Source: Nostoc punctiforme PCC 73102 (GTDB lineage Bacteria > Cyanobacteriota > Cyanobacteriia > Cyanobacteriales > Nostocaceae). From it: a DNA stretch of 32,000 bases. The notes below the pieces were generated by a model. That model saw only the letters and a list, made by a program, of their open reading frames with translations. It was not told where the DNA came from and made no database searches. The position numbers and the translations under genes were made by a program. Numbering within the stretch: the stretch's first letter is position 1; each line of letters begins with the position of its first letter. The stretch lies in the NCBI RefSeq assembly GCF_000020025.1, contig NC_010631.1, positions 120,001 to 152,000 of the forward strand, read 5' to 3'. Positions 1 to 32,000 of this stretch are shown piece by piece.

Positions 1-1707
1 GCATTGAAGTTTTATCAAGAATCTTTAACTATTCTCCAACAGATTGGTGACAAAGCAGGCGAAGGCAAAACTTTTCATAATATTGGAGAAGTTTATCAAA
101 GGCAAAGACAATATATAAAAGCCTTTAAAATTTATCAGGAATCTTTAAGTATTTTTAAACAAATCGGCGATAAAGCAGGTGAAGGCATAACTCTTAATAA
201 TATTGGTGGGGTTTATTATAACCAGGGAGAGTATGCCAAAGCTTTGGAATTCCATCAGGAAGCTTTAGCAATTGTCAAACAAGTTGGTGATAAAGCGGCA
301 GAAGGAACATATCTTAATAATATTGGTTCAGCTTACGAGAAATTAGGACAATATGATAATGCTGAAAAAACGCTATTTACCGCAATTGAGATTTGGGAAG
401 ATTTGCGAAAGAATGGATTAACTGATGCTCATAAAATTTCCATCTTTGAAAAACAAGCCGAAACCTACCGCTTTCTGCAAAAAGCATTAATTGCCCAGAA
501 TAAAATTAATTCTGCACTAGAAGTAAGCGATCGCGCCAAATCTAGAGCCTTTATTGAGTTACTAGCCTCAAAGCAATTAGAAAAACCAAACCCACTATTA
601 AATATCAAACCCCTCGCACTCCAGCAAATTAAAAACGTCGCCAAGGTTGAGAATGCAACCCTTGTGCAGTATTCAATTATTGGCAATGAAGCACTCTACA
701 TTTGGGTAATTAAACCTACAGGTGAAATAGCTTTTGAGCAAGTTGACTTGAAAAAAAGTCTAAATACTTCTCTAGAAAACCTTGTTATTAACAACCGTAA
801 AACTCTGGGTGTGAGAAGTCGGGGTATTAAAGTGGAACCTAAAAGTGGCGGTAATCAAAAACAGCAGTTACAAAAACTCTATGAAATACTAATCAAACCC
901 ATCGCCCAATATTTACCAAAAGATTCTAATGCTCGTGTTATCTTCGTTTCTCAAGAATCGTTGTTTCTTGTACCTTTTCCAGCATTGCAAGATGAGCAAG
1001 GCGAGTACTTAATCGATAAACATACTATCCTGACTGTACCTGCCATTCAAGTGTTAGATTTAACCACCAAGCAGAAGCATAACCTTAACAAGTCTGCAAA
1101 AGATGTGCTGGTTATTGGCAATCCTATCATGCCTAAAATTCCCATTACAAATGAACAGTTGTCATCCCTTCCTGGTGCAGAAACAGAAGCAATACAGATT
1201 GCAGATTTATTTAAAACCAAAGCAATTATAGGTAGCAAAGCTACCGAGACAGCCATTGTCCCGAAGATGAGCAAAGCTAGGATAATTCATTTTGCTACCC
1301 ACGGCTTACTTGATGATTTTAAAGGATTCGGTGTGCCTGGTGCGATCGCCTTTGCTCCTAGTAATCAAGACGACGGCTTCCTAACATCAGGCGAAATTCT
1401 CGACATGAAACTCAACGCCGAACTCATTGTCCTTAGTGCTTGCAACACTGGAGGCGGAAATATTACAGGCGATGGTGTTATTGGTTTATCGCGTTCTTTG
1501 ATCACTGCTGGAGTACCCAGCGTCATCGTATCCCTGTGGGATGTGAATGATAATTCCACCGCCTTTTTAATGAGCGAATTTTATGATCATTTCCAGCAAA
1601 ATCCCGATAAAGCTGTAGCGTTACGCAAAGCAATGCTCACTACCAAAAAGCGATATACAAATCCTCTTTACTGGGCTGCCTTTACCCTCATTGGTGAAGC
1701 AGATTAA
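1..1707 (+). CDS. TPR-repeat + CHAT-domain (caspase-fold) protease; 5' end cut by the window edge
   Basis: Frame 1 is open from base 1 (track ORF 4..1707). The N-terminal part has 40-aa TPR-like units (GDKAGEG.TLNNIG.VY.NQG.YAKAL.F.QEAL). The C-terminal CHAT hallmarks are IIHFATHG (His) and LSACNTG (Cys). It ends WAAFTLIGEAD like the other paralogues here. Confidence 0.9.
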   Translation, partial: ALKFYQESLTILQQIGDKAGEGKTFHNIGEVYQRQRQYIKAFKIYQESLSIFKQIGDKAGEGITLNNIGGVYYNQGEYAKALEFHQEALAIVKQVGDKAAEGTYLNNIGSAYEKLGQYDNAEKTLFTAIEIWEDLRKNGLTDAHKISIFEKQAETYRFLQKALIAQNKINSALEVSDRAKSRAFIELLASKQLEKPNPLLNIKPLALQQIKNVAKVENATLVQYSIIGNEALYIWVIKPTGEIAFEQVDLKKSLNTSLENLVINNRKTLGVRSRGIKVEPKSGGNQKQQLQKLYEILIKPIAQYLPKDSNARVIFVSQESLFLVPFPALQDEQGEYLIDKHTILTVPAIQVLDLTTKQKHNLNKSAKDVLVIGNPIMPKIPITNEQLSSLPGAETEAIQIADLFKTKAIIGSKATETAIVPKMSKARIIHFATHGLLDDFKGFGVPGAIAFAPSNQDDGFLTSGEILDMKLNAELIVLSACNTGGGNITGDGVIGLSRSLITAGVPSVIVSLWDVNDNSTAFLMSEFYDHFQQNPDKAVALRKAMLTTKKRYTNPLYWAAFTLIGEAD

Positions 1708-1755
1708 AGCACATAAATTATTAAGTATCAGCATACATAATAAGATAATGTCAAT

Positions 1756-3201
1756 TTGAAAAAAATTCAGACTTACTTTGTACAATCAATTTGTCTATGT
1801 ATTCTCGCCATTACCTACTTGCCTAATATCAATATTTTGGCAAATAACAAGGTTTTAGCGCAAACCACAAATGCCGATGAACCATCAATTCTAGAAACCC
1901 AAACTTCCACCTCTAACCGATTACAAAAATTACTCATTGAACAGAATAAACCTGAAGCAGCGTTAGAAATTTCCGAACGCAGCCGTAACCGTGCATTAGT
2001 AGATATATTGAGTGATCGCTCGTCTTCATCAGTTGTTAAACCTTTAAGTACTGAACAAATTAAACAAGTTGCTAAACAACAAAATGCTACACTTGTTCAA
2101 TATTCAATCATTAATGATGAATTCAACATTGAAGGCAAAAAGCAAACTAGAGAATCAGAATTGTATATTTGGGTGATTAAACCTACAGGCGAAATAGCAT
2201 TTCGTAGCGTTGACTTAAAACCACTATGGCAGAAAGAAAATACATCTTTAGCTGATTTAATTACTCACAGTCGTCGGACTCTTGGTGTCAGCAGTAATTA
2301 TCTAAAAGGCATTGTTATTCTTAAGCATCCTGAACAGAAAAATAACCCTAGTCAACAATTACAAAAACTACATCAACTATTAATTGCACCCATCGCCAAC
2401 ATATTACCAAATCAAGCAGATGCACACATTATCTTCATTCCCCAAGGTGAATTATTTCTTGTACCTTTCACAGCATTAAAAGATACTAAAGGCAAATACT
2501 TGATTGAGCAACATACCATTTCCACTGCACCCTCTATTCAAGCATTAAATTTACTTTATCAGCGACAACAGAAAATTCAAGGAGTAGCTAAAGATGTACT
2601 AATTGTGGGTAATCCTACTATGCCTAGCATTTCCCTAAAGCCTGGAGAGTCTCCACAAAAACTATCGCAACTACCAGGTGCAGAACAAGAAGCAAAAGAC
2701 ATTGCAAGTATATTTAACACCCAAGCACTCACAGGTGATGCAGCCACAGAAACCACAGTTGTTCAAAAAATGCCCCAAGCCAAAATTATTCACTTAGCAA
2801 CCCAAGGCGGATGTAATGATTCATTAGAAATAACTTGCGGACTTGCACTTGCACCTTCACAACAAGACGATGGCTGGCTAACATCTGAAGAAATTCTAAA
2901 GTTGAACCTCAAAGCTGATTTAGTTGTGTTGAGTTCAAATGATACAGCACTAGGAAAAATCACTGCCGATGGTGTGATTGGCCTATCTCGTTCTTTCTTC
3001 GCAGCCGCAGTTCCCAGCGTGATTGGTTCTTTATGGAGTGTACCTGATAAAGAGACTGCCTTTTTAATGATAGAGTTTTATCAAAAACTCAGTGAAAACC
3101 CAGATAAAGCTGCTGCCTTGCGTCATGCGATGCTAGCAACTATGAAAAAATACCCAAATCCCAGAGATTGGGCGGCTTTTACCCTGATTGGTGTGTTGTA
3201 G
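1756..3201 (+). CDS. CHAT-domain paralogue without TPR array; predicted catalytically inactive (pseudoprotease), with N-terminal leader
   Basis: 481-aa ORF with a TTG start that is needed to encode the hydrophobic leader MKKIQTYFVQSICLCILAITYL...KVLAQT. It aligns along its length with the CHAT halves of its neighbours. The His motif reads HLATQG (CAA at 2803..2805) and the Cys motif reads LSSNDT (AAT at 2938..2940). Confidence 0.85.
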   Translation: MKKIQTYFVQSICLCILAITYLPNINILANNKVLAQTTNADEPSILETQTSTSNRLQKLLIEQNKPEAALEISERSRNRALVDILSDRSSSSVVKPLSTEQIKQVAKQQNATLVQYSIINDEFNIEGKKQTRESELYIWVIKPTGEIAFRSVDLKPLWQKENTSLADLITHSRRTLGVSSNYLKGIVILKHPEQKNNPSQQLQKLHQLLIAPIANILPNQADAHIIFIPQGELFLVPFTALKDTKGKYLIEQHTISTAPSIQALNLLYQRQQKIQGVAKDVLIVGNPTMPSISLKPGESPQKLSQLPGAEQEAKDIASIFNTQALTGDAATETTVVQKMPQAKIIHLATQGGCNDSLEITCGLALAPSQQDDGWLTSEEILKLNLKADLVVLSSNDTALGKITADGVIGLSRSFFAAAVPSVIGSLWSVPDKETAFLMIEFYQKLSENPDKAAALRHAMLATMKKYPNPRDWAAFTLIGVL

Positions 3202-3223
3202 TTCCAGATTAGGTTGATAAATT

Positions 3224-6200
3224 ATGCGCGATCGCCGCAGGTGGGGCATAGCCCATCGCACAAGCAGAATCATTTTAATCGCTTTGAGTGCTTTTCTTGT
3301 AACAATTGCACCTACATTCCCGCAGAATTTTTCCGGGGTTTTCTTTGCGCCACAGGTGTTAGCGCAAACATCAAATCAGCAGCAAACTGAGGCTGTCACT
3401 GGAAGTTTTATTGATTACTTTGCAGAAGAGAGACAATTTAAAGGGCATGAGGGTAGCGTTAACAGTGCGAGTTTTAGTCCTGACGGTAAGTTAATTGTGA
3501 CTGCTGGTGCTGATAATACTGCTCGTGTTTGGGATTTTGCGGGAAAGCAGGTAGCAGAATTAATTGGGCATCAAGGCAATGTTAAAAGTGCGAATTTTAG
3601 CCCGGATGGTAAGCTGATTGTCACTGCATCTTTTGATGACACTGCCCGTATTTGGGATATTTCAGGCAAACAGCTAGTTGAGCTAAAAGGACACCAAGGT
3701 AATGTTTACAGTGCGAATTTTAGCCCGGATGGAAAGGCGATCACTACAGCAGGTGCAGATAAAACCGTGCGGTTGTGGGATTTATCGGGCAAACAGCTAA
3801 GAGAATTTAAAGCCCATAATGCTAGTGTGTACAGTGCGAAGTTTAGTCCCGATGGCAAGCACATAGTGACAGCATCGGCGGATAAAACAGCGCGTGTATG
3901 GGATACGTCTGGTAAGTTGCTAGCAGAATTAAAGGGACACACGAACACAGTTTGGAGTGCAAATTTTAGTTGTGATGACAAGCGGATAGTTACAGCATCA
4001 GATGATAAAACTGCCCGCATCTGGGATTTATCTGGTAAGCAGTTAGCGGTTTTGCAAGGGCATCAAGATAGTGTTTATAGTGCGAATTTTAGTCCTGATA
4101 GTAAGCAGATTGTGACAGCATCGATTGATTTTGCTACTTTGCTGTGGGAGTCATCAGGGACGTTATTAGGGAAGTTACAACAGCATACTGGTGGGGTTAA
4201 TAGTGCGAACTTTAGCCCAGATGGAAAGTGGATTGTAACTGCCTCATCTGACAGTACCGCTCGTGTTTGGGATTTGTCTGGTAAGATGCTAACTGAACTG
4301 ACTAGCTTTCAACGTGAGGTTGGCAGTGCAAGGTTTAGTTCTGATGGACAACATATCGTTACAAAAAGTGGCAACATCGCCCAAGTGTGGGATTTGTCAA
4401 ACCGACAATTAGTTGAATTCAAAGGCCATCAAGCTGACATTAGAAGTGTTAGATTTAGCCAGAATGGAGAGCTTCTCGTCACTGCATCTGATGACAAAAC
4501 AGCTCGGATATGGGATTTGTCTGGTAAGCAACTAGCTGAACTAAAAGGACATGAGGATTTTATCTATGATGCTAGATTCAGCCCTAATGGAAAAAGTATT
4601 ATTACTGCATCTAATGACAAAACATCTCGGATATGGGATTTGTCTGGTAAGCAACTAGCTGAACTTAAGCATCAGGACTATGTTAGTAGTGCAACTTTTA
4701 GTCCTGATGGACAGAAAATTCTCATTGAATCTGGCAGTTTTACATTAAGTATTTGGGATATTTATGGTAAATTCCTAGCCACAATCAAAGGAGATAAATT
4801 TGATATCAACAGTGGTACTTTTAGTCCTGATGGACAGCGGATTCTGACCACTTCACTTGATGATACTGCCCGCGTTTTTGACATTTACGGAAAGTTATTA
4901 ACCGAATTCAGAGGGCATCAAGAGCAAGTAATAAATGCTAATTATAGCCCTAATGGACAACGAATTGTGACTGCATCTCTAGATGGTACTATTCGTGTAT
5001 GGGACACTTCTGGCAAGCAGCTAACTCTACTCAAAGGGCATAAAGGTAGCGTCAATAGTGCCAGTTTTAGTCCTGATGGAAAAGTTATTGTCAGTGCATA
5101 TGACGACAAAACTATCCTTGTTTGGGATACATCTGGCAAAATACTAGCTCAAATAGGAACACCCAAAAATGAATCTGAAGCTGGGTTTCAAGGAAAGAAA
5201 TTTAGTCCTAATGATTCCGAAATTATCAAGCTCGATAGTTTTAGTCCAGATGGCAAGCGTATAGTCATTGATAACCGCGTGTGGTCATTATCCAATAAGC
5301 TACTTGTTCAAATACCCAAACTAAAGTTTCCTGAAATACCTACAGATGAAAGTAGTCTCAGATTAATCTTTAGTGTGACTAAGGTCAACAGTACCAATTT
5401 TAGTCATGATGGACAGATGATTATCACTTCTAGTAAAGGTATTGTTTATTTATGGAATAGTTCTGGTAAGTTGTTAGCAGAACTCAAAAAACATTGGGGA
5501 CCAATTAGAAGTGCAAGTTTTAGCTCTAATGGACAGCAGATCGTCACTGCATCCTATGACGGTACTGCCCGTATATGGGATACTTCAGGCAAGGAGTTAG
5601 CACTGCTTAATCATAATTCTTTTGTTAACAGTGCTAGCTTTAGTCCTAATGGAAAGCAAATTGTTACTGCATCTGATGACAATACTGCTCGTGTTTGGAA
5701 TAGTTCGGGTAAGTTATTAACGGAACTTAAAGGTCATACACAACCAGTCTTAAGTACAAGTTTTAGCTTAGATGCCAAGCACATTGTTACTGCATCTGCT
5801 GACAAAACTGCCCGTGTTTGGGATTTATCTGGCAAACAGCTAGCAGAACTTCAACATTCTGCGATCGTCAGCAGTGCTAATTTTAGCTCAGATGGAAAAC
5901 AGATTATTACTACATCTCATGACGGTAGTGCTGGTGTATGGGATTTGAATAACAAAACAGCAGTACGTCTGAGTCATCAGCATATTGTCAATGAAGCTAG
6001 ATTTAGCCCGGATGAAAAGCTAGTTATAACGGCATCCAGAGACGGAACTGCTCGTGTATGGGATTTGTCTGGCAAACAAATAGTGTTGTTCAAACATCAA
6101 AGCAGTGTCAATAGTGCTAATTTTAGTCCTGATGGAAAGCAAATTATTACCGCATCTGATGATAAGACTGCTCGTGTTTGGAACTTATCTGGAAAACTGT

Positions 6201-9200
6201 TACTTGAATTAAAAAAAAGCGAGACTACTCTTAACAGTGCTAGTTTTAGCCCGGATGGCAAGCGGATTGTTACCACATCTGATGACGGTACTGCTCGCTT
6301 ATGGAACACTTCCGGCAAGTTGTTAATGGTTCTCAAAGGTCGTCCAGATTGGTTACTAGATGCCAGTTTTAGCCCGGACGGCAAGCAGATTGTTACCGCA
6401 TCTGATGATGGTACTGCTCGTTTATGGAATACTTCTGGTAAGATACTAGCCGAACTCAAAGGGCAAGAGAAGACTGTTAAAAGTGCTAGTTTTAGCCCAG
6501 ATGGGCAAAAAATAGTGACCGTATCCTTTGATGCTGCATCCTCTAGTGGTGCTGTACGTCTATGGGATTTATCTGGTAAACTGCTAGTTGAACTTCAAGG
6601 GCATCAAGGACAAGTCTTGTGTGCTAATTTTAGCGCCAATGGACAAAGAATAGTGACTGCCTCCGATGACAAGACTGCCCGTGTATGGGATTTATCCGGT
6701 AAGCAGATAGCAATCCTTAGTCATCAAGGTGGAGTCAACAGAGCAATTTTTAGTCCAGATGGACAAAGAATAGTGACTGCCTCCGATGACGGCACTGCTC
6801 ATTTATGGGATTTATCGGGCAAGTTACTTACCCAATTCAAAGAACATCAAGATGCTATCCAGAGTGTCAGTTTTAGCCCTAATGGACAACTGGTAGTAAC
6901 TGCATCTTGGGATGGCACTGCCCGTGTATGGAATTTGTCCGGCAAGCAGATAGTGCTTTTCAATCATCAGCGTGAAGTTATTGATACGAGTTTTAGTCCA
7001 AATGGACAATACATTGTTACTGCATCCATTGACAACACAGCTCGTTTATGGGATTTATCAGGTACGTTGCTTGTTGAATTTGTAGGATACCAAGGTGGTA
7101 TAGGCAGTGCTAATTTTAGTCCTGATGGACAATGGATTATTAACCTAGAATATGACAAACCTTCTCTTTGGAATTTGTCCTTGAGATTTCCATTAAGATT
7201 TCCTAAAGCCAGCATTTATGCATATGAAGATACTTTTCCAAACACATCTGTCGAAAAGTCTACAGCACTTCTTAAAGAATATTGGGTAAATATTGGCAGT
7301 GCAAAATTTAGCCCTGATGGACAACGCATTATCTCTGTTTTTAGTGACGGTAGCACTCGTGTATGGGATTTATCTGGAAGACTGCTAGCTTTTATTAAGG
7401 GGCATCAAGGTAGGGTTACAAGTTCTAATTTTAGCCCTGATGGACAAAGAATTCTCACCACATCTAATGATGGTACTGCCCGTATATGGGATTTGTCTGG
7501 TAAGCAACTTGCGAGTTTGGAGTTGCCAGCACTTCCTTCTTCACCAAAAGTGGAAGCAGACAGACTCCAAAATTTAGAATTTTATGCCCCTAATTGTGCC
7601 GCAGCATTTGAGCCTTGGCAAAAAGCCCTCAAAATCTACAGCGAAATTGCAGACCATGAAAATCAAGCTTATATGCTACGAGAACTAGGAAATGCTTACT
7701 ATTGCCTGGGCAACTTTACAAAAGCAATTGCCTCTTATTCCCAGTCATTAGAAAATGCTAGCAAATATAATTATCTGCAAATTGAGTTGAATAGTTTATC
7801 CAATTTAGGACGTGTTTACAATTCTTTAGGAGATTATGATATAGCGATTAAATATTATAATGAAGCATTAAAAATTTTAGATATGCATGACGCTCCTCAA
7901 AATAAAACAGATGTTTTACGTGGTAGAGGATATGCTTACTATCAAAATAATAAACTTGAGGAAGCAAGTAAGGATTATCTACAAGCGTTAGACATTGACG
8001 AAAAAAATAAAAATGTTGCTGGGATCGCTATAAATAAAGTAAATTTGGCTAATATTTATTTTTATTTAGGTGACTTTTTCCAAGCAATTCAATATTACAG
8101 AGAGGCATTAGAGTTCAGCCCTAGTGAGGCACTAGCAGGTTTGGGAAATATTTACTTAGCCTTTGGTGATACTGCAAAGGCGGTTGATTTACATCAGCAG
8201 AGTTTAGCAAAAGCACAACAAGACGAAAACTATGAAATTCAGGGTAATGCACTGAACAATTTAGCTTATACCTTTCAACTATCAGGAAACTTGCCCGCAG
8301 CAGAAAAAACTTTATTTAATGCCATTAGAGTTTGGGAATCGCTTCGCTCTCGATTAGACGATGCCAACAAAATATCTATCTTTGAAAAGCAAACTCGCAC
8401 CTACCGCCTGCTACAAGAAGTGTTGATTGCTCAAAATAAACTCACTGAAGCACTAGAAATATCTGAACGCGGTCGCGCGAGAGCTTTTATTGATTTACTC
8501 AATAAACGATTATCCCCTAATCAAACAGAGCAATCAAAACTTCCAACAGTGAATATTGAACAGATTAAACAAATTGCTAAAAACGAAAATGCAACCCTGG
8601 TTCAATATTCAATTATTACTGATGAATTCAAAGTTGATGGTAAACTGCAAACTCAAGATTCAGAACTTTATATTTGGGTCATCAAACCCACGGGAGAAGT
8701 ATCATTTAATCGCAGCGATCTGAAAAATTTGTGGCAAAAAGAAAAGACAACTCTGAAGCAATTAGTTGACAAAACACGTTTCTCTATGGGTGTAAAAGAC
8801 ATCAAGAGTCGCAGTCCTGGTGGTATCAAAGTTTCAGCAGCCGAAGGGGCAAAGCAGGGCGATCGCTTACAACGACTCCATGACTTTTTAATCAAACCCA
8901 TTGCAGATATCCTACCCAGTAACCCCAATGACCGAGTTATCTTTATCCCTCAAGGTGAGTTGTTTCTTGTTCCTTTCCCCGCGCTGCAATATGACCAAAA
9001 TAAATACCTAATTGAAAAACACACCATCCTCACTGCACCATCAATTCAAGTATTGGATTTCACATCAAAGCAACAACGACGTGTAGAGAAGTTAAATGCC
9101 AAGTCTTTGATTGTCGGTAATCCGACAATGCCGAAAGTGGAGTTGGAACCAGGAAAACCCCCTGAACAATTAAAAGATTTACCTTGGGCAGAAAAAGAGG

Positions 9201-9742
9201 CCAAAGATATTGCTGAAATTCTCAAAACTCAAGCACTGACAGGTAATCAAGCCACCAAAACCGCAATTTTACAGAAAATGCCCGAAGCCGGAATTATTCA
9301 CTTTGCTACCCACGGTTTAATTGATGATAACCGGGGATTGGGAAGTGCGATCGCTCTTGCTCCTGACCCCCCTTCGTCCCCCCTTACTAAGGGGGGAAAA
9401 GAGGGGGGTAACGGTTTACTCACCGCCGAAGAAATCTTGAATCTGAAGTTAAATGCAGATTTAGTCGTTCTCAGTGCTTGCGACACCGGACGCGGACGCA
9501 TTACTGGTGATGGTGTGATTGGTTTATCTCGTTCTTTAATTAGCGCAGGTGTCCCTAGTGTCATTGTCTCCTTGTGGGCTGTTGATGATAATTCCACATC
9601 ATTTTTAATGACCGAATTCTATAACAATCTGCAACAAAAGCTTGACAAAGCCACAGCACTTAGAAAAGCTATGCTGACAACGATGCAGAAATATCCTCAA
9701 CCAAAAAATTGGGCTGCGTTTACCTTAATTGGCGAATCGTGA
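3224..9742 (+). CDS. Giant WD40-repeat + TPR + CHAT protease (2172 aa) with N-terminal leader
   Basis: Single uninterrupted ORF starting ATGCGCGATCGC. It has about 32 WD40 units (GH.G.V.SA.FSPDGK.IVTAS.D.TARVWD.SGK), then TPR units, then CHAT. The CHAT motifs are HFATHG (His codon 9311..9313) and LSACDTG (Cys codon 9479..9481). It starts only 22 bp after the preceding gene. Confidence 0.93.
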   Translation: MRDRRRWGIAHRTSRIILIALSAFLVTIAPTFPQNFSGVFFAPQVLAQTSNQQQTEAVTGSFIDYFAEERQFKGHEGSVNSASFSPDGKLIVTAGADNTARVWDFAGKQVAELIGHQGNVKSANFSPDGKLIVTASFDDTARIWDISGKQLVELKGHQGNVYSANFSPDGKAITTAGADKTVRLWDLSGKQLREFKAHNASVYSAKFSPDGKHIVTASADKTARVWDTSGKLLAELKGHTNTVWSANFSCDDKRIVTASDDKTARIWDLSGKQLAVLQGHQDSVYSANFSPDSKQIVTASIDFATLLWESSGTLLGKLQQHTGGVNSANFSPDGKWIVTASSDSTARVWDLSGKMLTELTSFQREVGSARFSSDGQHIVTKSGNIAQVWDLSNRQLVEFKGHQADIRSVRFSQNGELLVTASDDKTARIWDLSGKQLAELKGHEDFIYDARFSPNGKSIITASNDKTSRIWDLSGKQLAELKHQDYVSSATFSPDGQKILIESGSFTLSIWDIYGKFLATIKGDKFDINSGTFSPDGQRILTTSLDDTARVFDIYGKLLTEFRGHQEQVINANYSPNGQRIVTASLDGTIRVWDTSGKQLTLLKGHKGSVNSASFSPDGKVIVSAYDDKTILVWDTSGKILAQIGTPKNESEAGFQGKKFSPNDSEIIKLDSFSPDGKRIVIDNRVWSLSNKLLVQIPKLKFPEIPTDESSLRLIFSVTKVNSTNFSHDGQMIITSSKGIVYLWNSSGKLLAELKKHWGPIRSASFSSNGQQIVTASYDGTARIWDTSGKELALLNHNSFVNSASFSPNGKQIVTASDDNTARVWNSSGKLLTELKGHTQPVLSTSFSLDAKHIVTASADKTARVWDLSGKQLAELQHSAIVSSANFSSDGKQIITTSHDGSAGVWDLNNKTAVRLSHQHIVNEARFSPDEKLVITASRDGTARVWDLSGKQIVLFKHQSSVNSANFSPDGKQIITASDDKTARVWNLSGKLLLELKKSETTLNSASFSPDGKRIVTTSDDGTARLWNTSGKLLMVLKGRPDWLLDASFSPDGKQIVTASDDGTARLWNTSGKILAELKGQEKTVKSASFSPDGQKIVTVSFDAASSSGAVRLWDLSGKLLVELQGHQGQVLCANFSANGQRIVTASDDKTARVWDLSGKQIAILSHQGGVNRAIFSPDGQRIVTASDDGTAHLWDLSGKLLTQFKEHQDAIQSVSFSPNGQLVVTASWDGTARVWNLSGKQIVLFNHQREVIDTSFSPNGQYIVTASIDNTARLWDLSGTLLVEFVGYQGGIGSANFSPDGQWIINLEYDKPSLWNLSLRFPLRFPKASIYAYEDTFPNTSVEKSTALLKEYWVNIGSAKFSPDGQRIISVFSDGSTRVWDLSGRLLAFIKGHQGRVTSSNFSPDGQRILTTSNDGTARIWDLSGKQLASLELPALPSSPKVEADRLQNLEFYAPNCAAAFEPWQKALKIYSEIADHENQAYMLRELGNAYYCLGNFTKAIASYSQSLENASKYNYLQIELNSLSNLGRVYNSLGDYDIAIKYYNEALKILDMHDAPQNKTDVLRGRGYAYYQNNKLEEASKDYLQALDIDEKNKNVAGIAINKVNLANIYFYLGDFFQAIQYYREALEFSPSEALAGLGNIYLAFGDTAKAVDLHQQSLAKAQQDENYEIQGNALNNLAYTFQLSGNLPAAEKTLFNAIRVWESLRSRLDDANKISIFEKQTRTYRLLQEVLIAQNKLTEALEISERGRARAFIDLLNKRLSPNQTEQSKLPTVNIEQIKQIAKNENATLVQYSIITDEFKVDGKLQTQDSELYIWVIKPTGEVSFNRSDLKNLWQKEKTTLKQLVDKTRFSMGVKDIKSRSPGGIKVSAAEGAKQGDRLQRLHDFLIKPIADILPSNPNDRVIFIPQGELFLVPFPALQYDQNKYLIEKHTILTAPSIQVLDFTSKQQRRVEKLNAKSLIVGNPTMPKVELEPGKPPEQLKDLPWAEKEAKDIAEILKTQALTGNQATKTAILQKMPEAGIIHFATHGLIDDNRGLGSAIALAPDPPSSPLTKGGKEGGNGLLTAEEILNLKLNADLVVLSACDTGRGRITGDGVIGLSRSLISAGVPSVIVSLWAVDDNSTSFLMTEFYNNLQQKLDKATALRKAMLTTMQKYPQPKNWAAFTLIGES
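3443..7492 (+). repeat. In-frame array of about 32 WD40 units (about 123-126 bp each) with high unit-to-unit nucleotide similarity
   Basis: I counted the W-D / W-N dipeptide unit endings in the translation. Long near-identical nucleotide strings recur between units, for example ...tttagtcctgatgg.aagca.att.t.ac.gcatctgatga.a..actgc.cgtgt.tgg... Confidence 0.85.
9365..9408 (+). repeat. GC-run nested palindrome inserted in-frame inside the CHAT domain
   Basis: The layout is C6(9367-9372)-ttcgt-C6(9378-9383)-ttactaa-G6(9391-9396)-aaaaga-G6(9403-9408). It encodes DPPSSPLTKGGKEGG, a segment absent at the aligned position of all paralogues. Confidence 0.7.
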
Positions 9743-9768
9743 ACAATCTTGGCGATCGCTATCAGACA

Positions 9769-9793
9769 AGAGACGCGATAAATCGCCGTCTCT
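9769..9793 (+). terminator. Hairpin 27 bp after the WD40-TPR-CHAT stop; possible terminator or a small dispersed palindromic repeat
   Basis: AGAGACGCGAT-aa-ATCGC(c)GTCTCT forms a near-perfect stem with one bulged C. No U-tract follows, so terminator function is uncertain. Confidence 0.3.
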
Positions 9794-9828
9794 ATAAAGG
9801 GGGATTTATCACGTCTTTGCAATCTGGA

Positions 9829-9859
9829 TTTTGCATATCCTCCCACCGATAAGAGATAT
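9829..9859 (+). promoter_or_regulatory. Shared promoter-like motif, copy 1 (upstream of the S8 peptidase gene)
   Basis: ttttgcatatcct-cccaccgat-aagagatat. It ends 25 nt before the ATG at 9884. The architecture is the same as in five other copies. Confidence 0.55.
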
Positions 9860-9883
9860 ATGTTTGTAAATTTCTGAACATTT

Positions 9884-12049
9884 ATGAAACGCATTACATC
9901 TGGTATTTTACTCACTGCTTGTCTTTGGTCTGGGTTGGGGATGTTCTCTATCCGACCACAGGTGACAGCCGTTGCTCAAACCCAAGAGGATAGTAACTTA
10001 TTTTACCTTTATAATGGACAACGCATTTCCTTAAACCAGCGACAAGATGCGATCGCTGTTACTTTTAAAAAAGTCTCTACCCGGAACCCTGCGGCTCAAC
10101 CCCTTTATCTGCAACTCCAGGAATCCCTACAGGGTGGCGTTCGGGGAGGTAGTGGGGCAAAAGTTAGTCCTTTGGGCGAGAATTATGCTGTAGTGAATTT
10201 GCCTGCTGGAACCCTAAATGCCTTACAGCAGCGCATTCAGCAGCAACCCTACGTAGAAAATACTTTACCAGTCCTGACTCGTCAGCAAACCAAAGAAGTT
10301 ATTGTTTTACCCAACGAAATTATCGTTAGTTTTGACCCCAAAGTTGACGAAAGTCAGAGACAGACTATTTTACAGCAGAGTAATCTGACAATTGTGCGTC
10401 CCTTGCGCTTCAACCGCGATCGCTATCTGGTCAAATCCAAGGCGGCGGCTGGAACACAAATCCTCAATGTCGCCAACCAACTCAACAATGTCAAAGGCAT
10501 TTCCTCTGCTCAACCTAACTTCATCCAATCAATTACCGACCAAAATCTCGAAACAGCTAGCAAACAAATAGCGAATCTCAAGGGAACGGAAGATTCGGTA
10601 TTGCGAAAACTCTTACCTAGTTCCCAGTCCCCAGACCCTAGTCCCCAGTCTAGTAGAGGGATTTCTCCAAAAACCAGCTTACTCGGATTGGCGTGGCATT
10701 TGAACAGCTTACCCCTGCAACAATGTTTACCCCAACTATCTAGTTGGGAATTATTACAAACCTGCCTGCAAAAGTCTACTGTCGCCACAAAATCTCCTGT
10801 CTCCCGCACAGATATTCGCGTCACCGAAGCTTGGAAACGTAGCAACGGCGGACGCGGTGTAGTTGTCGCAGTCATAGATAGCTTGATTCAATGGGATCAT
10901 CCTGATTTGGCAGGTAGTCTCTATACTGTGAAAGCGGCTGACAAATGTCCAGATGAAGTCCACGGGTGGGATTTTTCTAGTGGTGGTAATAGTCTCGACC
11001 CCTGCGAAATCGGCGATGGCGATACCCGCATCAGTCGTACTGAACTTGCTATTCTCACAGCCAAATTTCAAGATACCTTCAAATTATCGGATGCAGAATT
11101 AATTCGGCAATATTCTGTTGAAGCGCTGGAGATGAAACAAAAATACCCAAATGCGTCTTTTGAGGAAATTGCTCAGATTTTACGTTACGTTTTTCGCACT
11201 TATAAAGTCGGGGCAGAATTTCATGGTACTTGGGTGAGTGGAATAATTGCCGCTAAACCCCAAGATAATCAGGGATTGGTGGGTGTAGCGCCCAATGCTC
11301 AAATTTTACCTGTGCGGTTGTTTGGATTGAATGGAAGTTACAGTCCTTCTGCCTATATTGAAGCCATTGGTTACGCAGCCGATCGCGGTGCTGATATCAT
11401 TAATCTCAGTTTGGGTAGTACCCTACCAACTGATGGAGAAGAAGAAGCGATCGCAGATGTTCTCAAGGCACATCCTAAACTAGTAATTGTGGCTGCTGCT
11501 GGTAACGAAAACTCTAACCGTGTCGCCTATCCCGCCGCCTATCCGGGAGTAGTGGCTGTTGGTGCAACAAATCTTTTAGGTAATCGCGCTCCTTACAGTA
11601 ACTACGGCAAAGGTTTAGCCATAGTTGCACCAGGAGGAGACTTAAATACCCCAGGAATGCTGGGCGGAATTCCCACCACAGGCGGTACTTGGCTGGATGC
11701 TTTTTGGCAAGGAATGTCCGCCCCTGAATCTCGTTGGTCTACGGTGCTGGATGCGCGGGGCAAATATTGGTGGGTGGAAGGCACATCCTTTGCATCACCA
11801 GCCGTCGCGGGGGTAGTGGCTTTGATGAAAGGAGAAAATAAAGAAATTAGCAGACAAAGTTTGGTGAGTATTTTAAAATCCACAGCTAGTTATCAAGGGC
11901 TAGCTATCTCTGATGATGATGCTAGGAGATATCGCTCACAGCGACGCAAAGGTGAAGTTTCATCTGCGGTTAAAGGTCAGCCTTACTTTTTTGGCAAAGG
12001 ACTGGTGAATGCTAATGCCGCAGTCAAGGCGGTGAAAGAAAAGCGATAA
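9884..12049 (+). CDS. S8 (subtilisin-like) serine peptidase with N-terminal leader and propeptide-like region
   Basis: Catalytic triad motifs are VVAVIDS (Asp codon 10877..10879), HGTWVSG (His codon 11222..11224) and GTSFASPAVAG (Ser codon 11786..11788). The hydrophobic N-terminus ends in VAQT. Confidence 0.9.
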   Translation: MKRITSGILLTACLWSGLGMFSIRPQVTAVAQTQEDSNLFYLYNGQRISLNQRQDAIAVTFKKVSTRNPAAQPLYLQLQESLQGGVRGGSGAKVSPLGENYAVVNLPAGTLNALQQRIQQQPYVENTLPVLTRQQTKEVIVLPNEIIVSFDPKVDESQRQTILQQSNLTIVRPLRFNRDRYLVKSKAAAGTQILNVANQLNNVKGISSAQPNFIQSITDQNLETASKQIANLKGTEDSVLRKLLPSSQSPDPSPQSSRGISPKTSLLGLAWHLNSLPLQQCLPQLSSWELLQTCLQKSTVATKSPVSRTDIRVTEAWKRSNGGRGVVVAVIDSLIQWDHPDLAGSLYTVKAADKCPDEVHGWDFSSGGNSLDPCEIGDGDTRISRTELAILTAKFQDTFKLSDAELIRQYSVEALEMKQKYPNASFEEIAQILRYVFRTYKVGAEFHGTWVSGIIAAKPQDNQGLVGVAPNAQILPVRLFGLNGSYSPSAYIEAIGYAADRGADIINLSLGSTLPTDGEEEAIADVLKAHPKLVIVAAAGNENSNRVAYPAAYPGVVAVGATNLLGNRAPYSNYGKGLAIVAPGGDLNTPGMLGGIPTTGGTWLDAFWQGMSAPESRWSTVLDARGKYWWVEGTSFASPAVAGVVALMKGENKEISRQSLVSILKSTASYQGLAISDDDARRYRSQRRKGEVSSAVKGQPYFFGKGLVNANAAVKAVKEKR

Positions 12050-12071
12050 AATTATAGATATAGGTTGAAAA

Positions 12072-12203
12072 GCGATCGCCACATCTGGTTCAGGTTCGCT
12101 TTGATTTGGTAAAGTAATTGGATCTTGTCCACGAATTACGGCGCGTTCACGAAGTGTCTCCGAATTCGTCAATAGTAAATCGCTTTGGTGTGACAACGTT
12201 CAT
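12072..12203 (-). pseudogene. Internally deleted, frameshifted remnant of a Uma2-family endonuclease gene
   Basis: The minus strand reads ATGAACGTTGTCACACCAAAGCGATTTACTATTGAC (MNVVTPKRFTID), identical to the start of the intact gene at 27477..28064. A stop follows, then a second frame gives ...SEPEPDVAIA. Homology ends at the HIP1 site 12072..12079. Confidence 0.8.
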
Positions 12204-12295
12204 GAGACATCACCAATTTAACTGTTATGTAGTTTCCAGCTTACCATCTGTATTTATTGGCTTTTGCCCATTTTGCAACTTGCACTGTGTATCTA

Positions 12296-12326
12296 GTTTG
12301 CATATCCTTGGGCAGGTGAGAGATAT
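12296..12326 (+). promoter_or_regulatory. Shared promoter-like motif, copy 2 (upstream of TPR-CHAT 12368)
   Basis: gtttgcatatcct-tgggcaggt-gagagatat. It ends 41 nt before the ATG at 12368. Confidence 0.55.
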
Positions 12327-12367
12327 CTCTCTTTAAACTCCCTGCATTACTCCTGACTCTAAAATAT

Positions 12368-15300
12368 ATGCGCGATCGCAAACTTAGTTTAACCACATTG
12401 ATCACTCTCATCTTGAGTGTTTCACAACCCATCGCAAATTTGCCTCCACTATTCCAAGCGTCGCAAGTATTAGCGCAAACGCCAGCGAATCGTAAAGCAG
12501 AAGCAGACCGATTGTTACAGCAAGGTATTGAGCAGCTTCAAAGCAGCCAATTTGAAGCCGCATTAGAATCTTGGCAAAAAGCACTGATGATTTATCGAGA
12601 CATTCAAGATCGTCACGGAGAAGCATCAGCCCTAATTAATTTAGGAACTATTTACCTTTACTTTAATAACAATACTAAAGCAATTGAATACTTTGAACAA
12701 AGTTTAGCCATTGCTAAAGAAAACAAATATTACAACGCTCAAATTGCGGCTTTGGGCAGTTTAGGAGAAATTTATAATTCATTGGGAGACTACAAAAAAA
12801 CAATTGAGTACCATCTTTCTCGCTTAGAGGTTACAAGAAAAATAAAAAATCGATTAGCAGAGAAAGATACGTTACAAGATTTAGCAGAAGCTTACCTAGC
12901 AATGCAAAATTACCCTCAGGCAATAGAAGCCTTAGAAAATTATTTAGTCATTTCACAAAAACTTAAAGATCGTGAAGGAGAAAAGTATGCTCTAGGCTCT
13001 TTAGGAATTTATTATTACTCATCAGGAAACCATGCTAAAGCGATTGAGTATTATCGACAACCTTTAGCAATGGAGTTTTATCAACAAAAATTAATCACAG
13101 CACGAAAAAATAAAAATCGGCAGGTAGAAGCAAGTGCAATTGGGATTATTGCTATTGTTTATGATGCTTTAGGAGATAACACAAAAGCAATTGAATACTA
13201 CGAGGAGCGAATCAAAATTGCGCGTGAACTTAAAGATAAAGAAAACGAAGGACATTATCTTGCTAATCTTGGTTATGCTTACTTAAAAGTCAATCATTAC
13301 AGTAAAGCAGTTGAATCTGCACAAAAAGGTTTAGAAATTGCCAGGGAACTCAAAAACTTCCAAAAACAGGCAGTATGTCTGAGGGTTTTAGGTGAATCAT
13401 ACTCTGGGCTGAATGACAATAAGCAAGCCAACTATTATTATCAGCAATTATTGGCTCTATCACAAGATAAAAAAGATATACCTGATGAAATAGAAATATT
13501 AAGTTCCTTAAGTATTACTTATCGTGAACTTGGATATTATACACAAGCAATAGAATTTGCACAAAGACATTTGTTAATTGCACGAAAACTAAACGACAAA
13601 ATACAGCAGGCAGAAGCACTCACAAATTTAGGAGCAGTTTATAATGATTTAGGCAATTATATCCAAGCCATAGAATATCATAAAGAAAGTTTAAAAATTG
13701 CACAAGAAATTAAATCAATTACTCATGAAGCTAATTCTTTGGGAGAATTAGGGATTGCTTATTTTGATATTAATGATTATGTTAAAGCACTTGATTACTA
13801 TCAACAATTTTTAGCTATAGCCCAAAAACTCAAAGATAAACAAAATGAAGGAATTGCTTTAAGTGAATTAGGTCTTGTTTATGACCAAATAGACGACCAT
13901 AAAAAAGCTATTAATTATTATCAGCTATCTTTAGCTATTGCACGAGAACTTAAAGAAACTCTCCTAGAGGCAAATACTTTAATGAATCTAGGTAGAGCCT
14001 ATATATCTTTGGGAAACTATACAAAAGCAATTGAGTATACACAACAAGGTCTATTTTTAAGCAAAAAGATTAATTATCCTTTAGGAAAAGGATTTGGATC
14101 TACAAATTTAGGACTAGCTTTGTATAGAACTGGTAAACTAGCAGAAGCTGAAAAAGTTTTGGTTGATGGAATTCAAGTTTGGGAATCTTTGCGCTCAGGA
14201 CTTGGGAATAACGATATTCATAAAGTTTCAATTTTTGATAAGCAAGCAAGCATCTACCCTATACTGCAACAAGTTTTAATTGCTCAAAATAAAAATGATG
14301 AGGCTCTAGAAATTGCTGAAAGGGGGCGTTCTAGAGCGTTGTTAGACTTATTAAACTCACGCTTATCTAACAACAATTCCACTCAGTCATTCCAACTCAA
14401 TTTCCAGCAACCTACACTATCACTGCTACAACAAATTGCCAAACAGCAAAAAGCGACACTTATTGAATACTCTATTATTGCTGATAATTTTAAAATTCAG
14501 GGTAAACAAGTAACTTATGAATCAGAACTCTATATCTGGGTAATCAAACCCGCAGGTGAAGTTACCTTCCGCAAAGCTGACCTGAAACCCCTGTGGCAAA
14601 AAGAAAACTCAACCCTTGGCAATCTTGTTATCACCAGTCGTAACTCTATCGGTGCAACAAGTACACCTTTTCGCGGTGCTGTTGATGTAGTTGGTAAACC
14701 CAATGCACCCAAAGCCAAAAATAATTTAAAGCGTCTACACGAATTATTAATCAACCCCATCGCTGACTTATTACCCAAAAATTCTAACGATCACGTTATC
14801 TTCATTCCCCAAAGTAGCCTATTCCTCGTCCCCTTCGCCGCATTACAAGACGCAGACGGTAAATACCTAATTGAAAAACACACTATTCTCACATCACCAT
14901 CAATTCAAGTTTTAGATTTAACCCACAAACAGAAACAACGGACAGGCACAAAACCGATAGAAGGAAAAGATACGCTGATTGTTGGTAATCCAATGATGCC
15001 TTTTCTAGCACCAAAAATCGGCGAAACTCCGCAACAATTAATTTCTTTACCTGGTGCAGAACTTGAAGCAAATGCAATTAGCAAATTACTCAAAACCGAA
15101 CCTCTGATCGGCAACAAAGCAACAGAAGCAACTATAGTCAAGCGTTTACCCCAAGCGCGATTTATTCATTTAGCAACACACGGCATATTTGATGATATCC
15201 AAGGATTAAATAGTGGAATTGCTTTGACTCCATCGGGTAAAGAGGATGGATTATTAACAGCCTCGGAAATCCTCGATCTGAAGCTAAATGCCGAATTAGT

Positions 15301-15580
15301 CGTGTTAAGCGCTTGTGACACCGGACGCGGAAGGATTTCTGGGGATGGGGTAATTGGTTTATCTCGTTCCTTAATTAGTGCTGGTGTCCCCAGCGTCTTA
15401 GTATCGCTGTGGTCGGTTCCAGATACGCCTACAGCACTATTAATGACGGAATTTTATCAAAATCTTCAAAAGAGCCAAGACAAAGCGCAAGCACTGCGAC
15501 AGGCGATGCTGACGACGATGAAAATTAATCCGAATCCCGTTGATTGGGCAGCTTTTACTCTCATTGGCGAAGCTGAGTAG
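12368..15580 (+). CDS. TPR-repeat + CHAT protease (1070 aa) with N-terminal leader
   Basis: Starts ATGCGCGATCGC (MRDRKLSLTTLITLILSV...QVLAQT). It has a long, internally divergent TPR array. The CHAT motifs are HLATHG and LSACDTG, and it ends WAAFTLIGEAE. Confidence 0.93.
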   Translation: MRDRKLSLTTLITLILSVSQPIANLPPLFQASQVLAQTPANRKAEADRLLQQGIEQLQSSQFEAALESWQKALMIYRDIQDRHGEASALINLGTIYLYFNNNTKAIEYFEQSLAIAKENKYYNAQIAALGSLGEIYNSLGDYKKTIEYHLSRLEVTRKIKNRLAEKDTLQDLAEAYLAMQNYPQAIEALENYLVISQKLKDREGEKYALGSLGIYYYSSGNHAKAIEYYRQPLAMEFYQQKLITARKNKNRQVEASAIGIIAIVYDALGDNTKAIEYYEERIKIARELKDKENEGHYLANLGYAYLKVNHYSKAVESAQKGLEIARELKNFQKQAVCLRVLGESYSGLNDNKQANYYYQQLLALSQDKKDIPDEIEILSSLSITYRELGYYTQAIEFAQRHLLIARKLNDKIQQAEALTNLGAVYNDLGNYIQAIEYHKESLKIAQEIKSITHEANSLGELGIAYFDINDYVKALDYYQQFLAIAQKLKDKQNEGIALSELGLVYDQIDDHKKAINYYQLSLAIARELKETLLEANTLMNLGRAYISLGNYTKAIEYTQQGLFLSKKINYPLGKGFGSTNLGLALYRTGKLAEAEKVLVDGIQVWESLRSGLGNNDIHKVSIFDKQASIYPILQQVLIAQNKNDEALEIAERGRSRALLDLLNSRLSNNNSTQSFQLNFQQPTLSLLQQIAKQQKATLIEYSIIADNFKIQGKQVTYESELYIWVIKPAGEVTFRKADLKPLWQKENSTLGNLVITSRNSIGATSTPFRGAVDVVGKPNAPKAKNNLKRLHELLINPIADLLPKNSNDHVIFIPQSSLFLVPFAALQDADGKYLIEKHTILTSPSIQVLDLTHKQKQRTGTKPIEGKDTLIVGNPMMPFLAPKIGETPQQLISLPGAELEANAISKLLKTEPLIGNKATEATIVKRLPQARFIHLATHGIFDDIQGLNSGIALTPSGKEDGLLTASEILDLKLNAELVVLSACDTGRGRISGDGVIGLSRSLISAGVPSVLVSLWSVPDTPTALLMTEFYQNLQKSQDKAQALRQAMLTTMKINPNPVDWAAFTLIGEAE

Positions 15581-15620
15581 GTTTTTAAAGTTATCTCGTA
15601 ACCTGAAAAGTGCTGTACTA

Positions 15621-15651
15621 TTTTGCATAACCTCACACAACCCAGAAATAC
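15621..15651 (+). promoter_or_regulatory. Shared promoter-like motif, copy 4 (upstream of the orthocaspase gene)
   Basis: ttttgcataacct-cacacaacc-cagaaatac. It ends 46 nt before the ATG at 15698. Confidence 0.5.
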
Positions 15652-15697
15652 AATCCTTTAAAGCGATTTGTGCCAATAAATAATAAATAAAATCATA

Positions 15698-17989
15698 ATG
15701 TCTAACATCAAACGCCGTCATTTTCTCCAATTTTCTGCTTCCACTCTCGCAATGTTAGGCTTGAGCCAGTTCGACATCATGCAACAAGCCAACAGCGTAG
15801 GTAAAGTCCTCGCTCAAAGTACAGGCCGCAAACTAGCGCTACTAGTGGGTATTAATGATTATCCTGCAAGCAATGGTTTAGATCCTCTCAAAGGTTGTGA
15901 GAATGATGTCAAATTGCAGGAATACTTACTAATTCACCGCTTTGGCTTCAAACAAGAGGATATTCGCATTTTGCTTAACCAACAAGCCACCCGTCAAGGC
16001 ATCCTCACAGCTTTTGAAAACCATCTAATTGCTCAAGCCAAGCGTGGGGATGTGGTATTATTCCACTACTCTGGACACGGTTCCCAGGTACAAGACCCCG
16101 ATCGCGATTCACCGGATGGACTCAACAGCACGCTTGTTCCTATAGATAGCCCTTTACCAACAGGATTTCCAGCCTTCGGCGGTGCAGTAAAAGATATCAT
16201 GGGACATACGCTATTTTTACTCATGTCTGCGTTAAAAACAGATAACGTCACCTTTGTGCTTGACAGCTGTTTTTCTGGTGGTGGTACGCGGGGAAATCTG
16301 CGGGTGCGATCGCGTTCTGGCGGTGAAAAATTGCAACCTAGTCAAGAAGAATTAGACTATCAGCGTCAATGGCTAAATAAATTGGGGCTTTCACAACAAG
16401 AATTCATTCAAAAACGCCGTCAAAACGTTGCTAAAGGAGTCGTTATCACCAGCGCCAAACGCGATCAATACGCCGCCGATGTTCCTTTTTCGGGTTTCCA
16501 TGCAGGGGCGTTTACCTACTCGCTAACTCAGTATCTTTGGCAGCAAACTGGCAATGAATCTGTCAACAGAGCGATCGCTAATATTGGTCGCAGTACGAAA
16601 GAATTAGCTAGCGAAAATGGTAACGATCAAGACCCAGAATTTGAGTCGAACCTCAGCGAAGAAAATGCCAACACACCTATCTATTTCATCCCTGTCCAGG
16701 CTATCCCAGCTGAGGCTGTAGTCACGCAAGTAACAGAGAACCAAGCACAGTTATGGCTGGGTGGAATAGATTCGCAAAGCTTAGAAGCTTTCAACAGTAA
16801 CTCTGTATTCTCAATAGTGGATGGTCTGGGTAATGAAATCGGACAGGTGCAACTACAATCTCGTCAAGGATTAGTCGGCAGAGGTACGCTGAAATACACA
16901 ACCTCCAAGGGAAAATTACACCCAGGAAATTTATTGCAAGAACGCATCCGCATCATTCCTAGAAATGCAACTTTAAAAATTGGTATTGATGAATCTTTAG
17001 ACAACAAAACTGCCCAGCAGGCAATACAAGCGATGAAAGCACTCAAGCGCGTCGAACCCAAATCTTTAACAAAAGAAGAATTACAATATATCTTTGGGCA
17101 GATGACAAAGACCAAACATCAAGAGTTGCAGAAAAAAGGAGTATCCAAGCTGCCAGTAGTGGGTAGTTTTGGTTTATTTTTACCAAGTCAAGACCAAATT
17201 ATTCCTGCGTCTTTTGGTGCAGCTAGCGAACCCATAACTGAAGCAGTAAAGCGTTTACAACCAAAATTCAAGTCGCTGTTAGCTGCGAGAGTGATCAAAC
17301 AGATTCTGGGAAATACAAATTCATCACGCCTCAACGTCACAGTTTCTATGAATATTGCTGGTAGCAATGAGCTTTTGGCTGAAACTTTCCCGATTCGCGG
17401 TGTAGCTAAAAAACCTCAACAGCCAAATTCCTCAACACCAGTTTCGTCTATTAAGTTTTCTGATGCTGGGTTACGTCAACTACCTGTGGACACCCAGATT
17501 GCTTTCCAAATTAAAAATAATGAGTCTCAACCACTTTACGTCAGTATTTTAGTGATTGATGCCGAAGGCGAAATGACAATTATTTTTCCTAATAAATGGT
17601 CAGACTCAGAAAATGCTGCTTTGGTAGAGGCAAAACAAACACAGTTAATCCCTCAAGCTGATGATGAATTTACACTTACCATAGTTACGCCCTTGGGAGT
17701 TTCAGAAGCATTAATCATTGCCAGTACCACCCCGCTAAAAACTGCTCTCCAAGCATTACAAACAATTGCTAGTAGGTCAACAGACACAAAAAGTCGAAAT
17801 GTTCCTCTCCCTGTTACTAATGAACTGTTAGATGTCACCAATAATTTACTAGATGACTTAGATGCAGGTACTCGTAGCGGCAATAGCGTCAATAACATAC
17901 AATTACCATCGAGCGATCGCGGTGTTGATACTACAAAATTAGCTGCAATGGCGATCGCTTTTGAGGTAATTGCATCATCCAGCAGCTAA
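15698..17989 (+). CDS. Orthocaspase / peptidase C14-like protease with twin-arginine (Tat) signal and a C-terminal DUF4384-like domain
   Basis: The N-terminus KRRHFLQFSASTLAMLGL matches the Tat pattern RR.FL. The caspase fold is indicated by LALLVGINDY, HYSGHG (His codon 16076..16078) and LDSCFSGG (Cys codon 16268..16270). The C-terminal block ...IAFQIKNNESQPLYVSILVIDAEGEMTIIFPN resembles DUF4384. Confidence 0.88.
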   Translation: MSNIKRRHFLQFSASTLAMLGLSQFDIMQQANSVGKVLAQSTGRKLALLVGINDYPASNGLDPLKGCENDVKLQEYLLIHRFGFKQEDIRILLNQQATRQGILTAFENHLIAQAKRGDVVLFHYSGHGSQVQDPDRDSPDGLNSTLVPIDSPLPTGFPAFGGAVKDIMGHTLFLLMSALKTDNVTFVLDSCFSGGGTRGNLRVRSRSGGEKLQPSQEELDYQRQWLNKLGLSQQEFIQKRRQNVAKGVVITSAKRDQYAADVPFSGFHAGAFTYSLTQYLWQQTGNESVNRAIANIGRSTKELASENGNDQDPEFESNLSEENANTPIYFIPVQAIPAEAVVTQVTENQAQLWLGGIDSQSLEAFNSNSVFSIVDGLGNEIGQVQLQSRQGLVGRGTLKYTTSKGKLHPGNLLQERIRIIPRNATLKIGIDESLDNKTAQQAIQAMKALKRVEPKSLTKEELQYIFGQMTKTKHQELQKKGVSKLPVVGSFGLFLPSQDQIIPASFGAASEPITEAVKRLQPKFKSLLAARVIKQILGNTNSSRLNVTVSMNIAGSNELLAETFPIRGVAKKPQQPNSSTPVSSIKFSDAGLRQLPVDTQIAFQIKNNESQPLYVSILVIDAEGEMTIIFPNKWSDSENAALVEAKQTQLIPQADDEFTLTIVTPLGVSEALIIASTTPLKTALQALQTIASRSTDTKSRNVPLPVTNELLDVTNNLLDDLDAGTRSGNSVNNIQLPSSDRGVDTTKLAAMAIAFEVIASSSS

Positions 17990-18341
17990 CTCTTGTATGT
18001 TTGGCGTGGATAAATTTGTGATTTTAAGAAGATTTTGGACAGGTTGTCCAAGTTTACCTTCCAAAAACGTCCAAAAAATAACATAAAGGAAAGCTAAATA
18101 AACAACATATTTATAAAAATGTAATTTACGCCTGATGTGAATTAAAAACATCTCTCATACCATAAGGGTTGCTAGATTCGCTCCAAATCATTATTTTGGG
18201 ACTAACTACGAAATTACAAGGGTTTCAAGACTTAATTTACATTAAACGTAATTTATTTAATTACACTAATCTGGTGGCTGGTGTTTATCCTTTCAATCAG
18301 GATCTAAAAGTAGTAAACGTCGATTAGGAGAACCGACAAGC

Positions 18342-19550
18342 GTGGCAAGAAACTGGAAGTGTGATGGTCAGCCCAAAAATGGCAAAATCTACTTAAATCA
18401 AAATCCTACTGGCAACCACGAACCCTATGAAAATTACGGCTTAACCTGTGTAATATGTAATTTGCCAAAAGAGGCAATGGACAATAACCGTCAATTGCCA
18501 AAATGGGTCAAACCTGCTGCTATAACTGGTGGTGCTGTTTTAACTGTCCTTATTGCTGCCTCAATATTTATAGATAAACCTTGTCCAACAGGTCAGCAAA
18601 AAATCAATAGTATTTGTTTGGCACTTTCTCCGCCTGAGAAAGAAACTCCTACCAAGCCAGTCTCTGATCCTCCCGTTAATATCTACCACACTTTAGCTGA
18701 AGTGCCTAACGTTCCCAACGGAATCATTAGATACGGCGGTTCTACAAGCTTTGCGCCGCTAAGGACTTCAGCAATAGTAGCGCTGATTATGCAAGGTCAT
18801 CCGGGATTTAAATTAGTCTACACTTCGCCACCGCCAGGAACCCAGGCTGGGTCTGGTAGCGGGATCAAGATGCTGATAGAAGGTCAACTAAATTTTTCCC
18901 AGTCTTCGCGGCCCTTAAGAGACGAAGAGTATGAAAGCGCAAAAACACGCAATTTCACTCTGGAACAGCAACCTATTGCCATTGACGGAATTGCTTTTTA
19001 CGTTCATCGTGATTTGGCTATCCCAGGTTTAACGGTATCTCAGATTAAGGATATATACACTGGGAGAATCACGAACTGGAAGCAAGTGGGTGGCCCCGCT
19101 ATTGAAATTACGCCTTTGAGCCGTGACCCTAATGATGGTGGTACTCCTGAATACTTTCAAGAAAAAGTGTTGGCGAAGGAACCATTTGCTTCATCTGTAA
19201 AACCTTATGTAATAGACACTACAACTGCTATCCGAAAGGTAGCTCAAACTCCTGGCGGGATTAGTTATGCCACTGCTTCAGAAGTTTGCCCCCAAACTTC
19301 AATTAAGCCTTTGTCAATTGCAAAACAGGCTAATCAGGGTTTTGTACCTGCTTGCATCGAAAAGCTCGTGAATAAAAATGATTTTGCGAAAGACATCTAC
19401 CCTCTGACTAGACGACTGTTTGTTGTGATTAAACGCGAACGCGATCGCACGCTGGATGAGCAGGCTGGTGTAGCTTATGTCAACTTACTTTTAAGTGATG
19501 AAGGTCAAAAATTAGTAGACCAAGCTGGTCTAGTGCCAATTCGCAACTGA
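18342..19550 (+). CDS. PstS-like (type 2 periplasmic binding protein) domain protein with a Cys-containing N-terminal tail and a single TM anchor
   Basis: GTG start 10 nt after AGGAGA (18326..18331). The TM segment is AAITGGAVLTVLIAASIFI. PstS-family blocks are IRYGGSTSFAPL, FSQSSRPLRDEE, IAIDGIAFYVH and LTVSQIKDIYTGRITNWKQVGG. No pstCAB genes are adjacent. Confidence 0.8.
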   Translation: MARNWKCDGQPKNGKIYLNQNPTGNHEPYENYGLTCVICNLPKEAMDNNRQLPKWVKPAAITGGAVLTVLIAASIFIDKPCPTGQQKINSICLALSPPEKETPTKPVSDPPVNIYHTLAEVPNVPNGIIRYGGSTSFAPLRTSAIVALIMQGHPGFKLVYTSPPPGTQAGSGSGIKMLIEGQLNFSQSSRPLRDEEYESAKTRNFTLEQQPIAIDGIAFYVHRDLAIPGLTVSQIKDIYTGRITNWKQVGGPAIEITPLSRDPNDGGTPEYFQEKVLAKEPFASSVKPYVIDTTTAIRKVAQTPGGISYATASEVCPQTSIKPLSIAKQANQGFVPACIEKLVNKNDFAKDIYPLTRRLFVVIKRERDRTLDEQAGVAYVNLLLSDEGQKLVDQAGLVPIRN

Positions 19551-19578
19551 AATAAATAATAACTCCTTAAAATCCCAG

Positions 19579-20475
19579 ATGAGTAAATTTCGTCGCAGTT
19601 TCTGGCTATATCCTTTATTTCAGATTCCGTTAATCGTGTTTGGAGTTTGTTTAGTTGCGACTGTTTTGTGTTCACTTTTAGGGTTGGGTAGACCTAGTGT
19701 AGCAGTAGCGATCGCTCTGGATATGAGCAACAGCACCTACGAAGGTAAATCATTCAACGCACCTGATACTGTGATGGCTCAAGAAGTGGCGGCGGTGCGA
19801 TCGTATATTGAGCAAAACTCCCAGCAATTAAAATCTCCTAACAATATCCAAATTTTTGGGTTTGGCGATCGAGTCATTCCCTTAACTAATTCCTTCACAT
19901 CAGATAGACAAAAGTTAGAAGCTGAGTTGAATTTAGCTCTAGCAAACCCTAATTTGTCATCTCAGATTGGTACTGAAACAAATCTCAGTCAATCCATTGA
20001 TCAAGGTACAAAACTTCTCAGTAATATTCAAGATCGTTGCCGTGAATTATTGCTCGTCACTGATGGAGTCGCTGAGGTGATACCATCAGTTTTGACTCAG
20101 GCAGTAGCTCAAAAAGTCAAAATCAATGCTGTGGTGGTAGGAGCAAATGCTCCCCAAATCAAGTCAGCTACCGACATCACCAACGGAATTTATCTATCCG
20201 GTGAATCGAACAATCTGCAAATATTTTTTAAAGATATATTTTTTACTAGCTTTAATAGCAATGTCAAATGGGTTTATTTCTGGCGAGGTTGTACCTGGAT
20301 TGCTTTGATGTGGCTAATTATCTTGCCTTTAGATAAATGGGTTTTTCAAGGGTTAATTAACTTACCAATGAACCTTAGTGGTCAGTTAGCTTTAGGCAAT
20401 GCTTTATTTTGGACTGTTGTTACTCCCCTAATTCTTTGGCAATTATCTGGCTTACCTTTTTTCTCAAATTGTTGA
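19579..20475 (+). CDS. Membrane protein with von Willebrand factor A (vWA) domain
   Basis: N-terminal TM after KFRR. The MIDAS motif DMSNS is at 19720..19734, followed by GTETNL and LLVTDG. Two or three C-terminal hydrophobic helices follow. It starts 28 bp after the preceding gene. Confidence 0.8.
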   Translation: MSKFRRSFWLYPLFQIPLIVFGVCLVATVLCSLLGLGRPSVAVAIALDMSNSTYEGKSFNAPDTVMAQEVAAVRSYIEQNSQQLKSPNNIQIFGFGDRVIPLTNSFTSDRQKLEAELNLALANPNLSSQIGTETNLSQSIDQGTKLLSNIQDRCRELLLVTDGVAEVIPSVLTQAVAQKVKINAVVVGANAPQIKSATDITNGIYLSGESNNLQIFFKDIFFTSFNSNVKWVYFWRGCTWIALMWLIILPLDKWVFQGLINLPMNLSGQLALGNALFWTVVTPLILWQLSGLPFFSNC

Positions 20476-20570
20476 GGCAGAAAGCAAAAGTTTTGAGTTA
20501 GCCATTAACAAATAATCAAAGGTAAATAAAGCTTCATTTGTTGAAGTTAAAAAATTAAAAAGAGAAAATT

Positions 20571-23500
20571 ATGGCAGCAGTTGAAGAAAAAAGTATGGTT
20601 CCCACGGTGTTGGTGGGTGTGGGTGGTACAGGAACAGAAGTCTTGTCACGGGTAAGAAGATTAATAGAAGAAGCCTATGGCAGTTTGAATAATTTTCCCA
20701 TTATTAGTTTTTTTAGTATTGACACAGATAAAGATTATAAAGTTAGTAATCCAGAGGTAACAGGATCGCCATTAAAGGATCATGAAAAACATTGGGCAAG
20801 TGTCAGTGGTAGAGAAGTCAACGACATTATGTCCAATATGGAAAAGTATCCTTGGATTGAGTCTTGGTTTCCTAGAGAATTAGAGCGCAATATTGGAGCA
20901 TTGGAAGCTGGTGCAGGTCAAATTCGTGCCTGTGGTCGCTTTGCCTTTTTTTATAACTATCACAAGATTAGACAACGGTTTTTTGAAGCGTGCGATCGCG
21001 TCAAAGGTCACGAAAGTTTGATGTTAGAGAAGTACGACATCAGAGTTAGTAGTGGTGGGTTGAATGTTTTCGTCGTTGGCTCAATTTCTGGTGGGACTGG
21101 CAGTGGTATGTTAATTGACATCGGCTACTGCTTACGTAACTGGCTGAAAGGTCAGGGAAGCCCTTTAATTACAGCAATTATCCCAATGCCTAATGCTTTT
21201 GCCAGCATTAATGTAGGCGATCGCGTTCTCGCTAATGGCTACGCTGCTCTGATGGAATTGAGTTACTTTTCTGACTACAGAACTGAGTATATATCTCAAT
21301 TTAGCGCTGGTTTAGTGGATGAGGTTCGCAATAAATTACCTCCCTTTGACTTTACCTATTTAGTTGGCACCAAGAATGGCGAAAGTGAGTTTAATCTCGA
21401 TCAAATTCGAGAAATGATTGCTCAAAACGTTTTTTTGGATCTTACCTCTGATTTTGCTCCACACAAACGCTCTATTCGAGACAACATTAAAGGAGCTTGG
21501 GCGCAGGCCGATCCAGGTGGTAGAGGCTATCCCAAAAACTTCATGAGCTTTGGTCTTTCCACAATTGAAATTCCTATCGCTCAGATTCACAATTCGCTAT
21601 CCAATCGGTTGAGTATGGATTTAGTAAATTGGTGGCTGAATGAGTCGGTGTCACTCCCACCTAATGTTTTGGATTTAATCCAAAAAGATATTCTTAAGGG
21701 AATGCGACTGACAGAAACCGAATTGATTGCAGACCTCTCTTCGGCAGCAGATAAATCTTATATCTCAGAAGTATCTGGTTGGATTAATAGTATCCGTAAT
21801 GAAATCGCTAGCGATAATAAATTGCAATGTACCCATCAAGGTGTCAATATGATTGGTACAGAGCGAGGCAAAATTTTGAGATTCCTGGATGATTATCTCA
21901 TCCCCAAAGTTGATGAATATCGTGCCAATCACTTGCGAGAATTAAGCGCCGATGAACGAACACATGGTGACTTTCTCCAAAAAATGTACGATAACCGGGA
22001 TCGCATTATCCAACAAGGCAGACAAGCAATTGAGGCAGAGTTTTACAAGATTATGCGCGATCGCAATCTGGGCCCCAAATTTGCTGATGCTTTTATTACT
22101 AACGTCCGTCAGCTATTTGCCAATGCTTCAGAAAAGTTCCGCCGTGAATCAGAAAAAGTCTGGCAACCTAACGAAATTAATCGGCAGCAGCAGTATGAAG
22201 CCGCACTGCAAGATATTAATCAATTTAAAAACTTGTTTGGTCTAACTAAACAAGCCCAAATGGAAAAGTATTGCGAGGAAGCGCTTACAGGTTTAGAAAG
22301 TAGCTTTATTGCAATCATTCAACACAAAAGTCGCACTTTGTCTCTACAGGTGATTGAGCGAATTTTAGAGCATCTGGATCGTATGGAGCAGCGATTAGCG
22401 CGGTTTAATCAAAAGCTGCGACAACTACGCGATGACTTTAAACAAAAAGCTGACAAAGAAGCAGATAGTGCTGATGCTTTGAAAATTAACGGGTTTAAGC
22501 TTTATAACCGCGAAGAACTTAATCTACTTTATCAGGACATGATTGAGCAATTAGCGGGAGCCATTCAAGGTAGCAAAAGCCGCTATGAAATCGGACTAAA
22601 CCAGATTTGCACCACAATGTCGGAAGATATTTTGCGAGATGCTAGCCCTTTGTGGAAACAGACTCGCACTGCCGGGGAAGTGATGCAACTCTTTGATATT
22701 ACTCAACTACAAGAGGTGAATTACGAGGATTTTAAAGAAATAGTTGCCGTCAAAACTCAGTTAGTAGTGAAAAAATCTCCTCAAGAGAGCCGATTAAACC
22801 AAGATTTAGCAGCGTGCGATCGCCTTTTCAAAAGCTTGCAAAACGATCCAGAGGCAATTCGCAGTAACATCCGCATTGCTTATCAAAGATCCCAACCGTT
22901 AATCTTACTATCCCAGGCAGTTCTCTCAGGTGCAGATGCCGGGTTTACTCCCGCCTTAAATACCAAAGTTGCAATCGTGGGAGGTCGCAACAGCAGCGAT
23001 CCCACTGCGATTAAACTAATCCCTTATTTACAAGAAAGAGTGGGAAATGCCGATTCTATCACCCCTCTGGGACAACAAGAACAGCATCGAATTGTGTTTG
23101 TCCAAGAAAAAGGCGGTTTTTCCCTGCGCTGTATAGATGGTATTAGAGAGTTGCGGCAATCTTATCAAGACTGGAAAGGACAATCTATTGAAGCCAAGCG
23201 ATCGCAACTCAGAGGTGAAACCAAAGACCTCCCTGTTCCCGTGCATATTCAAAAAGAACCTCCTTTCTGGGATGTGTTTCCCGAAAACCCCGAAGTTTTT
23301 AAACTAGTAGTGCAAGCTAGAGCATTAGGTGTTTTGCGGCTAGAAGAAAATCGCAACACCGAAGAAAAGGTGATTCGCTACACCCGCGAAACTGTAATCG
23401 GCTCAGAGAATGTAGAAATTGCTTCTAGTTGGGAAGAAGCGGTGCAAGTATTAGAGGTGCTGGCGTGTCGCCCTGACAAAGAAGCAATTGGGCGTCAAGT

Positions 23501-23897
23501 GTCGGCAAAACTAGCCGATGCTGACCAAGCCCAAGACAAACTAGACTTGTACGACCAGTTCATAAACTATTTGAAGCAGCGAGAAGCAGAACTAGAAAAA
23601 ATTGGGGGTAGCGATAGCCCAGATTACAAACGCGAAGCCACAATTATTAAAGATTTAATCACTTCTGAGAACCTGCAACTAAATAATAAAAGCAAACCCC
23701 CAGTTATTCAGCTTGTAATTTCTCCTGAGAAGCCGCTAGTTGATCTTATTGAGGAGCCTCACATATCAAATATTTCCCCTGTTGAGCCTCCTTTTATGGC
23801 AGGTGCAAATGTTTTTTGTACCGAGTGTGGTGAGCAAAACCCGGCCCGGTCTAAATTTTGCTACAACTGCGGGACTCGATTAGTTAAACTTAATTGA
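20571..23897 (+). CDS. Tubulin/FtsZ-superfamily-like GTPase (Tubulin_2-type) with long helical extension and C-terminal zinc ribbon
   Basis: The T1-like loop GVGGTGT is at 20616..20636. The tubulin signature GGTGSG is at 21090..21107. The remaining roughly 750 aa are rich in charged, coiled-coil-like sequence. The C-terminus has CTEC-x10-CYNC (23818..23871). An alternative start at the ATG at 20595 is possible. Confidence 0.75.
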   Translation: MAAVEEKSMVPTVLVGVGGTGTEVLSRVRRLIEEAYGSLNNFPIISFFSIDTDKDYKVSNPEVTGSPLKDHEKHWASVSGREVNDIMSNMEKYPWIESWFPRELERNIGALEAGAGQIRACGRFAFFYNYHKIRQRFFEACDRVKGHESLMLEKYDIRVSSGGLNVFVVGSISGGTGSGMLIDIGYCLRNWLKGQGSPLITAIIPMPNAFASINVGDRVLANGYAALMELSYFSDYRTEYISQFSAGLVDEVRNKLPPFDFTYLVGTKNGESEFNLDQIREMIAQNVFLDLTSDFAPHKRSIRDNIKGAWAQADPGGRGYPKNFMSFGLSTIEIPIAQIHNSLSNRLSMDLVNWWLNESVSLPPNVLDLIQKDILKGMRLTETELIADLSSAADKSYISEVSGWINSIRNEIASDNKLQCTHQGVNMIGTERGKILRFLDDYLIPKVDEYRANHLRELSADERTHGDFLQKMYDNRDRIIQQGRQAIEAEFYKIMRDRNLGPKFADAFITNVRQLFANASEKFRRESEKVWQPNEINRQQQYEAALQDINQFKNLFGLTKQAQMEKYCEEALTGLESSFIAIIQHKSRTLSLQVIERILEHLDRMEQRLARFNQKLRQLRDDFKQKADKEADSADALKINGFKLYNREELNLLYQDMIEQLAGAIQGSKSRYEIGLNQICTTMSEDILRDASPLWKQTRTAGEVMQLFDITQLQEVNYEDFKEIVAVKTQLVVKKSPQESRLNQDLAACDRLFKSLQNDPEAIRSNIRIAYQRSQPLILLSQAVLSGADAGFTPALNTKVAIVGGRNSSDPTAIKLIPYLQERVGNADSITPLGQQEQHRIVFVQEKGGFSLRCIDGIRELRQSYQDWKGQSIEAKRSQLRGETKDLPVPVHIQKEPPFWDVFPENPEVFKLVVQARALGVLRLEENRNTEEKVIRYTRETVIGSENVEIASSWEEAVQVLEVLACRPDKEAIGRQVSAKLADADQAQDKLDLYDQFINYLKQREAELEKIGGSDSPDYKREATIIKDLITSENLQLNNKSKPPVIQLVISPEKPLVDLIEEPHISNISPVEPPFMAGANVFCTECGEQNPARSKFCYNCGTRLVKLN

Positions 23898-23952
23898 TTT
23901 AGCAGGGCGAACTTGAATTTACAGTTTTGGTTAGAGTGTTGTCAGTGCCTTG

Positions 23953-23970
23953 ATAGCATGGTGCTATTTT
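23953..23970 (+). terminator. Weak hairpin plus T-run downstream of the tubulin-like gene
   Basis: ATAGCA-tgg-TGCTAT followed by TTT. The stem is short and AT-rich, so this is only a candidate. Confidence 0.25.
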
Positions 23971-24152
23971 CCTTACGGGGGGACAAAAAGGGCTAGGACG
24001 CAGATGGAATAAGCCTCATAGCCCTCTCTCCTTGCTGATAGTACTTACGCTTATTAGGATTTAGCATCAATAATTCGGCGACTAATTCATAGGAATTTTC
24101 CATGAAATTGATCCAATTGTGTCCATAAAGACCAATATAAAACAATACGGGT

Positions 24153-25558
24153 TCAGTTAAAGCTAAAAAGCTGATTATTAATGTGAAATTTCGGAGCTTG
24201 TACTTGTTTTCCAGTACTTCTGTGTTTAGGCTTTTTAGAAGAAAACTTTGATACAGGTTTTTTCACAACCCTGGGGTTAGTACGGTGAACTCGTTTCGGT
24301 AACAACGTATCCAGATCTCTACGGTTAACCAATCGAAAAAAGGGGGAATTCTTCTGGTGGTAAATGTTGAAATTTAGGAATAGCACGACAATGACTCGTA
24401 ATGTTCCTGTAAAACTTAGACGCAACGGAGACAGAAGCATTAGTTGCTGCTTGAAATATTAACACTCAAACTGACCAATGTCCCAACAACCAACCATACA
24501 CTTCTTGTACAACTTCTCGTAGTTTTTGGGAACGGACATGGGTTTTTCGACCCAAAAGATGGATTTTCAATTCATCACTGGTATTTTCTACTTCCCAACG
24601 TTGATGATATTCCTCAGCTAACAACTCTGCCGGGAATTTTTCAATGTCTAACAGGCTAGTAATCAAGCGATATATCACTTGTTTTTCTGGGTTATCAGGA
24701 TGCTCAATTATGTACTCGATAACTCTTACTGATATTGGCTGACAATCCTTTTTTCGTAACTTTCCAGATGGGTAAATCGATGACAGATAAGAACCATCTG
24801 GCAACGATTTTTCTGTAAAAAATTTAACATTGGCAGGAATTCTCCCTAAATAGTCACAACCCTTAGATACTGTTGCGTGTACCATTGCATACGAATGCAA
24901 TCCCCTATCCCACATCAACAACATTCCTGATGTTACCGAGCGTAATAATTTTAATGCCCGCACTCGTTCTCCGATGCGGTATGGACACTCTTATTGCATC
25001 AAATATGATGTGTGTTCCTGCTTCTACCAATATGACTAATCTGACTTTGGGAAAAGCTGCTTGTGTGCCTGGACGACTACCAGGACGACCAAAAACTCTC
25101 GCATTTTCATGACTATCTGGAACATCAAAACAAGTACCGTCAATCACCACAATTCTCAGCCCATTTAGAAATGCTCCTATCGTTTCACCAGTCGCCATTG
25201 GTTGTACTAACTGGTGAAATAATTGGCTCATCACTCCTGCTCCCAATCTTGCCGAGCTTGAGTAATTGCTGACTTACAAGGTACTCGCCAGTATTTACCT
25301 ACCTTCACCCATCCCTCAGAAAGACCATCAATCAAGTTTTTAAGTATATCCCACATTGAGTCTTTTGACCATAGACTCATTGCAATTACCAGACTTACCA
25401 CTAATTGCGCTGGTAGCGGGAAGCGAAGCTATGCCGCAGGCTTATCGCTTGCGCTCCTCTTCAGTTTGGGTATTAGTGATCGCTTCTTCGATTGCAGTTG
25501 CTGGAATCGCCATCTCGATTGCTTTAAGCACATCACCACTTCGTATCTCAGGAGACAT
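24153..25558 (-). pseudogene. IS4-family DDE transposase broken by frameshifts and in-frame stops
   Basis: Pieces lie in different frames. They are MSPEIRSGD...EERKR*, LPAQLVVSLVIAMSLW..., RLGAGVMSQ..VIDGTCFDVPDS.., MRALKLL..LLMWDRG..YHQRWEVENTSDELK (the Y-2-R-3-E-6-K signature), HWSV*(TGA)VLIFQAA.. and SPLRLSFTG..NPRVVKK. Confidence 0.85.
25409..25450. repeat. Short GC-rich dispersed repeat, copy inside the IS transposase gene
   Basis: gctggtagcgggaagcgaagctatgccgcaggcttatcgctt resembles 28391..28433. It supplies stop codons in the transposase reading frames. Confidence 0.6.
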
Positions 25559-25689
25559 CAACGAGAAATCCCTCAGATGCACAATACTGAACTTTCTTTC
25601 TTGGGAACAGTCTTTAATTTACATGACTTTGAGCCTTAACTGAACCGTATTGTTTTTTTATTTGGAAGTTCCTTGGCATATAGCTCTGA

Positions 25690-25720
25690 TTTTGCATAAC
25701 CTCTCAACACTTAGAGATAT
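25690..25720 (+). promoter_or_regulatory. Shared promoter-like motif, copy 5 (upstream of the small TPR gene)
   Basis: ttttgcataacct-ctcaacact-tagagatat. It ends 57 nt before the ATG at 25778 and starts 31 nt after the IS end. Confidence 0.55.
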
Positions 25721-25777
25721 ATACCTGTGAAGAGCAAGAAAACCTCTGCAATATTTAATATTTTAGGAGATACAACA

Positions 25778-26284
25778 ATGAAAGGTTTGAAACTAGTAGC
25801 AGCTATTTTAGTATTTGGAACATTGACTTTTACACCCAAAGCTGAAGCGAAAAGCTTGTTCAACACTCAACAAGTCATAGCACAAGTTCCTGACTCGCAA
25901 ACTGAAAATCCGAAGGATACCGAAACATACTTTAAACGGGGTTTTAAGCGGATAGAATCGAAAGATTATCGAGGAGCAATTGAAGATTTTAACCAAATCC
26001 TGAAGATTGAACCTAACAATGCTTATGCCTACGTTGGTAGAGGATTAGGTAATTTTTGTCTGGATGAATATCAAGCAGCAAAGACAGATTTTGACAAAGC
26101 TATAGAAATTACTCCCGATATTCCCTATGCCTATTATTTCCGAGGTTTGACAAACTTTGCTTTAAAAGACAAACCAGCAGCGATCGCTGATTTACAGAAA
26201 TCATTCACGCTGTTTAAACAAGAAGGGAATCAGGAATTCGCCCAAAAAGCCACCGACGCACTTCAGAAGATACAAGAGAGTTAA
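25778..26284 (+). CDS. Small secreted TPR-repeat protein
   Basis: The ATG at 25778 lies 7 nt after AGGAGA (25765..25770). The signal peptide is MKGLKLVAAILVFGTLTFTPKAEA, followed by QQVIAQV. Three TPR units of the type AY..RG......Y..A..DF..A are present. The track's GTG start at 25727 is less likely. Confidence 0.85.
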   Translation: MKGLKLVAAILVFGTLTFTPKAEAKSLFNTQQVIAQVPDSQTENPKDTETYFKRGFKRIESKDYRGAIEDFNQILKIEPNNAYAYVGRGLGNFCLDEYQAAKTDFDKAIEITPDIPYAYYFRGLTNFALKDKPAAIADLQKSFTLFKQEGNQEFAQKATDALQKIQES

Positions 26285-26317
26285 ATTCCATTGCATAATT
26301 CTGATGACATATCCAGC

Positions 26318-26358
26318 AACCGGATTTTGCAATTTTTTGTCTGTAAAATCCGGTTTTT
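26318..26358 (+). terminator. Rho-independent terminator candidate for the small TPR gene
   Basis: An 11-bp perfect stem AACCGGATTTT (26318..26328) / AAAATCCGGTT (26345..26355) with a 16-nt loop, followed by TTT. Confidence 0.5.
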
Positions 26359-26377
26359 ATGGAAATATCTGCCCAAT

Positions 26378-26408
26378 TTTCGCATATCCTTTAAAAGCTG
26401 AGAAATAT
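26378..26408 (+). promoter_or_regulatory. Shared promoter-like motif, copy 6 (upstream of the decayed TPR gene)
   Basis: tttcgcatatcct-ttaaaagct-gagaaatat. Spacing is the same, but TTGCAT reads TCGCAT. It ends 34 nt before the ATG at 26443. Confidence 0.45.
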
Positions 26409-26442
26409 ACACCACTGAGTCAGTCTGCTGGAGTTTTTGCTA

Positions 26443-27464
26443 ATGGGCTACCGTCTGAAGTACCTCATCCTTGCTACTGTAGGGCTTTCCTTTGCCCCCT
26501 TGTCTCCTCTTTCTCCCGTCTCTTTGTCTCCCTTGGTGGTGCAGGCGCAAACGACACAACAGCCTAGTCCTGAAGAAACAAACAGGGAGAAGGAACAACC
26601 CTCAACAATATTGGCTTTGTTTACAATAATCAAGGACAGTATGCCAAAGCTTTGGTAGCTTATCAGCAAGCTTTAGCTATTCGCAAACAAATCAATCAAA
26701 AAGCATTGGTAGGAGAAAGCCTCAATAACATTGGCTCTGTTTACGAAAATTTGGGACAGTACGATCAAGCATTGAAGTTTTATCAGCAAGCTTTAACTAT
26801 TCTCCAACAAATTGGCAGCAAGGTAGGTGAAGGAAAAACTCTGAACAATATTGGCTTTGTTTACAATAATCAAGGACAGTATGCCAAAGCTTTAAATTAC
26901 TATGTACAAGCTTTAACTATTCTTCAAAAAATTGGTGACAAAGCAGGTGGAGGTAAAACTCTCGATAATATCGGTGTGGTTTATGACAACCAGAGAGATT
27001 ATGCCAAAGCATTCGGATTTCATCAGCAAGCTTTAGCCATTTTCAAACAAATTGGTGATACAGCAGGTGAAGGCAAAACTCTTAATAATATTGGTGGGGT
27101 TTATTATAATCAGAAAGAGTATGCCAAAGCTTTGGAATTTTATCAGGAAGCTTTAGTTATTGTCAAACAAGTCGGTGATAAAGCGTCGGAAGGAACATTT
27201 CTCAATAATATTGGTTCTGCTTACGATAAATTAGGACAATATGAAAATGCTGAAAAAACGCTATTTACTGCAATTGAGATTTGGGAGTCTTTGCGAAAGA
27301 ACGAATTAACTGATGCTCAAAAAATTTCACTCTTTGAAATACAAGCCGAAACCTACCGTTTTCTGCAAAGGAGTCTGATTGCCCAGAATAAAATTAATTC
27401 TGCCTTAGAAGTGAGCGATCGCCTCATTCCCCAAACCAAACATCGTAGGCGCAGCCTGTCGTAG
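26443..27464 (+). pseudogene. Frameshifted, 3'-truncated paralogue of the TPR-CHAT gene at 1..1707 (leader + TPR only, CHAT lost)
   Basis: The ATG at 26443 follows GGAG. The leader MGYRLKYLILATVGLSFA...VVQAQT is in frame 1. The TPR frame opens only after the TGA at 26571 (track ORF 26652..27464). Nucleotide homology to 1..534 stops at the HIP1 site 27415..27422, inside ...ALEVSDR, where the paralogue continues into CHAT. Confidence 0.65.
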
Positions 27465-27476
27465 ACATTGCTGTTT

Positions 27477-28064
27477 CTAAGCACTAACAACCGTAGGAAA
27501 AATCCGGCTCAAGTCTAATAAGACATCTTCAAATCCAGGAATTGCCACTGACTGATGGGGCAAAGATATCTGCTTGCTGAGATAATTATATTCACCTTGA
27601 GCAGTTTGATAAGGTTGGCTGTAACGCTCAAGTTGGCGAAAATTTAAGTTGACAATCCAATAATTAGAAATTCCGGCTTCTGCGTAGACTTCTAACTTTG
27701 TTGTTTGGTCGTAATCGAGGGTTGAATCGGAAATTTCAATCACTAAAAAAATATCTTCAGGATAGGGATGATGGGGAAGATAGTCAGTCTCATTTCCTCG
27801 TGCGATCGCCACATCTGGTTCAGGTTCACTATCTGATGGTAGTATGATTGGCTCTTGACAACGCACAACAGCGCCATCGCCCAGCAATCGATCCAGTTGT
27901 CTACAAAGCCGAGTTGTGCAAAATGTATGAGGTGTGCCTTTGGCTACCATCTGAATGAGTTCTCCGCGAATCAATTCAATGCGATCATTCTCCTTTAGAA
28001 ATTCCAGTTCAATCAGTCGATGATATTCATCAATAGTAAATCGCTTTGGTGTGACAACGTTCAT
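27477..28064 (-). CDS. Uma2-family (DUF820) restriction-endonuclease-fold protein
   Basis: The 195-aa ORF MNVVTPKRFTIDEYHRLIE...ELIRGELI.M...EPEPDVAI...LVIEISDST...D...K...YA..GI..YWIV is typical of the family that is expanded in cyanobacteria. Confidence 0.88.
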   Translation of the reverse strand: MNVVTPKRFTIDEYHRLIELEFLKENDRIELIRGELIQMVAKGTPHTFCTTRLCRQLDRLLGDGAVVRCQEPIILPSDSEPEPDVAIARGNETDYLPHHPYPEDIFLVIEISDSTLDYDQTTKLEVYAEAGISNYWIVNLNFRQLERYSQPYQTAQGEYNYLSKQISLPHQSVAIPGFEDVLLDLSRIFPTVVSA

Positions 28065-28140
28065 GAGACATCACCGATTTAACTGTGGTATGTACTTTCT
28101 AGCTTACCATCTGTATTTATTGGCTTTTGCCCATCTTGCG

Positions 28141-28299
28141 ATCTGACTTTTCACGGTAAGTTCTCAACTAACCAAAATACGTAGTTTTTTCTACAGGATT
28201 ATTCGCAATAGTCTTAAACTAATGACAATAATCAACGGGAAAATAGAGGCTGGAAGAAAGCGAAAAATGACCTTTTCCACATACCGTGAAAAGTCAGAT
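28141..28299. repeat. MITE-like element bounded by an 18-bp perfect inverted repeat
   Basis: ATCTGACTTTTCACGGTA (28141..28158) and TACCGTGAAAAGTCAGAT (28282..28299) flank 123 bp without an ORF. It lies in a roughly 300-bp segment that is absent from the homologous intergenic region at 12280..12296. Confidence 0.55.
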
Positions 28300-28390
28300 A
28301 TTGTGATCGCTAAATTTTCTTATAAAACATGTGAGACATCTTGATTTAGAATACACTCACAATAATAAACCGCCCTTGATCACAAACCAA

Positions 28391-28433
28391 GCTGTTGGCG
28401 GTAAGCGTAGCCATGCCGTCAGGCTTATCGCTT
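28391..28433. repeat. Short GC-rich dispersed repeat, second copy
   Basis: gctgttggcggtaagcgtagccatgccgtcaggcttatcgctt is similar to 25409..25450. Confidence 0.6.
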
Positions 28434-28459
28434 TTGTTCACTCTTGCACAGCGGCTCGA

Positions 28460-28490
28460 ATTTGCATATCCTTCAGCAGGTGAGAGATAT
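28460..28490 (+). promoter_or_regulatory. Shared promoter-like motif, copy 3 (upstream of TPR-CHAT 28537)
   Basis: atttgcatatcct-tcagcaggt-gagagatat. It ends 46 nt before the ATG at 28537. Confidence 0.55.
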
Positions 28491-28536
28491 ATTATATCTC
28501 CTTAAACTCGCTGCATTACTGCTGACTCTAAAATCT

Positions 28537-31500
28537 ATGGGCGATCGCAAACTTAGTTTAACCGTATTGATCACTCTCATCTTGACTGTTTCACAACCCA
28601 TCGCCAATTTGCCTCCACTATTCCAAGCGCCGCAGGTATTGGCGCAAACGCCAGCAGAACGGAAAGTAGAAGCAGACCGATTGTCGCAGCAAGGTCTTGA
28701 GCAGTTTAAAATTAGCCAATTTGAAGCCGCGTTACAGTCTTGGCAACAAGCACTTATTATTTATCGAGAAATCAAAGACCGTAAAGGAGAGGGAAAAACT
28801 CTAGGCCGTCTGGGAGTTATTTACGACTACCGGGGAGACTATACCAAAGCCATTCAGTACCAGCAGCAGAGTTTGGCGATCGCCAAGGAAACTAAAGACC
28901 GTTTAGGGGAAGGAAAAGCTCTGGTCAATCTGGGAAATGTTTACCATTCCCTGGGAGACTACGCTAAAGCCATTGAGTATCACTCCTCAAGTTTTACGAT
29001 CGCTCGTGAAATCAATGACCGTTCAATTGAGGGTGCTGCTCTGGGCAATCTGGGACTTGCTTACGATGCAAAAGGAGACTACGCCAAAGCCATTGAGTAC
29101 CACTCTTTAAGTTTGGCGATCGCTCGTGAAATCAAAGACCGTAAAGGAGAGGGAGAATCTCTGGGCAATTTGGGAATTGCTTACGATGCCCTGGGAGATT
29201 ACGCTAAAGCCATTGAGTACCAGCAGCAGAGATTGGCGATCGCTCGTGAAATCAAAGACCGTAAAGGGGAGGGAGAATCTCTGGGAAATCTGGGAAGTGC
29301 TTACTATTCGCTGGGAGACTACGCCAAAGCGATTAAGTACCAGCAGCAGAGATTGGCGATCGCTCGTGAAATTAAAGACCGCCGAGCACAGAAACAATCT
29401 CTGGGCAATCTAGGAGTTGCTTACAATGCTCTGGGAGACTACGCCAAAGCGATTAAGTACCAGGAGCAGAGTTTGGCGATCGCTCGTGAAATCAAAGATC
29501 GTAATGGCGAGGGTAATGCTCTGGACAATCTGGGACTTGCTTACTATTCGCTGGGAGACTACGCCAAAGCCATTGAATACTACTCCTCAAGTTTGGCAAT
29601 TGCACGAGAAATCAAAGACCGTAATGGCGAGGGTACTGTTCTGGGGAATCTGGGACTTGCTTACTTTTTGTTGGGAGACGACCTGAAGGCGATTGAGTAC
29701 CAGGAGCAGAGTTTGGCAATTGCACGAGAAATCAAAGACCGTAATGGTGAGAGTCAATCTCTGGGCAATCTAGGACTTGCTTACGATGATCTGGGAGACT
29801 ACGCCAAAGCGATTGAGTACTACCAGCAAAGTTTAGCGATCGCTCGTGAAATCAAAAACCGTTTAGGCGAGGGACAATCTCTGGGCAATCTAGGAAATGT
29901 TTACTATTCGCTGGGAGACTACGCCAAAGCGATTGAGTACTACCAGCAAAGATTGGCGCTCGCCCGCCAAATCAAAAACCGTTTAGGCGAGGGGAATGGT
30001 CTGAGCAATCTAGGAAATGCTTACGGTTCGCTGGGAGACTACGCCAAAGCGATTGAGTACCAGCAGCAAAGTTTAGCGATCGCACGAGAAATCAAAGACC
30101 GTTTAGGTGAGGGGAATGTTCTGGGGAATCTAGGATTTACTTTAAACAAATCTGGCAATCTTGCAGAAGCAGAAAAAAACCTCCGGGCTGGGATAGAGGT
30201 CTGGGAATCTGTCAGGAGACAGTTGGGTAAAAATGATAGCTACAAAGTCTCAATTTTTGAACGACAATCTCGCACTTACCGCATACTACAAAGAGTCCTA
30301 ATTGCTCAGAATAAAACCAAAGAAGCGTTAGAAATTTCTGAACGGGGACGTTCTAGGGCATTTGTGGAGTTATTAACTTCACGGTTGTCTAGCGAAAGTG
30401 CAGGTCAAACTGTAGAACGTCCTGTTGATAAACCGACAATATCGCTGTTGCAACAAATCGCCAAACAACAAAATGCCACCCTCGTTGAATATTCAACTAT
30501 TGGTGATGAATTCAAGATTCAAGGTAAACAAGAACAAAAAGAATCAGAACTCTACATTTGGGTAATCAAACCCACAGGTGAAGTTACCTTCCGCTCTTCT
30601 GACCTCAAACCCCTGTGGCAAAAAGAAAATACAACTCTTGACAAGCTTGTTACTACCAGTCGTAACTTCATTGGTGCAACAAGTACACCTTTTCGCGGTG
30701 GTATTATCCCCAGGGAAAATCCTAATAAACCCAAAGCCAAACAAAAATTTCAGCAACTCCATAAACTGCTGATTGAACCTATCGCTGACTTGCTTCCAAA
30801 ACAAGAAACTGAAAAAGTTATCTTCATTCCCCAAAGCAGCCTATTCCTCGTTCCCTTCGCCGCATTACAAGACGCAGACGGCAAATACCTGATTGAAAAA
30901 CACACCATCCTCACATCTCCATCAATTCAGGTTTTAGATTTAACCCACAAACAGAAACAACGGCTTGGAACAAAACCCATAGAAGGAAAAGATACGCTGA
31001 TTGTAGGTAATCCCACAATGCCTTTTCTCGCCCCAAAAATCGGCGATACTCCGCAACAATTAAAACCTTTACTTGGCGCAGAACTTGAAGCAGTTGCAAT
31101 TAGCAAGTTACTCAAAACCGAACCTCTCATCGGCAAGAAAGCCACAGAAGAAACTATAGTCAAGCGTTTACCCGAAGCGCGATTTGTTCATTTAGCAACA
31201 CATGGTTTATTTGATGATATCCAAGGATTAAATAGTGGCATTGCTTTGACTCCATCGGGTAAAGATGATGGTTTATTAACAGCCTCGGAAATCCTCGATC
31301 TGAAGCTAAATGCCGAATTAGTCGTTTTAAGCGCTTGCGACACCGGACGCGGACGCATTTCTGGGGATGGGGTAATTGGTTTATCTCGTTCGTTAATTAG
31401 TGCTGGTGTACCCAGTGTCTTAGTATCGCTGTGGTCGATTCCAGATGCGCCCACAGCCCTATTAATGACGGAATTTTATCAAAATCTGCAAAAAGGCTCC

Positions 31501-31602
31501 GACAAAGCGCAAGCACTGCGACAGGCAATGCTGAAAACCATTCAGAAATATCCTCAACCCAAATATTGGGCAGCTTTTACTCTCATTGGCGAAGCTGAGT
31601 AA
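28537..31602 (+). CDS. TPR-repeat + CHAT protease with N-terminal leader (paralogue of 12368..15580)
   Basis: I place the start at the ATG at 28537 (MGDRKLSLTVLITLILTV...QVLAQT) by homology with the starts at 12368 and 31682, not at the track's TTG at 28444. The TPR array is extremely regular. The CHAT motifs are HLATHG and LSACDTG. Confidence 0.92.
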   Translation: MGDRKLSLTVLITLILTVSQPIANLPPLFQAPQVLAQTPAERKVEADRLSQQGLEQFKISQFEAALQSWQQALIIYREIKDRKGEGKTLGRLGVIYDYRGDYTKAIQYQQQSLAIAKETKDRLGEGKALVNLGNVYHSLGDYAKAIEYHSSSFTIAREINDRSIEGAALGNLGLAYDAKGDYAKAIEYHSLSLAIAREIKDRKGEGESLGNLGIAYDALGDYAKAIEYQQQRLAIAREIKDRKGEGESLGNLGSAYYSLGDYAKAIKYQQQRLAIAREIKDRRAQKQSLGNLGVAYNALGDYAKAIKYQEQSLAIAREIKDRNGEGNALDNLGLAYYSLGDYAKAIEYYSSSLAIAREIKDRNGEGTVLGNLGLAYFLLGDDLKAIEYQEQSLAIAREIKDRNGESQSLGNLGLAYDDLGDYAKAIEYYQQSLAIAREIKNRLGEGQSLGNLGNVYYSLGDYAKAIEYYQQRLALARQIKNRLGEGNGLSNLGNAYGSLGDYAKAIEYQQQSLAIAREIKDRLGEGNVLGNLGFTLNKSGNLAEAEKNLRAGIEVWESVRRQLGKNDSYKVSIFERQSRTYRILQRVLIAQNKTKEALEISERGRSRAFVELLTSRLSSESAGQTVERPVDKPTISLLQQIAKQQNATLVEYSTIGDEFKIQGKQEQKESELYIWVIKPTGEVTFRSSDLKPLWQKENTTLDKLVTTSRNFIGATSTPFRGGIIPRENPNKPKAKQKFQQLHKLLIEPIADLLPKQETEKVIFIPQSSLFLVPFAALQDADGKYLIEKHTILTSPSIQVLDLTHKQKQRLGTKPIEGKDTLIVGNPTMPFLAPKIGDTPQQLKPLLGAELEAVAISKLLKTEPLIGKKATEETIVKRLPEARFVHLATHGLFDDIQGLNSGIALTPSGKDDGLLTASEILDLKLNAELVVLSACDTGRGRISGDGVIGLSRSLISAGVPSVLVSLWSIPDAPTALLMTEFYQNLQKGSDKAQALRQAMLKTIQKYPQPKYWAAFTLIGEAE
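28765..30084 (+). repeat. Eleven tandem, exactly 120-bp (40-aa) near-identical TPR units, each carrying or nearly carrying a HIP1 site
   Basis: The unit is REIKDR.GEG..LGNLG.AY..LGDYAKAIEY.QQSLAIA. Unit 1 starts at 28765 and unit 12 (degenerate) starts at 30085, which equals 28765 + 11 x 120. Confidence 0.9.
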
Positions 31603-31681
31603 GTTTTTAAAGTTATCTACTCAACCCAAAAGCGCTTTATATCTTTTTAAACTCCCTACTTTACTCGTGGCTCTCAAATCT

Positions 31682-32000
31682 ATGCGCGATCGCAAACTTA
31701 GTTTAACCGCATTGATCACTCTCATCTTGACTGTTTCACTGCCGATTACAAATTTGCCTCCACTATTCCAAGCGTCGCAAGTATTAGCGCAAACACCAGC
31801 AGACCGCAAAGCTGAAGCTGACCGACTTTTAAATCAAGGTTTCGAGCAGCTTCAAACGAGTCAATTTACAGCAGCATTAGAGTCTGGGCAACAGGCACTA
31901 ATTATCTATCGAGAAATCAAAGACCGTCAAGGTGAGGGGCGTACTTTAATTTTTCAAGGTGCTGCTCATCTTAGTCTGGGAGACAAAGCTCGTGCGATCA
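31682..32000 (+). CDS. Third tandem TPR(-CHAT) paralogue, 3' end beyond the window (not in the ORF track)
   Basis: Starts ATGCGCGATCGCAAACTTAGTTTAACC. The translation is MRDRKLSLTALITLILTVSLPITNLPPLFQASQVLAQTPADRKAEADRLLNQG...YREIKDRQGEG. The frame is open to the last base. Confidence 0.85.
   Translation, partial: MRDRKLSLTALITLILTVSLPITNLPPLFQASQVLAQTPADRKAEADRLLNQGFEQLQTSQFTAALESGQQALIIYREIKDRQGEGRTLIFQGAAHLSLGDKARAI

What the first reader, a model, noticed from the sequence alone, without database searches (positions are those of the whole stretch)
1..32000. Exported protease island lacking the usual STAND NTPase
Seen: five genes have visible CHAT domains, and one further paralogue is cut by the window end. 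There is also one truncated copy, an orthocaspase and an S8 peptidase. These are interleaved with an IS relic, Uma2 copies and a MITE-like element. I found no Walker-A pattern GxxxxGK[ST] in any of the CHAT proteins. All of the proteases carry export-type leaders. Established: comparative genomics has described CHAT and caspase effectors joined to TPR and WD40 arrays as parts of NTP-dependent conflict or cell-death-like systems that are enriched in multicellular prokaryotes. Those are typically cytoplasmic and linked to NACHT or AP-ATPase modules. Inference: here the wiring differs. The location appears to be the envelope, the promoter motif is shared, and the only NTPase nearby is the tubulin-like GTPase. 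Possible roles include filament-level suicide or defence, kin discrimination, or matrix or septal-junction remodelling.
Basis: inference. Interest (0 to 1): 0.7.

Follow-up and report, generated by a model that had tools for sequence, protein, structure and literature searches.

The report
Exported CHAT–subtilase–caspase protease regulon
A plasmid of the filamentous cyanobacterium Nostoc punctiforme carries a co-regulated set of genes for proteases that appear to be sent out of the cytoplasm, including caspase relatives, a subtilisin and an inactive decoy-like copy; none has the ATP-driven switch usual for such enzymes, and the neighbouring tubulin-like gene is an unrelated module.

Summary
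The window, from Nostoc punctiforme PCC 73102 plasmid pNPUN01 (genes Npun_AF090 to AF107), encodes five CHAT proteins, an N-terminal piece of a sixth, one truncated copy, an S8 peptidase and a Tat-signal orthocaspase-DUF4384. It also has an IS4 relic, one Uma2 gene plus a relic, and a 159-bp element with inverted ends. No Walker A motif or NTPase domain was found.

New findings:
- A 12-nt core motif, TTTGCATAWCCT (extended: TTTTGCATAWCCTC-N9-AGAAATAYA), precedes six transcription units here. It also precedes orthologous protease genes in other Nostocales.
- The order pseudo-CHAT, TPR-CHAT, S8, small TPR protein, caspase recurs in Calothrix; partial versions occur in Mastigocoleus and Nostoc.
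- The short CHAT protein belongs to a family that has lost the catalytic His and/or Cys.
- TPR and WD40 arrays diverge far faster than the enzymes.
- The WD40-CHAT protein is in a published exoproteome with a SignalP Sec call.

The tubulin-like GTPase belongs to a separate, already described FtsZl1–vWA operon. It is absent beside the caspase in all 52 loci with enough downstream sequence.

Best reading: a nucleotide-independent, extracytoplasmic protease module with sensor-like repeat arrays. Its biological role is unknown. I rate it a new variant of a known kind, of moderate interest.

The parts
1..1707 (+). g1 (Npun_AF090): TPR-CHAT protease with its 5' end cut by the window start; His and Cys retained
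   Evidence: Frame 1 is open from base 1. CHAT E=6e-67 plus TPRs. The motifs HFATHG and LSACNT are present.
1756..3201 (+). g2 (Npun_AF091): signal peptide plus CHAT fold with the catalytic dyad lost (His to Gln, Cys to Asn); a pseudo-protease
   Evidence: CHAT E=2e-66. The motifs read ATQGG and SSNDT. Of 94 CHAT-only homologues, 86 lack His and/or Cys.
3224..9742 (+). g3 (Npun_AF092): signal peptide, about 26 Pfam WD40 repeat hits (32 FSPDG-type units by motif), TPRs and an active CHAT domain
   Evidence: Pfam results. Repeat families with periods of 120/123 nt. Listed in an exoproteome with SignalP Sec and PsortB extracellular.
9826..9865 (+). Shared promoter-like motif upstream of g4 (core at 9830-9841)
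   Evidence: Exact match to the core; PWM score 37.7 bits.
9884..12049 (+). g4 (Npun_AF093): exported S8 subtilisin-like peptidase with a weak N-terminal prodomain-like region
   Evidence: Peptidase_S8 E=7e-51. Fervidolysin_NPro-like scores 18.6 bits, below its cut-off. Leader reads MKR...VTAVA|QT.
12071..12154 (-). Uma2 relic lying between g4 and g5
   Evidence: BLASTP against the intact Uma2 gives 68% identity over 28 aa, E=9e-11. An intact Uma2 sits at the same position in L007 and L008.
12293..12332 (+). Shared promoter-like motif upstream of g5 (core at 12297-12308)
   Evidence: 30.1 bits.
12368..15580 (+). g5 (Npun_AF094): signal peptide, TPR array and an active CHAT domain
   Evidence: CHAT E=1e-75 plus TPRs. 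ATHG and LSACDT are present.
15618..15657 (+). Shared promoter-like motif upstream of the caspase gene (core at 15622-15633)
   Evidence: 46.3 bits. The motif is conserved about 72 nt upstream of the caspase orthologues in L007-L012 and L092.
15698..17989 (+). g6 (Npun_AF095): Tat-signal orthocaspase (Peptidase_C14, His-Cys dyad present) with a C-terminal DUF4384
   Evidence: Pfam results. TAT_signal_seq scores 17.0 bits against a cut-off of 16.7. R6, R7, F9, Q11, L38, A39, Q40, H127 and C191 are invariant in 14 orthologues.
18034..18052 (+). Terminator-like hairpin after the caspase gene
18342..23897 (+). g7-g9 (Npun_AF096-098): PBP_like_2 membrane protein, a membrane vWA protein, and Tubulin_2 with a zinc ribbon. 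This is an FtsZl1-vWA module and is not part of the protease cluster.
   Evidence: Pfam results. The trio is conserved elsewhere without proteases. It is absent next to the caspase in 0 of 52 loci. Literature.
24134..25662 (-). IS4-family relic with a split DDE transposase and 35-nt imperfect inverted ends
   Evidence: DDE_Tnp_1 E=2e-9; inverted repeat.
25687..25726 (+). Shared promoter-like motif upstream of g10 (core at 25691-25702)
   Evidence: 44.3 bits.
25727..26284 (+). g10: small exported TPR protein. The listed ORF starts at GTG 25727; the likely start is ATG 25778.
   Evidence: TPR hits. Leader reads MKGLKLVAAILVFGTLTFTPKAEA|K. Homologues lie in the clusters of L007, L023, L025, L027, L037, L041, L051, L053, L055, L058 and L077.
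26375..27464 (+). g11: decayed TPR-CHAT copy with a promoter motif (core at 26379-26390), a leader, a frame shift, TPRs, and no CHAT domain
   Evidence: 38.7 bits.
27477..28064 (-). Intact Uma2-family gene (putative restriction endonuclease fold)
   Evidence: Uma2 E=1.5e-31; PADLOC PDC-S03.
28141..28299 (.). 159-bp element with 21-nt terminal inverted repeats (MITE-like; single copy seen)
28457..28496 (+). Shared promoter-like motif upstream of g12 (core at 28461-28472)
   Evidence: 35.8 bits.
28537..31602 (+). g12 (Npun_AF106): signal peptide, 11 TPR units of exactly 40 aa, and an active CHAT domain
   Evidence: Pfam results. Repeat analysis shows 70% mean identity between units, with variation confined to about 11 positions.
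31682..32000 (+). g13 (Npun_AF107): leader and first TPRs of a further paralogue, cut by the window end
   Evidence: The region is 84% identical in DNA to the start of g5 (family D12).

Best explanation
The window holds two separate things.

(A) A protease gene cluster that is often plasmid-borne and is conserved in Nostocales. Its products appear to be exported. It encodes:
- TPR- or WD40-CHAT cysteine proteases with Sec-type leaders;
- a conserved, catalytically dead CHAT paralogue encoded directly upstream of an active one;
- an S8 subtilase;
- a small TPR protein;
- an orthocaspase-DUF4384 with a Tat-type leader.

The transcription units share one promoter-region motif, TTTTGCATAWCCTC-N9-AGAAATAYA, so they probably answer to one regulator or sigma factor (inferred). 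No NTPase is present, which fits a compartment without nucleotides (inferred). Control would then rest on export, on zymogen-type processing between the proteases, on binding by the repeat arrays, and on the pseudo-CHAT acting as a partner or brake for the active CHAT (inferred).

The repeat arrays change much faster than the enzymes. This resembles a recognition module and favours a role in sensing variable outside or periplasmic ligands, in conflict or self/non-self recognition, over a housekeeping role (inferred, weakest step).

(B) A PBP-vWA-tubulin-like (FtsZl1) operon that lies next to the cluster only in this strain.
For: Gene content and absence of NTPases.

Export:
- Charged start, hydrophobic stretch and A|Q cleavage-type site in every complete protease, and in orthologues.
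- The same VLA|Q type of site occurs in unrelated periplasmic binding proteins, so these look like ordinary signal peptides.
- The Tat model passes its cut-off, and the RRxF core of the twin-arginine motif is invariant in the orthologues.
- Npun_AF092 was detected in all 8 supernatant samples, with SignalP Sec and PsortB extracellular. Two other N. punctiforme CHAT proteins in the same table have no signal peptide.

Co-regulation:
- The motif occurs 6 times against 0.51 expected.
- There are 42 distinct sites, all upstream of CHAT, S8, caspase or small-TPR homologues across genera.

Conserved linkage:
- Calothrix PCC 7103 has pseudo-CHAT, TPR-CHAT, S8, small TPR and caspase in one tight same-strand row.
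- The relative with the 95%-identical caspase and Nostoc HK-01 plasmid2 keep WD40-CHAT, S8, TPR-CHAT and caspase.

Pseudo-protease: all 7 g2-like genes in the window and loci, and 86 of 94 database homologues, lack His and/or Cys, whereas the TPR-CHATs keep both.

Fast-evolving arrays: against the closest relatives, S8 is 94-95% and the caspase 95% identical, while the TPR array is 30-41% and the WD40 array 49%, with different lengths.

Separate trio. In wild-type hormogonium RNA-seq, AF096-098 rise 1.6-2.7 log2 at 1-6 h, while AF090-095 stay within about ±1 log2 over that interval and show no comparable early rise.
Against: - No trained signal-peptide predictor was run here. The exoproteome came from cultures with heavy lysis, so detection alone does not prove secretion.
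- In the sigJ and sigC mutants, AF090-095 and AF096-098 all rise together, as do many other pNPUN01 genes. Expression therefore does not separate them cleanly and gives no specific support for a regulon.
- One weaker motif match (21 bits) precedes the trio in Fischerella.
- Many caspase orthologues stand alone, with no CHAT gene within 10 kb, so the linkage is facultative.
- No transcription start site, regulator, substrate or phenotype is known.
- The pseudo-CHAT partner role and the protease cascade are analogy only.
Confidence: 0.55

Rival explanations
1. The whole 32 kb is one system in which the tubulin-like GTPase takes the place of the missing STAND NTPase and drives or gates the exported proteases across the membrane.
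For: Adjacency on the same strand in this window. The trio has membrane-spanning members, PBP and vWA proteins with TM segments. All these genes rise together in the sigJ and sigC mutants. A motif-like site precedes the trio in Fischerella.
Against: The trio is absent next to the caspase in 0 of 52 loci, in the relative whose caspase is 95% identical, and on the HK-01 plasmid. The trio in N. commune and Fischerella, and the vWA-Tubulin_2 pair in Phormidium, stand among unrelated genes. A terminator-like hairpin and a 350-nt gap without the motif separate it from the caspase gene. Its wild-type expression profile differs. FtsZl1-vWA operons are a described independent module.
Confidence: 0.06
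2. There is no system. The region is a plasmid zone rich in paralogues, where CHAT genes pile up by tandem duplication and mobile-element traffic, and the proteases act independently.
For: An IS relic, Uma2 copies, a MITE-like element, one decayed copy, and DNA identity of 82-87% between paralogue segments. Gene content varies between strains. Transcript counts are low.
Against: Non-homologous genes (S8, caspase, small TPR, pseudo-CHAT) keep their linkage and order across genera. The same promoter motif precedes non-homologous genes. The pseudo-CHAT is kept as a family next to active CHATs.
Confidence: 0.15
3. It is a set of ordinary secreted digestive or matrix-processing enzymes for nutrient scavenging, sheath turnover or adhesin maturation, with no sensing or conflict role.
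For: Predicted export and detection in the supernatant. S8 subtilases are typical exoenzymes. Induction occurs in filaments that stay vegetative after transfer, in the sigJ and sigC mutants.
Against: Very long TPR and WD40 arrays and a conserved dead paralogue are unusual for bulk digestive enzymes. The arrays diverge to 30-49% identity while the enzymes stay at 94-95%. The cluster is often plasmid-borne and patchy in distribution.
Confidence: 0.2
4. The N-terminal hydrophobic segments are membrane anchors that leave the protease domains in the cytoplasm, so this is a cytoplasmic NTPase-less variant.
For: No trained predictor was run here. The stretch between the hydrophobic core and the A|Q site is long, 10 to 18 residues.
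Against: The positive charges lie before the hydrophobic core. The Tat model is passed. The same leader type occurs on periplasmic binding proteins. A third-party SignalP Sec call and supernatant detection exist for g3.
Confidence: 0.04

Closest known systems
NTP-dependent conflict systems of multicellular prokaryotes: STAND/NLR-like, VMAP and EACC1-caspase systems (Kaur et al. 2020, eLife 9:e52696)
   Same: Caspase-superfamily peptidases combined with TPR or WD40 superstructure-forming repeats. Inactive peptidase copies. Several peptidases in one neighbourhood, read as cascades. Enrichment in cyanobacteria.
   Different: No STAND, MoxR, GTPase or EACC1 component is present. The NCBIfam model for the EACC1-associated caspase scores 43.7 bits against a cut-off of 140. 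The products carry Sec or Tat leaders. That paper's text has no occurrence of 'signal peptide' or 'secreted'.
TPR-CHAT protease Csx29 of type III-E CRISPR (Craspase)
   Same: The same domain order, a TPR array followed by a CHAT protease with a His-Cys dyad.
   Different: No CRISPR or gRAMP genes are nearby. These proteins have signal peptides. A sequence search against the PDB found only TPR proteins and no CHAT structure. The comparison with Csx29 rests on my own knowledge.
Cyanobacterial orthocaspases with DUF4384 and pseudo-orthocaspases
   Same: g6 has the caspase-plus-DUF4384 architecture already counted in surveys: 23 of 473 cyanobacterial orthocaspases. Dead paralogues are known for orthocaspases (PMC6426788).
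   Different: The orthocaspase survey read here (PMC8283722) has no occurrence of 'signal peptide', 'twin-arginine' or 'periplasm' in its text, and links DUF4384 caspases to CHAT or S8 genes nowhere in the passages read. The dead enzyme here is a CHAT protein, not an orthocaspase.
FtsZl1-vWA operons (Makarova and Koonin 2010, Biol Direct 5:33)
   Same: g9 matches Tubulin_2 and is preceded by a membrane vWA protein. This is the arrangement described for that family.
   Different: The cyanobacterial version adds a zinc-ribbon/TM/PBP_like_2 protein and a C-terminal zinc ribbon on the tubulin-like protein. It bears only on the neighbour, not on the protease cluster.
Bacterial gasdermin systems with neighbouring caspase-like, CHAT or subtilase proteases
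   Same: The same protease families, often fused to TPR or WD40 repeats (from my own knowledge).
   Different: No gasdermin-like ORF was found and PADLOC gave no gasdermin hit. Those proteases act in the cytoplasm.

Membership tests
CHAT peptidase family (Pfam PF12770) | CHAT domain profile match | tested here: met
   g1, g2, g3, g5 and g12 score 225-257 bits against a cut-off of 24.
CHAT peptidase family (active enzymes) | Catalytic His (xATHG) and Cys (LSACxT) dyad | tested here: met
   Present in g1, g5 and g12 in the alignment, and in g3 by reading the translation: FATHG and LSACDT.
CHAT peptidase family (active enzymes), applied to g2 | Catalytic His and Cys | tested here: not met
   g2 reads ATQGG and SSNDT. 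Among CHAT-only homologues, 86 of 94 lack one or both residues.
Orthocaspase / Peptidase C14 | C14 profile match plus the His-Cys dyad | tested here: met
   Peptidase_C14 scores 95 bits. H127 and C191 are invariant in 14 orthologues. The nearest PDB sequences are metacaspases.
Subtilase S8 | S8 profile match plus the Asp-His-Ser triad | tested here: met
   Peptidase_S8 scores 174 bits. The motifs VIDS, HGTW and GTSFASP are visible in the translation; the triad was read by eye, not from an alignment.
Tat-exported protein | Twin-arginine signal at the N-terminus | tested here: met
   TIGR01409 scores 17.0 bits against a cut-off of 16.7. The RRxF core of the twin-arginine motif is invariant. Actual export was not tested.
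Sec-exported proteins | Cleavable signal peptide | tested here: inconclusive
   Only heuristic features were tested here. A third-party SignalP 'Sec' call and supernatant detection exist for g3 only.
STAND/NLR-type or other NTP-dependent conflict system | A P-loop, STAND, MoxR or GTPase component in or next to the protease proteins | tested here: not met
   No Walker A motif. No NTPase profile in Pfam, NCBIfam or PADLOC. The only GTPase belongs to a non-syntenic operon.
EACC1-caspase system | Caspase of the EACC1-associated type together with an EACC1 gene | tested here: not met
   NF047832 scores 43.7 bits against a cut-off of 140. The gene directly upstream of g6 is the TPR-CHAT g5 and matches no EACC1 model, though the caspase-type profile (NF047832) was the only EACC1-related model consulted.
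Bacterial gasdermin system | A gasdermin gene adjacent to the protease | tested here: not met
   No PADLOC hit other than generic TPR, subtilase and caspase models.
FtsZl1-vWA operon (g7-g9 only) | A Tubulin_2/FtsZl1 protein with a neighbouring vWA protein | tested here: met
   Tubulin_2 scores 385 bits. g8 has a DxSxS motif and its orthologues carry VWA_2. The family is described.

The most novel reading that the evidence does not exclude
Heterocyst-forming cyanobacteria may possess a nucleotide-independent surveillance and proteolysis pathway in the periplasm that is continuous along the filament, or outside the cell. Fast-evolving TPR and WD40 arrays on exported CHAT proteases would recognise foreign or non-kin molecules. 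A conserved dead CHAT paralogue would hold them in check. Activation would pass through the S8 subtilase and the Tat-exported orthocaspase to cut envelope or junction proteins. The whole set would be switched on through one dedicated promoter motif. This would be an extracellular counterpart of the cytoplasmic NLR/caspase logic.
Probability: 0.15. Interest if true: 0.85.

Novelty: new variant of a known kind. Interest (0 to 1): 0.5.

Why it matters
Caspase-type proteases joined to TPR or WD40 arrays are usually read as cytoplasmic, NTPase-gated death or defence effectors. Here the same parts carry export signals, lack any NTPase, keep a conserved inactive partner, and share a promoter motif across genera. 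That combination would require a different control logic, based on export, processing and binding.

The system sits in Nostoc punctiforme, a genetically tractable model organism. The motif, the export prediction, the pseudo-CHAT partner idea and any phenotype can all be tested directly. If the cluster acts on the shared periplasm of filaments, it bears on how multicellular bacteria police or remodel their common envelope.

It also corrects a public annotation: Npun_AF094 is named a Fis-family regulator but is a leader-TPR-CHAT protein.

Tried and rejected
- **Special sorting tag.** I tested whether the recurring VLAQT leader ending is a dedicated tag. Rejected: the same ending occurs on unrelated periplasmic binding proteins, for example ModA-like proteins ending SPVLAQS, and it fits the -3/-1 rule for signal peptidase I.
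- **SigJ J-box.** I tested whether the promoter motif is the SigJ 'J-box'. Rejected: the J-box needs an invariant GGG and has a weak -35 region, whereas this motif has AGA(A/G)AT and a strong upstream block.
- **Caspase structure.** AlphaFold2 on the 14-sequence alignment gave a mean pLDDT of 54.5. That is too poor for a fold search, so it was not used.
- **PDB search for a CHAT structure.** The sequence search returned only TPR proteins.
- **Plasmid collection.** It does not hold pNPUN01. The best match is Nostoc HK-01 plasmid2, 92% identical over window 9000-18007.
- **Literature on exported CHAT proteins.** Searches found nothing specific, and the locus tags returned no paper that mentions genes of this cluster in its main text.
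- **Other exoproteome data.** The EXCRETE exoproteome supplements held none of the accessions. The exoproteome table that lists Npun_AF092 was cut when stored, so the other cluster proteins could not be checked.
- **RNA-seq as evidence for a specific regulon.** Weak: much of pNPUN01 shows the same rise in the sigJ and sigC mutants.

Full report
**Origin of the window.** Five proteins encoded here are exact matches to Nostoc punctiforme PCC 73102 (ATCC 29133) proteins ACC84971 to ACC84978, on a 354,564-bp record that one entry labels as a plasmid. From my own knowledge this is pNPUN01. Product names in a published RNA-seq table give the locus tags Npun_AF090 (g1) to AF098 (g9), AF106 (g12) and AF107 (g13).

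**Gene map.** All genes are on the + strand unless marked.

| Gene | Coordinates | Content |
|---|---|---|
| g1 | 1-1707 | TPR-CHAT, cut at the window start |
| g2 | 1756-3201 | leader + CHAT only |
| g3 | 3224-9742 | leader + about 26 WD40 + TPR + CHAT |
| g4 | 9884-12049 | S8 peptidase |
| Uma2 relic | about 12071-12154 (-) | |
| g5 | 12368-15580 | leader + TPR + CHAT |
| g6 | 15698-17989 | Peptidase_C14 + DUF4384 |
| g7 | 18342-19550 | zinc ribbon-like N-terminus, TM, PBP_like_2 |
| g8 | 19579-20475 | membrane vWA |
| g9 | 20571-23897 | Tubulin_2 + zinc ribbon |
| IS4 relic | 24134-25662 (-) | |
| g10 | 25727-26284 | small TPR protein with a leader |
| g11 | 26437-27464 | decayed TPR-CHAT |
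| Uma2 | 27477-28064 (-) | |
| MITE-like element | 28141-28299 | 159 bp, inverted ends |
| g12 | 28537-31602 | leader + 11 TPR units + CHAT |
| g13 | 31682 onward | cut at the window end |

**The observation.**
- The strict Walker A pattern is absent from all proteins.
- Pfam, NCBIfam and PADLOC find no NTPase in the CHAT, S8 or caspase proteins. PADLOC returns only generic TPR, subtilase and caspase models.
- The MITE label is unproven, because only one copy was seen.
- The N-terminus of g1 lies outside the window.

**Leaders.**
- Each complete protease begins with basic residues, a hydrophobic core and a V/I/A-x-A|Q site that sits exactly at the border of the first folded domain. Orthologues in other genera have the same layout.
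- The caspase N-terminus reaches the curated cut-off of the Tat signal model. R6, R7, F9, Q11 and L38-A39-Q40 are invariant in 14 orthologues that are 57-74% identical.
- I tested whether 'VLAQT' is a special tag and rejected the idea. Unrelated periplasmic binding proteins in the fetched loci end their signal peptides the same way.
- Independent support exists for g3. A published N. punctiforme exoproteome table lists Npun_AF092 in all eight supernatant samples, with PsortB 'extracellular', SignalP 'Sec' and secreted 'Yes'. Two other CHAT proteins of the same organism in that table have no signal peptide. The authors note heavy lysis in those cultures, so detection alone is weak evidence.

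**Shared promoter motif.**
- TTTGCATAWCCT occurs six times at up to one mismatch, against 0.51 expected; no shuffle reached six. Each site is 36-76 nt upstream of a start codon (g4, g5, g6, g10, g12) or upstream of the g11 remnant.
- g2, g3 and g13 follow the preceding gene by 22-80 nt without the motif. They are probably co-transcribed with it.
- In 1.35 Mb of related loci, the exact or one-mismatch core lies mainly upstream of homologues of the caspase, S8, TPR-CHAT, pseudo-CHAT and small TPR genes.
- The 42 distinct sites give the consensus TTTTGCATAWCCTC-N9-AGAAATAYA.
- With a TAYAAT-like -10 element, the conserved upstream block covers the -35 region but does not resemble TTGACA. An alternative sigma factor or a class II activator is therefore likely (inference).
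- It is not the SigJ J-box.
- The PWM finds no site upstream of g7 in this window. It finds one weaker site (21 bits) before the trio in Fischerella.

**Synteny.** A scan of one genome per species returned 80 loci with caspase-DUF4384 orthologues at 47-71% identity. tblastn with the window proteins gave these counts.

| Group | Loci examined | Finding |
|---|---|---|
| Nostocales | 37 with at least 3 kb upstream | 16 have a CHAT gene ending within 1.5 kb upstream, same strand |
| Nostocales | 30 with at least 9 kb upstream | 23 have a CHAT gene, 8 an S8 gene, 11 a g10-like gene |
| Other cyanobacteria | 26 with at least 3 kb upstream | 2 have an adjacent CHAT gene |
| Other cyanobacteria | 21 with at least 9 kb upstream | 6 have a CHAT gene, 1 an S8 gene, 0 a g10-like gene |

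- Calothrix PCC 7103 shows the cleanest form: pseudo-CHAT, TPR-CHAT, S8, small TPR and caspase in one tight same-strand row.
- The relative whose caspase is 95% identical, and Nostoc HK-01 plasmid2, both keep WD40-CHAT, S8, TPR-CHAT and caspase.
- Several caspase orthologues stand alone, so the linkage is frequent but not obligatory.
- Copies lie on plasmids in N. punctiforme, Nostoc HK-01 and Calothrix brevissima.

**The tubulin-like trio is a neighbour, not a part.**
- None of the 52 loci with at least 6 kb downstream of the caspase holds g7, g8 or g9. Neither does the closest relative or the HK-01 plasmid.
- The tubulin-like protein is 63-96% conserved across filamentous cyanobacteria.
- In Nostoc commune and Fischerella PCC 9605 it sits in the same PBP-vWA-Tubulin_2 trio among unrelated genes. 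In Phormidium ETS-05 the vWA-Tubulin_2 pair persists.
- This is the FtsZl1-vWA operon described by Makarova and Koonin in 2010.
- In the window, a terminator-like hairpin follows the caspase gene.
- In wild-type hormogonium induction, AF096-098 rise 1.6-2.7 log2 at 1-6 h, while AF090-095 stay within about ±1 log2 at 1-6 h and show no comparable early induction.

**A conserved pseudo-protease.**
- g2 has Gln for the catalytic His and Asn for the Cys.
- Every g2-like CHAT-only gene in the fetched loci lacks His, Cys or both, with different substitutions. All alignable TPR-CHATs keep both residues.
- Among database homologues of 520 aa or less, 86 of 94 lack one or both residues, while 32 of 32 alignable longer TPR-CHATs keep them. 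The short proteins retain leaders and 54-89% identity.
- Where both ends are visible, the g2-like gene sits directly upstream of an active TPR-CHAT or WD40-CHAT gene.
- A role as partner or inhibitor is inferred by analogy with pseudo-caspases and was not tested.

**Fast-evolving repeat arrays.** Comparison with the two closest relatives:

| Part | Identity |
|---|---|
| S8 | 94-95% |
| Caspase | 95% |
| CHAT part of the syntenic TPR-CHAT | 78-80% |
| Leader of the syntenic TPR-CHAT | 84-87% |
| TPR array | 30-41% |
| WD40 array of g3 | 49% |
| C-terminal 730 aa of g3 | 75% |

- Protein lengths differ for the repeat proteins: 1070, 997 and 1106 aa for the TPR-CHAT, and 2172, 2085 and 2054 aa for the WD40-CHAT.
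- g12 has 11 units of exactly 40 aa. Mean identity between units is 70%, and variation is confined to about 11 positions.
- This pattern resembles recognition arrays. It could also come from recombination among paralogues.

**Expression.** In published RNA-seq data, AF090-095, AF102 and AF106-108 are low and flat in the wild type and the sigF mutant. They rise 2-5 log2 over 18 h in the sigJ and sigC mutants. Many other pNPUN01 genes do the same, so this is not specific evidence for a regulon.

**Mechanism.**
- Shown: gene content, absence of NTPases, export-type leaders, the shared motif, conserved linkage, the dead paralogue, the divergent arrays and the independence of the trio.
- Inferred: the products act outside the cytoplasm without nucleotide input. 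Their activity is set by a common transcriptional switch, by processing between proteases, by ligand binding to the arrays and by the pseudo-CHAT.
- The biological role (conflict or recognition, versus envelope or matrix processing) is open. I lean towards recognition because of the array divergence, the frequent plasmid location and the patchy distribution.

**Comparison with known systems.** The parts match the repertoire of conflict systems in multicellular prokaryotes. The defining NTPase, EACC1 or gasdermin components were tested and are absent. The TPR-CHAT order recalls Csx29, but no CRISPR genes are present. DUF4384 caspases are already catalogued. None of the papers I could read describes the Tat or Sec leaders, the linkage to CHAT and S8 genes, the pseudo-CHAT family or the motif.

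**Verdict.** This is a new variant of a known kind, not a new category. Interest is moderate, and higher if the periplasmic surveillance reading proves right.

Noticed in passing
window 12049-12368; L007 2697-3284; L008 (between its S8 and TPR-CHAT genes); L092 5097-6156: The gap between the S8 gene and the next TPR-CHAT gene is repeatedly occupied by selfish genes. L007 and L008 have an intact Uma2, this window has a Uma2 relic, and the relative whose caspase is 95% identical has an IS630-type transposase.
   Followed up: partly
window 12368-15580: Npun_AF094 (ACC84974) carries the public name 'Fis family transcriptional regulator', although it is a leader-TPR-CHAT protein with no DNA-binding domain hit.
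   Followed up: yes
window 16266-16286 (caspase residues about 190-196): The residue after the catalytic Cys is Phe (DSCFSGG) in this strain, where 13 aligned orthologues have His (DSCHSGG). The effect on activity is unknown.
   Followed up: no
window 3224-3235, 12368-12379, 31682-31693: The first four codons of g3, g5 and g13 are ATG CGC GAT CGC. The cyanobacterial HIP1 palindrome GCGATCGC therefore encodes the basic start (MRDR) of the leader.
   Followed up: no
L094 111-3217 (Nostoc HK-01 plasmid2); Npun_AF086-087, upstream of the window: A CHAT-like/CHASE2 membrane sensor gene followed by a DUF928 gene lies a few kb upstream of the cluster on the HK-01 plasmid. N. punctiforme also has a 'Chase2 sensor' (AF086) just before the window. 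It is a possible sensor for the cluster.
   Followed up: partly
L028 8620-9585 (-); L039 8662-9627 (-); also L032: A 321-aa trypsin-like protease with a leader lies divergently next to the caspase gene in Calothrix parasitica and in a related genome assembled from a metagenome; an ORF with a near-identical start is present in L032, where its position was not examined. This adds a fourth protease class to some versions of the cluster.
   Followed up: partly
L028 4711-5520: A 221-aa response-regulator-like ORF (the receiver domain just passes its cut-off) sits 144 nt behind a full copy of the promoter motif, between the TPR-CHAT and S8 genes.
   Followed up: partly
L089 7591-7630 (Fischerella PCC 9605): A motif-like site (21 bits; exact TTTGCATAACCT core) lies 123 nt upstream of the PBP-vWA-tubulin trio in Fischerella. 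No such site is found in N. punctiforme or N. commune.
   Followed up: partly
window 18342-23897: The cyanobacterial FtsZl1 module has a fixed three-gene form: a zinc ribbon-like/TM/PBP_like_2 protein, a multi-TM vWA protein, and Tubulin_2 with a C-terminal zinc ribbon. It is transiently induced at 1-6 h of hormogonium development in published RNA-seq data.
   Followed up: partly
window 28765-30144: The TPR array of g12 consists of 11 units of exactly 120 nt (40 aa). Identity between units is 70% at the protein level, and variation is concentrated at about 11 positions.
   Followed up: partly
window 28064-28460 compared with 12049-12300: The upstream regions of g5 and g12 are homologous. The g12 copy carries an insertion of about 300 nt that begins with the 159-bp inverted-repeat element.
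   Followed up: partly

Follow-up and report, generated by a model that had tools for sequence, protein, structure and literature searches.

The window analysed here, a 32,000-nucleotide stretch of Nostoc punctiforme PCC 73102 (contig NC_010631.1, positions 120,001 to 152,000), encodes a set of proteins with similar N-terminal leaders. The nine N-termini quoted in a preliminary description of this DNA all translate as given there, from starts at 1756 (TTG), 3224, 9884, 12368, 15698, 25778, 26437/26443, 28537 and 31682. The first belongs to a 481-aa CHAT protein with a predicted signal peptide of 35 aa (1756..1860, + strand) ending in NNKVLA/QTT, the slash marking the predicted cut here and below. 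It is followed by a 2172-aa WD40-CHAT protein (3224..3364, +; predicted signal peptide of 47 aa, from MRDRRRW to APQVLA/QTS) and a 721-aa S8 subtilase (9884..9976, +; predicted signal peptide of 31 aa, PQVTAVA/QTQ). Predicted signal peptides of 36 aa open a 1070-aa TPR-CHAT protein (12368..12475, +; MRDRK to ASQVLA/QTP), a 1021-aa TPR-CHAT protein (28537..28644, +; MGDRK to APQVLA/QTP) and a TPR protein cut by the window end (31682..31789, +; MRDRK to ASQVLA/QTP). A 763-aa orthocaspase (C14 plus DUF4384) has a predicted Tat signal peptide of 39 aa that contains KRRHFLQ and ends in GKVLA/QST (15698..15814, +). At the N-terminus of a 168-aa TPR protein (25778..25882, +), a canonical signal peptide with the candidate site AEA/K (nt 25849) precedes QQVIA/QVP by 11 aa, the order that had been pointed out before. 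The remaining leader (26437..26547, +; ATG at 26443, PLVVQA/QTT) heads a degraded TPR(-CHAT) gene, and its ORF (26437-26658) is a pseudogene remnant because it ends without joining the frame of the TPR ORF (26652-27464). The same cluster is found on a plasmid in Nostoc sp. HK-01, and a CHASE2 receptor is present in syntenic clusters.

The real proteins of the window add up to 9,415 aa and contain the string V[LI]AQ seven times, against 0.49 expected and no more than four in any of 2,000 shuffles. All seven occurrences lie at residues 33-45, and the window proteins contain no other in frame; the S8 (AVAQT), fragment (VQAQT) and small TPR (VIAQV) leaders fit only the looser pattern [VA]-x-A-Q. 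All predicted exported proteins of the window (9/9 leaders) have Gln at +1, where the baseline is about 25%. Different families encode the motif with different codons (GTT TTA GCG, GTC CTC GCT or GTC ATA GCA), which makes it a signal at the level of the protein rather than a repeat in the DNA. As previously observed, it is absent from the PBP-like (there called PstS-like), vWA-like and tubulin-like proteins of the window, and four of the genes (3224, 12368, 28537 and 31682) start with ATG(C/G)GCGATCGC, which places a HIP1 octamer at codons 2-4; HIP1 is found 34 times in the window against 0.19 expected. That nine different proteins share the leader is right as far as the presence of nine leaders goes, but their independence was overstated, as 12368, 28537 and 31682 are recent paralogues with leaders 89-91% identical to one another in nucleotides. 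Leader similarity within the CHAT family largely reflects common descent and leader exchange between paralogues, and the TPR-CHAT protein P0009 has a leader of the type found on WD40-CHAT 3224. The caspase, S8 and small TPR proteins have nothing but a generic site in common.

The proposal that these leaders are export signals agrees with their build, that is, a basic tip, a short hydrophobic core and a site that obeys the -3/-1 rule. The basic n-regions (MKK, MRDRRR..R, MKR, MRDRK, MKGLK, MGYRLK, MGDRK) are of the Sec kind, and the core comprises 12-15 residues (20, Gly/Ser-rich, in S8), in keeping with a Sec h-region of about 7-15; the hydrophobic segments of the motif-less PBP-like and vWA-like proteins span 19-20 residues. 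A small or aliphatic residue at -3, A/G/S at -1 and no Pro at +1 are found in 9/9 leaders. Apart from the motif, no such site lies between the immediate core end and the mature domain in the WD40-CHAT, TPR-CHAT and fragment leaders, and in WD40-CHAT 3224 it is the sole one from the core to the mature part. None of the nine leaders has a lipobox (Cys at +1, SPII) or a prepilin site G/F-T-L-x-E (SPIII), and the curated sorting-signal models of NCBIfam and Pfam gave no match to them except for the Tat model on the caspase.

What departs from a standard signal peptide is the distance between core and motif, which had been described as longer than usual and which we estimate at about 10-18 residues in most window leaders, as against the textbook 3-7. 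Jain, Rusch and Kendall reportedly found in 1994 that c-regions this long hamper cleavage in E. coli. Measured against a c-region defined as about 3-7 residues (PMC12341915), most window leaders are thus too long, which speaks against a signal peptidase I (SPI) site, whereas the relatives P0137 and P0155, with canonical 28-aa leaders, the HK-01 orthologue of the 1756 protein and the examples from Nostoc PCC 7120 given below conform. That orthologue has the same end, VTYLSNIKVLA/QTI, 7 aa past the core, and across the TPR(-CHAT) set the core-to-motif spacing ranges from 4 to 25 residues.

The residues around the junction are retained in relatives of the leaders. Among 44 TPR(-CHAT) N-termini from several cyanobacterial orders, position -3 is V27/A8/L3/T3, -2 is variable (L26, V5, S4, Q4 and others), -1 is A39 and +1 is Q37. 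The HK-01 plasmid orthologue of the S8 protein has the same leader, and orthologues of the small TPR protein read VVA/QVP (P0011), LITQAP (P0014) and VTA/QVP (HK-01). Variants with Thr at -1 in related proteins, QLITQT and LITQAP, argue against an SPI site. In 114 orthocaspase orthologues we counted Q72/K42 at -4, V82/A31 at -3, L109 at -2, A111 at -1 and Q109 at +1; Leu(-2) and Gln(+1) are thus near-invariant although the enzyme needs neither, which again does not favour an SPI site. The uniform Gln(+1) of the window leaders and the AEA/K site 11 aa ahead of the motif in the small TPR protein count against it as well. In the AlphaFold2 model of TPR-CHAT 12368, pLDDT is 50-59 over residues 1-36, with the TPR fold becoming confident from residue 39; in that of the caspase, residues 1-41 are below 50 and strand beta1 (residues 45-51) begins 4 aa after the motif junction.

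The caspase leader had been read as a Tat signal, and it does score above the cut-off of TIGR01409 (17.1 versus 16.7 bits), although it is under that of Pfam TAT_signal (17.6, cut-off 22.7). Among the leaders it is the only one with a twin-arginine string of the type S/T-R-R-x-F-L-K before a weakly hydrophobic core (KRRHFLQF), and the RR pair is invariant across the orthologue alignment. The His/Cys dyad of this protein is intact (YSGHG, DSCFSG), and judging by these residues it is presumably an active enzyme and not a YS pseudo-variant.

The same string ends predicted signal peptides of unrelated proteins in Nostoc PCC 7120. Predicted signal peptides of canonical length in that strain (Table S5, PMC8557916) include Alr0975 (SSSQVLA/QTL, 24 aa), Alr0722 (AQQVLA/QSW, 27 aa), Alr2042 (SRVLA/QNP), All0495 (QPVIA/QTL) and All1940 (EIALA/QTP), and in the signal-peptide logo of the strain -3 is V and -1 is A (PMC8557916). 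The PDB constructs of Alr0975 begin exactly with the motif Gln.

We consider it likely, going by sequence features, that the leaders are export signals and that the motif is a site for the general type I signal peptidase (LepB), V(-3)-L-A(-1)/Q(+1)-T; the nine proteins are probably exported. Sites of signal peptidase I are marked by small or aliphatic side chains at both -3 and -1 and by a freer -2, and both Sec and Tat leaders are processed by this enzyme. We favour this reading because -3 toggles between V and A, -1 is almost always Ala and +1 almost always Gln in the 114 and 44 sequences, because the core-to-motif spacing varies, and because the same string terminates predicted signal peptides of unrelated PCC 7120 proteins. 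It is further favoured because the junction in the AlphaFold2 models is where the low-confidence leader gives way to the first confident fold element, because cores of 12-15 residues (20 in S8) suit cleavable signals, and because the motif is borne by both Sec and Tat leaders. The V(-3)/A(-1) logo of PCC 7120, the share of 23-31% with Gln at +1 among predicted Nostocales substrates and the lack of another compliant site in the WD40-CHAT, TPR-CHAT and fragment leaders point the same way. Eight leaders would then be Sec-type and the orthocaspase leader a Tat signal peptide. Each begins with a basic tip, which in four genes the HIP1 octamer provides by encoding R-D-R or G-D-R, and continues with the hydrophobic core and then an unusually long polar or Pro-containing c-region. 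LepB would recognise Val/Ala at -3 and Ala at -1 within [QK]-V-[LI]-A-Q-[TS] and cut Ala/Gln, leaving a mature N-terminus of Gln-Thr/Ser right ahead of the first folded element. The leaders may thus direct translocation to the periplasm or envelope and cleavage at Ala/Gln, possibly with cyclisation of the new N-terminal Gln. On this reading the motif is a signal peptidase site common in Nostoc-type cyanobacteria, and no new sorting system is involved. This supports the earlier idea of a common maturation site, given the -3/-1 rule and the predicted signal peptides of unrelated PCC 7120 proteins, and lends no support to that of a special or extended sorting signal, as the motif obeys the SPI rule, ends ordinary PCC 7120 signals and is spaced 4-25 residues from the core.

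The enzyme might instead cut earlier, near the core, so that the exported protein would start with the Pro-rich stretch and QVLAQT as a tail or pro-segment, kept for another reason or later removed. Core-proximal candidates are AEA/K in the small TPR protein, ILA/NN in the 1756 protein and SVS/QP in the TPR-CHATs; the AEA site is canonical and stands ahead of the motif, several leaders have alternative -3/-1 sites directly at the core end, the CHAT protein at L007 9527 has VSA/Y and then SQLITQT, and the long distance of the motif speaks against efficient cutting there. However, paralogues do not keep the core-proximal sites (TPR-CHAT relatives have S, L, A or F at -1) and the one in WD40-CHAT has Pro at +1, whereas the Ala/Gln junction is kept throughout, including in the short-leader relatives P0137, P0155 and P0161. 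We therefore regard an early cut as unlikely. An uncleaved leader, acting as a type II signal anchor with QVLAQT as a conserved juxtamembrane element, for example for docking a partner such as the CHASE2 receptor, is similarly improbable. In its favour, the hydrophobicity of the long leaders falls into two parts, a second, weak helix is modelled by AlphaFold2 at residues 27-35 in TPR-CHAT and 24-40 in the caspase, and between close paralogues leader identity (86-89%) keeps pace with that of the CHAT domain (87-92%). Cores of 12-15 residues are nevertheless short for a stable anchor, the true anchors of the window having 19-20; between distant paralogues the leader decays faster (33-56% versus 61-67% for CHAT), and ordinary soluble exported proteins have the very same motif at their predicted cleavage sites.

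The preliminary description had also raised the prospect of a zymogen network, in which one of the proteases encoded at the locus (S8, CHAT or orthocaspase) would cut a dedicated maturation or sorting site. The motif is on all exported proteins of a protease-rich locus, the gene order is syntenic with the Nostoc plasmid cluster, and +1 Gln is enriched over its baseline. We nevertheless find this unsupported and very unlikely: P1 is Ala in 9/9 leaders and orthocaspases cut after Arg/Lys (PMC6426788), the motif is also on PCC 7120 proteins unlinked to such loci, curated sorting-signal models lack a match, and the putative processing proteases bear the motif themselves. That the similarity results from paralogy and chance, with no functional site, is already disfavoured and has hardly any likelihood left. 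Six of the nine leaders come from CHAT/TPR paralogues, three of them about 90% identical in DNA, and P0009 documents a leader swap between architectures; however, the non-homologous orthocaspase family retains [VA]-L-A-Q across its 114 orthologues, V[LI]AQ falls at residues 33-45 in 7/7 cases against 0.49 expected anywhere, and the motif codons differ by family. Also unlikely, finally, is that the long bipartite leader with its near-invariant L-A/Q is a specialised variant that filamentous cyanobacteria use in their envelope clusters of proteases (CHAT, orthocaspase, S8). A cluster-restricted Q-rule could then have Gln cyclised to pyroglutamate, shielding the exported proteins from one another, or the long spacer could delay or condition cleavage, keeping the proteases membrane-tethered until release.

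With an ordinary LepB site as the preferred reading, the motif is the signal peptidase site common to the lineage and raises nothing new. Beside it, the length of the spacer and the uniform +1 Gln are modest oddities; the near-invariant Leu(-2) and Gln(+1) of the caspases also stand out. The practical outcome is a localisation call: in Nostocales, export to the envelope is predicted for a large set of CHAT, WD40-CHAT, TPR-CHAT, S8 and dyad-intact orthocaspase proteins. These families are usually discussed as cytoplasmic effectors of conflict or of programmed cell death. Predicted envelope export therefore limits the hypotheses on the substrates of these proteases.

Compared with known systems, the locus recalls the Q-rule of Bacteroidetes, in which glutaminyl cyclase turns the +1 Gln of SPI substrates into pyroglutamate (PMC5837995, PMC10653852), in that an N-terminal Gln is predicted alike on all its exported proteins. 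The lineage differs in that +1 Gln is no majority feature: 23-31% of the SPI substrates predicted for Nostocales carry it (PMC5837995 supplement; Q-values 0.23-0.31), and the share in cyanobacteria is about 23-31% as against about 71% in Bacteroidetes (PMC5837995). The PCC 7120 Sec signals (Alr0975, Alr0722, All1940) have in common with the window leaders the basic n-region, the core, Val or Ala at -3, Ala at -1 and Gln at +1, with literal matches in SQVLA/QT, QQVLA/QS and IALA/QTP; their c-regions span 5-8 aa, whereas those of the window leaders mostly have 10-18 aa and a second small hydrophobic patch. For the Tat-type leader, cyanobacterial YS pseudo-orthocaspases (Klemencic et al. 2019, PMC6426788) offer the same arrangement of a twin-arginine and an A-x-A-type site upstream of p20. 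In contrast to them, the window orthocaspase keeps its catalytic His/Cys dyad and carries DUF4384.

The QV[LI]AQ[TS]-type motif that ends the leaders of nine of the window's proteins is real and non-random, and in sequence terms its ordinary account is a set of signal peptides of the Sec or Tat type that end in a lineage-typical signal peptidase I (LepB) site. The nine N-termini of the preliminary description (starts at 1756, 3224, 9884, 12368, 15698, 25778, 26437/26443, 28537 and 31682) were each recovered by translation, and the same description was right that the caspase has a Tat motif, that the PBP-like, vWA-like and tubulin-like proteins lack the leader motif, and that ATG(C/G)GCGATCGC, containing the HIP1 octamer, opens four genes. 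Across the window's real proteins (9,415 residues), V[LI]AQ has seven in-frame occurrences, all of them between residues 33 and 45, against 0.49 copies expected from composition and a maximum of four in 2,000 shuffles. There are nevertheless fewer than nine independent leaders: those at 12368, 28537 and 31682 share 89-91% DNA identity, the ORF at 26437 is part of a pseudogene, and the leaders of the S8 subtilase, the 26437 fragment and the small TPR protein match only the looser [VA]-x-A-Q. Because the motif codons vary from family to family, the signal lies at the protein level, and an origin of the cross-family motif in a DNA repeat or gene conversion is ruled out. A profile of the nine leaders gave seven matches in a word-indexed database and 12 in an exhaustive search of 1.84 billion representatives, nearly all of them, in both searches, being short N-terminal pieces of Nostocales TPR(-CHAT) proteins.

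The classical mark of a type I signal peptidase site is a small or aliphatic residue at both -3 and -1, the choice at -2 being freer. When 114 orthocaspase orthologues were aligned on their first beta strand, the junction read Q or K at -4, V (82) or A (31) at -3, L (109) at -2, A (111) at -1, Q (109) at +1, N or S at +2 and T at +3, Leu(-2) and Gln(+1) thus being close to invariant, and the caspase fold begins four residues past these positions. A search with the N-terminal 160 residues of the TPR-CHAT protein found nothing but short proteins, which nevertheless made up a diverse leader set: 44 TPR(-CHAT) N-termini from Nostocales, Leptolyngbyaceae, Coleofasciculus, Symploca and others. Their leaders end in V (27), A (8), L (3) or T (3) at -3, a variable -2, and A (39), T (4) or S (1) at -1, followed by Q (37), K (4) or E (3) and then T (32) or S (6), six or seven residues ahead of the first TPR helix (RKAEADRL). 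In the window's WD40-CHAT, TPR-CHAT and fragment leaders, the motif is the sole site compliant at -3 and -1 from the very end of the hydrophobic core to the mature part. The AlphaFold2 model of the TPR-CHAT N-terminus has pLDDT 50-59 over residues 1-36, with a core helix at 8-19 and a weak second helix at 27-35, and rises to about 98 from residue 39, the start of the first TPR helix; in the orthocaspase model, residues 1-41 fall below 50 and strand beta1 spans 45-51. The confidence and fold boundaries of both models therefore place the Ala/Gln junction (slash, predicted cut) at the edge of the folded protein.

The window leaders also have the build of cleavable signals, with hydrophobic cores of 12-15 residues (20 in S8), whereas the motif-less PBP-like and vWA-like proteins carry anchor-like segments of 19-20 residues. 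On the caspase, the leader scores above the cut-off of the Tat-signal model TIGR01409; no leader matches any other curated sorting-signal model. A textbook c-region spans 3-7 residues, and the long distance from core to motif, noted previously, does hold for most window leaders at about 10-18 residues, the spacers containing a second small hydrophobic patch (NLPPLF, GVFFAP, INIL, FDIM). Judging by the homologous sequences, this spacing is no property of the motif. It ranges from 4 to 25 residues in the 44 TPR(-CHAT) leaders, some of which (among them P0137, P0155 and P0161) are canonical signal peptides of 28-29 residues ending in VAVA/QTS or GVQA/KT, and it is only seven residues in the Nostoc sp. 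HK-01 orthologue of the 1756 protein.

The same end string is found on unrelated proteins of Nostoc PCC 7120 with predicted leaders of canonical length. Among the matches listed in the PrediSi predictions of a proteogenomics study (PMC8557916, Table S5), predicted junctions include those of the phytochelatin-synthase-like Alr0975 (MIVMKLFIPVTVIGLCLSSSQVLA/QTL), Alr0722 (..LLLIAQQVLA/QSW), Alr2042 (..HFSRVLA/QNP), All0495 (..FQPVIA/QTL) and the M16 protease All1940 (..TPEIALA/QTP). Crystal constructs of Alr0975 start at the same Gln (PDB 6TH5 and 6TJL, and 6THO after a short tag), which reflects construct design and is no proof of cleavage. Since the Nostoc signal-peptide logo has V at -3 and A at -1 (PMC8557916), and +1 Gln is found in 23-31% of the predicted signal peptidase I substrates of Nostoc, Anabaena, Calothrix, Tolypothrix and Nodularia (supplement to PMC5837995), V-x-A/Q is the modal cleavage junction of this lineage. 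Among the matches listed in the PCC 7120 table, VLAQ occurs 13 times, VSAQ 7, VTAQ 6, VQAQ 5, VEAQ 4 and VAAQ 3, and in a rough count over these matches Leu(-2) is no commoner genome-wide than the abundance of Leu would predict.

It had been suggested that the motif is cut by proteases encoded at the locus itself, making the set a zymogen network. We found nothing in support of this: the P1 residue would be Ala, whereas orthocaspases cut after basic residues (PMC6426788), the putative processing proteases themselves bear the motif, and, among the matches listed for PCC 7120, it is also present on unrelated proteins with no link to such loci (PMC8557916). A different departure from the ordinary account is that the leaders are a specialised variant, with pyroglutamate capping or delayed cleavage, and we consider this a minor possibility, kept alive by several oddities that ordinary signal peptides do not explain. 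These are the long spacer; the small TPR protein, which as described earlier has an AEA ahead of the motif, namely a canonical AEA/K site with the motif 11 residues further on, and has relatives with Thr at -1 (SQLITQT, RQLITQAP); the orthocaspase Leu(-2) and Gln(+1) together with a Tat leader conserved throughout, its RR-to-site distance being 34 residues in 108 of 114 orthologues, which by sequence exceeds the usual level for a signal peptide; and the Gln at +1 that all predicted exported proteins of the window share, where the baseline frequency is about 25%. Taking the four or five leader lineages to be independent, the chance of the last is roughly 0.25^4-0.25^5 (about 0.004 to 0.001), a post hoc figure. 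No experimental N-termini of exported proteins from cyanobacteria, and no pyroglutamate data on them, turned up in the literature searched. In the orthocaspase orthologues (P0016-P0135, residues 1-45) the Tat leader is kept across Nostocales, including SQLDIMQQG between core and site.

The genes, annotated with Pfam and all on the plus strand, comprise a 5'-cut TPR-CHAT gene (4-1707), a CHAT protein (1756-3201), a 2172-residue WD40-CHAT protein (3224-9742), an S8 subtilase (9884-12049), a TPR-CHAT protein (12368-15580), an orthocaspase with DUF4384 and an intact His/Cys dyad (15698-17989), a PBP-like/weak-vWA/Tubulin_2 trio (18342-23897), a small TPR protein (25778-26284), a frameshifted TPR remnant (26437-27464), another TPR-CHAT protein (28537-31602) and the start of a further TPR protein (31682 onward). 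Close relatives of the encoded proteins are in Nostoc, Calothrix, Tolypothrix and other Nostocales, and the order CHAT, WD40-CHAT, S8, TPR-CHAT, C14 recurs in synteny on plasmid2 of Nostoc sp. HK-01, where the cluster is plasmid-borne (AP018320.1 237185-277295 and 187185-237184). Further Nostoc plasmid stretches held mostly the same families and few other exported proteins; one scan of genome contigs with the S8 protein returned only Nostoc sp. WHI and an irrelevant match, and with PADLOC anti-phage defence models the matches were of a generic kind only (caspase, TPR, subtilase). HK-01 has two more TPR-CHAT/orthocaspase gene pairs with leader ends identical in type. Two companions of the cluster in both HK-01 and Calothrix sp. 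PCC 7507 are a CHASE2 protein and a small secreted, putatively DUF928-like protein bearing the motif PRKGGSRP...ISPD; Calothrix has DUF1822 as well.

The trio consists of three co-oriented consecutive genes encoding a membrane-anchored PBP_like_2 protein with a Cys-rich N-terminal segment, a TM protein with a weak vWA match (VWA_CoxE, E=0.019, DMSNS motif) and a 1108-residue Tubulin_2 protein with a C-terminal zinc ribbon; no PADLOC model matched it, and in HK-01 the syntenic stretch examined lacks it downstream of the caspase. The stretch 24153-28064 looks decayed, with a DDE transposase in overlapping ORF pieces (24153-25246, minus strand), a TPR(-CHAT) gene that lacks CHAT and whose leader ORF is in another frame (26437-27464, plus) and an opposite-strand Uma2-family endonuclease gene (27477-28064, minus). 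HIP1 is present in 34 copies in the window against 0.19 expected, which marks the DNA as cyanobacterial. Within the gene at 28537-31602 it recurs over 28876-30083 at multiples of 120 nt (28876, 29116, 29236, 29356, 29476, 29836, 30076), a period of one per 40-residue TPR unit, where it would encode the Ala-Ile-Ala of the repeat (..LAIAREI..). Close TPR-CHAT paralogues (12368-15580, 28537-31602, and in comparison stretches L006 19944-23264, within AP018320.1 237185-277295, and L007 7004-9469) are 86-89% identical in the leader and 87-92% in CHAT, but only 41-54% over the TPR array's initial 160 residues, a rapidly changing repeat array flanked by conserved ends. Some TPR-CHAT proteins carry an internal copy of the leader end and mature start (P0009, residues ~285-305, ..SPLRTSQALAQTTAYRKAEAERL; P0015, ~160-185, ..EALQFAQTQNDPRKAEADKL), which looks like a fusion of tandem paralogues.

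Under the signal-peptide account, the proteins would be exported across the cytoplasmic membrane by Sec (Tat for the caspase), LepB would then cut between Ala and Gln, and the released mature proteins would start with Gln-Thr/Ser. The basic tip is supplied by HIP1 at codons 2-4, encoding R-D-R or G-D-R, an arrangement that several leaders have in common through the relatedness of the CHAT family's leaders. P0009, a TPR-CHAT protein with a WD40-CHAT-type leader, shows that leaders have been exchanged between architectures. We predict that this plasmid-associated CHAT/orthocaspase/S8 cluster acts in the cell envelope. A spatial-proteomics study linked less hydrophobic and less helical H-regions with targeting to the periplasm or outer membrane rather than the thylakoid lumen (PMC12341915). 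The window-leader cores are Thr/Ser-rich and Pro-interrupted, and their resemblance to the periplasm/outer-membrane type offers no more than a hint in that direction.

Follow-up and report, generated by a model that had tools for sequence, protein, structure and literature searches.

A gene in a 32,000-nucleotide stretch of Nostoc punctiforme PCC 73102 DNA (contig NC_010631.1, positions 120,001 to 152,000; hereafter the window) encodes a predicted pseudo-protease, a CHAT-domain protein that is homologous to active enzymes and lacks their essential catalytic residues. Comparison with its relatives indicates that this gene, here called pseudo-CHAT, is conserved across species of heterocyst-forming cyanobacteria and maintained by purifying selection and is not a pseudogene. 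Rather than being the remnant of a decaying gene, its product probably serves as a non-catalytic partner, and the genomic context supports a link to the active CHAT protease encoded immediately downstream.

Table 1. Pseudo-CHAT, its predicted parts and the neighboring genes (window coordinates)
Feature	Position	Strand	Remarks
Upstream active TPR-CHAT gene	4..1707	+	N-terminus cut by the window edge; counterpart of the 989-1039 aa TPR-CHAT in L011 and L002
Pseudo-CHAT gene	1756..3201	+	481 aa, TTG start, intact ORF
Predicted Sec signal peptide, residues 1-35	1756..1860	+	KK, hydrophobic core YFVQSICLCILAITYL, V-L-A↓Q-T at -3/-1
N-terminal subdomain of the CHAT module, residues 45-200	1888..2355	+	Helices and β-sheet around ELYIWVIKPTGE
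CHAT (caspase-fold) domain, residues 201-479	2356..3192	+	Pfam
Former catalytic His loop, residues 350-362	2803..2841	+	Begins with Gln350; hypervariable within the clade
Asn395 codon, catalytic Cys position	2938..2940	+	LSAC(D/N)TG of active modules replaced by LSSNDTA
Intergenic spacer, 22 nt	3202..3223	+	TTCCAGATTAGGTTGATAAATT; next gene's ATG at 3224
Downstream partner candidate	3224..9742	+	2172 aa; signal peptide, WD40 array, TPR region, active CHAT (FATHG, LSACDTG)
S8 subtilase with signal peptide	9884..12049	+	Conserved cluster member
Further active TPR-CHAT gene with signal peptide	12368..15580	+	
Peptidase C14 (orthocaspase) with DUF4384	15698..17989	+	Twin-arginine leader; recurrent near the cluster
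Small exported TPR protein	25727..26284	+	Paralog of the ~135-173 aa TPR gene preceding pseudo-CHAT in other genomes

A CHAT module that has lost the catalytic dyad

The original prediction described an intact open reading frame for a CHAT protein that carries neither TPR nor WD40 repeats, and both parts of this description hold. The frame is open across all 481 codons, and the TTG at which it starts aligns with an ATG in the orthologs of loci L001 and L011 (81% and 89% identical, respectively), which have the same N-terminus (MKK..YFVQSICL), supporting the position of the start. Compared with Pfam over its whole length, the protein matched CHAT alone (PF12770; E 1.9e-66; 224.9 bits, with a gathering cut-off of 24). 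The match runs from position 3 to position 288 of the 289 in the profile, and neither TPR nor WD40 repeats were recognized. The subdomain that precedes the Pfam domain is common to all active paralogs. The TPR-CHAT architecture is missing, as residues 1-44 consist of a predicted signal peptide and a linker with no repeat array.

Four other CHAT modules are encoded in the window, with 53-56% identity to pseudo-CHAT. All four retain both the catalytic His and the catalytic Cys, as had been proposed, and the alignment of the modules places Gln350 of pseudo-CHAT (codon 2803-2805) on the invariant His of (F/L)ATHG and Asn395 on the Cys. The remaining domain motifs, ADGVIGLSRS, VPSVIGSLW and WAAFTLIG, are all present. 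In LSSNDTA, the clade-invariant Ala398 takes the place of the Gly of the active motif. The former His loop holds the only two cysteines of this protein's mature chain, C353 and C361, which are confined to one subclade of the pseudo-CHAT clade.

We obtained independent support for the dyad columns from a profile search, in which pseudo-CHAT matched the solved CHAT protein DdvA (PDB 8rot): the "LATHG" and "LAAC" of DdvA fall on these columns, and its dyad is formed by H862 and C907 (PMC11506125). The profile was needed, as a single-sequence search of PDB sequences with pseudo-CHAT returned chance matches only. The loss of the dyad is beyond chance: all 42 of the 42 active relatives have both His and Cys, and of 150 alignments made with the top-scoring representatives of 50%-identity clusters, 146 keep the pair (dyad loss in 4). 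The search of these representatives did not separate out the pseudo-CHAT clade, since the identity between pseudo- and active modules exceeds 50% and other sequences apparently represent them. Judged by its residues, pseudo-CHAT lacks the His and Cys that define an active CHAT, or clan CD, cysteine protease.

Conservation and selection across the clade

Pseudo-CHAT belongs to a clade of 76 sequences that is monophyletic in a neighbor-joining tree and consists of TPR-less proteins of about 450-490 residues with signal peptides, found across Nostocales genera. A complete His and Cys dyad was found in none of the 76 members and is also absent from the positional orthologs in Calothrix and Scytonema. 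Orthologs do not share the specific Gln and Asn substitutions: these residues vary, and the common feature is that the dyad is never complete. In one subclade ("Q-C") the catalytic Cys persists while Gln occupies the His position, three members (P0002, P0044 and P0066) have regained the His, and the mature chain is devoid of Cys in 25 of the 58 members checked.

At least 90% conservation is seen at 168 positions in the pseudo-CHAT clade, compared with 187 in the active relatives. Loss of constraint relative to these enzymes is concentrated at the active site, in its two loops (residues 350-359, A394/C395, G404), where the oxyanion-hole Gly after the His and the Ala before the Cys are both unconstrained. 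Outside the active-site loops, pseudo-CHAT is as conserved as its active relatives. Additionally, the clade carries three invariant switches, T267L, G398A and L414F, and a near-invariant one, V424G.

Ten coding sequences of orthologs, drawn from Nostoc, Desmonostoc, Dolichospermum and Stigonema, contain neither a frameshift nor an internal stop, and further full-length clade members occur in Scytonema, Aulosira and Calothrix. The dN/dS of pseudo-CHAT, 0.20-0.45, is well below 1 and similar to that of its active neighbor: for the same genome pairs it was 0.20-0.34 in pseudo-CHAT, 0.16-0.25 in the downstream active CHAT gene and 0.13-0.24 in the S8 gene. Taken together, the monophyly of the clade, the intact frames, the purifying selection and the confinement of constraint loss to the loops uphold the original view of a maintained rather than a decaying gene.

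Predicted fold and export

The AF2 model of pseudo-CHAT (pLDDT 83.6, pTM 0.85) has low confidence in residues 1-44 (pLDDT <50) and residues 351-360 (pLDDT 61); the latter and residues 181-200 form variable, low-confidence surface loops. Foldseek ranked Csx29/TPR-CHAT (E 3e-15), DdvA, separase and gingipain as the top PDB matches, with alignments of about 470 columns to Csx29 and separase, and the matches to TPR-CHAT proteases ranged from E 3e-15 to 1e-12 with TMq of 0.46-0.58. The model assigns pseudo-CHAT a separase/Csx29-type caspase-haemoglobinase fold, which it shares with Csx29 (type III-E Craspase), separase and DdvA over a module of ~430 residues.

Pseudo-CHAT is also predicted to be a Sec-exported protein, based on sequence rules (positively charged n-region, hydrophobic core, small amino acids at -3/-1), with a putative cleavage site. 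Its core spans 16 residues with a 12-residue hydropathy maximum of 2.55. Among 58 clade members, such a core is present in 50 and the motif [V/A]xA↓Q(T) in 32. Export signals had not been part of the earlier interpretation of this protein. Because signal peptides are predicted on pseudo-CHAT and on all members of the surrounding cluster save the caspase-CHASE2 protein, any partnership among them would be periplasmic.

Gene neighborhood in other genomes

To our set of loci from a protein-based contig scan (10 loci) we added others by exact-protein look-ups. An active (WD40-)TPR-CHAT gene lies directly downstream of pseudo-CHAT in 16 of 17 loci (the window, L001-L007, L012/13, L014/15 and L016-L021). 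At L011, which holds the closest relative (89% identity), the downstream gene encodes an AraC-type response regulator, and the active TPR-CHAT gene is upstream instead. The synteny of the 16 loci fits the idea of a regulatory partner. The original prediction had named the giant WD40-TPR-CHAT protein as that partner, and here only part of the claim stands: an active CHAT gene does adjoin pseudo-CHAT downstream, but it more often encodes an ordinary TPR-CHAT protein. The giant form follows after a gap of 21-25 nt in the four fully examined cases (the window, L012, L019 and L021) and is likewise present at L001 and L002. In several genomes the downstream gap measures 108-716 nt, which, like the arrangement at L011, counts against a partnership with the downstream protease. 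In the window, the next gene does begin 22 bp after pseudo-CHAT. The length of this spacer and its purine-rich core are kept in three other genomes, and no terminator-like site was found on the + strand at the junction (3202..3223). Pairwise distances of pseudo-CHAT and the downstream CHAT are correlated (r 0.72; partial r 0.51 given S8), a correlated divergence that is confounded by shared phylogeny and is only suggestive.

The cluster that usually surrounds the pair, so far found in Nostocales only, encodes a caspase-CHASE2 membrane protein, a DUF1822 protein, a DUF928-like protein, a small TPR protein and an S8 subtilase, often together with a C14 orthocaspase. The caspase-CHASE2 gene lies upstream in L002, L004, L011, L012, L014, L016, L017, L018 and L020, with DUF1822 in most; the region corresponding to these two genes falls outside the window. 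Its product combines a conserved N-terminal domain, a caspase-like domain with invariant AGHS and NSC motifs, a TM segment and CHASE2, and the invariant caspase-like dyad is predicted to be cytoplasmic. A small TPR gene (~135-173 aa) is directly upstream of pseudo-CHAT in L003, L004, L006, L012, L014, L016, L017, L019 and L020, and an active TPR-CHAT gene is inserted between the two in the window, L002, L011 and L018. At L021, pseudo-CHAT and the giant gene form a pair 21 nt apart, away from the CHASE2 cluster: no small TPR or CHASE2 gene was found near this pair, and caspase-CHASE2 and DUF1822 are both absent from the locus. No ECF sigma factor was seen at the examined loci.

CHAT genes are duplicated in the region of the window, with decay of some copies, and a truncated TPR-CHAT remnant is present at 26652..27464. 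We considered P0121 as a natural fusion of a pseudo- and an active module and rejected it, since its AAA-TPR-CHAT-TPR-CHAT architecture contains two active modules. Among PADLOC and NCBIfam models there was none for pseudo-CHAT, the caspase-CHASE2 protein or the DUF928-like protein. Literature on CHASE2, DUF928, DUF1822, CHAT and inactive CHAT yielded no description of the clade or cluster, and a WD40 survey and Nostoc extract proteomics were uninformative.

Discussion

Our preferred reading, which we hold with moderate confidence, is that the pseudo-protease is exported, co-transcribed with the downstream (WD40-)TPR-CHAT protease and acts as its non-catalytic subunit. The predicted signal peptide would direct it to the periplasm, and the short gap (21-25 nt or otherwise) with no terminator-like site would allow both genes to be read in one transcript. 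The kept fold and the remodeled cleft of the former active site may then provide a docking surface for that protease or for a substrate of it, through which cleavage would be gated or targeted. The whole cluster plausibly forms an envelope proteolytic signaling or conflict module. Separase and Csx29 are monomeric CHAT proteases, and others oligomerize through SAVED. The original prediction also invoked the pseudo-caspase principle, in which a dead paralog dimerizes with an active one; for pseudo-CHAT, heterodimerization of this kind is hypothetical. We know of no precedent for CHAT-CHAT heterodimers, nor of heterodimerization of CHAT domains via the caspase β-sheet edge. The CHAT proteases known to us do not act as CHAT-CHAT dimers, which weighs against our reading.

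Pseudo-CHAT has just as strong a linkage to the small TPR gene that precedes it, so the true partner may be the small TPR protein. The two would then form a non-catalytic module, a split, inactive "TPR + CHAT" receptor that takes up a peptide or protein ligand in the periplasm and could present it to the CHASE2 sensor of the transmembrane caspase-CHASE2 protein. In favor of this, the small TPR gene lies directly 5' of pseudo-CHAT in nine loci (L003 to L020, named above), and the clade has lost precisely the repeat array found in every active relative. The clade-specific invariant substitutions flank the old active site and so suggest that a new role in binding is conserved, and the caspase-CHASE2 protein, with its invariant cytoplasmic dyad, matches a class predicted to be a sensor-effector (PMC8195603). 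However, an active TPR-CHAT gene intervenes in the window and in three other loci, and the L021 pair persists with no small TPR or CHASE2 gene nearby; we consider a receptor of this kind possible but unlikely. It is also improbable that pseudo-CHAT is a decoy or pseudo-substrate that is bound or cleaved by the neighboring CHAT or S8 proteases and buffers or times their activity in the manner of securin or a zymogen. Several exported proteases are encoded alongside it and loops 181-200 and 351-360 could be cleavage sites, yet a decoy needs barely more than a loop and the whole fold is conserved about as in active enzymes. No conserved cleavage motif was identified in it.

Two further explanations deny the loss of activity or the maintenance of the gene. 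A protease that still works through other residues could use the Cys of the "Q-C" subclade, or C353/C361 here, and the three members that regained the His might be read in the same way. We find this very hard to accept when no member has both residues, 25 of 58 have no Cys in the mature chain at all and the oxyanion-hole Gly after the His is also unconstrained; the loop cysteines were rejected as a replacement nucleophile because they are restricted to one subclade. That pseudo-CHAT is a recently inactivated paralog turning into a pseudogene would agree with the regional CHAT duplicates, of which some have decayed (such as the truncated remnant), and with a dN/dS slightly above that of the active neighbors. 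Its ten intact orthologs, the full-length members in Scytonema, Aulosira and Calothrix, the monophyly of the clade, a dN/dS well below 1 and conservation outside the loops that matches active enzymes leave this explanation with almost no credibility, and we rejected it on selection and conservation.

The non-catalytic subunit that we favor has parallels in several systems. Among pseudo-caspases, cFLIP regulates an active paralog. In these proteins and in cyanobacterial pseudo-orthocaspases (C14; PMC6426788), both dyad residues are replaced in a lineage-conserved manner, as in pseudo-CHAT. Pseudo-orthocaspases are reported, however, to have typically the fixed replacements Tyr and Ser, whereas the dyad positions of pseudo-CHAT vary freely. 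Both groups are built from C14 p20/p10, whereas this protein is a CHAT protein, predicted to be exported and encoded beside a putative active partner. In gene-neighborhood logic, the closest analogy appears to be with Clostridioides difficile, where the dead paralogs CspC and CspA are encoded beside the active subtilase CspB and have been shown experimentally to control a proteolytic signaling step in spore germination (PMC7200643). The Csp proteins differ in their unrelated subtilase fold, their spore germination biology and their experimentally established function, whereas pseudo-CHAT is known from sequence. Closer in fold, the Myxococcus anti-sigma factor DdvA (PDB 8rot) has a periplasmic TPR-CHAT, retains its dyad and dimerizes mainly through TPR and scaffold regions (PMC11506125). 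Pseudo-CHAT is likewise predicted to be periplasmic but does not retain the dyad, and compared with Csx29, separase and DdvA it has no TPR array, TM anchor, anti-sigma domain or CRISPR context.

At orthologous loci, genes like those of the EACC2-caspase-CHASE2/DUF1822 systems (Kaur et al. 2021, PMC8195603) lie a few positions upstream of pseudo-CHAT. The available text of that paper does not name exported pseudo-CHAT, TPR-CHAT or S8 genes as system components. A more speculative and rather doubtful extension is that pseudo-CHAT serves as a cFLIP-like gatekeeper of a periplasmic cascade (small TPR adaptor, (WD40-)TPR-CHAT, S8 and C14), the output of which would be sensed through the CHASE2 domain of the transmembrane caspase in an "extrinsic" apoptosis-like or conflict pathway.

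CHAT proteases are abundant in multicellular cyanobacteria and, to our knowledge, hardly any has an identified substrate or regulator, the exceptions being HetF and two CRISPR-linked proteins, Csx29 and SAVED-CHAT. A predicted-exported, dead CHAT protein encoded just before an active one offers a two-gene handle on the control of such a protease and on its targets. If our preferred reading is true, the theme of a dead paralog regulating a live protease would reach beyond eukaryotic caspases and clostridial subtilases and take in the separase/CHAT branch as well as the bacterial periplasm. If the caspase-CHASE2/DUF1822 link is functional, the pair would provide an entry point to a predicted bacterial apoptosis-like signaling system, and if pseudo-CHAT is a gatekeeper, a dead protease would set the threshold of a receptor-mediated pathway in multicellular cyanobacteria.

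Results

The TTG start of pseudo-CHAT is ATG in two orthologues, L001 (81% identical) and L011 (89% identical), and all three proteins share the N-terminus MKK..YFVQSICL. CHAT (PF12770; E 1.9e-66, residues 201-479) is the sole Pfam domain, and Pfam found no TPR or WD40 repeats. Against the CHAT modules that the window's other four CHAT genes encode, the protein aligns at 53-56% identity. Gln350 occupies the column of the His of (F/L)ATHG and Asn395 that of the Cys of LSAC(D/N)TG, both present in all four modules. The family profile also matched DdvA (8rot), whose LATHG and LAAC fall in the same columns; its catalytic dyad is H862 and C907 (PMC11506125). The ATG of the next gene follows the stop codon by 22 nt. 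Taken together, reading frame, domain search, alignments and spacing show that the original prediction, which described an intact gene with His to Gln and Cys to Asn changes, no repeat array and a neighbor 22 bp downstream, was factually correct throughout. Both sequence and fold place pseudo-CHAT in the CHAT family. Because it lacks the dyad, it falls outside the active CHAT and clan CD proteases, and its architecture is not that of a TPR-CHAT protein.

Coordinates of the features discussed (L numbers are loci from other genomes)
Feature	Locus	Coordinates	Strand	Description
Pseudo-CHAT ORF	window	1756..3201	+	481 open codons, TTG start
Gln350	window	codon 2803		former His
Asn395	window	codon 2938		former Cys
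C353, C361	window	2812..2838		former His loop
CHAT gene	window	4..1707
Giant WD40-TPR-CHAT	window	3224..9742
CHAT gene	window	12368..15580
CHAT gene	window	28444..31602
C14-DUF4384	window	15698..17989	+	Peptidase C14 (orthocaspase), DUF4384
Three co-directional genes	window	18342..23897	+
 first gene			+	PBP_like_2, 402 aa, N-terminal Cys-rich segment, TM helix
 second gene			+	membrane protein, 298 aa, no Pfam match
 third gene			+	Tubulin_2, 1108 aa, zinc ribbon at end
Truncated CHAT paralogue	window	26652..27464	+	ends at 'ALEVSDR'
Flanking span	window	27477..28064	-
Flanking span	window	24466..25246	-
Caspase-CHASE2	L014	6133..8571		overlapping DUF928-like gene follows
Split giant	L002	11457..17714		two ORFs
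Split giant	L019	3635..9863		two ORFs
Tandem repeat	L020	11543..12258		about 20 copies, ~22 nt

An AF2 model built from the family alignment (pLDDT 83.6, pTM 0.85) is disordered over residues 1-44. Within the domain, confidence drops only at 181-200, 351-360 and 401-410, and the latter two blocks come after the former His and Cys. Foldseek matched it in the PDB to Csx29/TPR-CHAT of Craspase (E 3e-15 to 1e-11, TMq about 0.5-0.58), the periplasmic TPR-CHAT of DdvA (E 1e-12), separases, gingipain and SAVED-CHAT. These alignments cover ~470 columns and thereby place the N-terminal subdomain (residues 45-200) within the common CHAT module. C353 and C361, 8 residues apart, are the only cysteines of the mature chain and are kept in one subclade only (P0002, P0004, P0005, P0008, P0026 and P0028); they may be joined by a periplasmic disulfide that pins down the former His loop.

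The leader consists of Lys-Lys, a 16-residue hydrophobic core and V-L-A↓Q-T. A comparable core occurs in 50 of 58 clade members and [V/A]-x-A↓Q-(T/S) in 32 of 58, with V-Q-A↓N in the Dolichospermum group. The same leader type is found on the giant WD40-TPR-CHAT, other TPR-CHATs, the S8 protease, the small TPR protein and the DUF928-like protein, and the leader of the C14-DUF4384 protein is of the twin-arginine type (RRHFLQF). We therefore infer export for the whole set, and pseudo-CHAT and its leader-bearing neighbors are predicted to be exported. Comparing the N-termini of the genes starting at 1756, 3224, 9884, 12368, 25727 and 28444 and their orthologues in L012-L020, we observed the [V/A]-x-A↓Q-(T/S) motif (e.g. 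'QVLAQT', 'AVAQTQ') at the leader end of all cluster proteins predicted to be exported. In TPR-CHATs it often lies 10-15 residues past the hydrophobic core. This c-region is unusually long and conserved, and may have a role beyond simple signal-peptidase cleavage.

Searching 5.8 billion proteins, we recovered many CHAT-only proteins of ~450-490 aa, 57-89% identical to pseudo-CHAT, from Nostoc, Desmonostoc, Aliinostoc, Dolichospermum, Sphaerospermopsis, Scytonema, Iningainema, Rhizonema, Stigonema, Fischerella, Aulosira and Calothrix, followed by TPR-CHAT proteins at ~52-59%. In a neighbor-joining tree of CHAT modules, 76 short proteins form one clade apart from 42 active modules; all 42 have His and Cys, and no clade member has both. 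Clade members carry Q, S, I, T, N, V, F, Y, W, K, C or A at the His position and N, G, D or S at the Cys position. Three tip sequences, one of them P0002 (89% identical), carry H, in each case combined with Asn at the Cys position, and one subclade keeps Cys with Gln at the His position. Positional orthologues from Calothrix and Scytonema (53-57% identity) read H/G, H/A and N/C. Thus what is conserved is the absence of the dyad and not, as had been proposed for checking, the Q/N pair. Among alignments to the best-scoring 150 50%-identity cluster representatives, 146 keep the dyad, and three of the four that do not are short CHAT-only proteins. One homologue, P0121 (2498 aa), is a natural AAA-ATPase-TPR-CHAT-TPR-CHAT that has two active modules in its single chain, a case of CHAT modules used in pairs.

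Ten orthologous coding sequences contain no frameshift or internal stop, and their dN/dS is 0.20-0.45 (Nei-Gojobori, all pairs), confirming purifying selection. Over identical genome pairs, the ratio is 0.20-0.34 for the pseudo-CHAT module, 0.16-0.25 for the downstream active CHAT module and 0.13-0.24 for the S8 protease. At least 90% conservation is seen in 168 columns of the clade versus 187 of the active relatives. Positions invariant in active modules and free in the clade cluster in the loop that starts at the catalytic His (residues 350-359, among them the Gly after His) and around the Cys (A394, C395, G404); the remainder are scattered, mostly conservative two-residue alternations. The clade also has its own residues, with T267L, G398A and L414F invariant, V424G near-invariant and about 20 others. 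Judged from the alignments, this pattern marks a pseudo-enzyme that is maintained and has a remodelled former active site. By contrast, the truncated paralogue in the same window matches the TPR part of the 4..1707 product with 79% identity over 177 aa, stops exactly at the expected start of the CHAT module and adjoins a Uma2 gene and DDE transposase fragments. It is thus a CHAT gene that has truly decayed.

Across the seventeen independent loci examined, the recurrent order is DUF1822, (TPR-CHAT), a ~810-aa caspase-CHASE2 protein, DUF928-like, small TPR, (TPR-CHAT), pseudo-CHAT, active (WD40-)TPR-CHAT, S8 subtilase and, further on, C14-DUF4384. The ~810-aa protein has a conserved N-terminal domain, a caspase-like domain (invariant AGHS and NSC), a TM segment and C-terminal CHASE2; orthologues occur in L002, L004, L011, L012, L016-L018 and L020, and the counterpart region in the source genome lies upstream of the window. 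C14-DUF4384 turns up again close to the cluster in L005, L006, L014, L017 and L021, and the copy in the window weakly matches the NCBIfam 'caspase, EACC1-associated type', under the model's cut-off.

Of the 17 loci, 16 have an active CHAT gene directly downstream of pseudo-CHAT. This gene encodes the giant WD40 form in the window, L001, L002, L012, L019 and L021, with a purine-rich spacer of 21-25 nt in the four measured (window, L012, L019, L021), and elsewhere an ordinary TPR-CHAT after 3 to 716 nt. In L020 this gap is filled by a tandem repeat (GAATTCGGGAnnCCGTTTATT). The exception, L011, has an active TPR-CHAT upstream and an AraC-type regulator downstream. Around the junction with the giant in the window, we found no terminator-like site on the + strand. 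In L021 (Aulosira) the pair stands away from the CHASE2 part of the cluster, which argues that pseudo-CHAT and the giant are a functional unit. Pairwise divergence of pseudo-CHAT and the downstream CHAT correlates (r 0.72; partial r 0.51 given S8), which is only suggestive because the pairs are non-independent. The split of the giant in the L002 and L019 assemblies is a frameshift or sequencing error in the WD40 array; the adjoining pseudo-CHAT is intact in both.

Discussion

Pseudo-CHAT combines a complete CHAT fold without the dyad, clade-wide purifying selection and near-obligate adjacency to an active CHAT gene. It is very probably a maintained pseudo-protease. That it decays is less likely, as the original prediction held, given its intact orthologues, low dN/dS and conserved columns outside the former active site. 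Residual catalysis is also less likely; no clade member has both His and Cys, and 25 of 58 have no cysteine beyond residue 45.

With about even confidence or slightly less, we propose a partner of the adjacent active CHAT protease. Pseudo-CHAT would be exported to the periplasm, co-transcribed with the downstream gene, and serve as a non-catalytic subunit whose preserved fold and remodelled cleft bind the protease or its substrate. The main rival has pseudo-CHAT pairing instead with the small TPR protein, whose gene immediately precedes it in most genomes, to give a split, inactive TPR + CHAT receptor. A role as pseudo-substrate or as decoy, the latter also entertained by the original prediction, is less likely than either. 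Its comparison with caspase heterodimers is an analogy only: separase and Csx29 are monomeric among solved CHAT proteases, and others oligomerise through SAVED. DdvA dimerises mainly via TPR and scaffold regions (PMC11506125).

By analogy, pseudo-CHAT may resemble cFLIP, a pseudoprotease encoded with its active paralogue caspase-8. It may likewise be compared with CspC and CspA, encoded with active CspB (PMC7200643), and parallels cyanobacterial pseudo-orthocaspases of family C14 (PMC6426788). The upstream caspase-CHASE2 and DUF1822 match the EACC2-caspase-CHASE2 class of Kaur et al. 2021 (PMC8195603), predicted there to comprise stimulus-sensing, autoproteolytically activated conflict or apoptosis-like modules; the passages retrieved by keyword do not mention exported CHAT, pseudo-CHAT or S8 genes. 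The searchable literature yielded no description of the dead-CHAT clade or its cluster, and PADLOC and NCBIfam have no model covering pseudo-CHAT. Through pseudo-CHAT, the regulation of a very large, almost uncharacterised cyanobacterial CHAT protease repertoire becomes open to experiment.

Follow-up and report, generated by a model that had tools for sequence, protein, structure and literature searches.

The window, by which we mean the whole 32,000-nt stretch of Nostoc punctiforme DNA analysed here, carries the following genes. Their assignments had been proposed in an earlier note from the letters alone (S8 peptidase, TPR-CHAT twice, orthocaspase, small TPR and decayed TPR) and were borne out by Pfam:

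9884..12049, plus strand: S8 (subtilase) peptidase, 721 aa; Pfam Peptidase_S8 (E value of 7e-51); hydrophobic leader with the end VAQT
12368..15580, plus strand: TPR-CHAT protein A, 1070 aa; Pfam CHAT (E value of 1e-75) and TPR families; leader with the end VLAQT
15698..17989, plus strand: orthocaspase, 763 aa; Pfam Peptidase_C14 and DUF4384; twin-arginine-type leader KRRHFLQF
25778..26284, plus strand: small secreted TPR protein, 168 aa from the ATG; Pfam TPR families; leader
26443..27464, plus strand: frameshifted TPR(-CHAT) pseudogene, three-frame translation; Pfam TPR on 26652-27464
28537..31602, plus strand: TPR-CHAT protein B, 1021 aa from the ATG; Pfam CHAT (E value of 3e-76) and TPR families

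TPR-CHAT gene B is a paralogue of TPR-CHAT gene A. In the pseudogene, the leader and the TPR repeats lie in different frames and the CHAT part is absent. The longest mechanically called ORFs of two genes begin upstream of the ATG (GTG 25727 for the small TPR gene and TTG 28444 for TPR-CHAT gene B), and the ATGs at 25778 and 28537 agree with the N termini of homologues. IS remnants are also present in the window.

In front of these genes lie six copies of one element, TTTGCATAWCCT-N9-RAGARATAY, all intergenic and on the same strand, where 0.02 copies would be expected by chance:

9829..9859, plus strand: motif copy 1, TTTTGCATATCCT-cccaccgat-AAGAGATAT, exact, with a top weight-matrix score; putative S8 peptidase promoter, 24 nt to ATG 9884
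12296..12326, plus strand: motif copy 2; putative promoter of TPR-CHAT gene A, 41 nt to ATG 12368
15621..15651, plus strand: motif copy 3; putative promoter of the orthocaspase gene, 46 nt to ATG 15698
25690..25720, plus strand: motif copy 4; putative promoter of the small TPR gene, 57 nt to ATG 25778
26378..26408, plus strand: motif copy 5, TCGCAT variant; precedes the decayed TPR gene, 34 nt to ATG 26443
28460..28490, plus strand: motif copy 6; putative promoter of TPR-CHAT gene B, 46 nt to ATG 28537

A search of the window for TTGCATAWCCT-N10-AGARATA with up to two mismatches returned these six plus-strand sites and no others; five of them are exact, and the copy at 26378 carries one mismatch (TCGCAT). 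Dinucleotide shuffles yielded a mean of 0.02 sites, and 0/100 shuffles gave six. When both strands of the window were scanned with a 50-nt weight matrix, the six copies scored 50-59 bits, the runner-up fell below -7, and neither strand held a further site. The six plus-strand positions given in the earlier note were confirmed, as was its observation that the copies end shortly before start codons on the same strand; the distance to a sensible ATG is 24-57 nt, and the orientation of the copy is that of the downstream gene in all cases. The earlier note was also correct in that the PstS-like/vWA/tubulin operon (PBP_like_2/Tubulin_2) has no motif in front of it and that the first three genes, which encode CHAT proteins, have none within the window; the promoter of the latter would fall outside it. 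An alignment of the flanks showed that only the paralogous pair 12296/28460 aligns, while the flanks of the other copies are unrelated. The proposal of the earlier note that nonparalogous genes share a promoter-like element is supported.

A scan of species genomes located the motif at no fewer than 120 loci, at least 66 of them cyanobacterial (67 exact sites). Among the matches listed, the cyanobacterial sites belonged to Nostocales, Okeania, Waterburya, Coleofasciculaceae, and Aphanothece, and 55 of the 67 lay outside long ORFs, compared with 15 of 54 noncyanobacterial sites. Most of the cyanobacterial sites listed were intergenic and lay just upstream of leader-bearing TPR/CHAT, S8, caspase, or small TPR genes. 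Column counts over 47 nonredundant sites among the matches listed revealed conservation even at positions that the search pattern had left free, namely T at +20 (31/47), C or G at +21 (37/47), C or T at +29 (44/47), A at +30 (40/47), and a purine at +39 (42/47). The motif consists of two parts at a fixed distance, aaTT-TTGCATAWCCT-C, 8 variable bases, and T-S-AGARATA-Y-A. For 44 dereplicated proteins encoded downstream of the matches listed, Pfam assigned TPR families to 20, CHAT to 7, S8 to 4, and C14 to 3. A hydrophobic N terminus was present in 28/44 of these proteins versus 38/132 neighbouring ORFs, and a leader combined with an AQ motif was enriched among them (p = 2e-4). The motif is a promoter-type signal, conserved in several cyanobacterial orders, that stands before exported protease and caspase-like genes. 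The earlier note had spoken of a local regulon; the shared element stood, but its limitation to this locus did not, since the element is conserved in several cyanobacterial orders.

The motif, or a weaker variant of it, was also found upstream of the gene of a candidate regulator, an uncharacterised, cyanobacteria-specific protein of ~460 aa without a Pfam match (hereafter the sigma-like gene). In related loci the operon has the order sigma-like gene, DUF1822, CHAT-CHASE2, DUF928; the DUF1822 gene follows the sigma-like gene in all loci checked and is often itself preceded by the motif or a weaker variant. The distance between motif and sigma-like gene was 134-290 nt in Aphanothece, MAG PMM_0086, and Okeania. 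In Nostocales the copies lie back to back, one facing the S8 gene and a variant facing the divergent sigma-like gene; the orthologues of the S8 peptidase gene in other Nostocales are divergent from the sigma-like gene. In Nostoc locus L205, the orthologous motif and small TPR gene are situated directly downstream of the sigma-like/DUF1822/CHASE2/DUF928 cluster.

As an independent set we used 80 metagenome loci picked solely by the sigma-like gene. The pattern TGCA[TA]A-N14-[AG]GA..TA occurred upstream of this gene in the forward orientation in 34 of 76 loci and in the reverse orientation in 4, and the spacing between its two parts was essentially 14 only. Only about half of the independent loci carry a recognisable upstream motif, and the variants that precede sigma-like genes deviate from the consensus of the target promoters. 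Searched in its strict form (at least 16/18 positions), the motif gave 36 matches in these loci and 0 in shuffled sequence; 11 matches lay directly before DUF1822, 4 before the sigma-like gene, and 35/36 outside ORFs (p = 8.5e-27). When helix-turn-helix (HTH) and promoter variants were tabulated against each other, lineage-specific patterns appeared; this co-variation was not used as evidence because it is confounded by phylogeny.

Could the motif be a dispersed repeat or mobile-element remnant, or a 5′-leader RNA element (hairpin, riboswitch), with no role in initiation? Points in its favour are the IS remnants mentioned above and the complementarity, in some copies, of ATATC in the left block to GATAT in the right block. 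However, the flanks are not conserved, neither terminal repeats nor a target duplication were seen, and the element always lies on the strand of the downstream gene. Nor is the pairing kept, as position 8 is A in 26/47 sites and position 25 is A in 28/47, either of which breaks a pair, and the window has no Rfam match at the gathering score. We consider such an element very improbable. A dispersed repeat or MITE was disfavoured by the non-aligning flanks, the co-orientation with genes, and the 35/36 independent matches outside ORFs; a repeat with no bias toward gene starts, which the earlier note had named as refuting its proposal, is the opposite of what was seen, namely a strand-oriented element at gene starts in many genomes. 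A hairpin or structured RNA was likewise rejected, since ATATC/GATAT, the only pairing available, is broken in most sites without compensation and Rfam gave no match.

The position and conservation of the six elements suggest that they are promoters. A canonical sigma-70 promoter was rejected, as the consensus is missing at all six sites: a scan of 9700-29000 for TTGACA and TATAAT (each with at least 4/6 matches, 16-18 nt apart, A2 and T6 in the -10) listed none of the six motif positions, and its total of 41 hits compares with 43.3 in shuffled sequence. Pho box, NtcA, and HLR1 sites were rejected by simple inspection against their consensus sequences, there being no repeated half-site and no GTA-N8-TAC. 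Across the 47 sites, T-A-R is weakly conserved ~8 to 10 nt downstream of the right block, which suggests that this block may itself serve as the -10 or as an extended -10. Judged by this conservation only, transcription would probably start ~8-10 nt past the right block; this would put TGCATA at about -37/-32 and the right block at about -19/-9, and for copy 1 the start would fall near 9868-9869. The suggestion of the earlier note that the motif is recognised by a bound regulator or by a sigma factor of specialised type gains support from the unmatched sigma-70 consensus and from the motif upstream of the linked sigma-like gene.

Is the ~460-aa protein a sigma factor? It has no significant Pfam or NCBIfam sigma domain, and a profile search of PDB sequences retrieved no sigma factor. 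When two AlphaFold models of homologues ~40% identical to each other were submitted to Foldseek, the best PDB match was a sigma-A chain each time (8dy9_F with an E value of 0.16; 9a58_A with an E value of 0.085 and a probability of 0.82) over ~370-400 columns, although the sigma-A matches are weak, with E values of 0.085-0.6 and TM-scores of ~0.2. Using hhalign, the HTH fell on region 4.2 of Escherichia coli RpoE (E value of 0.04), with a probability of ~1% and a single sequence as the template. The protein begins with a beta-hairpin module, contains a helical insert of ~200 aa, and has invariant cysteines; its family spans at least 681 clusters at 50% identity. The models hint that the protein may be a highly divergent sigma-70/ECF-like factor. 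It is the best candidate for the reader of the motif.

The lack of detectable sigma-70 domains also suits a different reading, in which the motif is the site of a classical transcription factor working with a housekeeping or group-2 sigma factor. The ~460-aa HTH protein could then be an activator or repressor and not a sigma factor, TAYAnn in the right block would be a poor -10, and the left block would be an activator site overlapping the -35. Indeed, the left block, at 11-13 nt, exceeds the length of an ordinary -35, the 3′ edge shows a conserved TAYA, and the unmatched sigma-70 consensus fits activator-dependent promoters, which typically have no good -35. On the other hand, the motif is asymmetric, without the dyad or direct repeat that dimeric factors usually need, and position -7 of the TAYAnn hexamer is T in just 10/47 sites. 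The bipartite layout, fixed spacing, and autoregulation are typical of alternative sigma promoters, and full-length sigma-A chains were the best structural matches of two independent models. We therefore regard a classical factor as unlikely.

Alternatively, a known alternative sigma factor (group-3 SigF/SigJ-type or ECF-type SigG) might read the motif, the sigma-like/DUF1822 operon being one more member of its regulon. The closest resemblance is to the SigJ J-Box of N. punctiforme, GGGaAtacT, in which an invariant GGG stands immediately upstream of aAtacT, the mapped -10 (Gonzalez et al. 2019, PMC6495340). Our putative promoter signature, like the J-Box, is cyanobacteria-wide, would serve an alternative sigma factor, and has an xxxAATAC-type extended -10, and the right half of the motif, AGAAATAC(A), resembles the J-Box, with the right block AGAAATAC matching 6/9 of its positions. 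However, the GGG is replaced by AGA in all six window copies and by AGA or GGA in regulator-gene promoters anchored on TGCATA alone. The J-Box has no conserved -35, whereas TGCATA at a fixed spacing is the most constant feature of our motif, and the conserved upstream block TGCATAWCCT occurs only in the latter. Neither TGCATAACC nor TGCATATCC was found in the N. punctiforme hormogonium-regulated promoter data sets (PMC6495340), and a SigJ/J-Box regulon was rejected on the grounds of this absence and of the missing GGG. The gene sets differ as well, comprising exported proteases and CHAT proteins here and pili, chemotaxis, and cell shape for the J-Box. Since autoregulation is the simpler explanation for the tight physical linkage, seen across orders, between the motif and the sigma-like/DUF1822 locus, we hold a known alternative sigma factor to be improbable.

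We favour the reading, with a probability of roughly 0.58, that the six elements are promoters of a conserved cyanobacterial regulon read by a divergent, autoregulated sigma-like factor. The products of the regulon would be exported TPR-CHAT proteins, an S8 protease, an orthocaspase, and small TPR proteins. The factor itself would be encoded elsewhere in the genome, together with DUF1822 (TRADD-N+TPR), a CHAT/caspase-CHASE2 membrane sensor, and DUF928. In the proposed circuit, the CHASE2 sensor would pick up an extracellular signal, its caspase-like domain would then become active, and the sigma-like factor, freed from or activated via DUF1822, would transcribe its own operon and the dispersed leader-bearing protease/CHAT genes, including the six in the window. 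Because its own operon carries the motif or weaker variants, the factor would be autoregulated in the manner of ECF factors; a motif beside the regulator gene would also be expected if the operon were a mere target of another factor. A bolder proposal, to which we give slightly less than even odds, is that a hitherto unrecognised sigma-70 superfamily branch, which Pfam does not detect, forms the transcriptional output of a caspase-like CHASE2/TRADD-N signalling module and, acting through the motif, switches on a secreted CHAT/orthocaspase/subtilase arsenal across cyanobacteria. Such a circuit would explain how the cyanobacterial 'cell-death' proteases, long enigmatic, are regulated.

Orthocaspases and proteins with a CHAT domain are abundant in cyanobacteria and often tied to programmed cell death, multicellularity, and defence. 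Our literature search found neither an account of their regulation nor a description of the motif. The motif marks putative protease/CHAT promoters across orders and offers a means of predicting regulon members in any cyanobacterial genome. If correct, the favoured reading would provide a first concrete output for the predicted EACC2/TRADD-N conflict system, and add a sigma-like family missed by current domain libraries.

The arrangement recalls autoregulated ECF (group 4) systems in several respects. Their promoters, like our motif, are bipartite with fixed spacing, deviate from the sigma-70 consensus, and stand before both the factor's own operon and dispersed genes for envelope or exported proteins; a motif upstream of the regulator's own gene or operon, a feature of ECF autoregulation, was found in related loci. 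As in ECF operons, a partner that would be co-transcribed and a membrane sensor are so placed that they may control the candidate factor. In contrast to ECF factors, the candidate is ~460 aa long and matches no Pfam model for regions 2 and 4 of sigma-70. The 'AAC' -35 and 'CGT' -10 signatures common in ECF promoters are absent from the motif, and the partner is DUF1822 (TRADD-N+TPR) and not a known anti-sigma domain.

Kaur, Iyer, Burroughs, and Aravind (eLife 2021, PMC8195603) describe an ECF sigma factor and DUF1822 beside EACC2-caspase-CHASE2 genes and predict for the sigma factor a role in 'transcription regulation of a multiplicity of genes'; their table often gives '??' or 'HTH' for the gene that precedes DUF1822. 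The predicted EACC2-caspase/TRADD-N system and our related loci have in common DUF1822, a caspase-like (CHAT) CHASE2 protein, TPR-caspase genes, and an associated sigma/HTH gene in a matching operon order. In the passages and table part consulted, we found no promoter motif or regulon. DUF1822 next to EACC2 and caspase with CHASE2 was found in related loci and not in the window. As the window has no sigma-like, DUF1822, or CHASE2 gene, it presumably represents a set of regulon targets and not the EACC2/TRADD-N system itself. The orthocaspase gene and its putative promoter have near-identical counterparts in the Nostoc MAG loci L030 and L091, and the closest named relatives were Nostoc MAGs (L030, L071, L091, and L205).

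We scanned the window with the pattern TTGCATAWCCT-N10-AGARATA, allowing at most 2 mismatches. The scan returned exactly the six sites that the earlier note had reported, all on the + strand, and gene calling assigned the following genes to them:

9829, + strand: copy 1, followed by an S8 peptidase gene
12296, + strand: copy 2, followed by a TPR-CHAT gene
15621, + strand: copy 3, followed by a Peptidase_C14/DUF4384 orthocaspase gene
25690, + strand: copy 4, followed by a gene for a small TPR protein
26378, + strand: copy 5, followed by a frameshifted TPR gene (26443-27464)
28460, + strand: copy 6, followed by a second TPR-CHAT gene

Dinucleotide-shuffled versions of the window gave a mean of 0.02 matches, and six were reached in 0 of 100 shuffles. 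A weight matrix of 50 nt, derived from these six sites, recovered no additional one on either strand of the window. When 230-nt stretches of the six copies were aligned, the common sequence amounted to the 31-bp core plus a few bases 3′ of it; likeness of the flanks beyond the core was confined to the pair 12296/28460, which lies upstream of the paralogous TPR-CHAT genes. Readings of these copies as a dispersed repeat or as an RNA element are disfavoured. Between 24 and 57 nt separate the end of each motif from a sensible ATG, and the observation of six copies near gene starts thus holds as it was written. As a separate feature, the right block of copy 2 runs into a perfect 14-bp palindrome, GAGAGATATCTCTC (12319-12332), and copy 6 has a related but interrupted palindrome; this palindrome is not conserved in the remaining copies or in other genomes.

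Applied to a collection of genomes at species level, the strict pattern yielded at least 120 loci. Among the matches listed, at least 66 loci (67 sites) were cyanobacterial and came from several orders, including Nostoc, Calothrix, Scytonema, Fischerella, Tolypothrix, Dolichospermum, Okeania, Waterburya, Coleofasciculaceae and Aphanothece. This count takes in two contigs from an 'Acetobacteraceae' bin, almost identical to the caspase promoter of the window, as well as a locus titled only 'uncultured bacterium' (L076), which is nearly the same in site and flank as a Waterburya locus. Both contigs belong to the bin Green_W.bin.2: L030 has the caspase promoter and gene in almost identical form, L118 shares with the copies of the window both the motif and its upstream flank, and the two are almost certainly misbinned Nostoc DNA. 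Among the matches listed, 55 of the 67 cyanobacterial sites lay outside long open reading frames (ORFs), compared with only 15 of 54 in other bacteria, the latter as chance matches would be expected to do. Of the proposed 'local regulon', the copies in the window were confirmed but not the restriction to it, since the motif is found across several cyanobacterial orders.

Column counts over 47 non-redundant cyanobacterial sites among the matches listed, taken at positions that the search pattern left free, revealed conservation of A at −3, T at −1 and 0, and C at +12. Further preferences were T at +20 (31/47), C or G at +21 (37/47), C or T at +29 (44/47) and A at +30 (40/47), followed by a less strongly conserved T-A-R at +37 to +39; the base at +39 was a purine in 42 of the 47 sites. 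The extended consensus reads aaTT-TTGCATAWCCT-C-N7-T-S-AGARATA-Y-A. A pyrimidine-purine step follows the right block at a distance of 8 to 10 nt and looks like a transcription start; if transcription began there, the right block would span approximately −19 to −9 and TGCATA approximately −37 to −32. The motif is a conserved, oriented, bipartite element at gene starts.

The genes behind this element form a coherent set. In the cyanobacterial loci, the first sizeable ORF 3′ of the motif usually starts 14 to 70 nt after it and usually encodes an N-terminal hydrophobic leader and then (V/L)AQ(T/S). Pfam domains among 44 dereplicated downstream proteins were TPR (20), Peptidase_S8 (4), Peptidase_C14 (3) and CHAT (7, with further CHAT proteins cut by locus ends). 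A hydrophobic N terminus was present in 28 of these 44 proteins versus 38 of 132 other ORFs of the same loci, and the leader together with the AQ motif in 15/44 versus 12/132 (Fisher P = 2 × 10−4). Judged by these gene types and leaders, the genes of the window are typical members of a wider set. The motif also occurs upstream of genes for RTX/FG-GAP proteins in four loci (L130, L131, L161 and L039), so the regulon may reach beyond proteases. Proteins with RTX (HemolysinCabind) and FG-GAP repeats adjoin the cluster of the candidate regulator described below in non-Nostocales and in one Nostoc cluster (L205), and no motif was found upstream of the RTX/FG-GAP gene of the latter.

The candidate regulator, a protein of approximately 460 amino acids, has no gene in the window, which displays presumed regulon targets only. 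In Aphanothece, Okeania and the uncultured-cyanobacterium MAG PMM_0086, the motif lies 134 to 290 nt upstream of its gene. In Nostocales, the gene is divergent from an S8 peptidase gene; the strict motif points towards the latter and a weaker variant, TTGCATAAGGTCAATTTCCTCAGAACTAC, towards the regulator gene. On a plasmid of Tolypothrix sp. PCC 7712 (L207, 8583-8666), the two motifs stand back to back, 28 bp apart, and a third copy precedes a gene for a 1249-amino-acid TPR protein. An independent set comprised 80 metagenome loci picked by the regulator protein alone, without regard to the motif. Here, TGCA[TA]A-N14-[AG]GA..TA was present in forward orientation upstream of the regulator gene in 34 of 76 loci, versus 4 for the reverse orientation, and the spacing was essentially 14 only. 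The strict motif, matched at 16 or more of 18 positions, occurred 36 times in 768 kb and 0 times in shuffled sequence, and 35 of the 36 sites lay outside ORFs although these make up 84% of the bases (P = 8.5 × 10−27). Eleven sites directly preceded the gene next to the regulator gene, which encodes a DUF1822 protein, and 4 preceded the regulator gene itself; the remainder included sites before RTX/FG-GAP and small secreted proteins. The motif is thus tied physically and evolutionarily to the regulator/DUF1822 operon, including copies in the operon's own upstream regions. We also observed this gene pair on large plasmids of Tolypothrix, Calothrix, Aulosira, Nostoc sp. HK-01, Leptolyngbya boryana and others (plasmid hits H1 to H18), in some strains as two or three paralogues.

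The conserved operon order is regulator, DUF1822, a CHAT+CHASE2 protein of approximately 830 amino acids, and DUF928. In Kaur et al. 2021 (PMC8195603), the EACC2-caspase systems show the same arrangement, and their sigma factor is proposed to regulate many genes; the supplementary table classes DUF1822 proteins as TRADD-N+TPR and often labels the upstream gene '??' or 'HTH'. The regulator family (667 homologues in one search and 744 in another; 681 clusters at 50% identity in a representative library search) is cyanobacterial wherever the source names the organism. The regulator had no match in Pfam or NCBIfam, and no significant hit emerged from profile searches of Pfam and of PDB sequences. 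For AlphaFold models of two family members approximately 40% identical to each other (pLDDT of 82.6 and 79.4), the best Foldseek matches in the PDB were sigma-A chains over approximately 370 to 400 columns (8dy9_F, E value of 0.16; 9a58_A, E value of 0.085 and probability of 0.82; Thermus and Mycobacterium sigma-A as well). Using hhalign, the segment ALxLFHCQGxSMxEIAxxxGLxAQYQVTRL aligned to region 4.2 of Escherichia coli RpoE with an E value of 0.04 and low probability. Together, these predictions are no more than suggestive of a sigma factor. On visual inspection, SLSTWTTRLV looks similar to FxTWLxRIA, the signature of region 2.3/2.4. Further features of the family are an N-terminal beta module of two strands and a disordered acidic linker at approximately residues 271 to 298. 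Cysteines C74, C84, C225, C350 and C451 are invariant and C71 nearly so (alignments A3 and A5; numbering of protein P0001), and in a cytoplasmic regulator they may form a metal or redox site.

We infer that the 31-bp element is a promoter, which the protein of approximately 460 amino acids would read as a sigma-like factor controlled by DUF1822 and the CHAT-CHASE2 sensor. Given how weak the sigma assignment is, action of a conventional activator together with the housekeeping sigma factor stays plausible. Reading by a known group-3 sigma factor is less likely, as the motif shares no more than the AATAC core with the SigJ J-Box of Nostoc punctiforme (GGGaAtacT; PMC6495340) and does not occur in the hormogonium promoter tables of that study. 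An alternative-sigma-type promoter with autoregulation is a familiar kind of element. In the literature searched, we found no description of the motif or of a regulon for the regulator/DUF1822 system; neither the factor and its partners nor a regulon comprising exported CHAT, caspase and S8 proteins is described there.

Further genes of the window are as follows:

1756-3201 and 3224-9742: two complete CHAT genes, preceded by a CHAT gene cut by the window start
18342-23897: operon for a PBP_like_2 protein, a 298-amino-acid protein without a Pfam match and a 1108-amino-acid Tubulin_2 protein ending in a zinc ribbon
24153-25246 and 27477-28064, − strand: insertion sequence remnants (DDE_Tnp_1 fragment) and a Uma2-family endonuclease-like gene

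In agreement with the earlier note, neither the complete CHAT genes at the start nor the PstS-like/tubulin operon is preceded by the motif within the window. The two CHAT proteins have a hydrophobic leader ending in (V/L)LAQT, as in the motif-bearing genes, and given this leader, the operon-like packing of all three CHAT genes and a promoter that would fall upstream of the window, the trio may belong to the same regulon. The operon at 18342-23897 looks like a separate system embedded among regulon genes. The Uma2 gene occupies the place where the frameshifted TPR gene would be expected to have its CHAT half, which suggests a local rearrangement.

What the first reader, a model, noticed from the sequence alone, without database searches (positions are those of the whole stretch)
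18342..23897. Candidate new module: anchored PstS-like binding protein + membrane vWA protein + giant tubulin-like GTPase with zinc ribbon
Seen: three co-oriented genes are separated by only 28 and 95 bp, after a 352-bp AT-rich gap, so they look like one operon. Gene 1 has a PstS-type binding domain, but there is no pstC/pstA/pstB nearby. Unusually, it carries an N-terminal Cys-containing tail (WKCDG...CVIC) plus one TM helix, where a lipoprotein or signal peptide would be expected. Gene 2 is a vWA domain with an intact MIDAS motif (DMSNS) between an N-terminal TM (positive residues KFRR before it) and C-terminal TMs. Its vWA domain is therefore predicted to face the periplasm together with the PstS-like domain. 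Gene 3 has no export signal. It carries the tubulin signature GGTGSG, about 750 aa of helical sequence and a C-terminal CxxC-x10-CxxC ribbon. Inference: this is a trans-envelope device in which two periplasm-facing ligand or adhesion domains are coupled to a cytoplasmic, GTP-dependent, possibly polymerising protein. It sits directly next to an exported orthocaspase and among CHAT proteases that lack any NTPase of their own. It could therefore be the nucleotide-dependent switch of the island. I vaguely recall comparative-genomic reports linking divergent FtsZ-like GTPases to vWA membrane proteins, but I cannot verify that here. I do not recall a PstS-like partner or a caspase/CHAT context being described.
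Basis: partly seen in the sequence, partly recalled or inferred. Interest (0 to 1): 0.85.

Follow-up and report, generated by a model that had tools for sequence, protein, structure and literature searches.

The report
Membrane sensor module around a tubulin-like GTPase
These three genes are a real, conserved cyanobacterial operon; two of them were already published in 2010 as a "vWA + FtsZ-like" pair of unknown function, and the apparently new part is that the third gene is a membrane-anchored solute sensor whose sensing domain is swapped between lineages, which gives a testable lead to what this tubulin relative does.

Summary

**Already known.** Genes 2 and 3 are Npun_AF097 and Npun_AF098 of Nostoc punctiforme. 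Makarova & Koonin (2010) list them by name as a vWA/FtsZl1 (Pfam Tubulin_2) pair.

**Not described in the literature searched.** Gene 1 is a conserved third partner.
- 58 species-level cyanobacterial loci could be evaluated. 39 have the vWA membrane gene upstream, 37 have a gene with gene 1's N-terminal tail, and 34 have both.
- The tail has an invariant Cys/His/Cys/Cys pattern (a likely zinc knuckle) followed by one TM helix.
- The periplasmic domain is swappable. It is PstS-like here and in 8 other loci, and a LivK/ANF-receptor-type binding protein in 34.
- One metagenomic gene fuses the tail directly to gene 2's membrane scaffold, next to the tubulin-like gene. This ties the parts together and places the vWA domain in the periplasm.

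**Not supported.** The caspase/CHAT link fails: caspase occurs in 1 of 78 loci and a CHAT domain in 2 of 78. No pstCAB lies near gene 1 or the paralogs sampled.

**Best reading.** A periplasmic solute sensor and a MIDAS-vWA scaffold recruit or regulate a cytoplasmic tubulin-like GTPase. The output is unknown.

**Verdict.** A new variant of a known kind, of moderate interest.

The parts
17990..18341 (.). AT-rich intergenic region upstream of gene 1. It is the presumed promoter region and contains a terminator-like hairpin at 18034-18052 just after the caspase gene.
   Evidence: 352 bp, GC 0.324 against 0.409 for the window. The hairpin is, where site counts do not exceed shuffled controls. The Pho-box pattern is not enriched. 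AGGAG lies 10 nt before the GTG start.
18342..19550 (+). Gene 1 (presumably Npun_AF096; the tag is inferred, not seen): cytoplasmic Cys/His tail, one TM helix, then a periplasmic S-type PstS-like binding domain. Predicted membrane-anchored solute sensor.
   Evidence: PBP_like_2 E=2.9e-32. TIGR02136 scores 146 bits, below its 206.6 cut-off. The best PDB relatives are S-type PstS proteins 4q8r, 4gd5 and 9l8j. A 100% match is named for Nostoc punctiforme.
18342..18491 (+). N-terminal tail of gene 1 (aa 1-50): predicted cytoplasmic C7-H26-C36-C39 zinc knuckle.
   Evidence: W5, C7, G9, H26, C36 and C39 are invariant across 47 diverse proteins. 61 representative clusters contain it, nearly always at the extreme N-terminus. 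A tail HMM finds 46 ORFs in the loci, in 41 of which the hit is strong (E<=1e-6), and only this one in the window.
18513..18572 (+). Single TM helix of gene 1 (about aa 58-77), followed by a conserved C81-P-x-G-Q-x-K-x4-C92 loop.
   Evidence: Read from the sequence. Nearly all tail proteins have one hydrophobic segment at aa 50-95.
18723..19502 (+). Periplasmic-binding-protein domain of gene 1 (aa 128-387).
   Evidence: Pfam coordinates and alignment to C. perfringens PstS.
19579..20475 (+). Gene 2 (Npun_AF097): three-TM scaffold carrying a periplasmic MIDAS vWA domain. TM1 is about aa 8-36, vWA about aa 41-222, TM2-TM3 about aa 229-289. C154 and the C-terminal C298 are invariant.
   Evidence: Listed as COG2304 vWA in the 2010 table. 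Alignment A3 shows the conserved residues. AF2 and Foldseek confirm the fold. The family has 281 members, all about 300 aa. The TM-only variants lose both cysteines.
20571..23897 (+). Gene 3 (Npun_AF098): FtsZl1/Tubulin_2 GTPase. The tubulin core is aa 13-352 (nt 20607-21626), the long helical or coiled-coil and alpha/beta region is aa ~434-1032, and the zinc ribbon is aa 1082-1104 (nt 23814-23882).
   Evidence: Pfam. Listed as FtsZl1 in the 2010 paper. AF2 pLDDT 77.6. Foldseek top hits are CetZ, tubulin and TubZ. T1 G18-G19-T20-G21 and T4 S173-G-G-T-x-S-G179 are invariant in 67 sequences.

Best explanation
This is the cyanobacterial form of the vWA/FtsZl1 (Tubulin_2) operon, with a third conserved component.

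**Gene 1** is a single-pass membrane receptor. It has a periplasmic Venus-flytrap binding domain, here of the low-affinity 'S-type' PstS kind, so the ligand is probably phosphate or a similar oxyanion. It is anchored by one TM helix and exposes a roughly 45-residue Cys/His/Cys/Cys zinc knuckle to the cytoplasm.

**Gene 2** is a three-TM scaffold with its N-terminus in the cytoplasm. It holds a MIDAS vWA domain in the periplasm, probably tied to its own C-terminus by a disulfide.

**Gene 3** is a cytoplasmic, GTP-binding tubulin/FtsZ-fold protein with a long helical extension.

**Proposed working.** The tail of gene 1 and the cytoplasmic N-terminus and loop of gene 2 form a docking site that recruits or regulates assembly of the tubulin-like protein at the inner membrane. 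The periplasmic PBP and vWA domains are exchangeable input modules that report solute or envelope status.

**Shown:** domain identities, folds, conserved synteny, modular swapping and the fusion protein.

**Inferred:** topology, zinc binding, the disulfide, the ligand, physical contacts, polymerisation and the direction of signalling.

The cellular output is unknown. The candidates are membrane or envelope remodelling, or a membrane-associated scaffold. The neighbouring caspase and CHAT genes are not part of the module.
For: **Identity**
- Gene coordinates and lengths equal Npun_AF097/AF098 in Additional file 5 of Makarova & Koonin 2010, offset by 120,000.
- The 100% protein matches are named for Nostoc punctiforme and lie on a 354,564-bp contig.

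**Family**
- Tubulin_2 E=3.4e-115.
- Tubulin/CetZ/TubZ fold over 350-380 columns.
- vWA fold at E=7e-11, with MIDAS conserved.

**Synteny**
- 58 loci were evaluable. 39 have the scaffold gene upstream, 37 a tail gene, 34 both and 16 neither.
- The median gap from scaffold gene to tubulin gene is about 130 bp.

**Modularity**
- The same tail and TM helix are joined to Peripla_BP_6/ANF_receptor in 34 loci and to PBP_like_2 in 9.
- The same PstS-like ectodomain also occurs behind a kinase fragment, a classical zinc ribbon or a bare TM anchor. None of these is near pstCAB.

**Fusion**
- P0288 is tail + gene 2 N-terminus/TM1 + TM2-TM3, with a Tubulin_2 gene 15 bp downstream.

**Topology**
- C154 and C298 are invariant, and both are lost in the three vWA-less variants.
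- The K/R tally gives mild support for an N-in orientation.
- P0274 adds an OmpA-like peptidoglycan-binding domain after the PBP.

**Other**
- The closest solved relatives of the PBP domain are S-type PstS proteins with micromolar phosphate affinity. One of them, Sll0540, is an orphan (PMC13614923).
- Gene 3 is highly conserved: 66% mean column identity over 1100 aa.
Against: - There is no experimental datum on any FtsZl1 protein. Polymerisation is uncertain: the 2010 authors could not identify T6-H7/T7, and I did not assign a catalytic T7 residue.
- The tail is not exclusive to this module. Tail-TM-PsbP_2 heads a trypsin/COP23 cluster with no tubulin gene, and P0072 is solitary.
- 16 of 58 loci have a solitary gene 3 ortholog, so the protein can work without these partners.
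- The fusion is a single metagenomic ORF cut by the contig end.
- The Fisher test (p~2e-7) is not corrected for phylogeny. ORF calling was crude, and the loci were chosen by similarity to gene 3.
- Co-transcription is untested. The promoter and terminator scans are at chance level.
Confidence: 0.5

Rival explanations
1. It is a biological-conflict (defence or abortive-infection-like) system of the kind Kaur et al. 2020 proposed for tubulin + vWA neighbourhoods. Extracellular domains would sense an invader or envelope damage. The tubulin-like protein would form an NTP-dependent assembly that triggers dormancy or death, possibly together with the adjacent caspase and CHAT proteases.
For: - Kaur et al. 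(PMC7159879) describe GAP1-N2/DO-GTPase systems centred on tubulins with C-terminal helical domains and a TM protein with an extracellular vWA, enriched in multicellular bacteria.
- A zinc-ribbon-TM-PstS-like paralog sits in a DO-GTPase2 cluster.
- A kinase-PBP paralog lies next to a NACHT protein.
- Here the module is plasmid-borne and lies among five CHAT proteins, a subtilase and a caspase.
- Trypsin-like proteases recur near the module in 8 loci.
Against: - No PADLOC hit for genes 1-3.
- No DO-GTPase, GAP1 or recognisable effector in the window or among the recurrent neighbour clusters.
- Caspase and CHAT adjacency is not conserved.
- Gene 3 is slowly evolving and widely distributed in cyanobacteria. 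The 2010 authors describe it as vertically inherited there, and solitary orthologs sit beside housekeeping genes. This is unlike typical defence genes.
- No relatives on viral contigs.
Confidence: 0.2
2. It is an inside-out adhesion or anchoring device. The cytoplasmic GTPase polymer would control or position periplasmic vWA/PBP domains that bind envelope components such as peptidoglycan or outer-membrane proteins. This would be a membrane-envelope tether rather than a solute sensor.
For: - MIDAS vWA domains are classical protein-adhesion modules (established knowledge, summarised).
- Other FtsZl1 operons carry OmpA/MotB-like peptidoglycan binders.
- One tail-PBP protein carries an OmpA-like C-terminal domain.
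- The periplasmic domains can be deleted while the scaffold and tubulin-like gene persist.
Against: - Two unrelated classes of small-molecule-binding PBP occupy the same position. That fits ligand sensing better than fixed adhesion.
- The PstS-type binding motifs are largely retained.
- There is no direct evidence for either direction of signalling.
Confidence: 0.15
3. Gene 1 is an ordinary phosphate-uptake binding protein whose adjacency to the vWA/FtsZl1 pair is accidental, or it serves a transporter encoded elsewhere.
For: - It is annotated as a PstS-family phosphate ABC transporter substrate-binding protein.
- It has the PBP_like_2 domain, and its best solved relatives are PstS proteins.
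Against: - It scores below the TIGR02136 cut-off (146 vs 206.6 bits).
- It has an N-terminal cytoplasmic tail and a TM anchor instead of a signal or lipoprotein peptide.
- No pstCAB lies in the window or near 7 sampled relatives.
- The position is conserved across orders and can be filled by a different PBP class with the same tail.
- No Pho box is enriched.
Confidence: 0.04

Closest known systems
vWA/FtsZl1 operon (Makarova & Koonin 2010, Biol Direct 5:33; Pfam PF13809 Tubulin_2)
   Same: Genes 2 and 3 are literally listed there as Npun_AF097 (vWA) and Npun_AF098 (FtsZl1). The architecture is the same: an FtsZ-like N-terminus, a coiled coil and a helical C-terminal region. The vWA partner is membrane-associated with an intact MIDAS motif.
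   Different: - The paper's table starts the N. punctiforme entry at the vWA gene.
- A PBP neighbour appears once (Arthrospira, COG0683) and was dismissed as lineage-specific in the reply to a reviewer.
- Apparently new here: the conserved Cys/His tail, the swap between PBP classes, the vWA-less scaffold variants and the tail-scaffold fusion.
- Also added here: a fold-level match covering the whole tubulin core, which the 2010 authors could not align beyond H5.
GAP1-N2 / DO-GTPase 'GTPase-centric conflict systems' with tubulin and vWA (Kaur, Burroughs, Iyer, Aravind 2020, eLife 9:e52696)
   Same: Both have a tubulin-superfamily protein with a C-terminal helical extension, and a multi-TM protein with an extracellular vWA. 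Both show zinc ribbons and membrane proximity as recurring themes, and a preference for multicellular bacteria.
   Different: - Those systems are defined by DO-GTPase and GAP1 proteins and FNIII components, and are reported from Firmicutes and Actinobacteria. None of these components is in the window or among the recurrent neighbours here.
- The PBP-tail partner is not described for them.
- Only a paralogous ZnR-TM-PstS-like protein was seen in a DO-GTPase2 cluster.
S-type PstS phosphate-binding proteins (C. perfringens PBP-1 4Q8R; Synechocystis SphX and the orphan Sll0540, 9L8J)
   Same: The PBP_like_2 fold is the same. Serine replaces the aspartate of D-type PstS ('SSR' motif). The Arg...Gly-Thr anion-binding motif is largely kept. 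Like Sll0540, the gene is not linked to a pst operon.
   Different: - Gene 1 is anchored by an N-terminal TM helix with a cytoplasmic zinc-knuckle tail.
- It has a conserved Cys-x10-Cys loop after the TM helix.
- It has a one-residue insertion and a Ser-to-Gly change in the SGT motif.
- It scores below the TIGR02136 cut-off.
- It is syntenic with the vWA and tubulin-like genes.
FtsZ, TubZ, CetZ and tubulin (characterised members of the superfamily)
   Same: The GTPase and activation-domain fold is the same (Foldseek probability 1.0), and the T1 and T4 nucleotide-binding loops are conserved.
   Different: - Sequence identity is 10-14%.
- Several insertions have low model confidence.
- About 750 extra residues are present.
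- No T7 catalytic residue was assigned.
- The protein is not a division protein, and no filament has ever been shown.
Venus-flytrap ectodomain receptors (ANF receptor, mGluR, BvgS-type sensor kinases). This is a working analogy only.
   Same: A periplasmic or extracellular PBP domain is tethered by a TM segment to a cytoplasmic signalling part. The type-I version here matches the ANF_receptor Pfam family.
   Different: The cytoplasmic part is only a roughly 45-residue zinc knuckle with no enzymatic domain. The presumed output is a tubulin-like GTPase encoded two genes downstream.

Membership tests
FtsZl1 / Tubulin_2 (PF13809) | Match to the family profile above its gathering threshold | tested here: met
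   385.5 bits against a cut-off of 27, E=3.4e-115, aa 13-352 covering profile positions 1-355 of 356.
FtsZl1 / Tubulin_2 (PF13809) | Tubulin/FtsZ nucleotide-binding loops: T1 GGTG and the T4 signature GGGTG(S/T)G | tested here: met
   T1 is G18-G19-T20-G21 and T4 is S173-G-G-T-G-S-G179, with S in place of the first G. Both are invariant in 67 sequences.
FtsZl1 / Tubulin_2 (PF13809) | Tubulin/FtsZ three-dimensional fold | tested here: met
   AF2 model with pLDDT 77.6. Foldseek against PDB: CetZ2 E=2.6e-4, CetZ1, beta/gamma-tubulin and TubZ; probability 1.0; 350-380 aligned columns; target-normalised TM-score 0.35-0.49.
FtsZl1 / Tubulin_2 (PF13809) | Architecture: N-terminal FtsZ-like domain, extended coiled coil, mostly helical C-terminal region (2010 definition) | tested here: met
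   DSSP on the model shows helices 467-496, 501-553 and 560-636, followed by mixed alpha/beta up to 1032.
FtsZl1 / Tubulin_2 (PF13809) | GTP hydrolysis and filament formation | not testable with these tools
   No biochemical data exist for any member. T6-H7/T7 were not identified by the family's authors.
vWA domain with MIDAS | DxSxS...T...D metal-ion-dependent adhesion site | tested here: met
   D48-M-S50-N-S52, with T53. D162 lies in 'LLVTDG'. These are invariant or nearly so in 34 and 53 orthologs.
vWA domain with MIDAS | vWA (Rossmann-like) fold | tested here: met
   AF2 pLDDT 84.2. Foldseek hits TFIIH p44/p34 vWA, BatB, vWF-A3, integrin I domains and ANTXR, E down to 7.2e-11, rmsd ~3 A over ~190 columns. 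Gene 2 alone is sub-threshold in Pfam, but 18 of 34 orthologs hit VWA_2.
vWA/FtsZl1 operon (Makarova & Koonin 2010) | vWA gene adjacent to and co-oriented with the FtsZl1 gene | tested here: met
   The gap is 95 bp on the same strand. The pair is listed in the paper's own table. It is conserved in 39 of 58 evaluable loci.
PstS phosphate ABC-transporter binding protein | Score above the curated PstS-family model cut-off | tested here: not met
   TIGR02136 scores 146.5 bits against a cut-off of 206.6. The equivalog models TIGR00975 and NF008171 are far below theirs.
PstS phosphate ABC-transporter binding protein | Genomic linkage to pstC/pstA/pstB | tested here: not met
   None is in the window or beside 7 sampled relatives.
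PstS phosphate ABC-transporter binding protein | Secreted or lipoprotein N-terminus | tested here: not met
   The N-terminus is a conserved 45-50-aa Cys/His tail followed by one TM helix. No dedicated signal-peptide predictor was available.
PstS phosphate ABC-transporter binding protein | Phosphate-binding pocket residues | tested here: inconclusive
   The alignment to 4q8r keeps G-S-x-G, S-R and R...G-T, with a Ser-to-Gly change and a 1-aa insertion. The pattern is S-type as defined in PMC13614923. No binding data exist.
GAP1-N2 / DO-GTPase conflict system (Kaur et al. 2020) | Presence of DO-GTPase and GAP1 components | tested here: not met
   No such domains were found in the window ORFs scanned with Pfam. 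No PADLOC hit. No GTPase cluster appears among the recurrent neighbours. The loci were not scanned exhaustively with the DO-GTPase profiles.
   tblastn finds caspase in 1 of 78 loci and a CHAT domain in 2 of 78; two further hits match only the TPR part. One more caspase lies 4 kb from a PBP-Tubulin_2 pair. This is about what chance predicts in caspase-rich cyanobacteria.

The most novel reading that the evidence does not exclude
This would be a prokaryotic receptor-to-cytoskeleton coupling. Ligand binding by an exchangeable periplasmic Venus-flytrap domain, together with an integrin-I-like MIDAS vWA domain, is relayed across the inner membrane through a zinc-knuckle tail and a three-TM scaffold. 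The relay switches on GTP-dependent assembly of a highly divergent tubulin at the membrane. In effect this is an outside-in, nutrient- or envelope-gated cytoskeletal element, functionally analogous to integrin-cytoskeleton linkage.
Probability: 0.25. Interest if true: 0.85.

Novelty: new variant of a known kind. Interest (0 to 1): 0.52.

Why it matters
- FtsZl1/Tubulin_2 is one of the most divergent branches of the tubulin/FtsZ superfamily. It has had no known function since its description in 2010, and two competing guesses exist: membrane remodelling and conflict system.
- In cyanobacteria its operon regularly includes a membrane-tethered solute-binding receptor with a conserved cytoplasmic tail, and the sensing domain is interchangeable. 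That turns an open-ended question into concrete experiments on ligand-dependent localisation or assembly.
- The organism is genetically tractable, and in the 2010 family list it has a single copy, which appears to be plasmid-borne.
- The work also defines a previously unremarked small Cys/His domain. This domain heads a family of single-pass cyanobacterial membrane proteins with PBP, PsbP-like, COP23 and other ectodomains.

Tried and rejected
- **Source record:** megablast of the region against the plasmid collection found no match. The window's identity rests on the 2010 table and the 100% protein matches.
- **Defence families:** PADLOC gave nothing for genes 1-3.
- **Gene 3 versus PDB:** a single-sequence search found no FtsZ or tubulin. 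A structure model was needed.
- **Gene 2 versus PDB:** a profile search gave only weak vWA hits. This was settled by AF2 and Foldseek.
- **Transcription signals:** the promoter and terminator scans were at or below shuffled expectation and are uninformative apart from the hairpin after the caspase gene.
- **Pho box:** 61 matches against 65 expected.
- **Tail-ribbon pairing:** the idea that the gene 1 tail pairs with the gene 3 zinc ribbon was rejected on covariation.
- **Caspase/CHAT coupling:** rejected on synteny.
- **Tail specificity:** the idea that the tail is specific to the tubulin module was rejected by the PsbP_2/trypsin/COP23 cluster.
- **Literature:** the locus tags Npun_AF095-098 are mentioned nowhere.
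- **Viral contigs:** no relatives of gene 3.

Full report
**1. Observation**

The gaps are 352, 28 and 95 bp, and the 352-bp gap has 32% GC against 41% for the window.

- **Gene 1** has a PBP_like_2 domain (E=2.9e-32, aa 128-387). It scores below the curated PstS-family cut-off (146 vs 206.6 bits).
- **Gene 2** carries D48-M-S-N-S. Alone it is sub-threshold for vWA. 18 of 34 orthologs hit VWA_2. An AF2 model (pLDDT 84) matches TFIIH p44/p34, BatB, vWF-A3, integrin I-domains and anthrax-receptor vWA domains down to E=7e-11.
- **Gene 3** matches Pfam Tubulin_2 at E=3.4e-115 and a zinc ribbon at aa 1082-1104. GGTGSG is at aa 174.

**2. Identity and prior knowledge**

Tubulin_2 is the FtsZl1 family of Makarova & Koonin (2010, PMC2875224). 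Their Additional file 5 lists 'Nostoc punctiforme PCC 73102: 139579..140475 + 298 aa Npun_AF097 vWA; 140571..143897 + 1108 aa Npun_AF098 FtsZl1'. These are the coordinates of genes 2 and 3 plus 120,000.

The 100% protein matches are named for N. punctiforme and lie on a 354,564-bp contig. So the window is a plasmid segment of that organism, and two of the three genes are already published as a vWA/FtsZl1 operon, 'implicated in membrane remodeling'.

The N. punctiforme entry in that table starts at the vWA gene. PstS/COG0226 is never mentioned. One PBP neighbour (Arthrospira, COG0683, 536 aa, then vWA 298 aa, then FtsZl1) is listed. Reviewer G. Jekely used it to suggest a transport or signalling role. 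The authors replied that such genes occur in only one or a few related organisms.

Kaur et al. 2020 (PMC7159879) reinterpret tubulin + vWA neighbourhoods of Firmicutes and Actinobacteria as DO-GTPase/GAP1 'conflict systems'. They note a TM protein with an extracellular vWA. I found no experimental work on any FtsZl1 protein.

**3. Synteny**

A scan of one genome per species returned 78 loci encoding gene 3 relatives (55-96% identity), all cyanobacterial. ORF clustering and tblastn show a canonical co-oriented layout: [tail-TM-PBP] then [TM-vWA-2TM, ~300 aa] then [Tubulin_2, ~1100 aa].

58 loci, including the window, have at least 5 kb of upstream sequence:

| Feature | Loci (of 58) |
|---|---|
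| Scaffold gene upstream | 39 (36 with vWA, 3 without) |
| Gene with gene 1's tail | 37 |
| Both | 34 |
| Neither | 16 |

Fisher p=1.7e-7, not corrected for phylogeny.

Solitary orthologs occur in Microcystis, next to an RNase Z-like gene, and in Laspinema/Oscillatoria. Caspase is within 10 kb in 1 of 78 loci and a CHAT domain in 2 of 78. One further caspase was seen 4 kb from a PBP-Tubulin_2 pair. This is no more than expected, so the caspase/CHAT context of the window is local.

**4. What gene 1 really is**

Only the first ~45 residues of gene 1 are conserved in most loci. They form the motif W-x-C-D-G-x-P-K...H-x-P-x-E-N-x-G-P-D-C-x-x-C-G-L-P-K/R-E-A, followed by one TM helix.

An exhaustive search of 1.8 billion representative proteins with the 50-aa tail found 61 clusters, with the tail almost always at the extreme N-terminus. 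W5, C7, G9, H26, C36 and C39 are invariant across 47 of them, which suggests a C-H-C-C zinc knuckle.

Behind the TM helix the ectodomain varies:
- Peripla_BP_6/ANF_receptor type-I PBP, often with a TPR: 34 loci.
- PstS-like type-II PBP: 9 loci including the window. This is sometimes duplicated, and once carries an OmpA-like domain.
- Elsewhere in genomes: PsbP_2, COP23, or a coiled/low-complexity region.

Conversely, the PstS-like ectodomain subfamily also occurs behind a Ser/Thr-kinase fragment, a classical CxxC zinc ribbon (in a DO-GTPase2 cluster) or a bare TM anchor. pstCAB is never next to it.

Its closest solved relatives are S-type PstS proteins: 4q8r, 4gd5 and the orphan Sll0540, 9l8j. 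These bind phosphate with micromolar affinity (PMC13614923). Gene 1 therefore looks like a receptor ectodomain, not a transporter subunit. No Pho box is enriched upstream.

**5. Topology and physical coupling**

Gene 2 orthologs share several features:
- an N-terminal R-R-x-x-W-L-Y-P-L-F-Q-I-P-L motif;
- a conserved MIDAS site;
- two invariant cysteines, C154 in the vWA domain and C298 as the last residue.

In three loci, representing at least two independent events, the vWA domain is deleted and TM1 joins TM2 directly. The C-terminal cysteine is lost in all three. This is what a C154-C298 disulfide in the periplasm would predict.

The K/R distribution mildly favours an N-in orientation.

Most telling is a metagenomic ORF, P0288/L088. 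It fuses the gene 1 tail (E=8e-11) through a ~20-aa linker to gene 2's N-terminal motif and TM1 (E=4e-6), and then to TM2-loop-TM3 (E=1.6e-21). It has no PBP, no vWA and no terminal cysteine. A Tubulin_2 gene follows 15 bp downstream.

The fusion has three consequences:
- It links the tail functionally to the scaffold.
- It puts gene 2's N-terminus on the same, cytoplasmic side as the tail, and hence the vWA domain in the periplasm.
- It defines a minimal core of tail + three-TM scaffold + tubulin-like protein, with the periplasmic domains as optional inputs.

The caveat is that this is one contig-truncated ORF.

**6. Gene 3**

The AF2 model (pLDDT 77.6) gives only tubulin-superfamily proteins as top PDB matches: CetZ2/1, beta- and gamma-tubulin and TubZ. 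Probability is 1.0 over 350-380 columns. This extends the 2010 analysis, which could not align beyond helix H5.

The T1 and T4 loops are invariant. No T7 catalytic residue was assigned.

The rest of the protein is long helices (467-636) followed by alpha/beta regions. The small C-terminal module is a zinc ribbon in most orthologs, including solitary ones. It is SHOCT-like or GYF-like in others, with no covariation with the tail or vWA genes. The proposed tail-ribbon pairing is therefore unsupported.

Gene 3 is strongly conserved, at 66% mean column identity. It has no close relatives on viral contigs.

**7. Mechanism and rivals**

*Best reading (confidence about 0.5).* The module is a trans-membrane unit. 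A periplasmic solute sensor, here probably sensing phosphate or an oxyanion, works with a MIDAS-vWA scaffold. Through the zinc-knuckle tail and the scaffold's cytoplasmic elements, they recruit or regulate a GTP-binding tubulin-like protein at the inner membrane. The output is unknown.

*Rivals.*
- A conflict or defence system in the sense of Kaur et al. (about 0.2). The plasmid and CHAT/caspase setting, the DO-GTPase and NACHT contexts of paralogs and the recurrent trypsin-like proteases favour it. The lack of effectors, the absence of a PADLOC hit, the high conservation and the unconserved protease adjacency count against it.
- An inside-out envelope tether (about 0.15).
- An ordinary or accidentally adjacent PstS (about 0.04), essentially refuted.

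**8. Verdict**

The feature is real and conserved. It is a member of a known system, the vWA/FtsZl1 operon. It has an apparently undescribed conserved third component and a clear modular logic. It is not coupled to the caspase/CHAT island. I rate it a new variant of a known kind, of moderate interest, because it makes the long-unknown function of FtsZl1 experimentally approachable.

Noticed in passing
window 1-17989 and 28444-31602: The region is dense in protease-type signalling proteins. There are five CHAT-domain proteins: 1-1707 (partial, TPR-CHAT), 1756-3201, 3224-9742 (a 2172-aa WD40-CHAT giant), 12368-15580 and 28444-31602 (both TPR-CHAT). There is also a subtilase (9884-12049) and an orthocaspase with DUF4384 (15698-17989), whose N-terminus looks like a Tat signal (RRHFLQF).
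   Followed up: partly
window 24466-25246 (- strand): Two overlapping ORFs (165 and 113 aa) look like a split DDE_Tnp_1 transposase, that is, an IS remnant or pseudogene just downstream of gene 3.
   Followed up: no
window 27477-28064 (- strand); also L016, L069, L079, L080, L082, L087: An Uma2-family putative endonuclease gene is here. Uma2 genes recur near gene 3 orthologs (cluster c6: 13 genes in 12 sources, 11 loci plus the window) and near several PBP paralogs. This may only reflect how abundant Uma2 is in cyanobacteria.
   Followed up: no
window 26652-27464: A 270-aa TPR-only ORF resembles the N-terminal part of the TPR-CHAT proteins but has no CHAT domain. It may be a truncated paralog.
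   Followed up: no
L087:7001-14441 (Oscillatoria sp. SIO1A7): A separate co-oriented cluster is headed by a tail-TM-PsbP_2 protein. It is followed by Trypsin-PsbP_2, COP23, two more trypsin-like proteases and another COP23, with no tubulin or vWA gene. The same COP23 + trypsin pair lies next to the tubulin module in L008, L013, L055 and L058. This hints at a wider network of tail-headed membrane proteins, COP23 and exported proteases.
   Followed up: partly
L082:2351-8275 (Kamptonema sp. UHCC 0994): A PstS-like paralog with a classical CxxC...CxxC zinc ribbon and a TM helix is the last gene of a cluster that also holds a 741-aa protein, DO-GTPase2 (PF19993) and a 467-aa protein. So the same ectodomain is attached to a different GTPase system.
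   Followed up: partly
L083:190-6727: A Ser/Thr-kinase fragment-TM-PstS-like fusion (P0092) lies about 1 kb upstream of a 1234-aa NACHT/STAND protein.
   Followed up: no
L003:9450-9773, L037:9479-9856, L038:9489-9866: These are vWA-less versions of gene 2 (107-125 aa). TM1 is joined directly to TM2-TM3, and the otherwise invariant C-terminal Cys is lost.
   Followed up: yes
L073:8265-9566 (Calothrix parasitica NIES-267): A 433-aa ORF is inserted between the PstS-like gene and a 5'-truncated tubulin-like gene, and no vWA gene is present. The module appears to be disrupted in this genome.
   Followed up: no
L043-L054 (Crocosphaera and relatives), upstream of the tail-PBP gene: A ferritin-like gene and an FTR1 iron-permease gene lie directly upstream of, and co-oriented with, the type-I tail-PBP gene in 6-7 loci. 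This could be a lineage-specific link to iron, or simply conserved local gene order.
   Followed up: no

What the first reader, a model, noticed from the sequence alone, without database searches (positions are those of the whole stretch)
20571..23897. Atypical tubulin-superfamily protein: signature GGTGSG, no FtsZ-type C-terminal domain recognisable, huge helical tail, terminal zinc ribbon
Seen: GVGGTGT lies at aa 16-22 and SGGTGSG at aa 173-179. That is about 150 aa between the two glycine loops, which is closer to tubulin spacing than to FtsZ spacing. After roughly aa 340 the sequence is dominated by charged, heptad-like stretches, for example LERILEHLDRMEQRLARFNQKLRQLRDDFKQKADKEADS. The last 30 aa contain CTECGEQNPARSKFCYNCGTRL. 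Established: (S/A/G)GGTG(S/A/T)G is the tubulin/FtsZ GTP-binding signature. Inference: this may be a cytomotive or scaffold GTPase whose zinc ribbon could dock to a partner or to nucleic acid.
Basis: partly seen in the sequence, partly recalled or inferred. Interest (0 to 1): 0.7.

Follow-up and report, generated by a model that had tools for sequence, protein, structure and literature searches.

The report
Known FtsZ-like-1 tubulin-family GTPase gene
This gene encodes a real but highly divergent relative of tubulin and FtsZ; this very gene (Nostoc punctiforme Npun_AF098) was listed in the FtsZ-like-1 family in 2010, so it is a correct observation rather than a new discovery, although nobody has yet shown what the family does.

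Summary
It is a full-length member of Pfam Tubulin_2 (PF13809, E=3e-115), which is the FtsZl1 family of Makarova & Koonin 2010. The window is N. punctiforme PCC 73102 plasmid pNPUN01. This exact gene (Npun_AF098) and its vWA neighbour (Npun_AF097) are in that paper's tables, and NCBI already names the protein "tubulin-like domain-containing protein".

- **Fold:** an AlphaFold model of aa 1-420 (pLDDT 86) matches only FtsZ, CetZ and tubulin structures.
- **Nucleotide loops:** a profile alignment to E. coli FtsZ covers loops T1-T5 and helix H5, then stops. No T7 loop or FtsZ/tubulin C-terminal domain is detectable.
- **The tail is more than a coiled coil:** it has one strong heptad segment (aa 584-641), further helices, a conserved alpha/beta domain (aa ~800-1035), a disordered linker and the zinc ribbon.
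- **Zinc ribbon:** orthologues replace it with SHOCT, GYF_2 or a helical tail.
- **Conserved partners:** a membrane vWA protein and a membrane-anchored periplasmic binding protein with a small cytoplasmic Cys/His module.

The most likely role is a GTP-regulated, membrane-tethered assembly. This is inferred, not shown. Novelty: already known. Function: untested.

The parts
20571..23897 (+). Gene for the 1108-aa FtsZl1/Tubulin_2 protein (Npun_AF098; ACC84978.1 / WP_012412998.1 / UniProt B2JAM4)
   Evidence: ORF. The exact sequence is found in the public collection under these accessions, on a 354,564-bp contig. The coordinates match the Makarova & Koonin table (140571..143897) with an offset of 120000.
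20607..21626 (+). Tubulin_2 domain, aa 13-352. aa 13-233 form the FtsZ-like nucleotide-binding core (S1 to H5). aa 234-352 are a family-specific region with conserved N269, D290, N305, D314, G328 and P335.
   Evidence: Pfam E=3.4e-115. hhalign to E. coli FtsZ residues 14-156. AlphaFold model pLDDT 85.9. Foldseek top hits are CetZ2 4b45_A (E=4e-8), FtsZ and tubulins. Conservation across 77 distant homologues.
20616..20636 (+). T1 loop, GVGGTGT (aa 16-22)
   Evidence: G18, G19 and G21 are invariant in the diverse alignment.
21087..21107 (+). T4 signature, SGGTGSG (aa 173-179)
   Evidence: G174, G175, T176 and G177 are invariant.
21576..22940 (+). Mostly alpha-helical middle region (aa ~336-790) with long helices at aa 467-496, 501-552 and 559-633
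   Evidence: DSSP on the full-length AlphaFold model; pLDDT is 80-94 for aa ~440-630 and low beyond aa 633.
22320..22493 (+). The only strong canonical coiled-coil (heptad) segment, aa 584-641
   Evidence: Heptad-register score 0.86, against a 99.9th percentile of 0.64 in shuffles.
22968..23675 (+). Conserved C-terminal alpha/beta domain (aa ~800-1035) carrying family-wide conserved E846, F850, Y865 and H892
   Evidence: Secondary structure. Y865 is invariant and E846, F850 and H892 are >=90% conserved in 50 sequences down to 19% identity. No Pfam or PDB sequence match.
23682..23804 (+). Disordered, Pro-rich, poorly conserved linker (aa 1038-1078)
   Evidence: pLDDT <50. The consensus is all 'x' in the orthologue alignment.
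23814..23882 (+). C-terminal zinc ribbon (aa 1082-1104; CxxC-x11-CxxC)
   Evidence: Pfam Zn_Ribbon_1 E=6.5e-7. Present in 90 of 137 full-length orthologues. SHOCT-like in 9; the other 38 include GYF_2 (Crocosphaera) and a ~70-aa helical tail.
19579..20475 (+). Upstream partner gene: 298-aa membrane vWA protein (Npun_AF097). N-terminal TM segment, MIDAS D48-x-S50-x-S52, and hydrophobic C-terminal segments.
   Evidence: Found upstream of the tubulin-like gene in 32 loci. Orthologues hit Pfam VWA_2. Named vWA by NCBI and COG2304 in PMC2875224. Net charge is +2.7 before TM1 and +0.1 after it, so the vWA domain is predicted to lie outside the cytoplasm.
18342..19550 (+). Second upstream partner: 402-aa protein (ACC84976.1; locus tag Npun_AF096 inferred by numbering) with a cytoplasmic C7...H26...C36xxC39 module, one TM segment (aa 59-77) and a periplasmic PstS-like PBP_like_2 domain
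   Evidence: Pfam PBP_like_2 E=2.9e-32. TM segment. The cluster is found next to the tubulin-like gene in 42 loci. The N-terminal module is conserved while the periplasmic domain switches between PBP_like_2 and Peripla_BP_6.

Best explanation
The gene encodes a member of the FtsZl1 (Pfam Tubulin_2) branch of the tubulin/FtsZ GTPase superfamily; that identity is shown. Proposed mechanism (inferred): the N-terminal domain binds GTP through intact T1-T5 loops. The coiled coil and helical region pair or bundle the molecules. GTP-dependent self-association builds an assembly on the cytoplasmic face of the membrane. The assembly is tethered to two co-encoded membrane proteins: a vWA protein whose MIDAS domain faces outward, and a periplasmic solute-binding protein with a small cytoplasmic Cys/His module. 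The envelope or ligand state could therefore control assembly. The disordered linker plus the exchangeable terminal module (zinc ribbon here) would act as a flexible docking hook, analogous to the FtsZ C-terminal linker and peptide. Because no T7 loop or FtsZ-type activation domain is detectable, GTP hydrolysis, if it occurs, must use family-specific residues. Candidates are D314 in the loop after the H7-like helices, or E846 in the C-terminal domain.
For: Identity: Pfam PF13809 E=3.4e-115. The exact protein is deposited as 'tubulin-like domain-containing protein'. The gene is listed as FtsZl1 in PMC2875224 Additional file 5. Fold and pocket: the N-domain model has pLDDT 85.9, and 212 PDB hits at E<=1e-3 are all FtsZ/CetZ/tubulin. 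hhalign pairs GVGGTG with GVGGGG, IDTD with NTD, GAGQIRACGR with GAGANPEVGR, GGTGSG with GGTGTG, and PMPNAF with KPFNFEG. These residues are invariant or near-invariant in homologues at 19-40% identity. Membrane coupling: the order PBP, vWA, tubulin-like is kept in 24 orthologous loci. A ~30%-identity cyanobacterial group keeps the PBP directly downstream instead. A ~26%-identity paralogue group has vWA, tubulin-like, a MotA-like membrane protein and an OmpA-like protein. The PBP keeps its cytoplasmic Cys/His module and TM segment while its periplasmic domain is swapped. Docking hook: the linker is disordered and the terminal module is exchangeable. Both published analyses place such systems at the membrane (PMC2875224; PMC7159879 section 29).
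Against: There are no experimental data on any FtsZl1 protein in the searchable literature. The elements that drive polymerisation-coupled hydrolysis in FtsZ/tubulin (T7, H8, the C-terminal domain) are not detectable, so polymerisation is an assumption. Thirteen orthologous loci with adequate upstream flank (Microcystis, Laspinema and others) have neither partner adjacent. The inter-domain geometry of the full-length model is unreliable (pTM 0.38). The membrane topologies rest on hydropathy and charge rules alone.
Confidence: 0.55

Rival explanations
1. It is a component of a membrane-proximal biological-conflict (immune or abortive) system of the kind Kaur, Burroughs, Iyer & Aravind (2020) describe. 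There, a tubulin-domain protein with a coiled coil and a TM-vWA protein form a threshold-controlled multimeric assembly that responds to invaders.
For: PMC7159879 section 29 describes tubulin-plus-coiled-coil proteins with TM-vWA proteins (vWA extracellular), zinc ribbons and GYF domains, enriched in multicellular prokaryotes. The same small modules (ZnR, GYF_2) appear here. The window is full of CHAT, caspase, subtilase, TPR and WD40 genes on a plasmid. Some orthologues have Uma2 or protein-kinase neighbours.
Against: The core of those systems, a GAP1-type P-loop GTPase with FNIII-repeat proteins, is absent from this neighbourhood and no counterpart was recognised among the recurrent neighbour clusters of related loci. 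The caspase, CHAT and subtilase neighbours are not conserved in any other locus. There is no PADLOC hit for the tubulin-like, vWA or PBP proteins. Orthologues are 54-96% identical and chromosomal across many cyanobacterial orders, which looks more like a housekeeping gene than a rapidly diversifying defence gene. No effector domain is linked.
Confidence: 0.2
2. It is a non-polymerising GTPase switch or mechanochemical enzyme that works like a dynamin-type protein: a GTPase head on a helical stalk that dimerises and remodels membrane, without forming tubulin-like protofilaments.
For: No T7 loop or C-terminal activation domain is detectable. The layout is a long antiparallel-looking helical region behind a GTPase head. 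There are weak Foldseek matches of the helical part to BDLP, MxA, Mgm1 and IniA (E 0.05-0.6, probability <=0.25). [quoted passage not shown]
Against: The dynamin-like matches are of low probability and typical of any long helical hairpin. The head is a tubulin fold, not a P-loop fold. Every characterised tubulin-superfamily member known to me polymerises (general knowledge).
Confidence: 0.2
3. It is a TubZ-like plasmid-segregation motor for pNPUN01, with the zinc ribbon binding DNA or a centromere adaptor.
For: In N. punctiforme the gene is on a 354-kb plasmid. TubZ is a plasmid-borne tubulin relative whose C-terminal tail engages its adaptor (PMC5322520, abstract only).
Against: Orthologues lie on long, chromosome-sized contigs or complete chromosomes (2.9-7.1 Mb). 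No TubR-like DNA-binding gene was seen next to it, and no tandem repeats occur in 17500-25500. The conserved partners are membrane proteins. The zinc ribbon is replaced by SHOCT or GYF_2 in orthologues.
Confidence: 0.03

Closest known systems
FtsZl1 family (Makarova & Koonin 2010, Biol Direct 5:33) = Pfam Tubulin_2 PF13809
   Same: Everything that defines the family matches: a divergent N-terminal FtsZ-like domain alignable to H5 only, inserts between T1 and T4, a ~1000-1100 aa length, a coiled coil, an uncharacterised C-terminal region and an adjacent vWA gene. This exact gene is in their table.
   Different: Nothing at family level. The cyanobacterial subgroup adds a membrane-anchored periplasmic binding protein as a third conserved partner, and an exchangeable terminal module. 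The PBP appears in their table for Arthrospira but is not discussed in the sections of that paper I read (Findings).
FtsZ (bacterial cell-division GTPase)
   Same: The Rossmann-like nucleotide-binding domain with T1-T5 loops and the GGTGSG signature. The layout of a flexible linker plus terminal docking element resembles the FtsZ C-terminal linker and peptide that bind membrane anchors.
   Different: No FtsZ_C domain and no recognisable T7 NxDxxD. About 800 extra residues. Not in a division gene cluster.
CetZ, tubulin and TubZ/PhuZ
   Same: These are the best structural matches to the N-domain model (CetZ2 4b45_A E=4e-8; gamma-tubulin; phage PhuZ).
   Different: Only 11-18% identity and TM-scores of 0.3-0.5. 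The match covers the nucleotide-binding half. There is no Tubulin_C domain and no TubR/centromere partner.
Tubulin-containing GAP1-N2 GTPase-centric conflict systems (Kaur et al. 2020, eLife 9:e52696)
   Same: A tubulin domain fused to a coiled coil or helical region; a TM-vWA protein with the vWA domain outside; ZnR and GYF modules; a membrane-proximal setting; multicellular hosts.
   Different: No GAP1 GTPase or FNIII-repeat protein here. Those systems are described from Firmicutes and Actinobacteria. Here the third component is a periplasmic binding protein.

Membership tests
FtsZl1 / Pfam Tubulin_2 (PF13809) | Profile match above the curated threshold over the whole domain | tested here: met
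   385.5 bits against a cut-off of 27; aa 13-352 cover profile positions 1-355 of 356.
FtsZl1 / Pfam Tubulin_2 (PF13809) | The FtsZ-like core is alignable through T1-T5 and H5 but not through T6-H7-T7, and there are family-specific inserts between T1 and T4 | tested here: met
   hhalign to E. coli FtsZ covers aa 13-233 against FtsZ 14-156 and stops at H5. Gaps in FtsZ lie opposite aa ~54-112 and ~141-163. This matches the description in PMC2875224.
FtsZl1 / Pfam Tubulin_2 (PF13809) | Coiled-coil region followed by a further C-terminal domain, with total length ~1000-1100 aa | tested here: met
   Heptad segment at aa 584-641. Helical region and alpha/beta domain. Relatives are mostly 1000-1200 aa. 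The C-terminal domain here is mixed alpha/beta rather than 'mostly alpha-helical'.
FtsZl1 / Pfam Tubulin_2 (PF13809) | Adjacent vWA-domain gene with an intact MIDAS motif | tested here: met
   19579..20475, with D48xS50xS52. Conserved upstream in 32 loci. Named vWA by NCBI.
FtsZl1 / Pfam Tubulin_2 (PF13809) | Listed by the authors who defined the family | tested here: met
   Npun_AF098, 1108 aa, 140571..143897, labelled FtsZl1 in Additional file 5 of PMC2875224.
Canonical FtsZ | FtsZ C-terminal domain (FtsZ_C) and a T7 loop with catalytic Asp (NxDxxD) | tested here: not met
   No Pfam FtsZ_C hit. No part of the full-length profile aligns to FtsZ residues 157-383. The loop after the H7-like helices has a conserved D314 but no NxDxxD motif.
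Tubulin proper (alpha/beta/gamma, BtubAB) | Pfam Tubulin (PF00091) and Tubulin_C above threshold | tested here: not met
   PF00091 is not reported for this protein at E<=0.01. Orthologues give only sub-threshold hits of 16-19 bits against a cut-off of 33.
Tubulin/FtsZ superfamily (fold level) | The two glycine loops and T2, T3 and T5 surround a nucleotide pocket in a tubulin-like fold | tested here: inconclusive
   The fold match is strong and the loop correspondence is clear.
Tubulin/FtsZ superfamily (function) | GTP binding and hydrolysis, and nucleotide-dependent polymerisation | not testable with these tools
   This needs biochemistry.
TubZ-type plasmid segregation system | Adjacent TubR-like DNA-binding adaptor and centromeric repeats | tested here: not met
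   The neighbours are membrane or periplasmic proteins. No tandem repeats occur in 17500-25500. Orthologues are chromosomal.
GAP1-N2 GTPase-centric conflict system with tubulin (Kaur et al. 2020) | GAP1-type P-loop GTPase and FNIII-repeat components linked to the tubulin gene | tested here: not met
   No such domains were found among the window's ORFs, and none was recognised among the recurrent neighbour clusters of 86 related loci, of which only some were scanned against Pfam.
GAP1-N2 GTPase-centric conflict system with tubulin (Kaur et al. 2020) | TM-anchored vWA protein with the vWA domain outside the cell | tested here: met
   Charge bias across TM1 predicts an N-in topology with the vWA domain outside. 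This is a prediction only.

The most novel reading that the evidence does not exclude
The cyanobacterial FtsZl1 protein is the cytoplasmic arm of a three-part trans-envelope module. A periplasmic solute-binding sensor, whose binding domain is swappable (PstS-like or LivJ-like) but whose cytoplasmic Cys/His finger is constant, and an outward-facing MIDAS-vWA protein would gate the assembly of a T7-less tubulin-superfamily GTPase. That GTPase would use a family-specific catalytic residue (D314 or the distal E846) instead of the canonical T7 acid. This would be a tubulin-family polymer used for ligand-controlled transmembrane signalling or envelope remodelling.
Probability: 0.15. Interest if true: 0.65.

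Novelty: already known. Interest (0 to 1): 0.3.

Why it matters
FtsZl1/Tubulin_2 is a large branch of the tubulin superfamily: more than 4600 clusters at 50% identity. It is also the most divergent branch, and I found no experimental work on it. It lacks the elements that couple polymerisation to GTP hydrolysis in FtsZ and tubulin. Showing whether and how it assembles would therefore test how general the tubulin mechanism is. The present gene adds nothing new to the catalogue. It does sit in a genetically tractable filamentous cyanobacterium, with a compact three-gene module that would make a good experimental entry point.

Tried and rejected
1. PDB sequence searches with the single protein and with a 50-sequence profile found no tubulin or FtsZ chain. 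They returned only coiled-coil noise such as spike HR1 and apolipoproteins, so sequence methods alone do not link this family to solved structures.
2. NCBIfam and PADLOC gave no hit for the tubulin-like protein.
3. The full-length AlphaFold model built from 42 close orthologues was mediocre (pLDDT 66, pTM 0.38). I used it for secondary structure only. A second model of aa 1-420, built from 107 diverse sequences, was good.
5. A megablast of 19000-24000 against PLSDB plasmids found nothing. The replicon was identified instead by exact protein look-up and by the coordinate match to the 2010 table.
6. I considered the idea that the caspase, CHAT and subtilase genes upstream form one system with the tubulin-like gene, and rejected it. 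None of them recurs next to any homologue.
7. I tested whether the terminal-module type co-varies with the PBP type. It does not.
8. Literature searches by locus tags and by keyword combinations found no experimental study.
Full report
**Observation.** The window contains a 3327-nt ORF at 20571..23897 on the + strand that encodes 1108 aa. The quoted charged stretch is present at aa 595-633, but its first residue was misread: it is I, not L. The features are far beyond chance. Pfam Tubulin_2 (PF13809) matches aa 13-352 end to end with E=3.4e-115 (385 bits, cut-off 27). Zn_Ribbon_1 (PF13240) matches aa 1082-1104 with E=6.5e-7.

**Identity of the sequence.** An exact-sequence look-up finds the protein as ACC84978.1 / WP_012412998.1 / UniProt B2JAM4. 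It is named "tubulin-like domain-containing protein [Nostoc punctiforme]" and lies on a 354,564-bp contig; that length and the Npun_A* locus tags identify plasmid pNPUN01 (my knowledge of the strain).
- Additional file 5 of Makarova & Koonin 2010 (PMC2875224) lists Npun_AF098 (1108 aa, 140571..143897) as "FtsZl1".
- It lists Npun_AF097 (298 aa, 139579..140475) as a vWA protein.
- Both are the window coordinates plus 120000.
- Pfam Tubulin_2 is the model that captures these FtsZ-like sequences (PMC9871819).

The finding is therefore correct but already published and already annotated.

**The N-terminal domain.**
- A profile of 107 homologues aligned to E. coli FtsZ with hhalign pairs aa 13-233 with FtsZ 14-156. 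The paired motifs are GVGGTG/GVGGGG (T1), IDTD/VNTD (T2), GAGQIRACGR/GAGANPEVGR (T3), GGTGSG/GGTGTG (T4), PMPNAF/KPFNFEG (T5), and helix H5 ending ELSYF/ELSKH.
- The alignment stops at H5, exactly as the 2010 paper reported for the family.
- These positions are invariant or nearly so in homologues down to 19% identity.
- The long T1-T4 spacing (~157 aa) is produced by insertions opposite gaps in FtsZ. It is not a sign of tubulin affinity.
- An AlphaFold model of aa 1-420 built on the diverse alignment is confident (pLDDT 85.9, pTM 0.77).
- Foldseek against the PDB returns 212 chains at E<=1e-3, and every listed one is FtsZ, CetZ or tubulin. The best is CetZ2 4b45_A at E=4e-8. The viral library returns phage FtsZ, tubulin and PhuZ.
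- TM-scores of 0.3-0.5 indicate that only about half of an FtsZ core superposes.

**The rest of the protein.** The "huge helical tail" is composite.
- The full-length model is weak overall (pLDDT 66) but confident for aa ~440-630. It shows long helices at aa 467-496, 501-552 and 559-633.
- A heptad-register test against shuffles finds one strong coiled-coil segment, aa 584-641.
- Residues ~800-1035 form a mixed alpha/beta domain. This domain is conserved across the whole family: Y865 is invariant, and E846, F850 and H892 are >=90% conserved in sequences at 19-40% identity. It has no Pfam or PDB sequence relative.
- Residues 1038-1078 are disordered, Pro-rich and unconserved.
- The zinc ribbon that follows is present in 90 of 137 full-length orthologues. 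The rest carry a SHOCT domain, a GYF_2 domain (Crocosphaera) or a ~70-aa helical tail.
- An exchangeable terminal module on a flexible tether argues for a docking role, and against a specific nucleic-acid-binding role.

**Family size and conservation.** A scan of 1.84 billion representative proteins finds 4616 clusters at E<=1e-3, and most relatives are 1000-1200 aa. Orthologues in many filamentous and unicellular cyanobacteria are 54-96% identical over the full length. They lie on long contigs of 2.9-7.1 Mb, presumably chromosomal.

**Genomic context.** I analysed the neighbourhoods of 86 related loci.
- The caspase, CHAT, subtilase and WD40 genes of this window never recur next to homologues.
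- Two genes do recur. The first is a ~300-aa vWA membrane protein immediately upstream (32 loci). Its MIDAS motif is D48xS50xS52, and the charge bias across its first TM segment predicts that the vWA domain lies outside the cytoplasm.
- The second, upstream of that, is a single-pass membrane protein (42 loci). Its periplasmic domain is either PstS-like PBP_like_2 (~400 aa, as here) or LivJ-like Peripla_BP_6 (~540 aa). Its cytoplasmic N-terminus keeps a C...H...CxxC module in both cases.
- In a ~30%-identity cyanobacterial group, the tubulin-like protein has no zinc ribbon. The PBP gene lies directly downstream and starts with a zinc ribbon that gives a weak, sub-threshold PF13240 match.
- In a ~26%-identity paralogue group (Anabaena, Dolichospermum, Nostoc), the operon is vWA, tubulin-like, a MotA-like membrane/coiled-coil protein and an OmpA/MotB-like protein. 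This is the arrangement described in 2010.
- In Microcoleus a Ser/Thr kinase follows the gene.
- Thirteen orthologous loci with adequate upstream flank have no partner adjacent.
- The terminal-module type does not co-vary with the PBP type.

**Mechanism.** Three things are shown: a tubulin-fold GTP-binding head with intact T1-T5 loops, a coiled-coil-containing helical region with a conserved C-terminal domain, and conserved linkage to envelope-spanning proteins. The rest is inferred. The proposal is GTP-regulated self-assembly on the inner face of the membrane. The assembly would be tethered to the vWA-PBP pair through the flexible linker and terminal module and/or the C-terminal domain, and might be controlled by a periplasmic ligand or cation.

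This agrees with both published readings in placing the system at the membrane. Makarova & Koonin 2010 proposed membrane remodelling. Kaur et al. 2020 proposed a regulated cytoskeleton-like assembly in conflict systems (PMC7159879 section 29). The conflict reading is weaker here because the GAP1 GTPase and FNIII core are absent, no effector is linked, and the gene is vertically conserved. A TubZ-like partition role is nearly excluded: orthologues are chromosomal, there is no adaptor or repeats, and the ribbon is swappable. A non-polymerising, dynamin-like mode cannot be excluded, because T7 and the activation domain are missing.

**Verdict.** The superfamily assignment is correct. The protein is a typical, not atypical, member of a family described in 2010 that includes this very gene. 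Its function remains experimentally unknown (no study found).

Three modest additions come from this analysis:
- the structural confirmation of the fold;
- the conserved TM-anchored binding protein with its constant cytoplasmic Cys/His module;
- the exchangeable terminal module on a disordered tether.

Interest is low to moderate.

Noticed in passing
window 18342-19550 (+): The PstS-like protein upstream is not an ordinary transporter component. It has a cytoplasmic N-terminal C7...H26...C36xxC39 module and a TM anchor. That module is conserved in homologues whose periplasmic domain is a different fold (Peripla_BP_6). The constant cytoplasmic part looks like the piece that talks to the tubulin-like protein.
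   Followed up: partly
L052-L063 (e.g. L060:6983-11618): In a ~30%-identity cyanobacterial group, the tubulin-like protein ends in an acidic helical tail (motif DGxIDLEEQxQLxxLQEELGL) instead of a zinc ribbon. The PBP gene directly downstream starts with a zinc ribbon that gives a weak, sub-threshold PF13240 match. The ribbon therefore sits on either partner in different lineages.
   Followed up: partly
L064-L086 (e.g. L064:5781-12866): Many Nostocales carry a second, ~26%-identical Tubulin_2 paralogue. Its four-gene operon encodes a vWA-TM protein with a beta-rich C-terminus, the tubulin-like protein (SHOCT-like tail), a 540-640-aa membrane/coiled-coil protein with a weak MotA_ExbB match, and a ~215-aa OmpA/MotB-like protein.
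   Followed up: partly
window 4-17989 and 25727-31602: The surrounding plasmid region is packed with predicted protease and scaffold genes. There are five CHAT-domain proteins: three with TPR arrays (4-1707, 12368-15580, 28444-31602), one CHAT-only (1756-3201), and a 2172-aa WD40-CHAT protein (3224-9742). There is also a subtilase (9884-12049) and a caspase-DUF4384 protein (15698-17989). None of these is conserved next to the tubulin-like gene elsewhere.
   Followed up: partly
window 24153-25246 (-): Overlapping short ORFs on the minus strand just downstream of the gene; one (24466-24963) has a partial DDE_Tnp_1 transposase match. They look like a decayed IS element. A Uma2-family endonuclease gene lies at 27477-28064 (-).
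   Followed up: no
L019:10650-12341 and related Microcoleus/Tychonema loci: In the Microcoleus-type loci, a Ser/Thr protein kinase gene (563 aa) follows the tubulin-like gene directly, followed in turn by several paralogous ~200-aa ORFs. This echoes the kinase association noted for FtsZl1 in 2010.
   Followed up: no
L045 (Crocosphaera watsonii WH 8501), L079, L081: In a few genomes the tubulin-like gene is split into two or three ORFs. These are possible frameshifts, insertions or pseudogenes.
   Followed up: no

Follow-up and report, generated by a model that had tools for sequence, protein, structure and literature searches.

The question raised by this locus of Nostoc punctiforme PCC 73102 is whether the regular tetratricopeptide repeat (TPR) array of a TPR–CHAT protease has the features of a diversifying receptor, as the initial annotation proposed. 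The gene lies in a 32,000-nucleotide stretch of contig NC_010631.1, referred to here as the window, whose relevant features are listed in Table 1. The array turnover on which that proposal relied is borne out by the analysis; the receptor function is something that we infer, and other members of the family show the pattern just as this gene does.

Table 1 Features of the locus (window coordinates; AF2, AlphaFold2 model).
Feature	Position	Strand	Details
In-genome paralogue, 1070 aa	12368..15580	+	leader and CHAT similar to focal gene
Uma2-family gene, upstream	27477..28064	-	synteny anchor for positional orthology
Leader–TPR–CHAT gene, complete, 1021 aa	28537..31602	+	ATG at 28537
N-terminal leader	28537..28650	+	AF2 helix 4–17; pLDDT <50 for residues 1–35
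N-terminal capping helix pair of TPR solenoid	28651..28764	+	AF2 helices 38–57 and 61–77 (numbered from 28540)
TPR array, eleven in-register units of 120 bp / 40 aa, no indels	28765..30084	+	helix A, unit positions 6–22; helix B, 26–2'
Seven HIP1 octamers at LAIA codons	within 28876..30083	+	units 1, 3, 4, 5, 6, 9 and 11
Degenerate twelfth unit, C-terminal cap	30085..30204	+	helix A consensus retained, helix B diverged
Linker between array and CHAT, helical with β-strand	30205..30747	+	AF2 model
CHAT caspase-like protease domain, PF12770	30748..31599	+	257 bits, cut-off 24
Third tandem paralogue, start only (MRDRKLSL...), continuing beyond the window	31682..32000	+	sequence

Architecture of the focal protein

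The orthologues begin at the equivalent M(R/G)DRKLSL; a TTG at 28444, upstream of the ATG, is also given as a possible start in the list of open reading frames. The leader is composed of a short basic N terminus, a 13-residue hydrophobic helix, a linker modelled at low confidence and the conserved motif VLAQT (28636..28650), with VLA/QT some 15 residues downstream of the helix. Of 120 homologues, 103 have a hydrophobic N terminus and 65 carry VLAQT. The leader probably serves as a signal peptide or a signal anchor. Because of it, export or membrane anchoring of the protein is probable, with the TPR–CHAT part predicted to lie outside the cytoplasm.

The array is a TPR solenoid of the 40-residue LGN/Pins-like class (TPR_12, 429 bits, cut-off 30.1; TPR_10, 210 bits), a class defined by tandem helix-turn-helix units with small and large residues at TPR positions 4, 7, 8, 11 and 20 and by scores above the Pfam thresholds. 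The model of the protein (pLDDT 81) shows regular helix pairs of 17–18 residues. Within the CHAT domain, the predicted catalytic histidine (codon 31201..31203) and cysteine (codon 31336..31338) are invariant in 36 homologues; domain assignment and conserved dyad agree, and proteolytic activity is predicted.

No NACHT or NB-ARC NTPase domain was found in the protein with Pfam and NCBIfam profiles, which sets it outside the NLR/STAND class. PADLOC returned generic TPR, caspase and subtilase matches only and assigned no defence system to the protein, and no NCBIfam model scored above its cut-off, those for HaaT, AfsR and Csx29 all falling far below. The family is very large and cyanobacterial (>5,500 matches), with many paralogues per genome. 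Databases already label it 'CHAT domain-containing tetratricopeptide repeat protein', and the focal locus is an ordinary member.

Units of the array evolve in concert

The eleven exact 120-bp cassettes first described are indeed in frame and free of indels, with a degenerate twelfth behind them, and the scaffold REIKDR.GEG..LGNLG.AY..LGDYAKAIEY...SLAIA is found in the units. That this scaffold is almost invariant at the nucleotide level was an overstatement: pairs of units average 77% nucleotide identity (range 64–91%, dS of ~0.49) and 70% amino acid identity (best pair 90%). Variation is concentrated in a few places, as had been noted, being greatest at unit positions 7, 11, 12, 18, 21 and 22 and also seen at 14 and 33–35. 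The HIP1 octamer (GCGATCGC), reported at the LAIA codons of most units, is present in seven of the eleven, starting at 28876, 29116, 29236, 29356, 29476, 29836 and 30076. A higher-order period of 360 bp, hinted at by TRF, was rejected, units i and i+3 being ~78% alike against an average of 77%.

Tandem repeats are a classic cause of misassembly, and the eleven units could have arisen by collapse or expansion of the repeat in the assembly. Against this, every focal unit is unique at read length (exact repeats within the array extend to 41 bp at most, and each of its 55-mers occurs once), the reading frame continues unbroken through CHAT, and arrays of 4 to 20 such units occur in orthologues and paralogues from independent assemblies, complete genomes included. 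An artefact, rejected here on k-mer uniqueness, is extremely improbable.

Synonymous-codon identity is 0.75 within the focal array, against 0.39–0.40 when its units are compared with the window's other two arrays and a between-array median of 0.51 for the family. The units thus share synonymous codons far more with each other than with the other arrays of the window, and therefore evolve in concert, as anticipated from the suggestion that the array is homogenised by recombination or conversion. Tracts shared among units are also longer than expected from permutation (p = 0.0005 at the site level and 0.012 at the codon level). Unit duplication and loss together with gene conversion account for this concerted evolution, and unit number therefore differs between species, with no unit-by-unit orthology. 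At the syntenic locus, identified by the Uma2-family gene that is conserved at 85–91% nucleotide identity beside the TPR–CHAT gene in three other genomes, the three positional orthologues have unit counts of 10, 8 and ≥8 where the focal gene has eleven, and unit collinearity is lost. No one-to-one orthology of units was found in these three (L074, L005 and L024) or in seven close homologues. No conspecific relatives were found in the protein database (best non-self match 78% by BLASTP and 80% in the MAFFT alignment), and a cluster look-up returned only an alternative-start version of the same gene.

Homogeneity of this kind is not exceptional in the family. The focal array ranks 48th of 94, and internal identity reaches 86.5% at the nucleotide level in L074 and up to 87% at the amino acid level in P0071 and P0083. 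Across the 94 arrays, homogeneity is correlated with GC3 (Spearman 0.68), and the HIP1 palindrome lies at the unit boundaries of 38% of 762 units. One tentative extension, which we regard as doubtful, is that filamentous cyanobacteria hold a large repertoire of exported, NTPase-less leader–TPR–CHAT receptors whose arrays are renewed by cassette shuffling through GC-biased conversion. Both of these observations would fit it, as would the apparent drift towards AT of arrays in which conversion has ceased; in the window, GC3 is 0.48 in the focal array and 0.20 in that of the paralogue.

Modules are exchanged among paralogues

The paralogue upstream in the window carries a degenerate array (about 12593..14044) with 39% internal amino acid identity. 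Its irregularity relative to the focal array, noted from the DNA, is confirmed: only short local matches of 51–147 bp at 65–84% identity were recovered, and the two arrays are 56% identical in nucleotides in a codon alignment. The leaders, described as near-identical, are 87.6% identical in nucleotides and so better called similar. The CHAT halves were judged by eye to be nine-tenths identical, which holds for 14880..15580 against 30900..31602 (90.0% over 700 bp, ungapped) and falls to 81.7% over the whole C-terminal 1.48 kb. The third tandem paralogue is probably P0093 (916 aa, same contig).

Synonymous divergence is strongly unequal from segment to segment. In leader and CHAT, the focal gene is nearest to the in-genome paralogue (dS of 0.22 and 0.33, respectively); in array and linker it is nearest to the Nostoc orthologue L074, from which it differs by a dS of 0.30–0.47 throughout the gene apart from CHAT and of 1.78 in CHAT. 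The focal gene is thus a mosaic, its modules (leader, array with linker, and CHAT) recombining among many paralogues. What had been read as a conserved protease module is better attributed to paralogues that exchange or convert sequence; relative to L074, the CHAT domain has itself been swapped.

Variable residues line one face of helix A

Variation in helix A is one-sided, falling at unit positions 7, 11, 14, 18, 21 and 22, with a helical moment of entropy of R = 0.51 (p = 0.002) in the focal array and R = 0.49 (p = 1e-4) in the family. The conserved residues L13, L16, G17 and Y20 occupy the opposite face, and the repeats retain a packing scaffold common to the whole family. The TPR groove is lined by helices A (PMC5642895), and the concave ligand positions are TPR positions 2, 5, 9, 12 and 13 (PMC1261162), to which the variable unit positions 7, 11, 14, 18, 21 and 22 correspond. 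By alignment and helical periodicity, then, the variable helix A positions are assigned to the canonical ligand positions of the concave face. Helix B positions 33–36 are variable in the focal array, and 33 and 36 are so family-wide with an omega of 2–3; no one-sided pattern was detected in helix B (R = 0.04). The expectation that the variable positions lie on the concave face accordingly holds for the helix A set, and positions 33 and 36 could not be placed there.

These observations bear on the view that the array is mainly a structural spacer or ruler, in which unit number determines how far the solenoid reaches, for instance from one side of the periplasm to the other, and differences between unit sequences are irrelevant. 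The family consensus (EGxALGNLGNAYYSLGDYAKAIEYHQQSL) is nearly identical to that of designed consensus TPRs, an engineered CTPR is the best sequence match in the PDB (E = 2e-98), and homologues carry anything from 4 to 20 units, all of which would suit a ruler. A ruler would be expected to vary over the whole solvent-exposed surface, whereas the variation here keeps to a single helix face and to the canonical ligand positions. Nor does it fit the omega above 1 at concave positions of homogeneous arrays, or the conserved asparagine at unit position 15, which corresponds to TPR position 6, a ligand contact in HOP TPRs (PMC1261162). We consider a role mainly as a spacer very unlikely.

Tests for selection at the concave positions

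The omega values come from simple counting along minimum spanning trees of repeats that recombine, with the concave positions chosen a priori. In the focal array, omega is ~1.2 at these positions, not significantly above 1 (p = 0.17–0.25), a value that relaxed constraint would explain equally well. The surplus of non-synonymous substitutions expected of a diversifying receptor is therefore not seen in the focal array and emerges only on pooling the more homogeneous of the 93 related arrays (94 with the focal one), a set picked by similarity to the focal query and so favouring consensus-like arrays. For the 22 arrays of ≥85% nucleotide identity, pooled omega is 2.3 at concave positions and 0.42 at the others; at concave positions it is 1.56 in the next tier of homogeneity and 0.98 in the 48 arrays with <78% identity, and 70% of arrays have a value above 1. 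In concave codons, first and second positions are more diverse than third positions elsewhere.

The focal value and that of the least homogeneous tier would be expected if TPR–CHAT proteins were housekeeping or developmental proteases whose arrays recruit endogenous substrates, as in the case of HetF and PatU3 in Anabaena, with no adaptive diversification. On that account, the variable positions are a weakly constrained surface, and recombination between tandem repeats makes the units alike only incidentally. It is also favoured by the restricted alphabet at the variable positions, with recurring signatures such as L-QS-G-x-Y-S, and by the developmental substrate of HetF, the sole characterised cyanobacterial CHAT protease (PMC9457339). 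It is harder to reconcile with an omega that, at the concave positions chosen beforehand, exceeds 1 in both of the top homogeneity tiers and in most arrays, with many paralogues per genome, rapid array turnover and module exchange, and with the fusion of the same array type to NB-ARC, TIR and SIR2, which are typical of conflict systems. We regard the housekeeping account as unlikely, though less so than a spacer.

Comparison with known systems

The regime of a scaffold with concerted units and a variable face is already described for NLR repeats. Highly internally conserved (HIC) WD40, ANK and TPR repeats occur in fungal NLRs of the HET-E/NWD family (Dyrka et al. 2014, PMC4986451), and WD and TPR repeats of bacterial NLR-like proteins were noted by Dyrka et al. 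2020. Common to the HIC repeats and the focal family are concerted tandem repeats of variable number, variability at a few concave-face positions with positive selection there (here suggested by the pooled homogeneous arrays of the family), and multicellular or filamentous hosts with many paralogues. Concerted evolution of the HIC kind is evident in the focal array from its synonymous codons and shared tracts, whereas its internal amino acid identity of 70% lies below the >85% over ≥100 aa by which HIC repeats are defined (PMC4986451), a level that its relatives L074, P0071 and P0083 come near or reach. The focal protein differs further in having units of 40 aa rather than 42 and in lacking NACHT or NB-ARC, the array being fused directly to CHAT after an export-type leader.

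Among natural TPRs of solved structure, the array itself groups with LGN (GPSM2) and Pins (PDB 3SF4, 3RO2, 6HC2 and 4WND), matched by Foldseek and phmmer at 32–36% identity without gaps over 189 aa, which share the 40-residue unit and the motif LGNLGxAY...G(D/N)...A(I/V)..Y/H. Their structures are complexes with NuMA, Inscuteable, Frmpd4 and Afadin partners or peptides, and a similar mode of ligand binding in the focal array would follow by homology. LGN is, by contrast, a eukaryotic scaffold of eight divergent repeats, with no protease and no internal homogenisation. High internal identity in natural arrays is shared with the near-identical 42-residue TPR-like repeats of Marold et al. 2015, as summarised in PMC5642895 and Dyrka 2020; the focal repeat length of 40 aa differs from the 34 or 42 of CTPR and those repeats.

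Over its whole length, the focal protein matches separase, DdvA and Csx29 in Foldseek searches. DdvA (PDB 8ROT), which acts in the periplasm of Myxococcus xanthus as a TPR–CHAT anti-sigma factor and aligns with the focal protein across some 990 columns (E = 1.7e-15), likewise combines an extracytoplasmic TPR superhelix with a CHAT His–Cys dyad and is a proposed signal-sensing protease in a defence context (PMC11506125). It differs in its degenerate repeats, where the focal ones are consensus-like, and in having, on the cytoplasmic side, a zinc-binding anti-sigma domain, together with an ECF sigma factor as its partner. Only five residues (MGDRK) precede the hydrophobic helix of the focal protein, which thus has no anti-sigma domain of the DdvA type, and the subset of window ORFs scanned yielded no ECF sigma factor. 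Csx29 of the type III-E Craspase and separase share a helical-repeat region with a caspase-like domain, the protease being gated by binding at the repeats; both are cytoplasmic, with repeats that are not homogenised, and Csx29 is associated with Cas7-11. The focal protein scores far too low with the Csx29 model NF041237 (18 bits, cut-off 300); no cas genes were found among the window ORFs scanned, and the tandem repeats of the window include no CRISPR array.

Proposed function and implications

Taken jointly, the evidence is best explained, and with somewhat better than even confidence on our part, by a ligand-binding TPR solenoid in a probably exported CHAT protease, whose units evolve in concert, whose modules recombine and whose role is most likely one of recognition. 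The TPR groove would bind an extended polypeptide, each unit supplying specificity residues. Binding may position a substrate for the His–Cys protease or switch it on allosterically, in the manner of separase and Craspase Csx29 and as proposed for DdvA. A multi-paralogue repertoire with fast-turning arrays would most likely recognise variable proteins, non-self or related to conflict, in the cell envelope. The same 40-aa consensus array type is also fused to kinase, NB-ARC, TIR, SIR2 and AAA modules, which on our reading would support its role as a sensor module.

The single locus is itself an ordinary member of an annotated family, and its pattern belongs to that family. It nevertheless lends itself to testing: the link between GC3 and homogeneity could serve as a measurable mark of gene conversion in repeats of bacteria, and unit positions 7, 11, 14, 18, 21 and 22 are explicit candidates for specificity engineering. 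Should the repertoire renewed by GC-biased conversion be real, it would parallel, in the cell envelope, the way in which fungal NLRs diversify their repeats. If the recognition role holds, the NLR logic of a consensus scaffold plus a hypervariable face would extend to a sensor–protease fusion that has no NTPase switch, and multicellular cyanobacteria would possess a repertoire of envelope-located caspase-like sensors whose specificity is re-dealt by repeat shuffling.

The leader-TPR-CHAT gene and its array

The focal protein has an N-terminal hydrophobic helix with a conserved VLAQT motif about 15 residues beyond it, a TPR array (Pfam TPR_12, 429 bits) and, at the C-terminus, a CHAT domain (257 bits) whose catalytic His and Cys are invariant in the homologue comparison. 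The open-reading-frame listing places the start at TTG 28444, upstream of the start used here, and orthologues start at the equivalent M(R/G)DRKLSL; amino acid numbers in the analyses were counted from 28540 and are one below the true number. Preceding the eleven units is a capping helix pair, and after them comes a degenerate twelfth. The initial annotation described eleven exact 120-bp cassettes; they are exact in length but not in sequence, as pairwise identity averages 77% in nucleotides (64–91%) and 70% in amino acids. Misassembly of the array is unlikely, because exact repeats within it reach 41 bp at most and every 55-mer is unique.

Features of the window discussed in the text
Feature	Position	Strand	Remarks
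[VI][LI]AQ[TSV] motif	1852, 3356, 12467, 15806, 25874, 28636, 31781	+	six-frame translation
Leader-WD40-TPR-CHAT protein	3224..9742	+	2172 aa; 23 WD40 stretches matched by Pfam
In-genome paralogue (leader-TPR-CHAT)	12368..15580	+	own TPR array about 12593..14044
DDE transposase fragment	24466..24963	-	about 1.7 kb upstream of truncated TPR gene
Truncated TPR gene	26652..27464	+	similar in sequence to TPR and linker part of CHAT gene 4..1707
Uma2-family gene	27477..28064		upstream of focal gene
Focal leader-TPR-CHAT gene	28537..31602	+	1021 aa; database copy also 1021 aa
Focal TPR array	28765..30084	+	eleven in-frame units, each exactly 120 bp (40 aa), no indels

Concerted evolution and module exchange

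Residues shared by two focal units have the same codon in 75% of cases, against 39–40% in comparisons with two other TPR arrays of the same window, so codon usage is not the cause. Synonymous divergence among focal units is 0.49, and it has reached saturation between the two paralogues' arrays. In a GENECONV-style permutation, tracts shared between units exceeded their expected length (p = 0.0005 at site level, p = 0.012 at codon level), to which clustered slow-evolving codons could contribute.

Three other genomes have the Uma2-family gene, 85–91% conserved in nucleotides, beside TPR-CHAT genes that it marks as positional orthologues: L074 of Nostoc sp. P2037 (10 units), L005 of Calothrix brevissima NIES-22 (8 units) and L024 of Aulosira sp. 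(at least 8 units). Unit-by-unit collinearity with the window array is absent in all three, and likewise in seven further close homologues. Units of L074 are 86.5% alike in nucleotides among themselves, versus 78% to window units.

Synonymous divergence (dS) of the focal gene by segment
Compared with	Leader	Array	Linker	CHAT
In-genome paralogue	0.22	saturated	1.04	0.33
L074	0.30	0.47	0.45	1.78
L024	0.46	saturated	0.81	0.41
L005	0.49	1.81	0.64	0.45

Because dS differs by segment, leader, array, linker and CHAT have different histories, and the arrays turn over fastest. The two window paralogues look mutually homogenised in leader and CHAT; the pair of stretches given as an example in an earlier by-eye estimate of roughly nine-tenths identity between their CHAT halves (14880..15580 and 30900..31602) is exactly 90.0% identical. 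The CHAT domain has been swapped in at least one lineage: L074 (5995..8943) is the positional orthologue nearest the focal gene in leader, array and linker (dS 0.30–0.47) while its CHAT is strongly divergent (70% nucleotide identity), indicating replacement of the protease module.

Variable positions and selection

By per-position entropy, positions 7, 11, 12, 18, 21 and 22 of the 40-residue unit stand out in the window array, and 14 and 33–35 are variable too. In an AlphaFold2 model (pLDDT 81), helix A covers positions 6–22 and helix B covers 26–2'. Variability on helix A is one-sided in the window array (resultant 0.51, permutation p = 0.002) and in 116 other arrays (0.49, p = 1e-4), with the invariant L13, L16, G17 and Y20 on the opposite face. 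With G8 and Y11 as landmarks, unit positions 11, 14, 15, 18, 21 and 22 are TPR positions 2, 5, 6, 9, 12 and 13, the hypervariable, ligand-contacting concave face of Magliery and Regan (PMC1261162); helices A line the TPR groove (PMC5642895). Helix B has no one-sided variability pattern (R = 0.04); family-wide it varies at 33 and 36, and in the window array most at 33–35.

At a-priori concave codons the window array has ω = 1.2, versus 0.24 elsewhere (minimum-spanning-tree count), the former not significantly above 1 (p = 0.17–0.25). For 93 arrays from 77 fetched loci and the window, pooled in tiers of within-array nucleotide identity, ω at concave codons and elsewhere was 2.30 (p about 1e-34) and 0.42 at ≥85% identity (22 arrays), 1.56 and 0.38 at 78–85% (23 arrays), and 0.98 and 0.38 below 78% (48 arrays), the 0.98 being consistent with saturation; all ω values are simple counts on recombining repeats, not recombination-aware codon models. 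Per-position ω exceeds 2 at positions 11, 18, 21, 22, 33 and 36 in the ≥85% tier. Codons 12 and 18 of the window array each encode five residues, with zero third-position diversity.

Across the window array and homologous proteins P0004–P0033, variable positions are linked and their alphabet is restricted: positions 11–12, for example, read 'QS' or 'xA', and L-QS-G-(L/I/N)-(Y/D)-S is among the signatures that reappear in different genomes. These sequence patterns suggest that a limited set of unit types is shuffled, rather than free hypermutation.

GC3 and HIP1

GC3 is 0.48 in the homogenised focal array, 0.20 in the paralogue's degenerate array and 0.27–0.39 in other window genes. Over 94 arrays of the window and loci L001–L077 it correlates with within-array identity (Spearman 0.68; 0.62 without HIP1 codons), which could reflect GC-biased gene conversion or AT-biased decay with array age. 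The HIP1 octamer (GCGATCGC), with 34 sites in the window against 0.2 expected, lies at the unit boundary (LAIA codons, 28876..30083) in 7 of 11 focal units and, family-wide, in 38% of 762 units, including every unit of 11 arrays. It also overlaps codons 2–4 (G/R-D-R) at the starts of all three paralogues (12372, 28541, 31686).

Neighbouring genes

Exactly seven occurrences of [VI][LI]AQ[TSV], mostly VLAQT, are found in the six-frame translation of the window, each 15–25 residues past an N-terminal hydrophobic helix and in seven different proteins: five CHAT proteins, a C14 caspase that also has a Tat-like RRHFLQF, and one small TPR protein. The motif looks like a common export or processing signal; if it were cut at VLA|Q, the product would start with Gln.

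The WD40 units of the 2172-residue protein are 123 bp long and 69–83% alike (TRF), so the internal-conservation regime recurs in a second repeat type feeding CHAT. Ending just short of where CHAT would start, the truncated TPR gene looks like a decaying paralogue and thus points to birth-and-death turnover in the island. Neighbours of the in-genome paralogue (9884..23897, + strand) encode an S8 subtilase, a C14 caspase with DUF4384, a PstS-like binding protein, a 298-residue membrane protein and a zinc-ribbon Tubulin_2 protein of 1108 residues. Homologous S8 and C14 genes adjoin TPR-CHAT genes in several fetched loci (L003, L029, L041, L046, L051, L067).

Family context and proposed function

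The TPR-CHAT family is already routinely annotated, and the focal locus is typical of this known family. The full protein has >5,575 matches at E < 1e-50; the best matches listed belong to cyanobacteria, mostly filamentous, or to metagenome contigs, and many genomes hold several paralogues. Common to 116 arrays (1,166 units) is the consensus REIKDRQGEGAALGNLGNAYYSLGDYAKAIEYHQQSLAIA, with the same variable positions as the window array (Spearman 0.74). Internal amino acid identity of homologous arrays runs from 0.34 to 0.87, and by nucleotide identity the window array stands 48th among 94.

A consensus scaffold with a hypervariable concave face, concerted evolution and repeat-number change are known from fungal NLR repeats (PMC4986451), and this evolutionary regime has been noted for bacterial NLR WD and TPR repeats (Dyrka et al. 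2020). In the literature we found no description of this regime in NTPase-less, leader-bearing TPR-CHAT proteins, of the link between GC3 and array homogeneity, or of HIP1 placed at unit boundaries.

In an array-only search (proteins P0127–P0232, P0174) protein kinases were the fusion partner of the 40-residue consensus unit in 18 of 120 matches; other partners were NB-ARC, TIR, SIR2 and AAA modules and, in the coral Porites evermanni, a CHAT protein. The Ser/Thr kinase fusions include, for example, a cluster of four on one Candidatus Brocadia contig. Such fusions mark the array type as a widely re-used, sensor-type module.

Sequence and fold searches matched the array to the TPR domain of LGN/Pins (32–36% identity), whose structures are solved in complex with extended peptides, and the whole protein to separase, Csx29 and the periplasmic TPR-CHAT of the anti-sigma factor DdvA, a proposed sensor of a phage-associated protein with proposed self-cleavage (PMC11506125). 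The focal protein is most likely an exported or membrane-anchored protease, in which the groove of the array would bind an extended polypeptide through specificity residues supplied by each unit. Such binding would either bring a substrate to the CHAT domain or switch that domain on.
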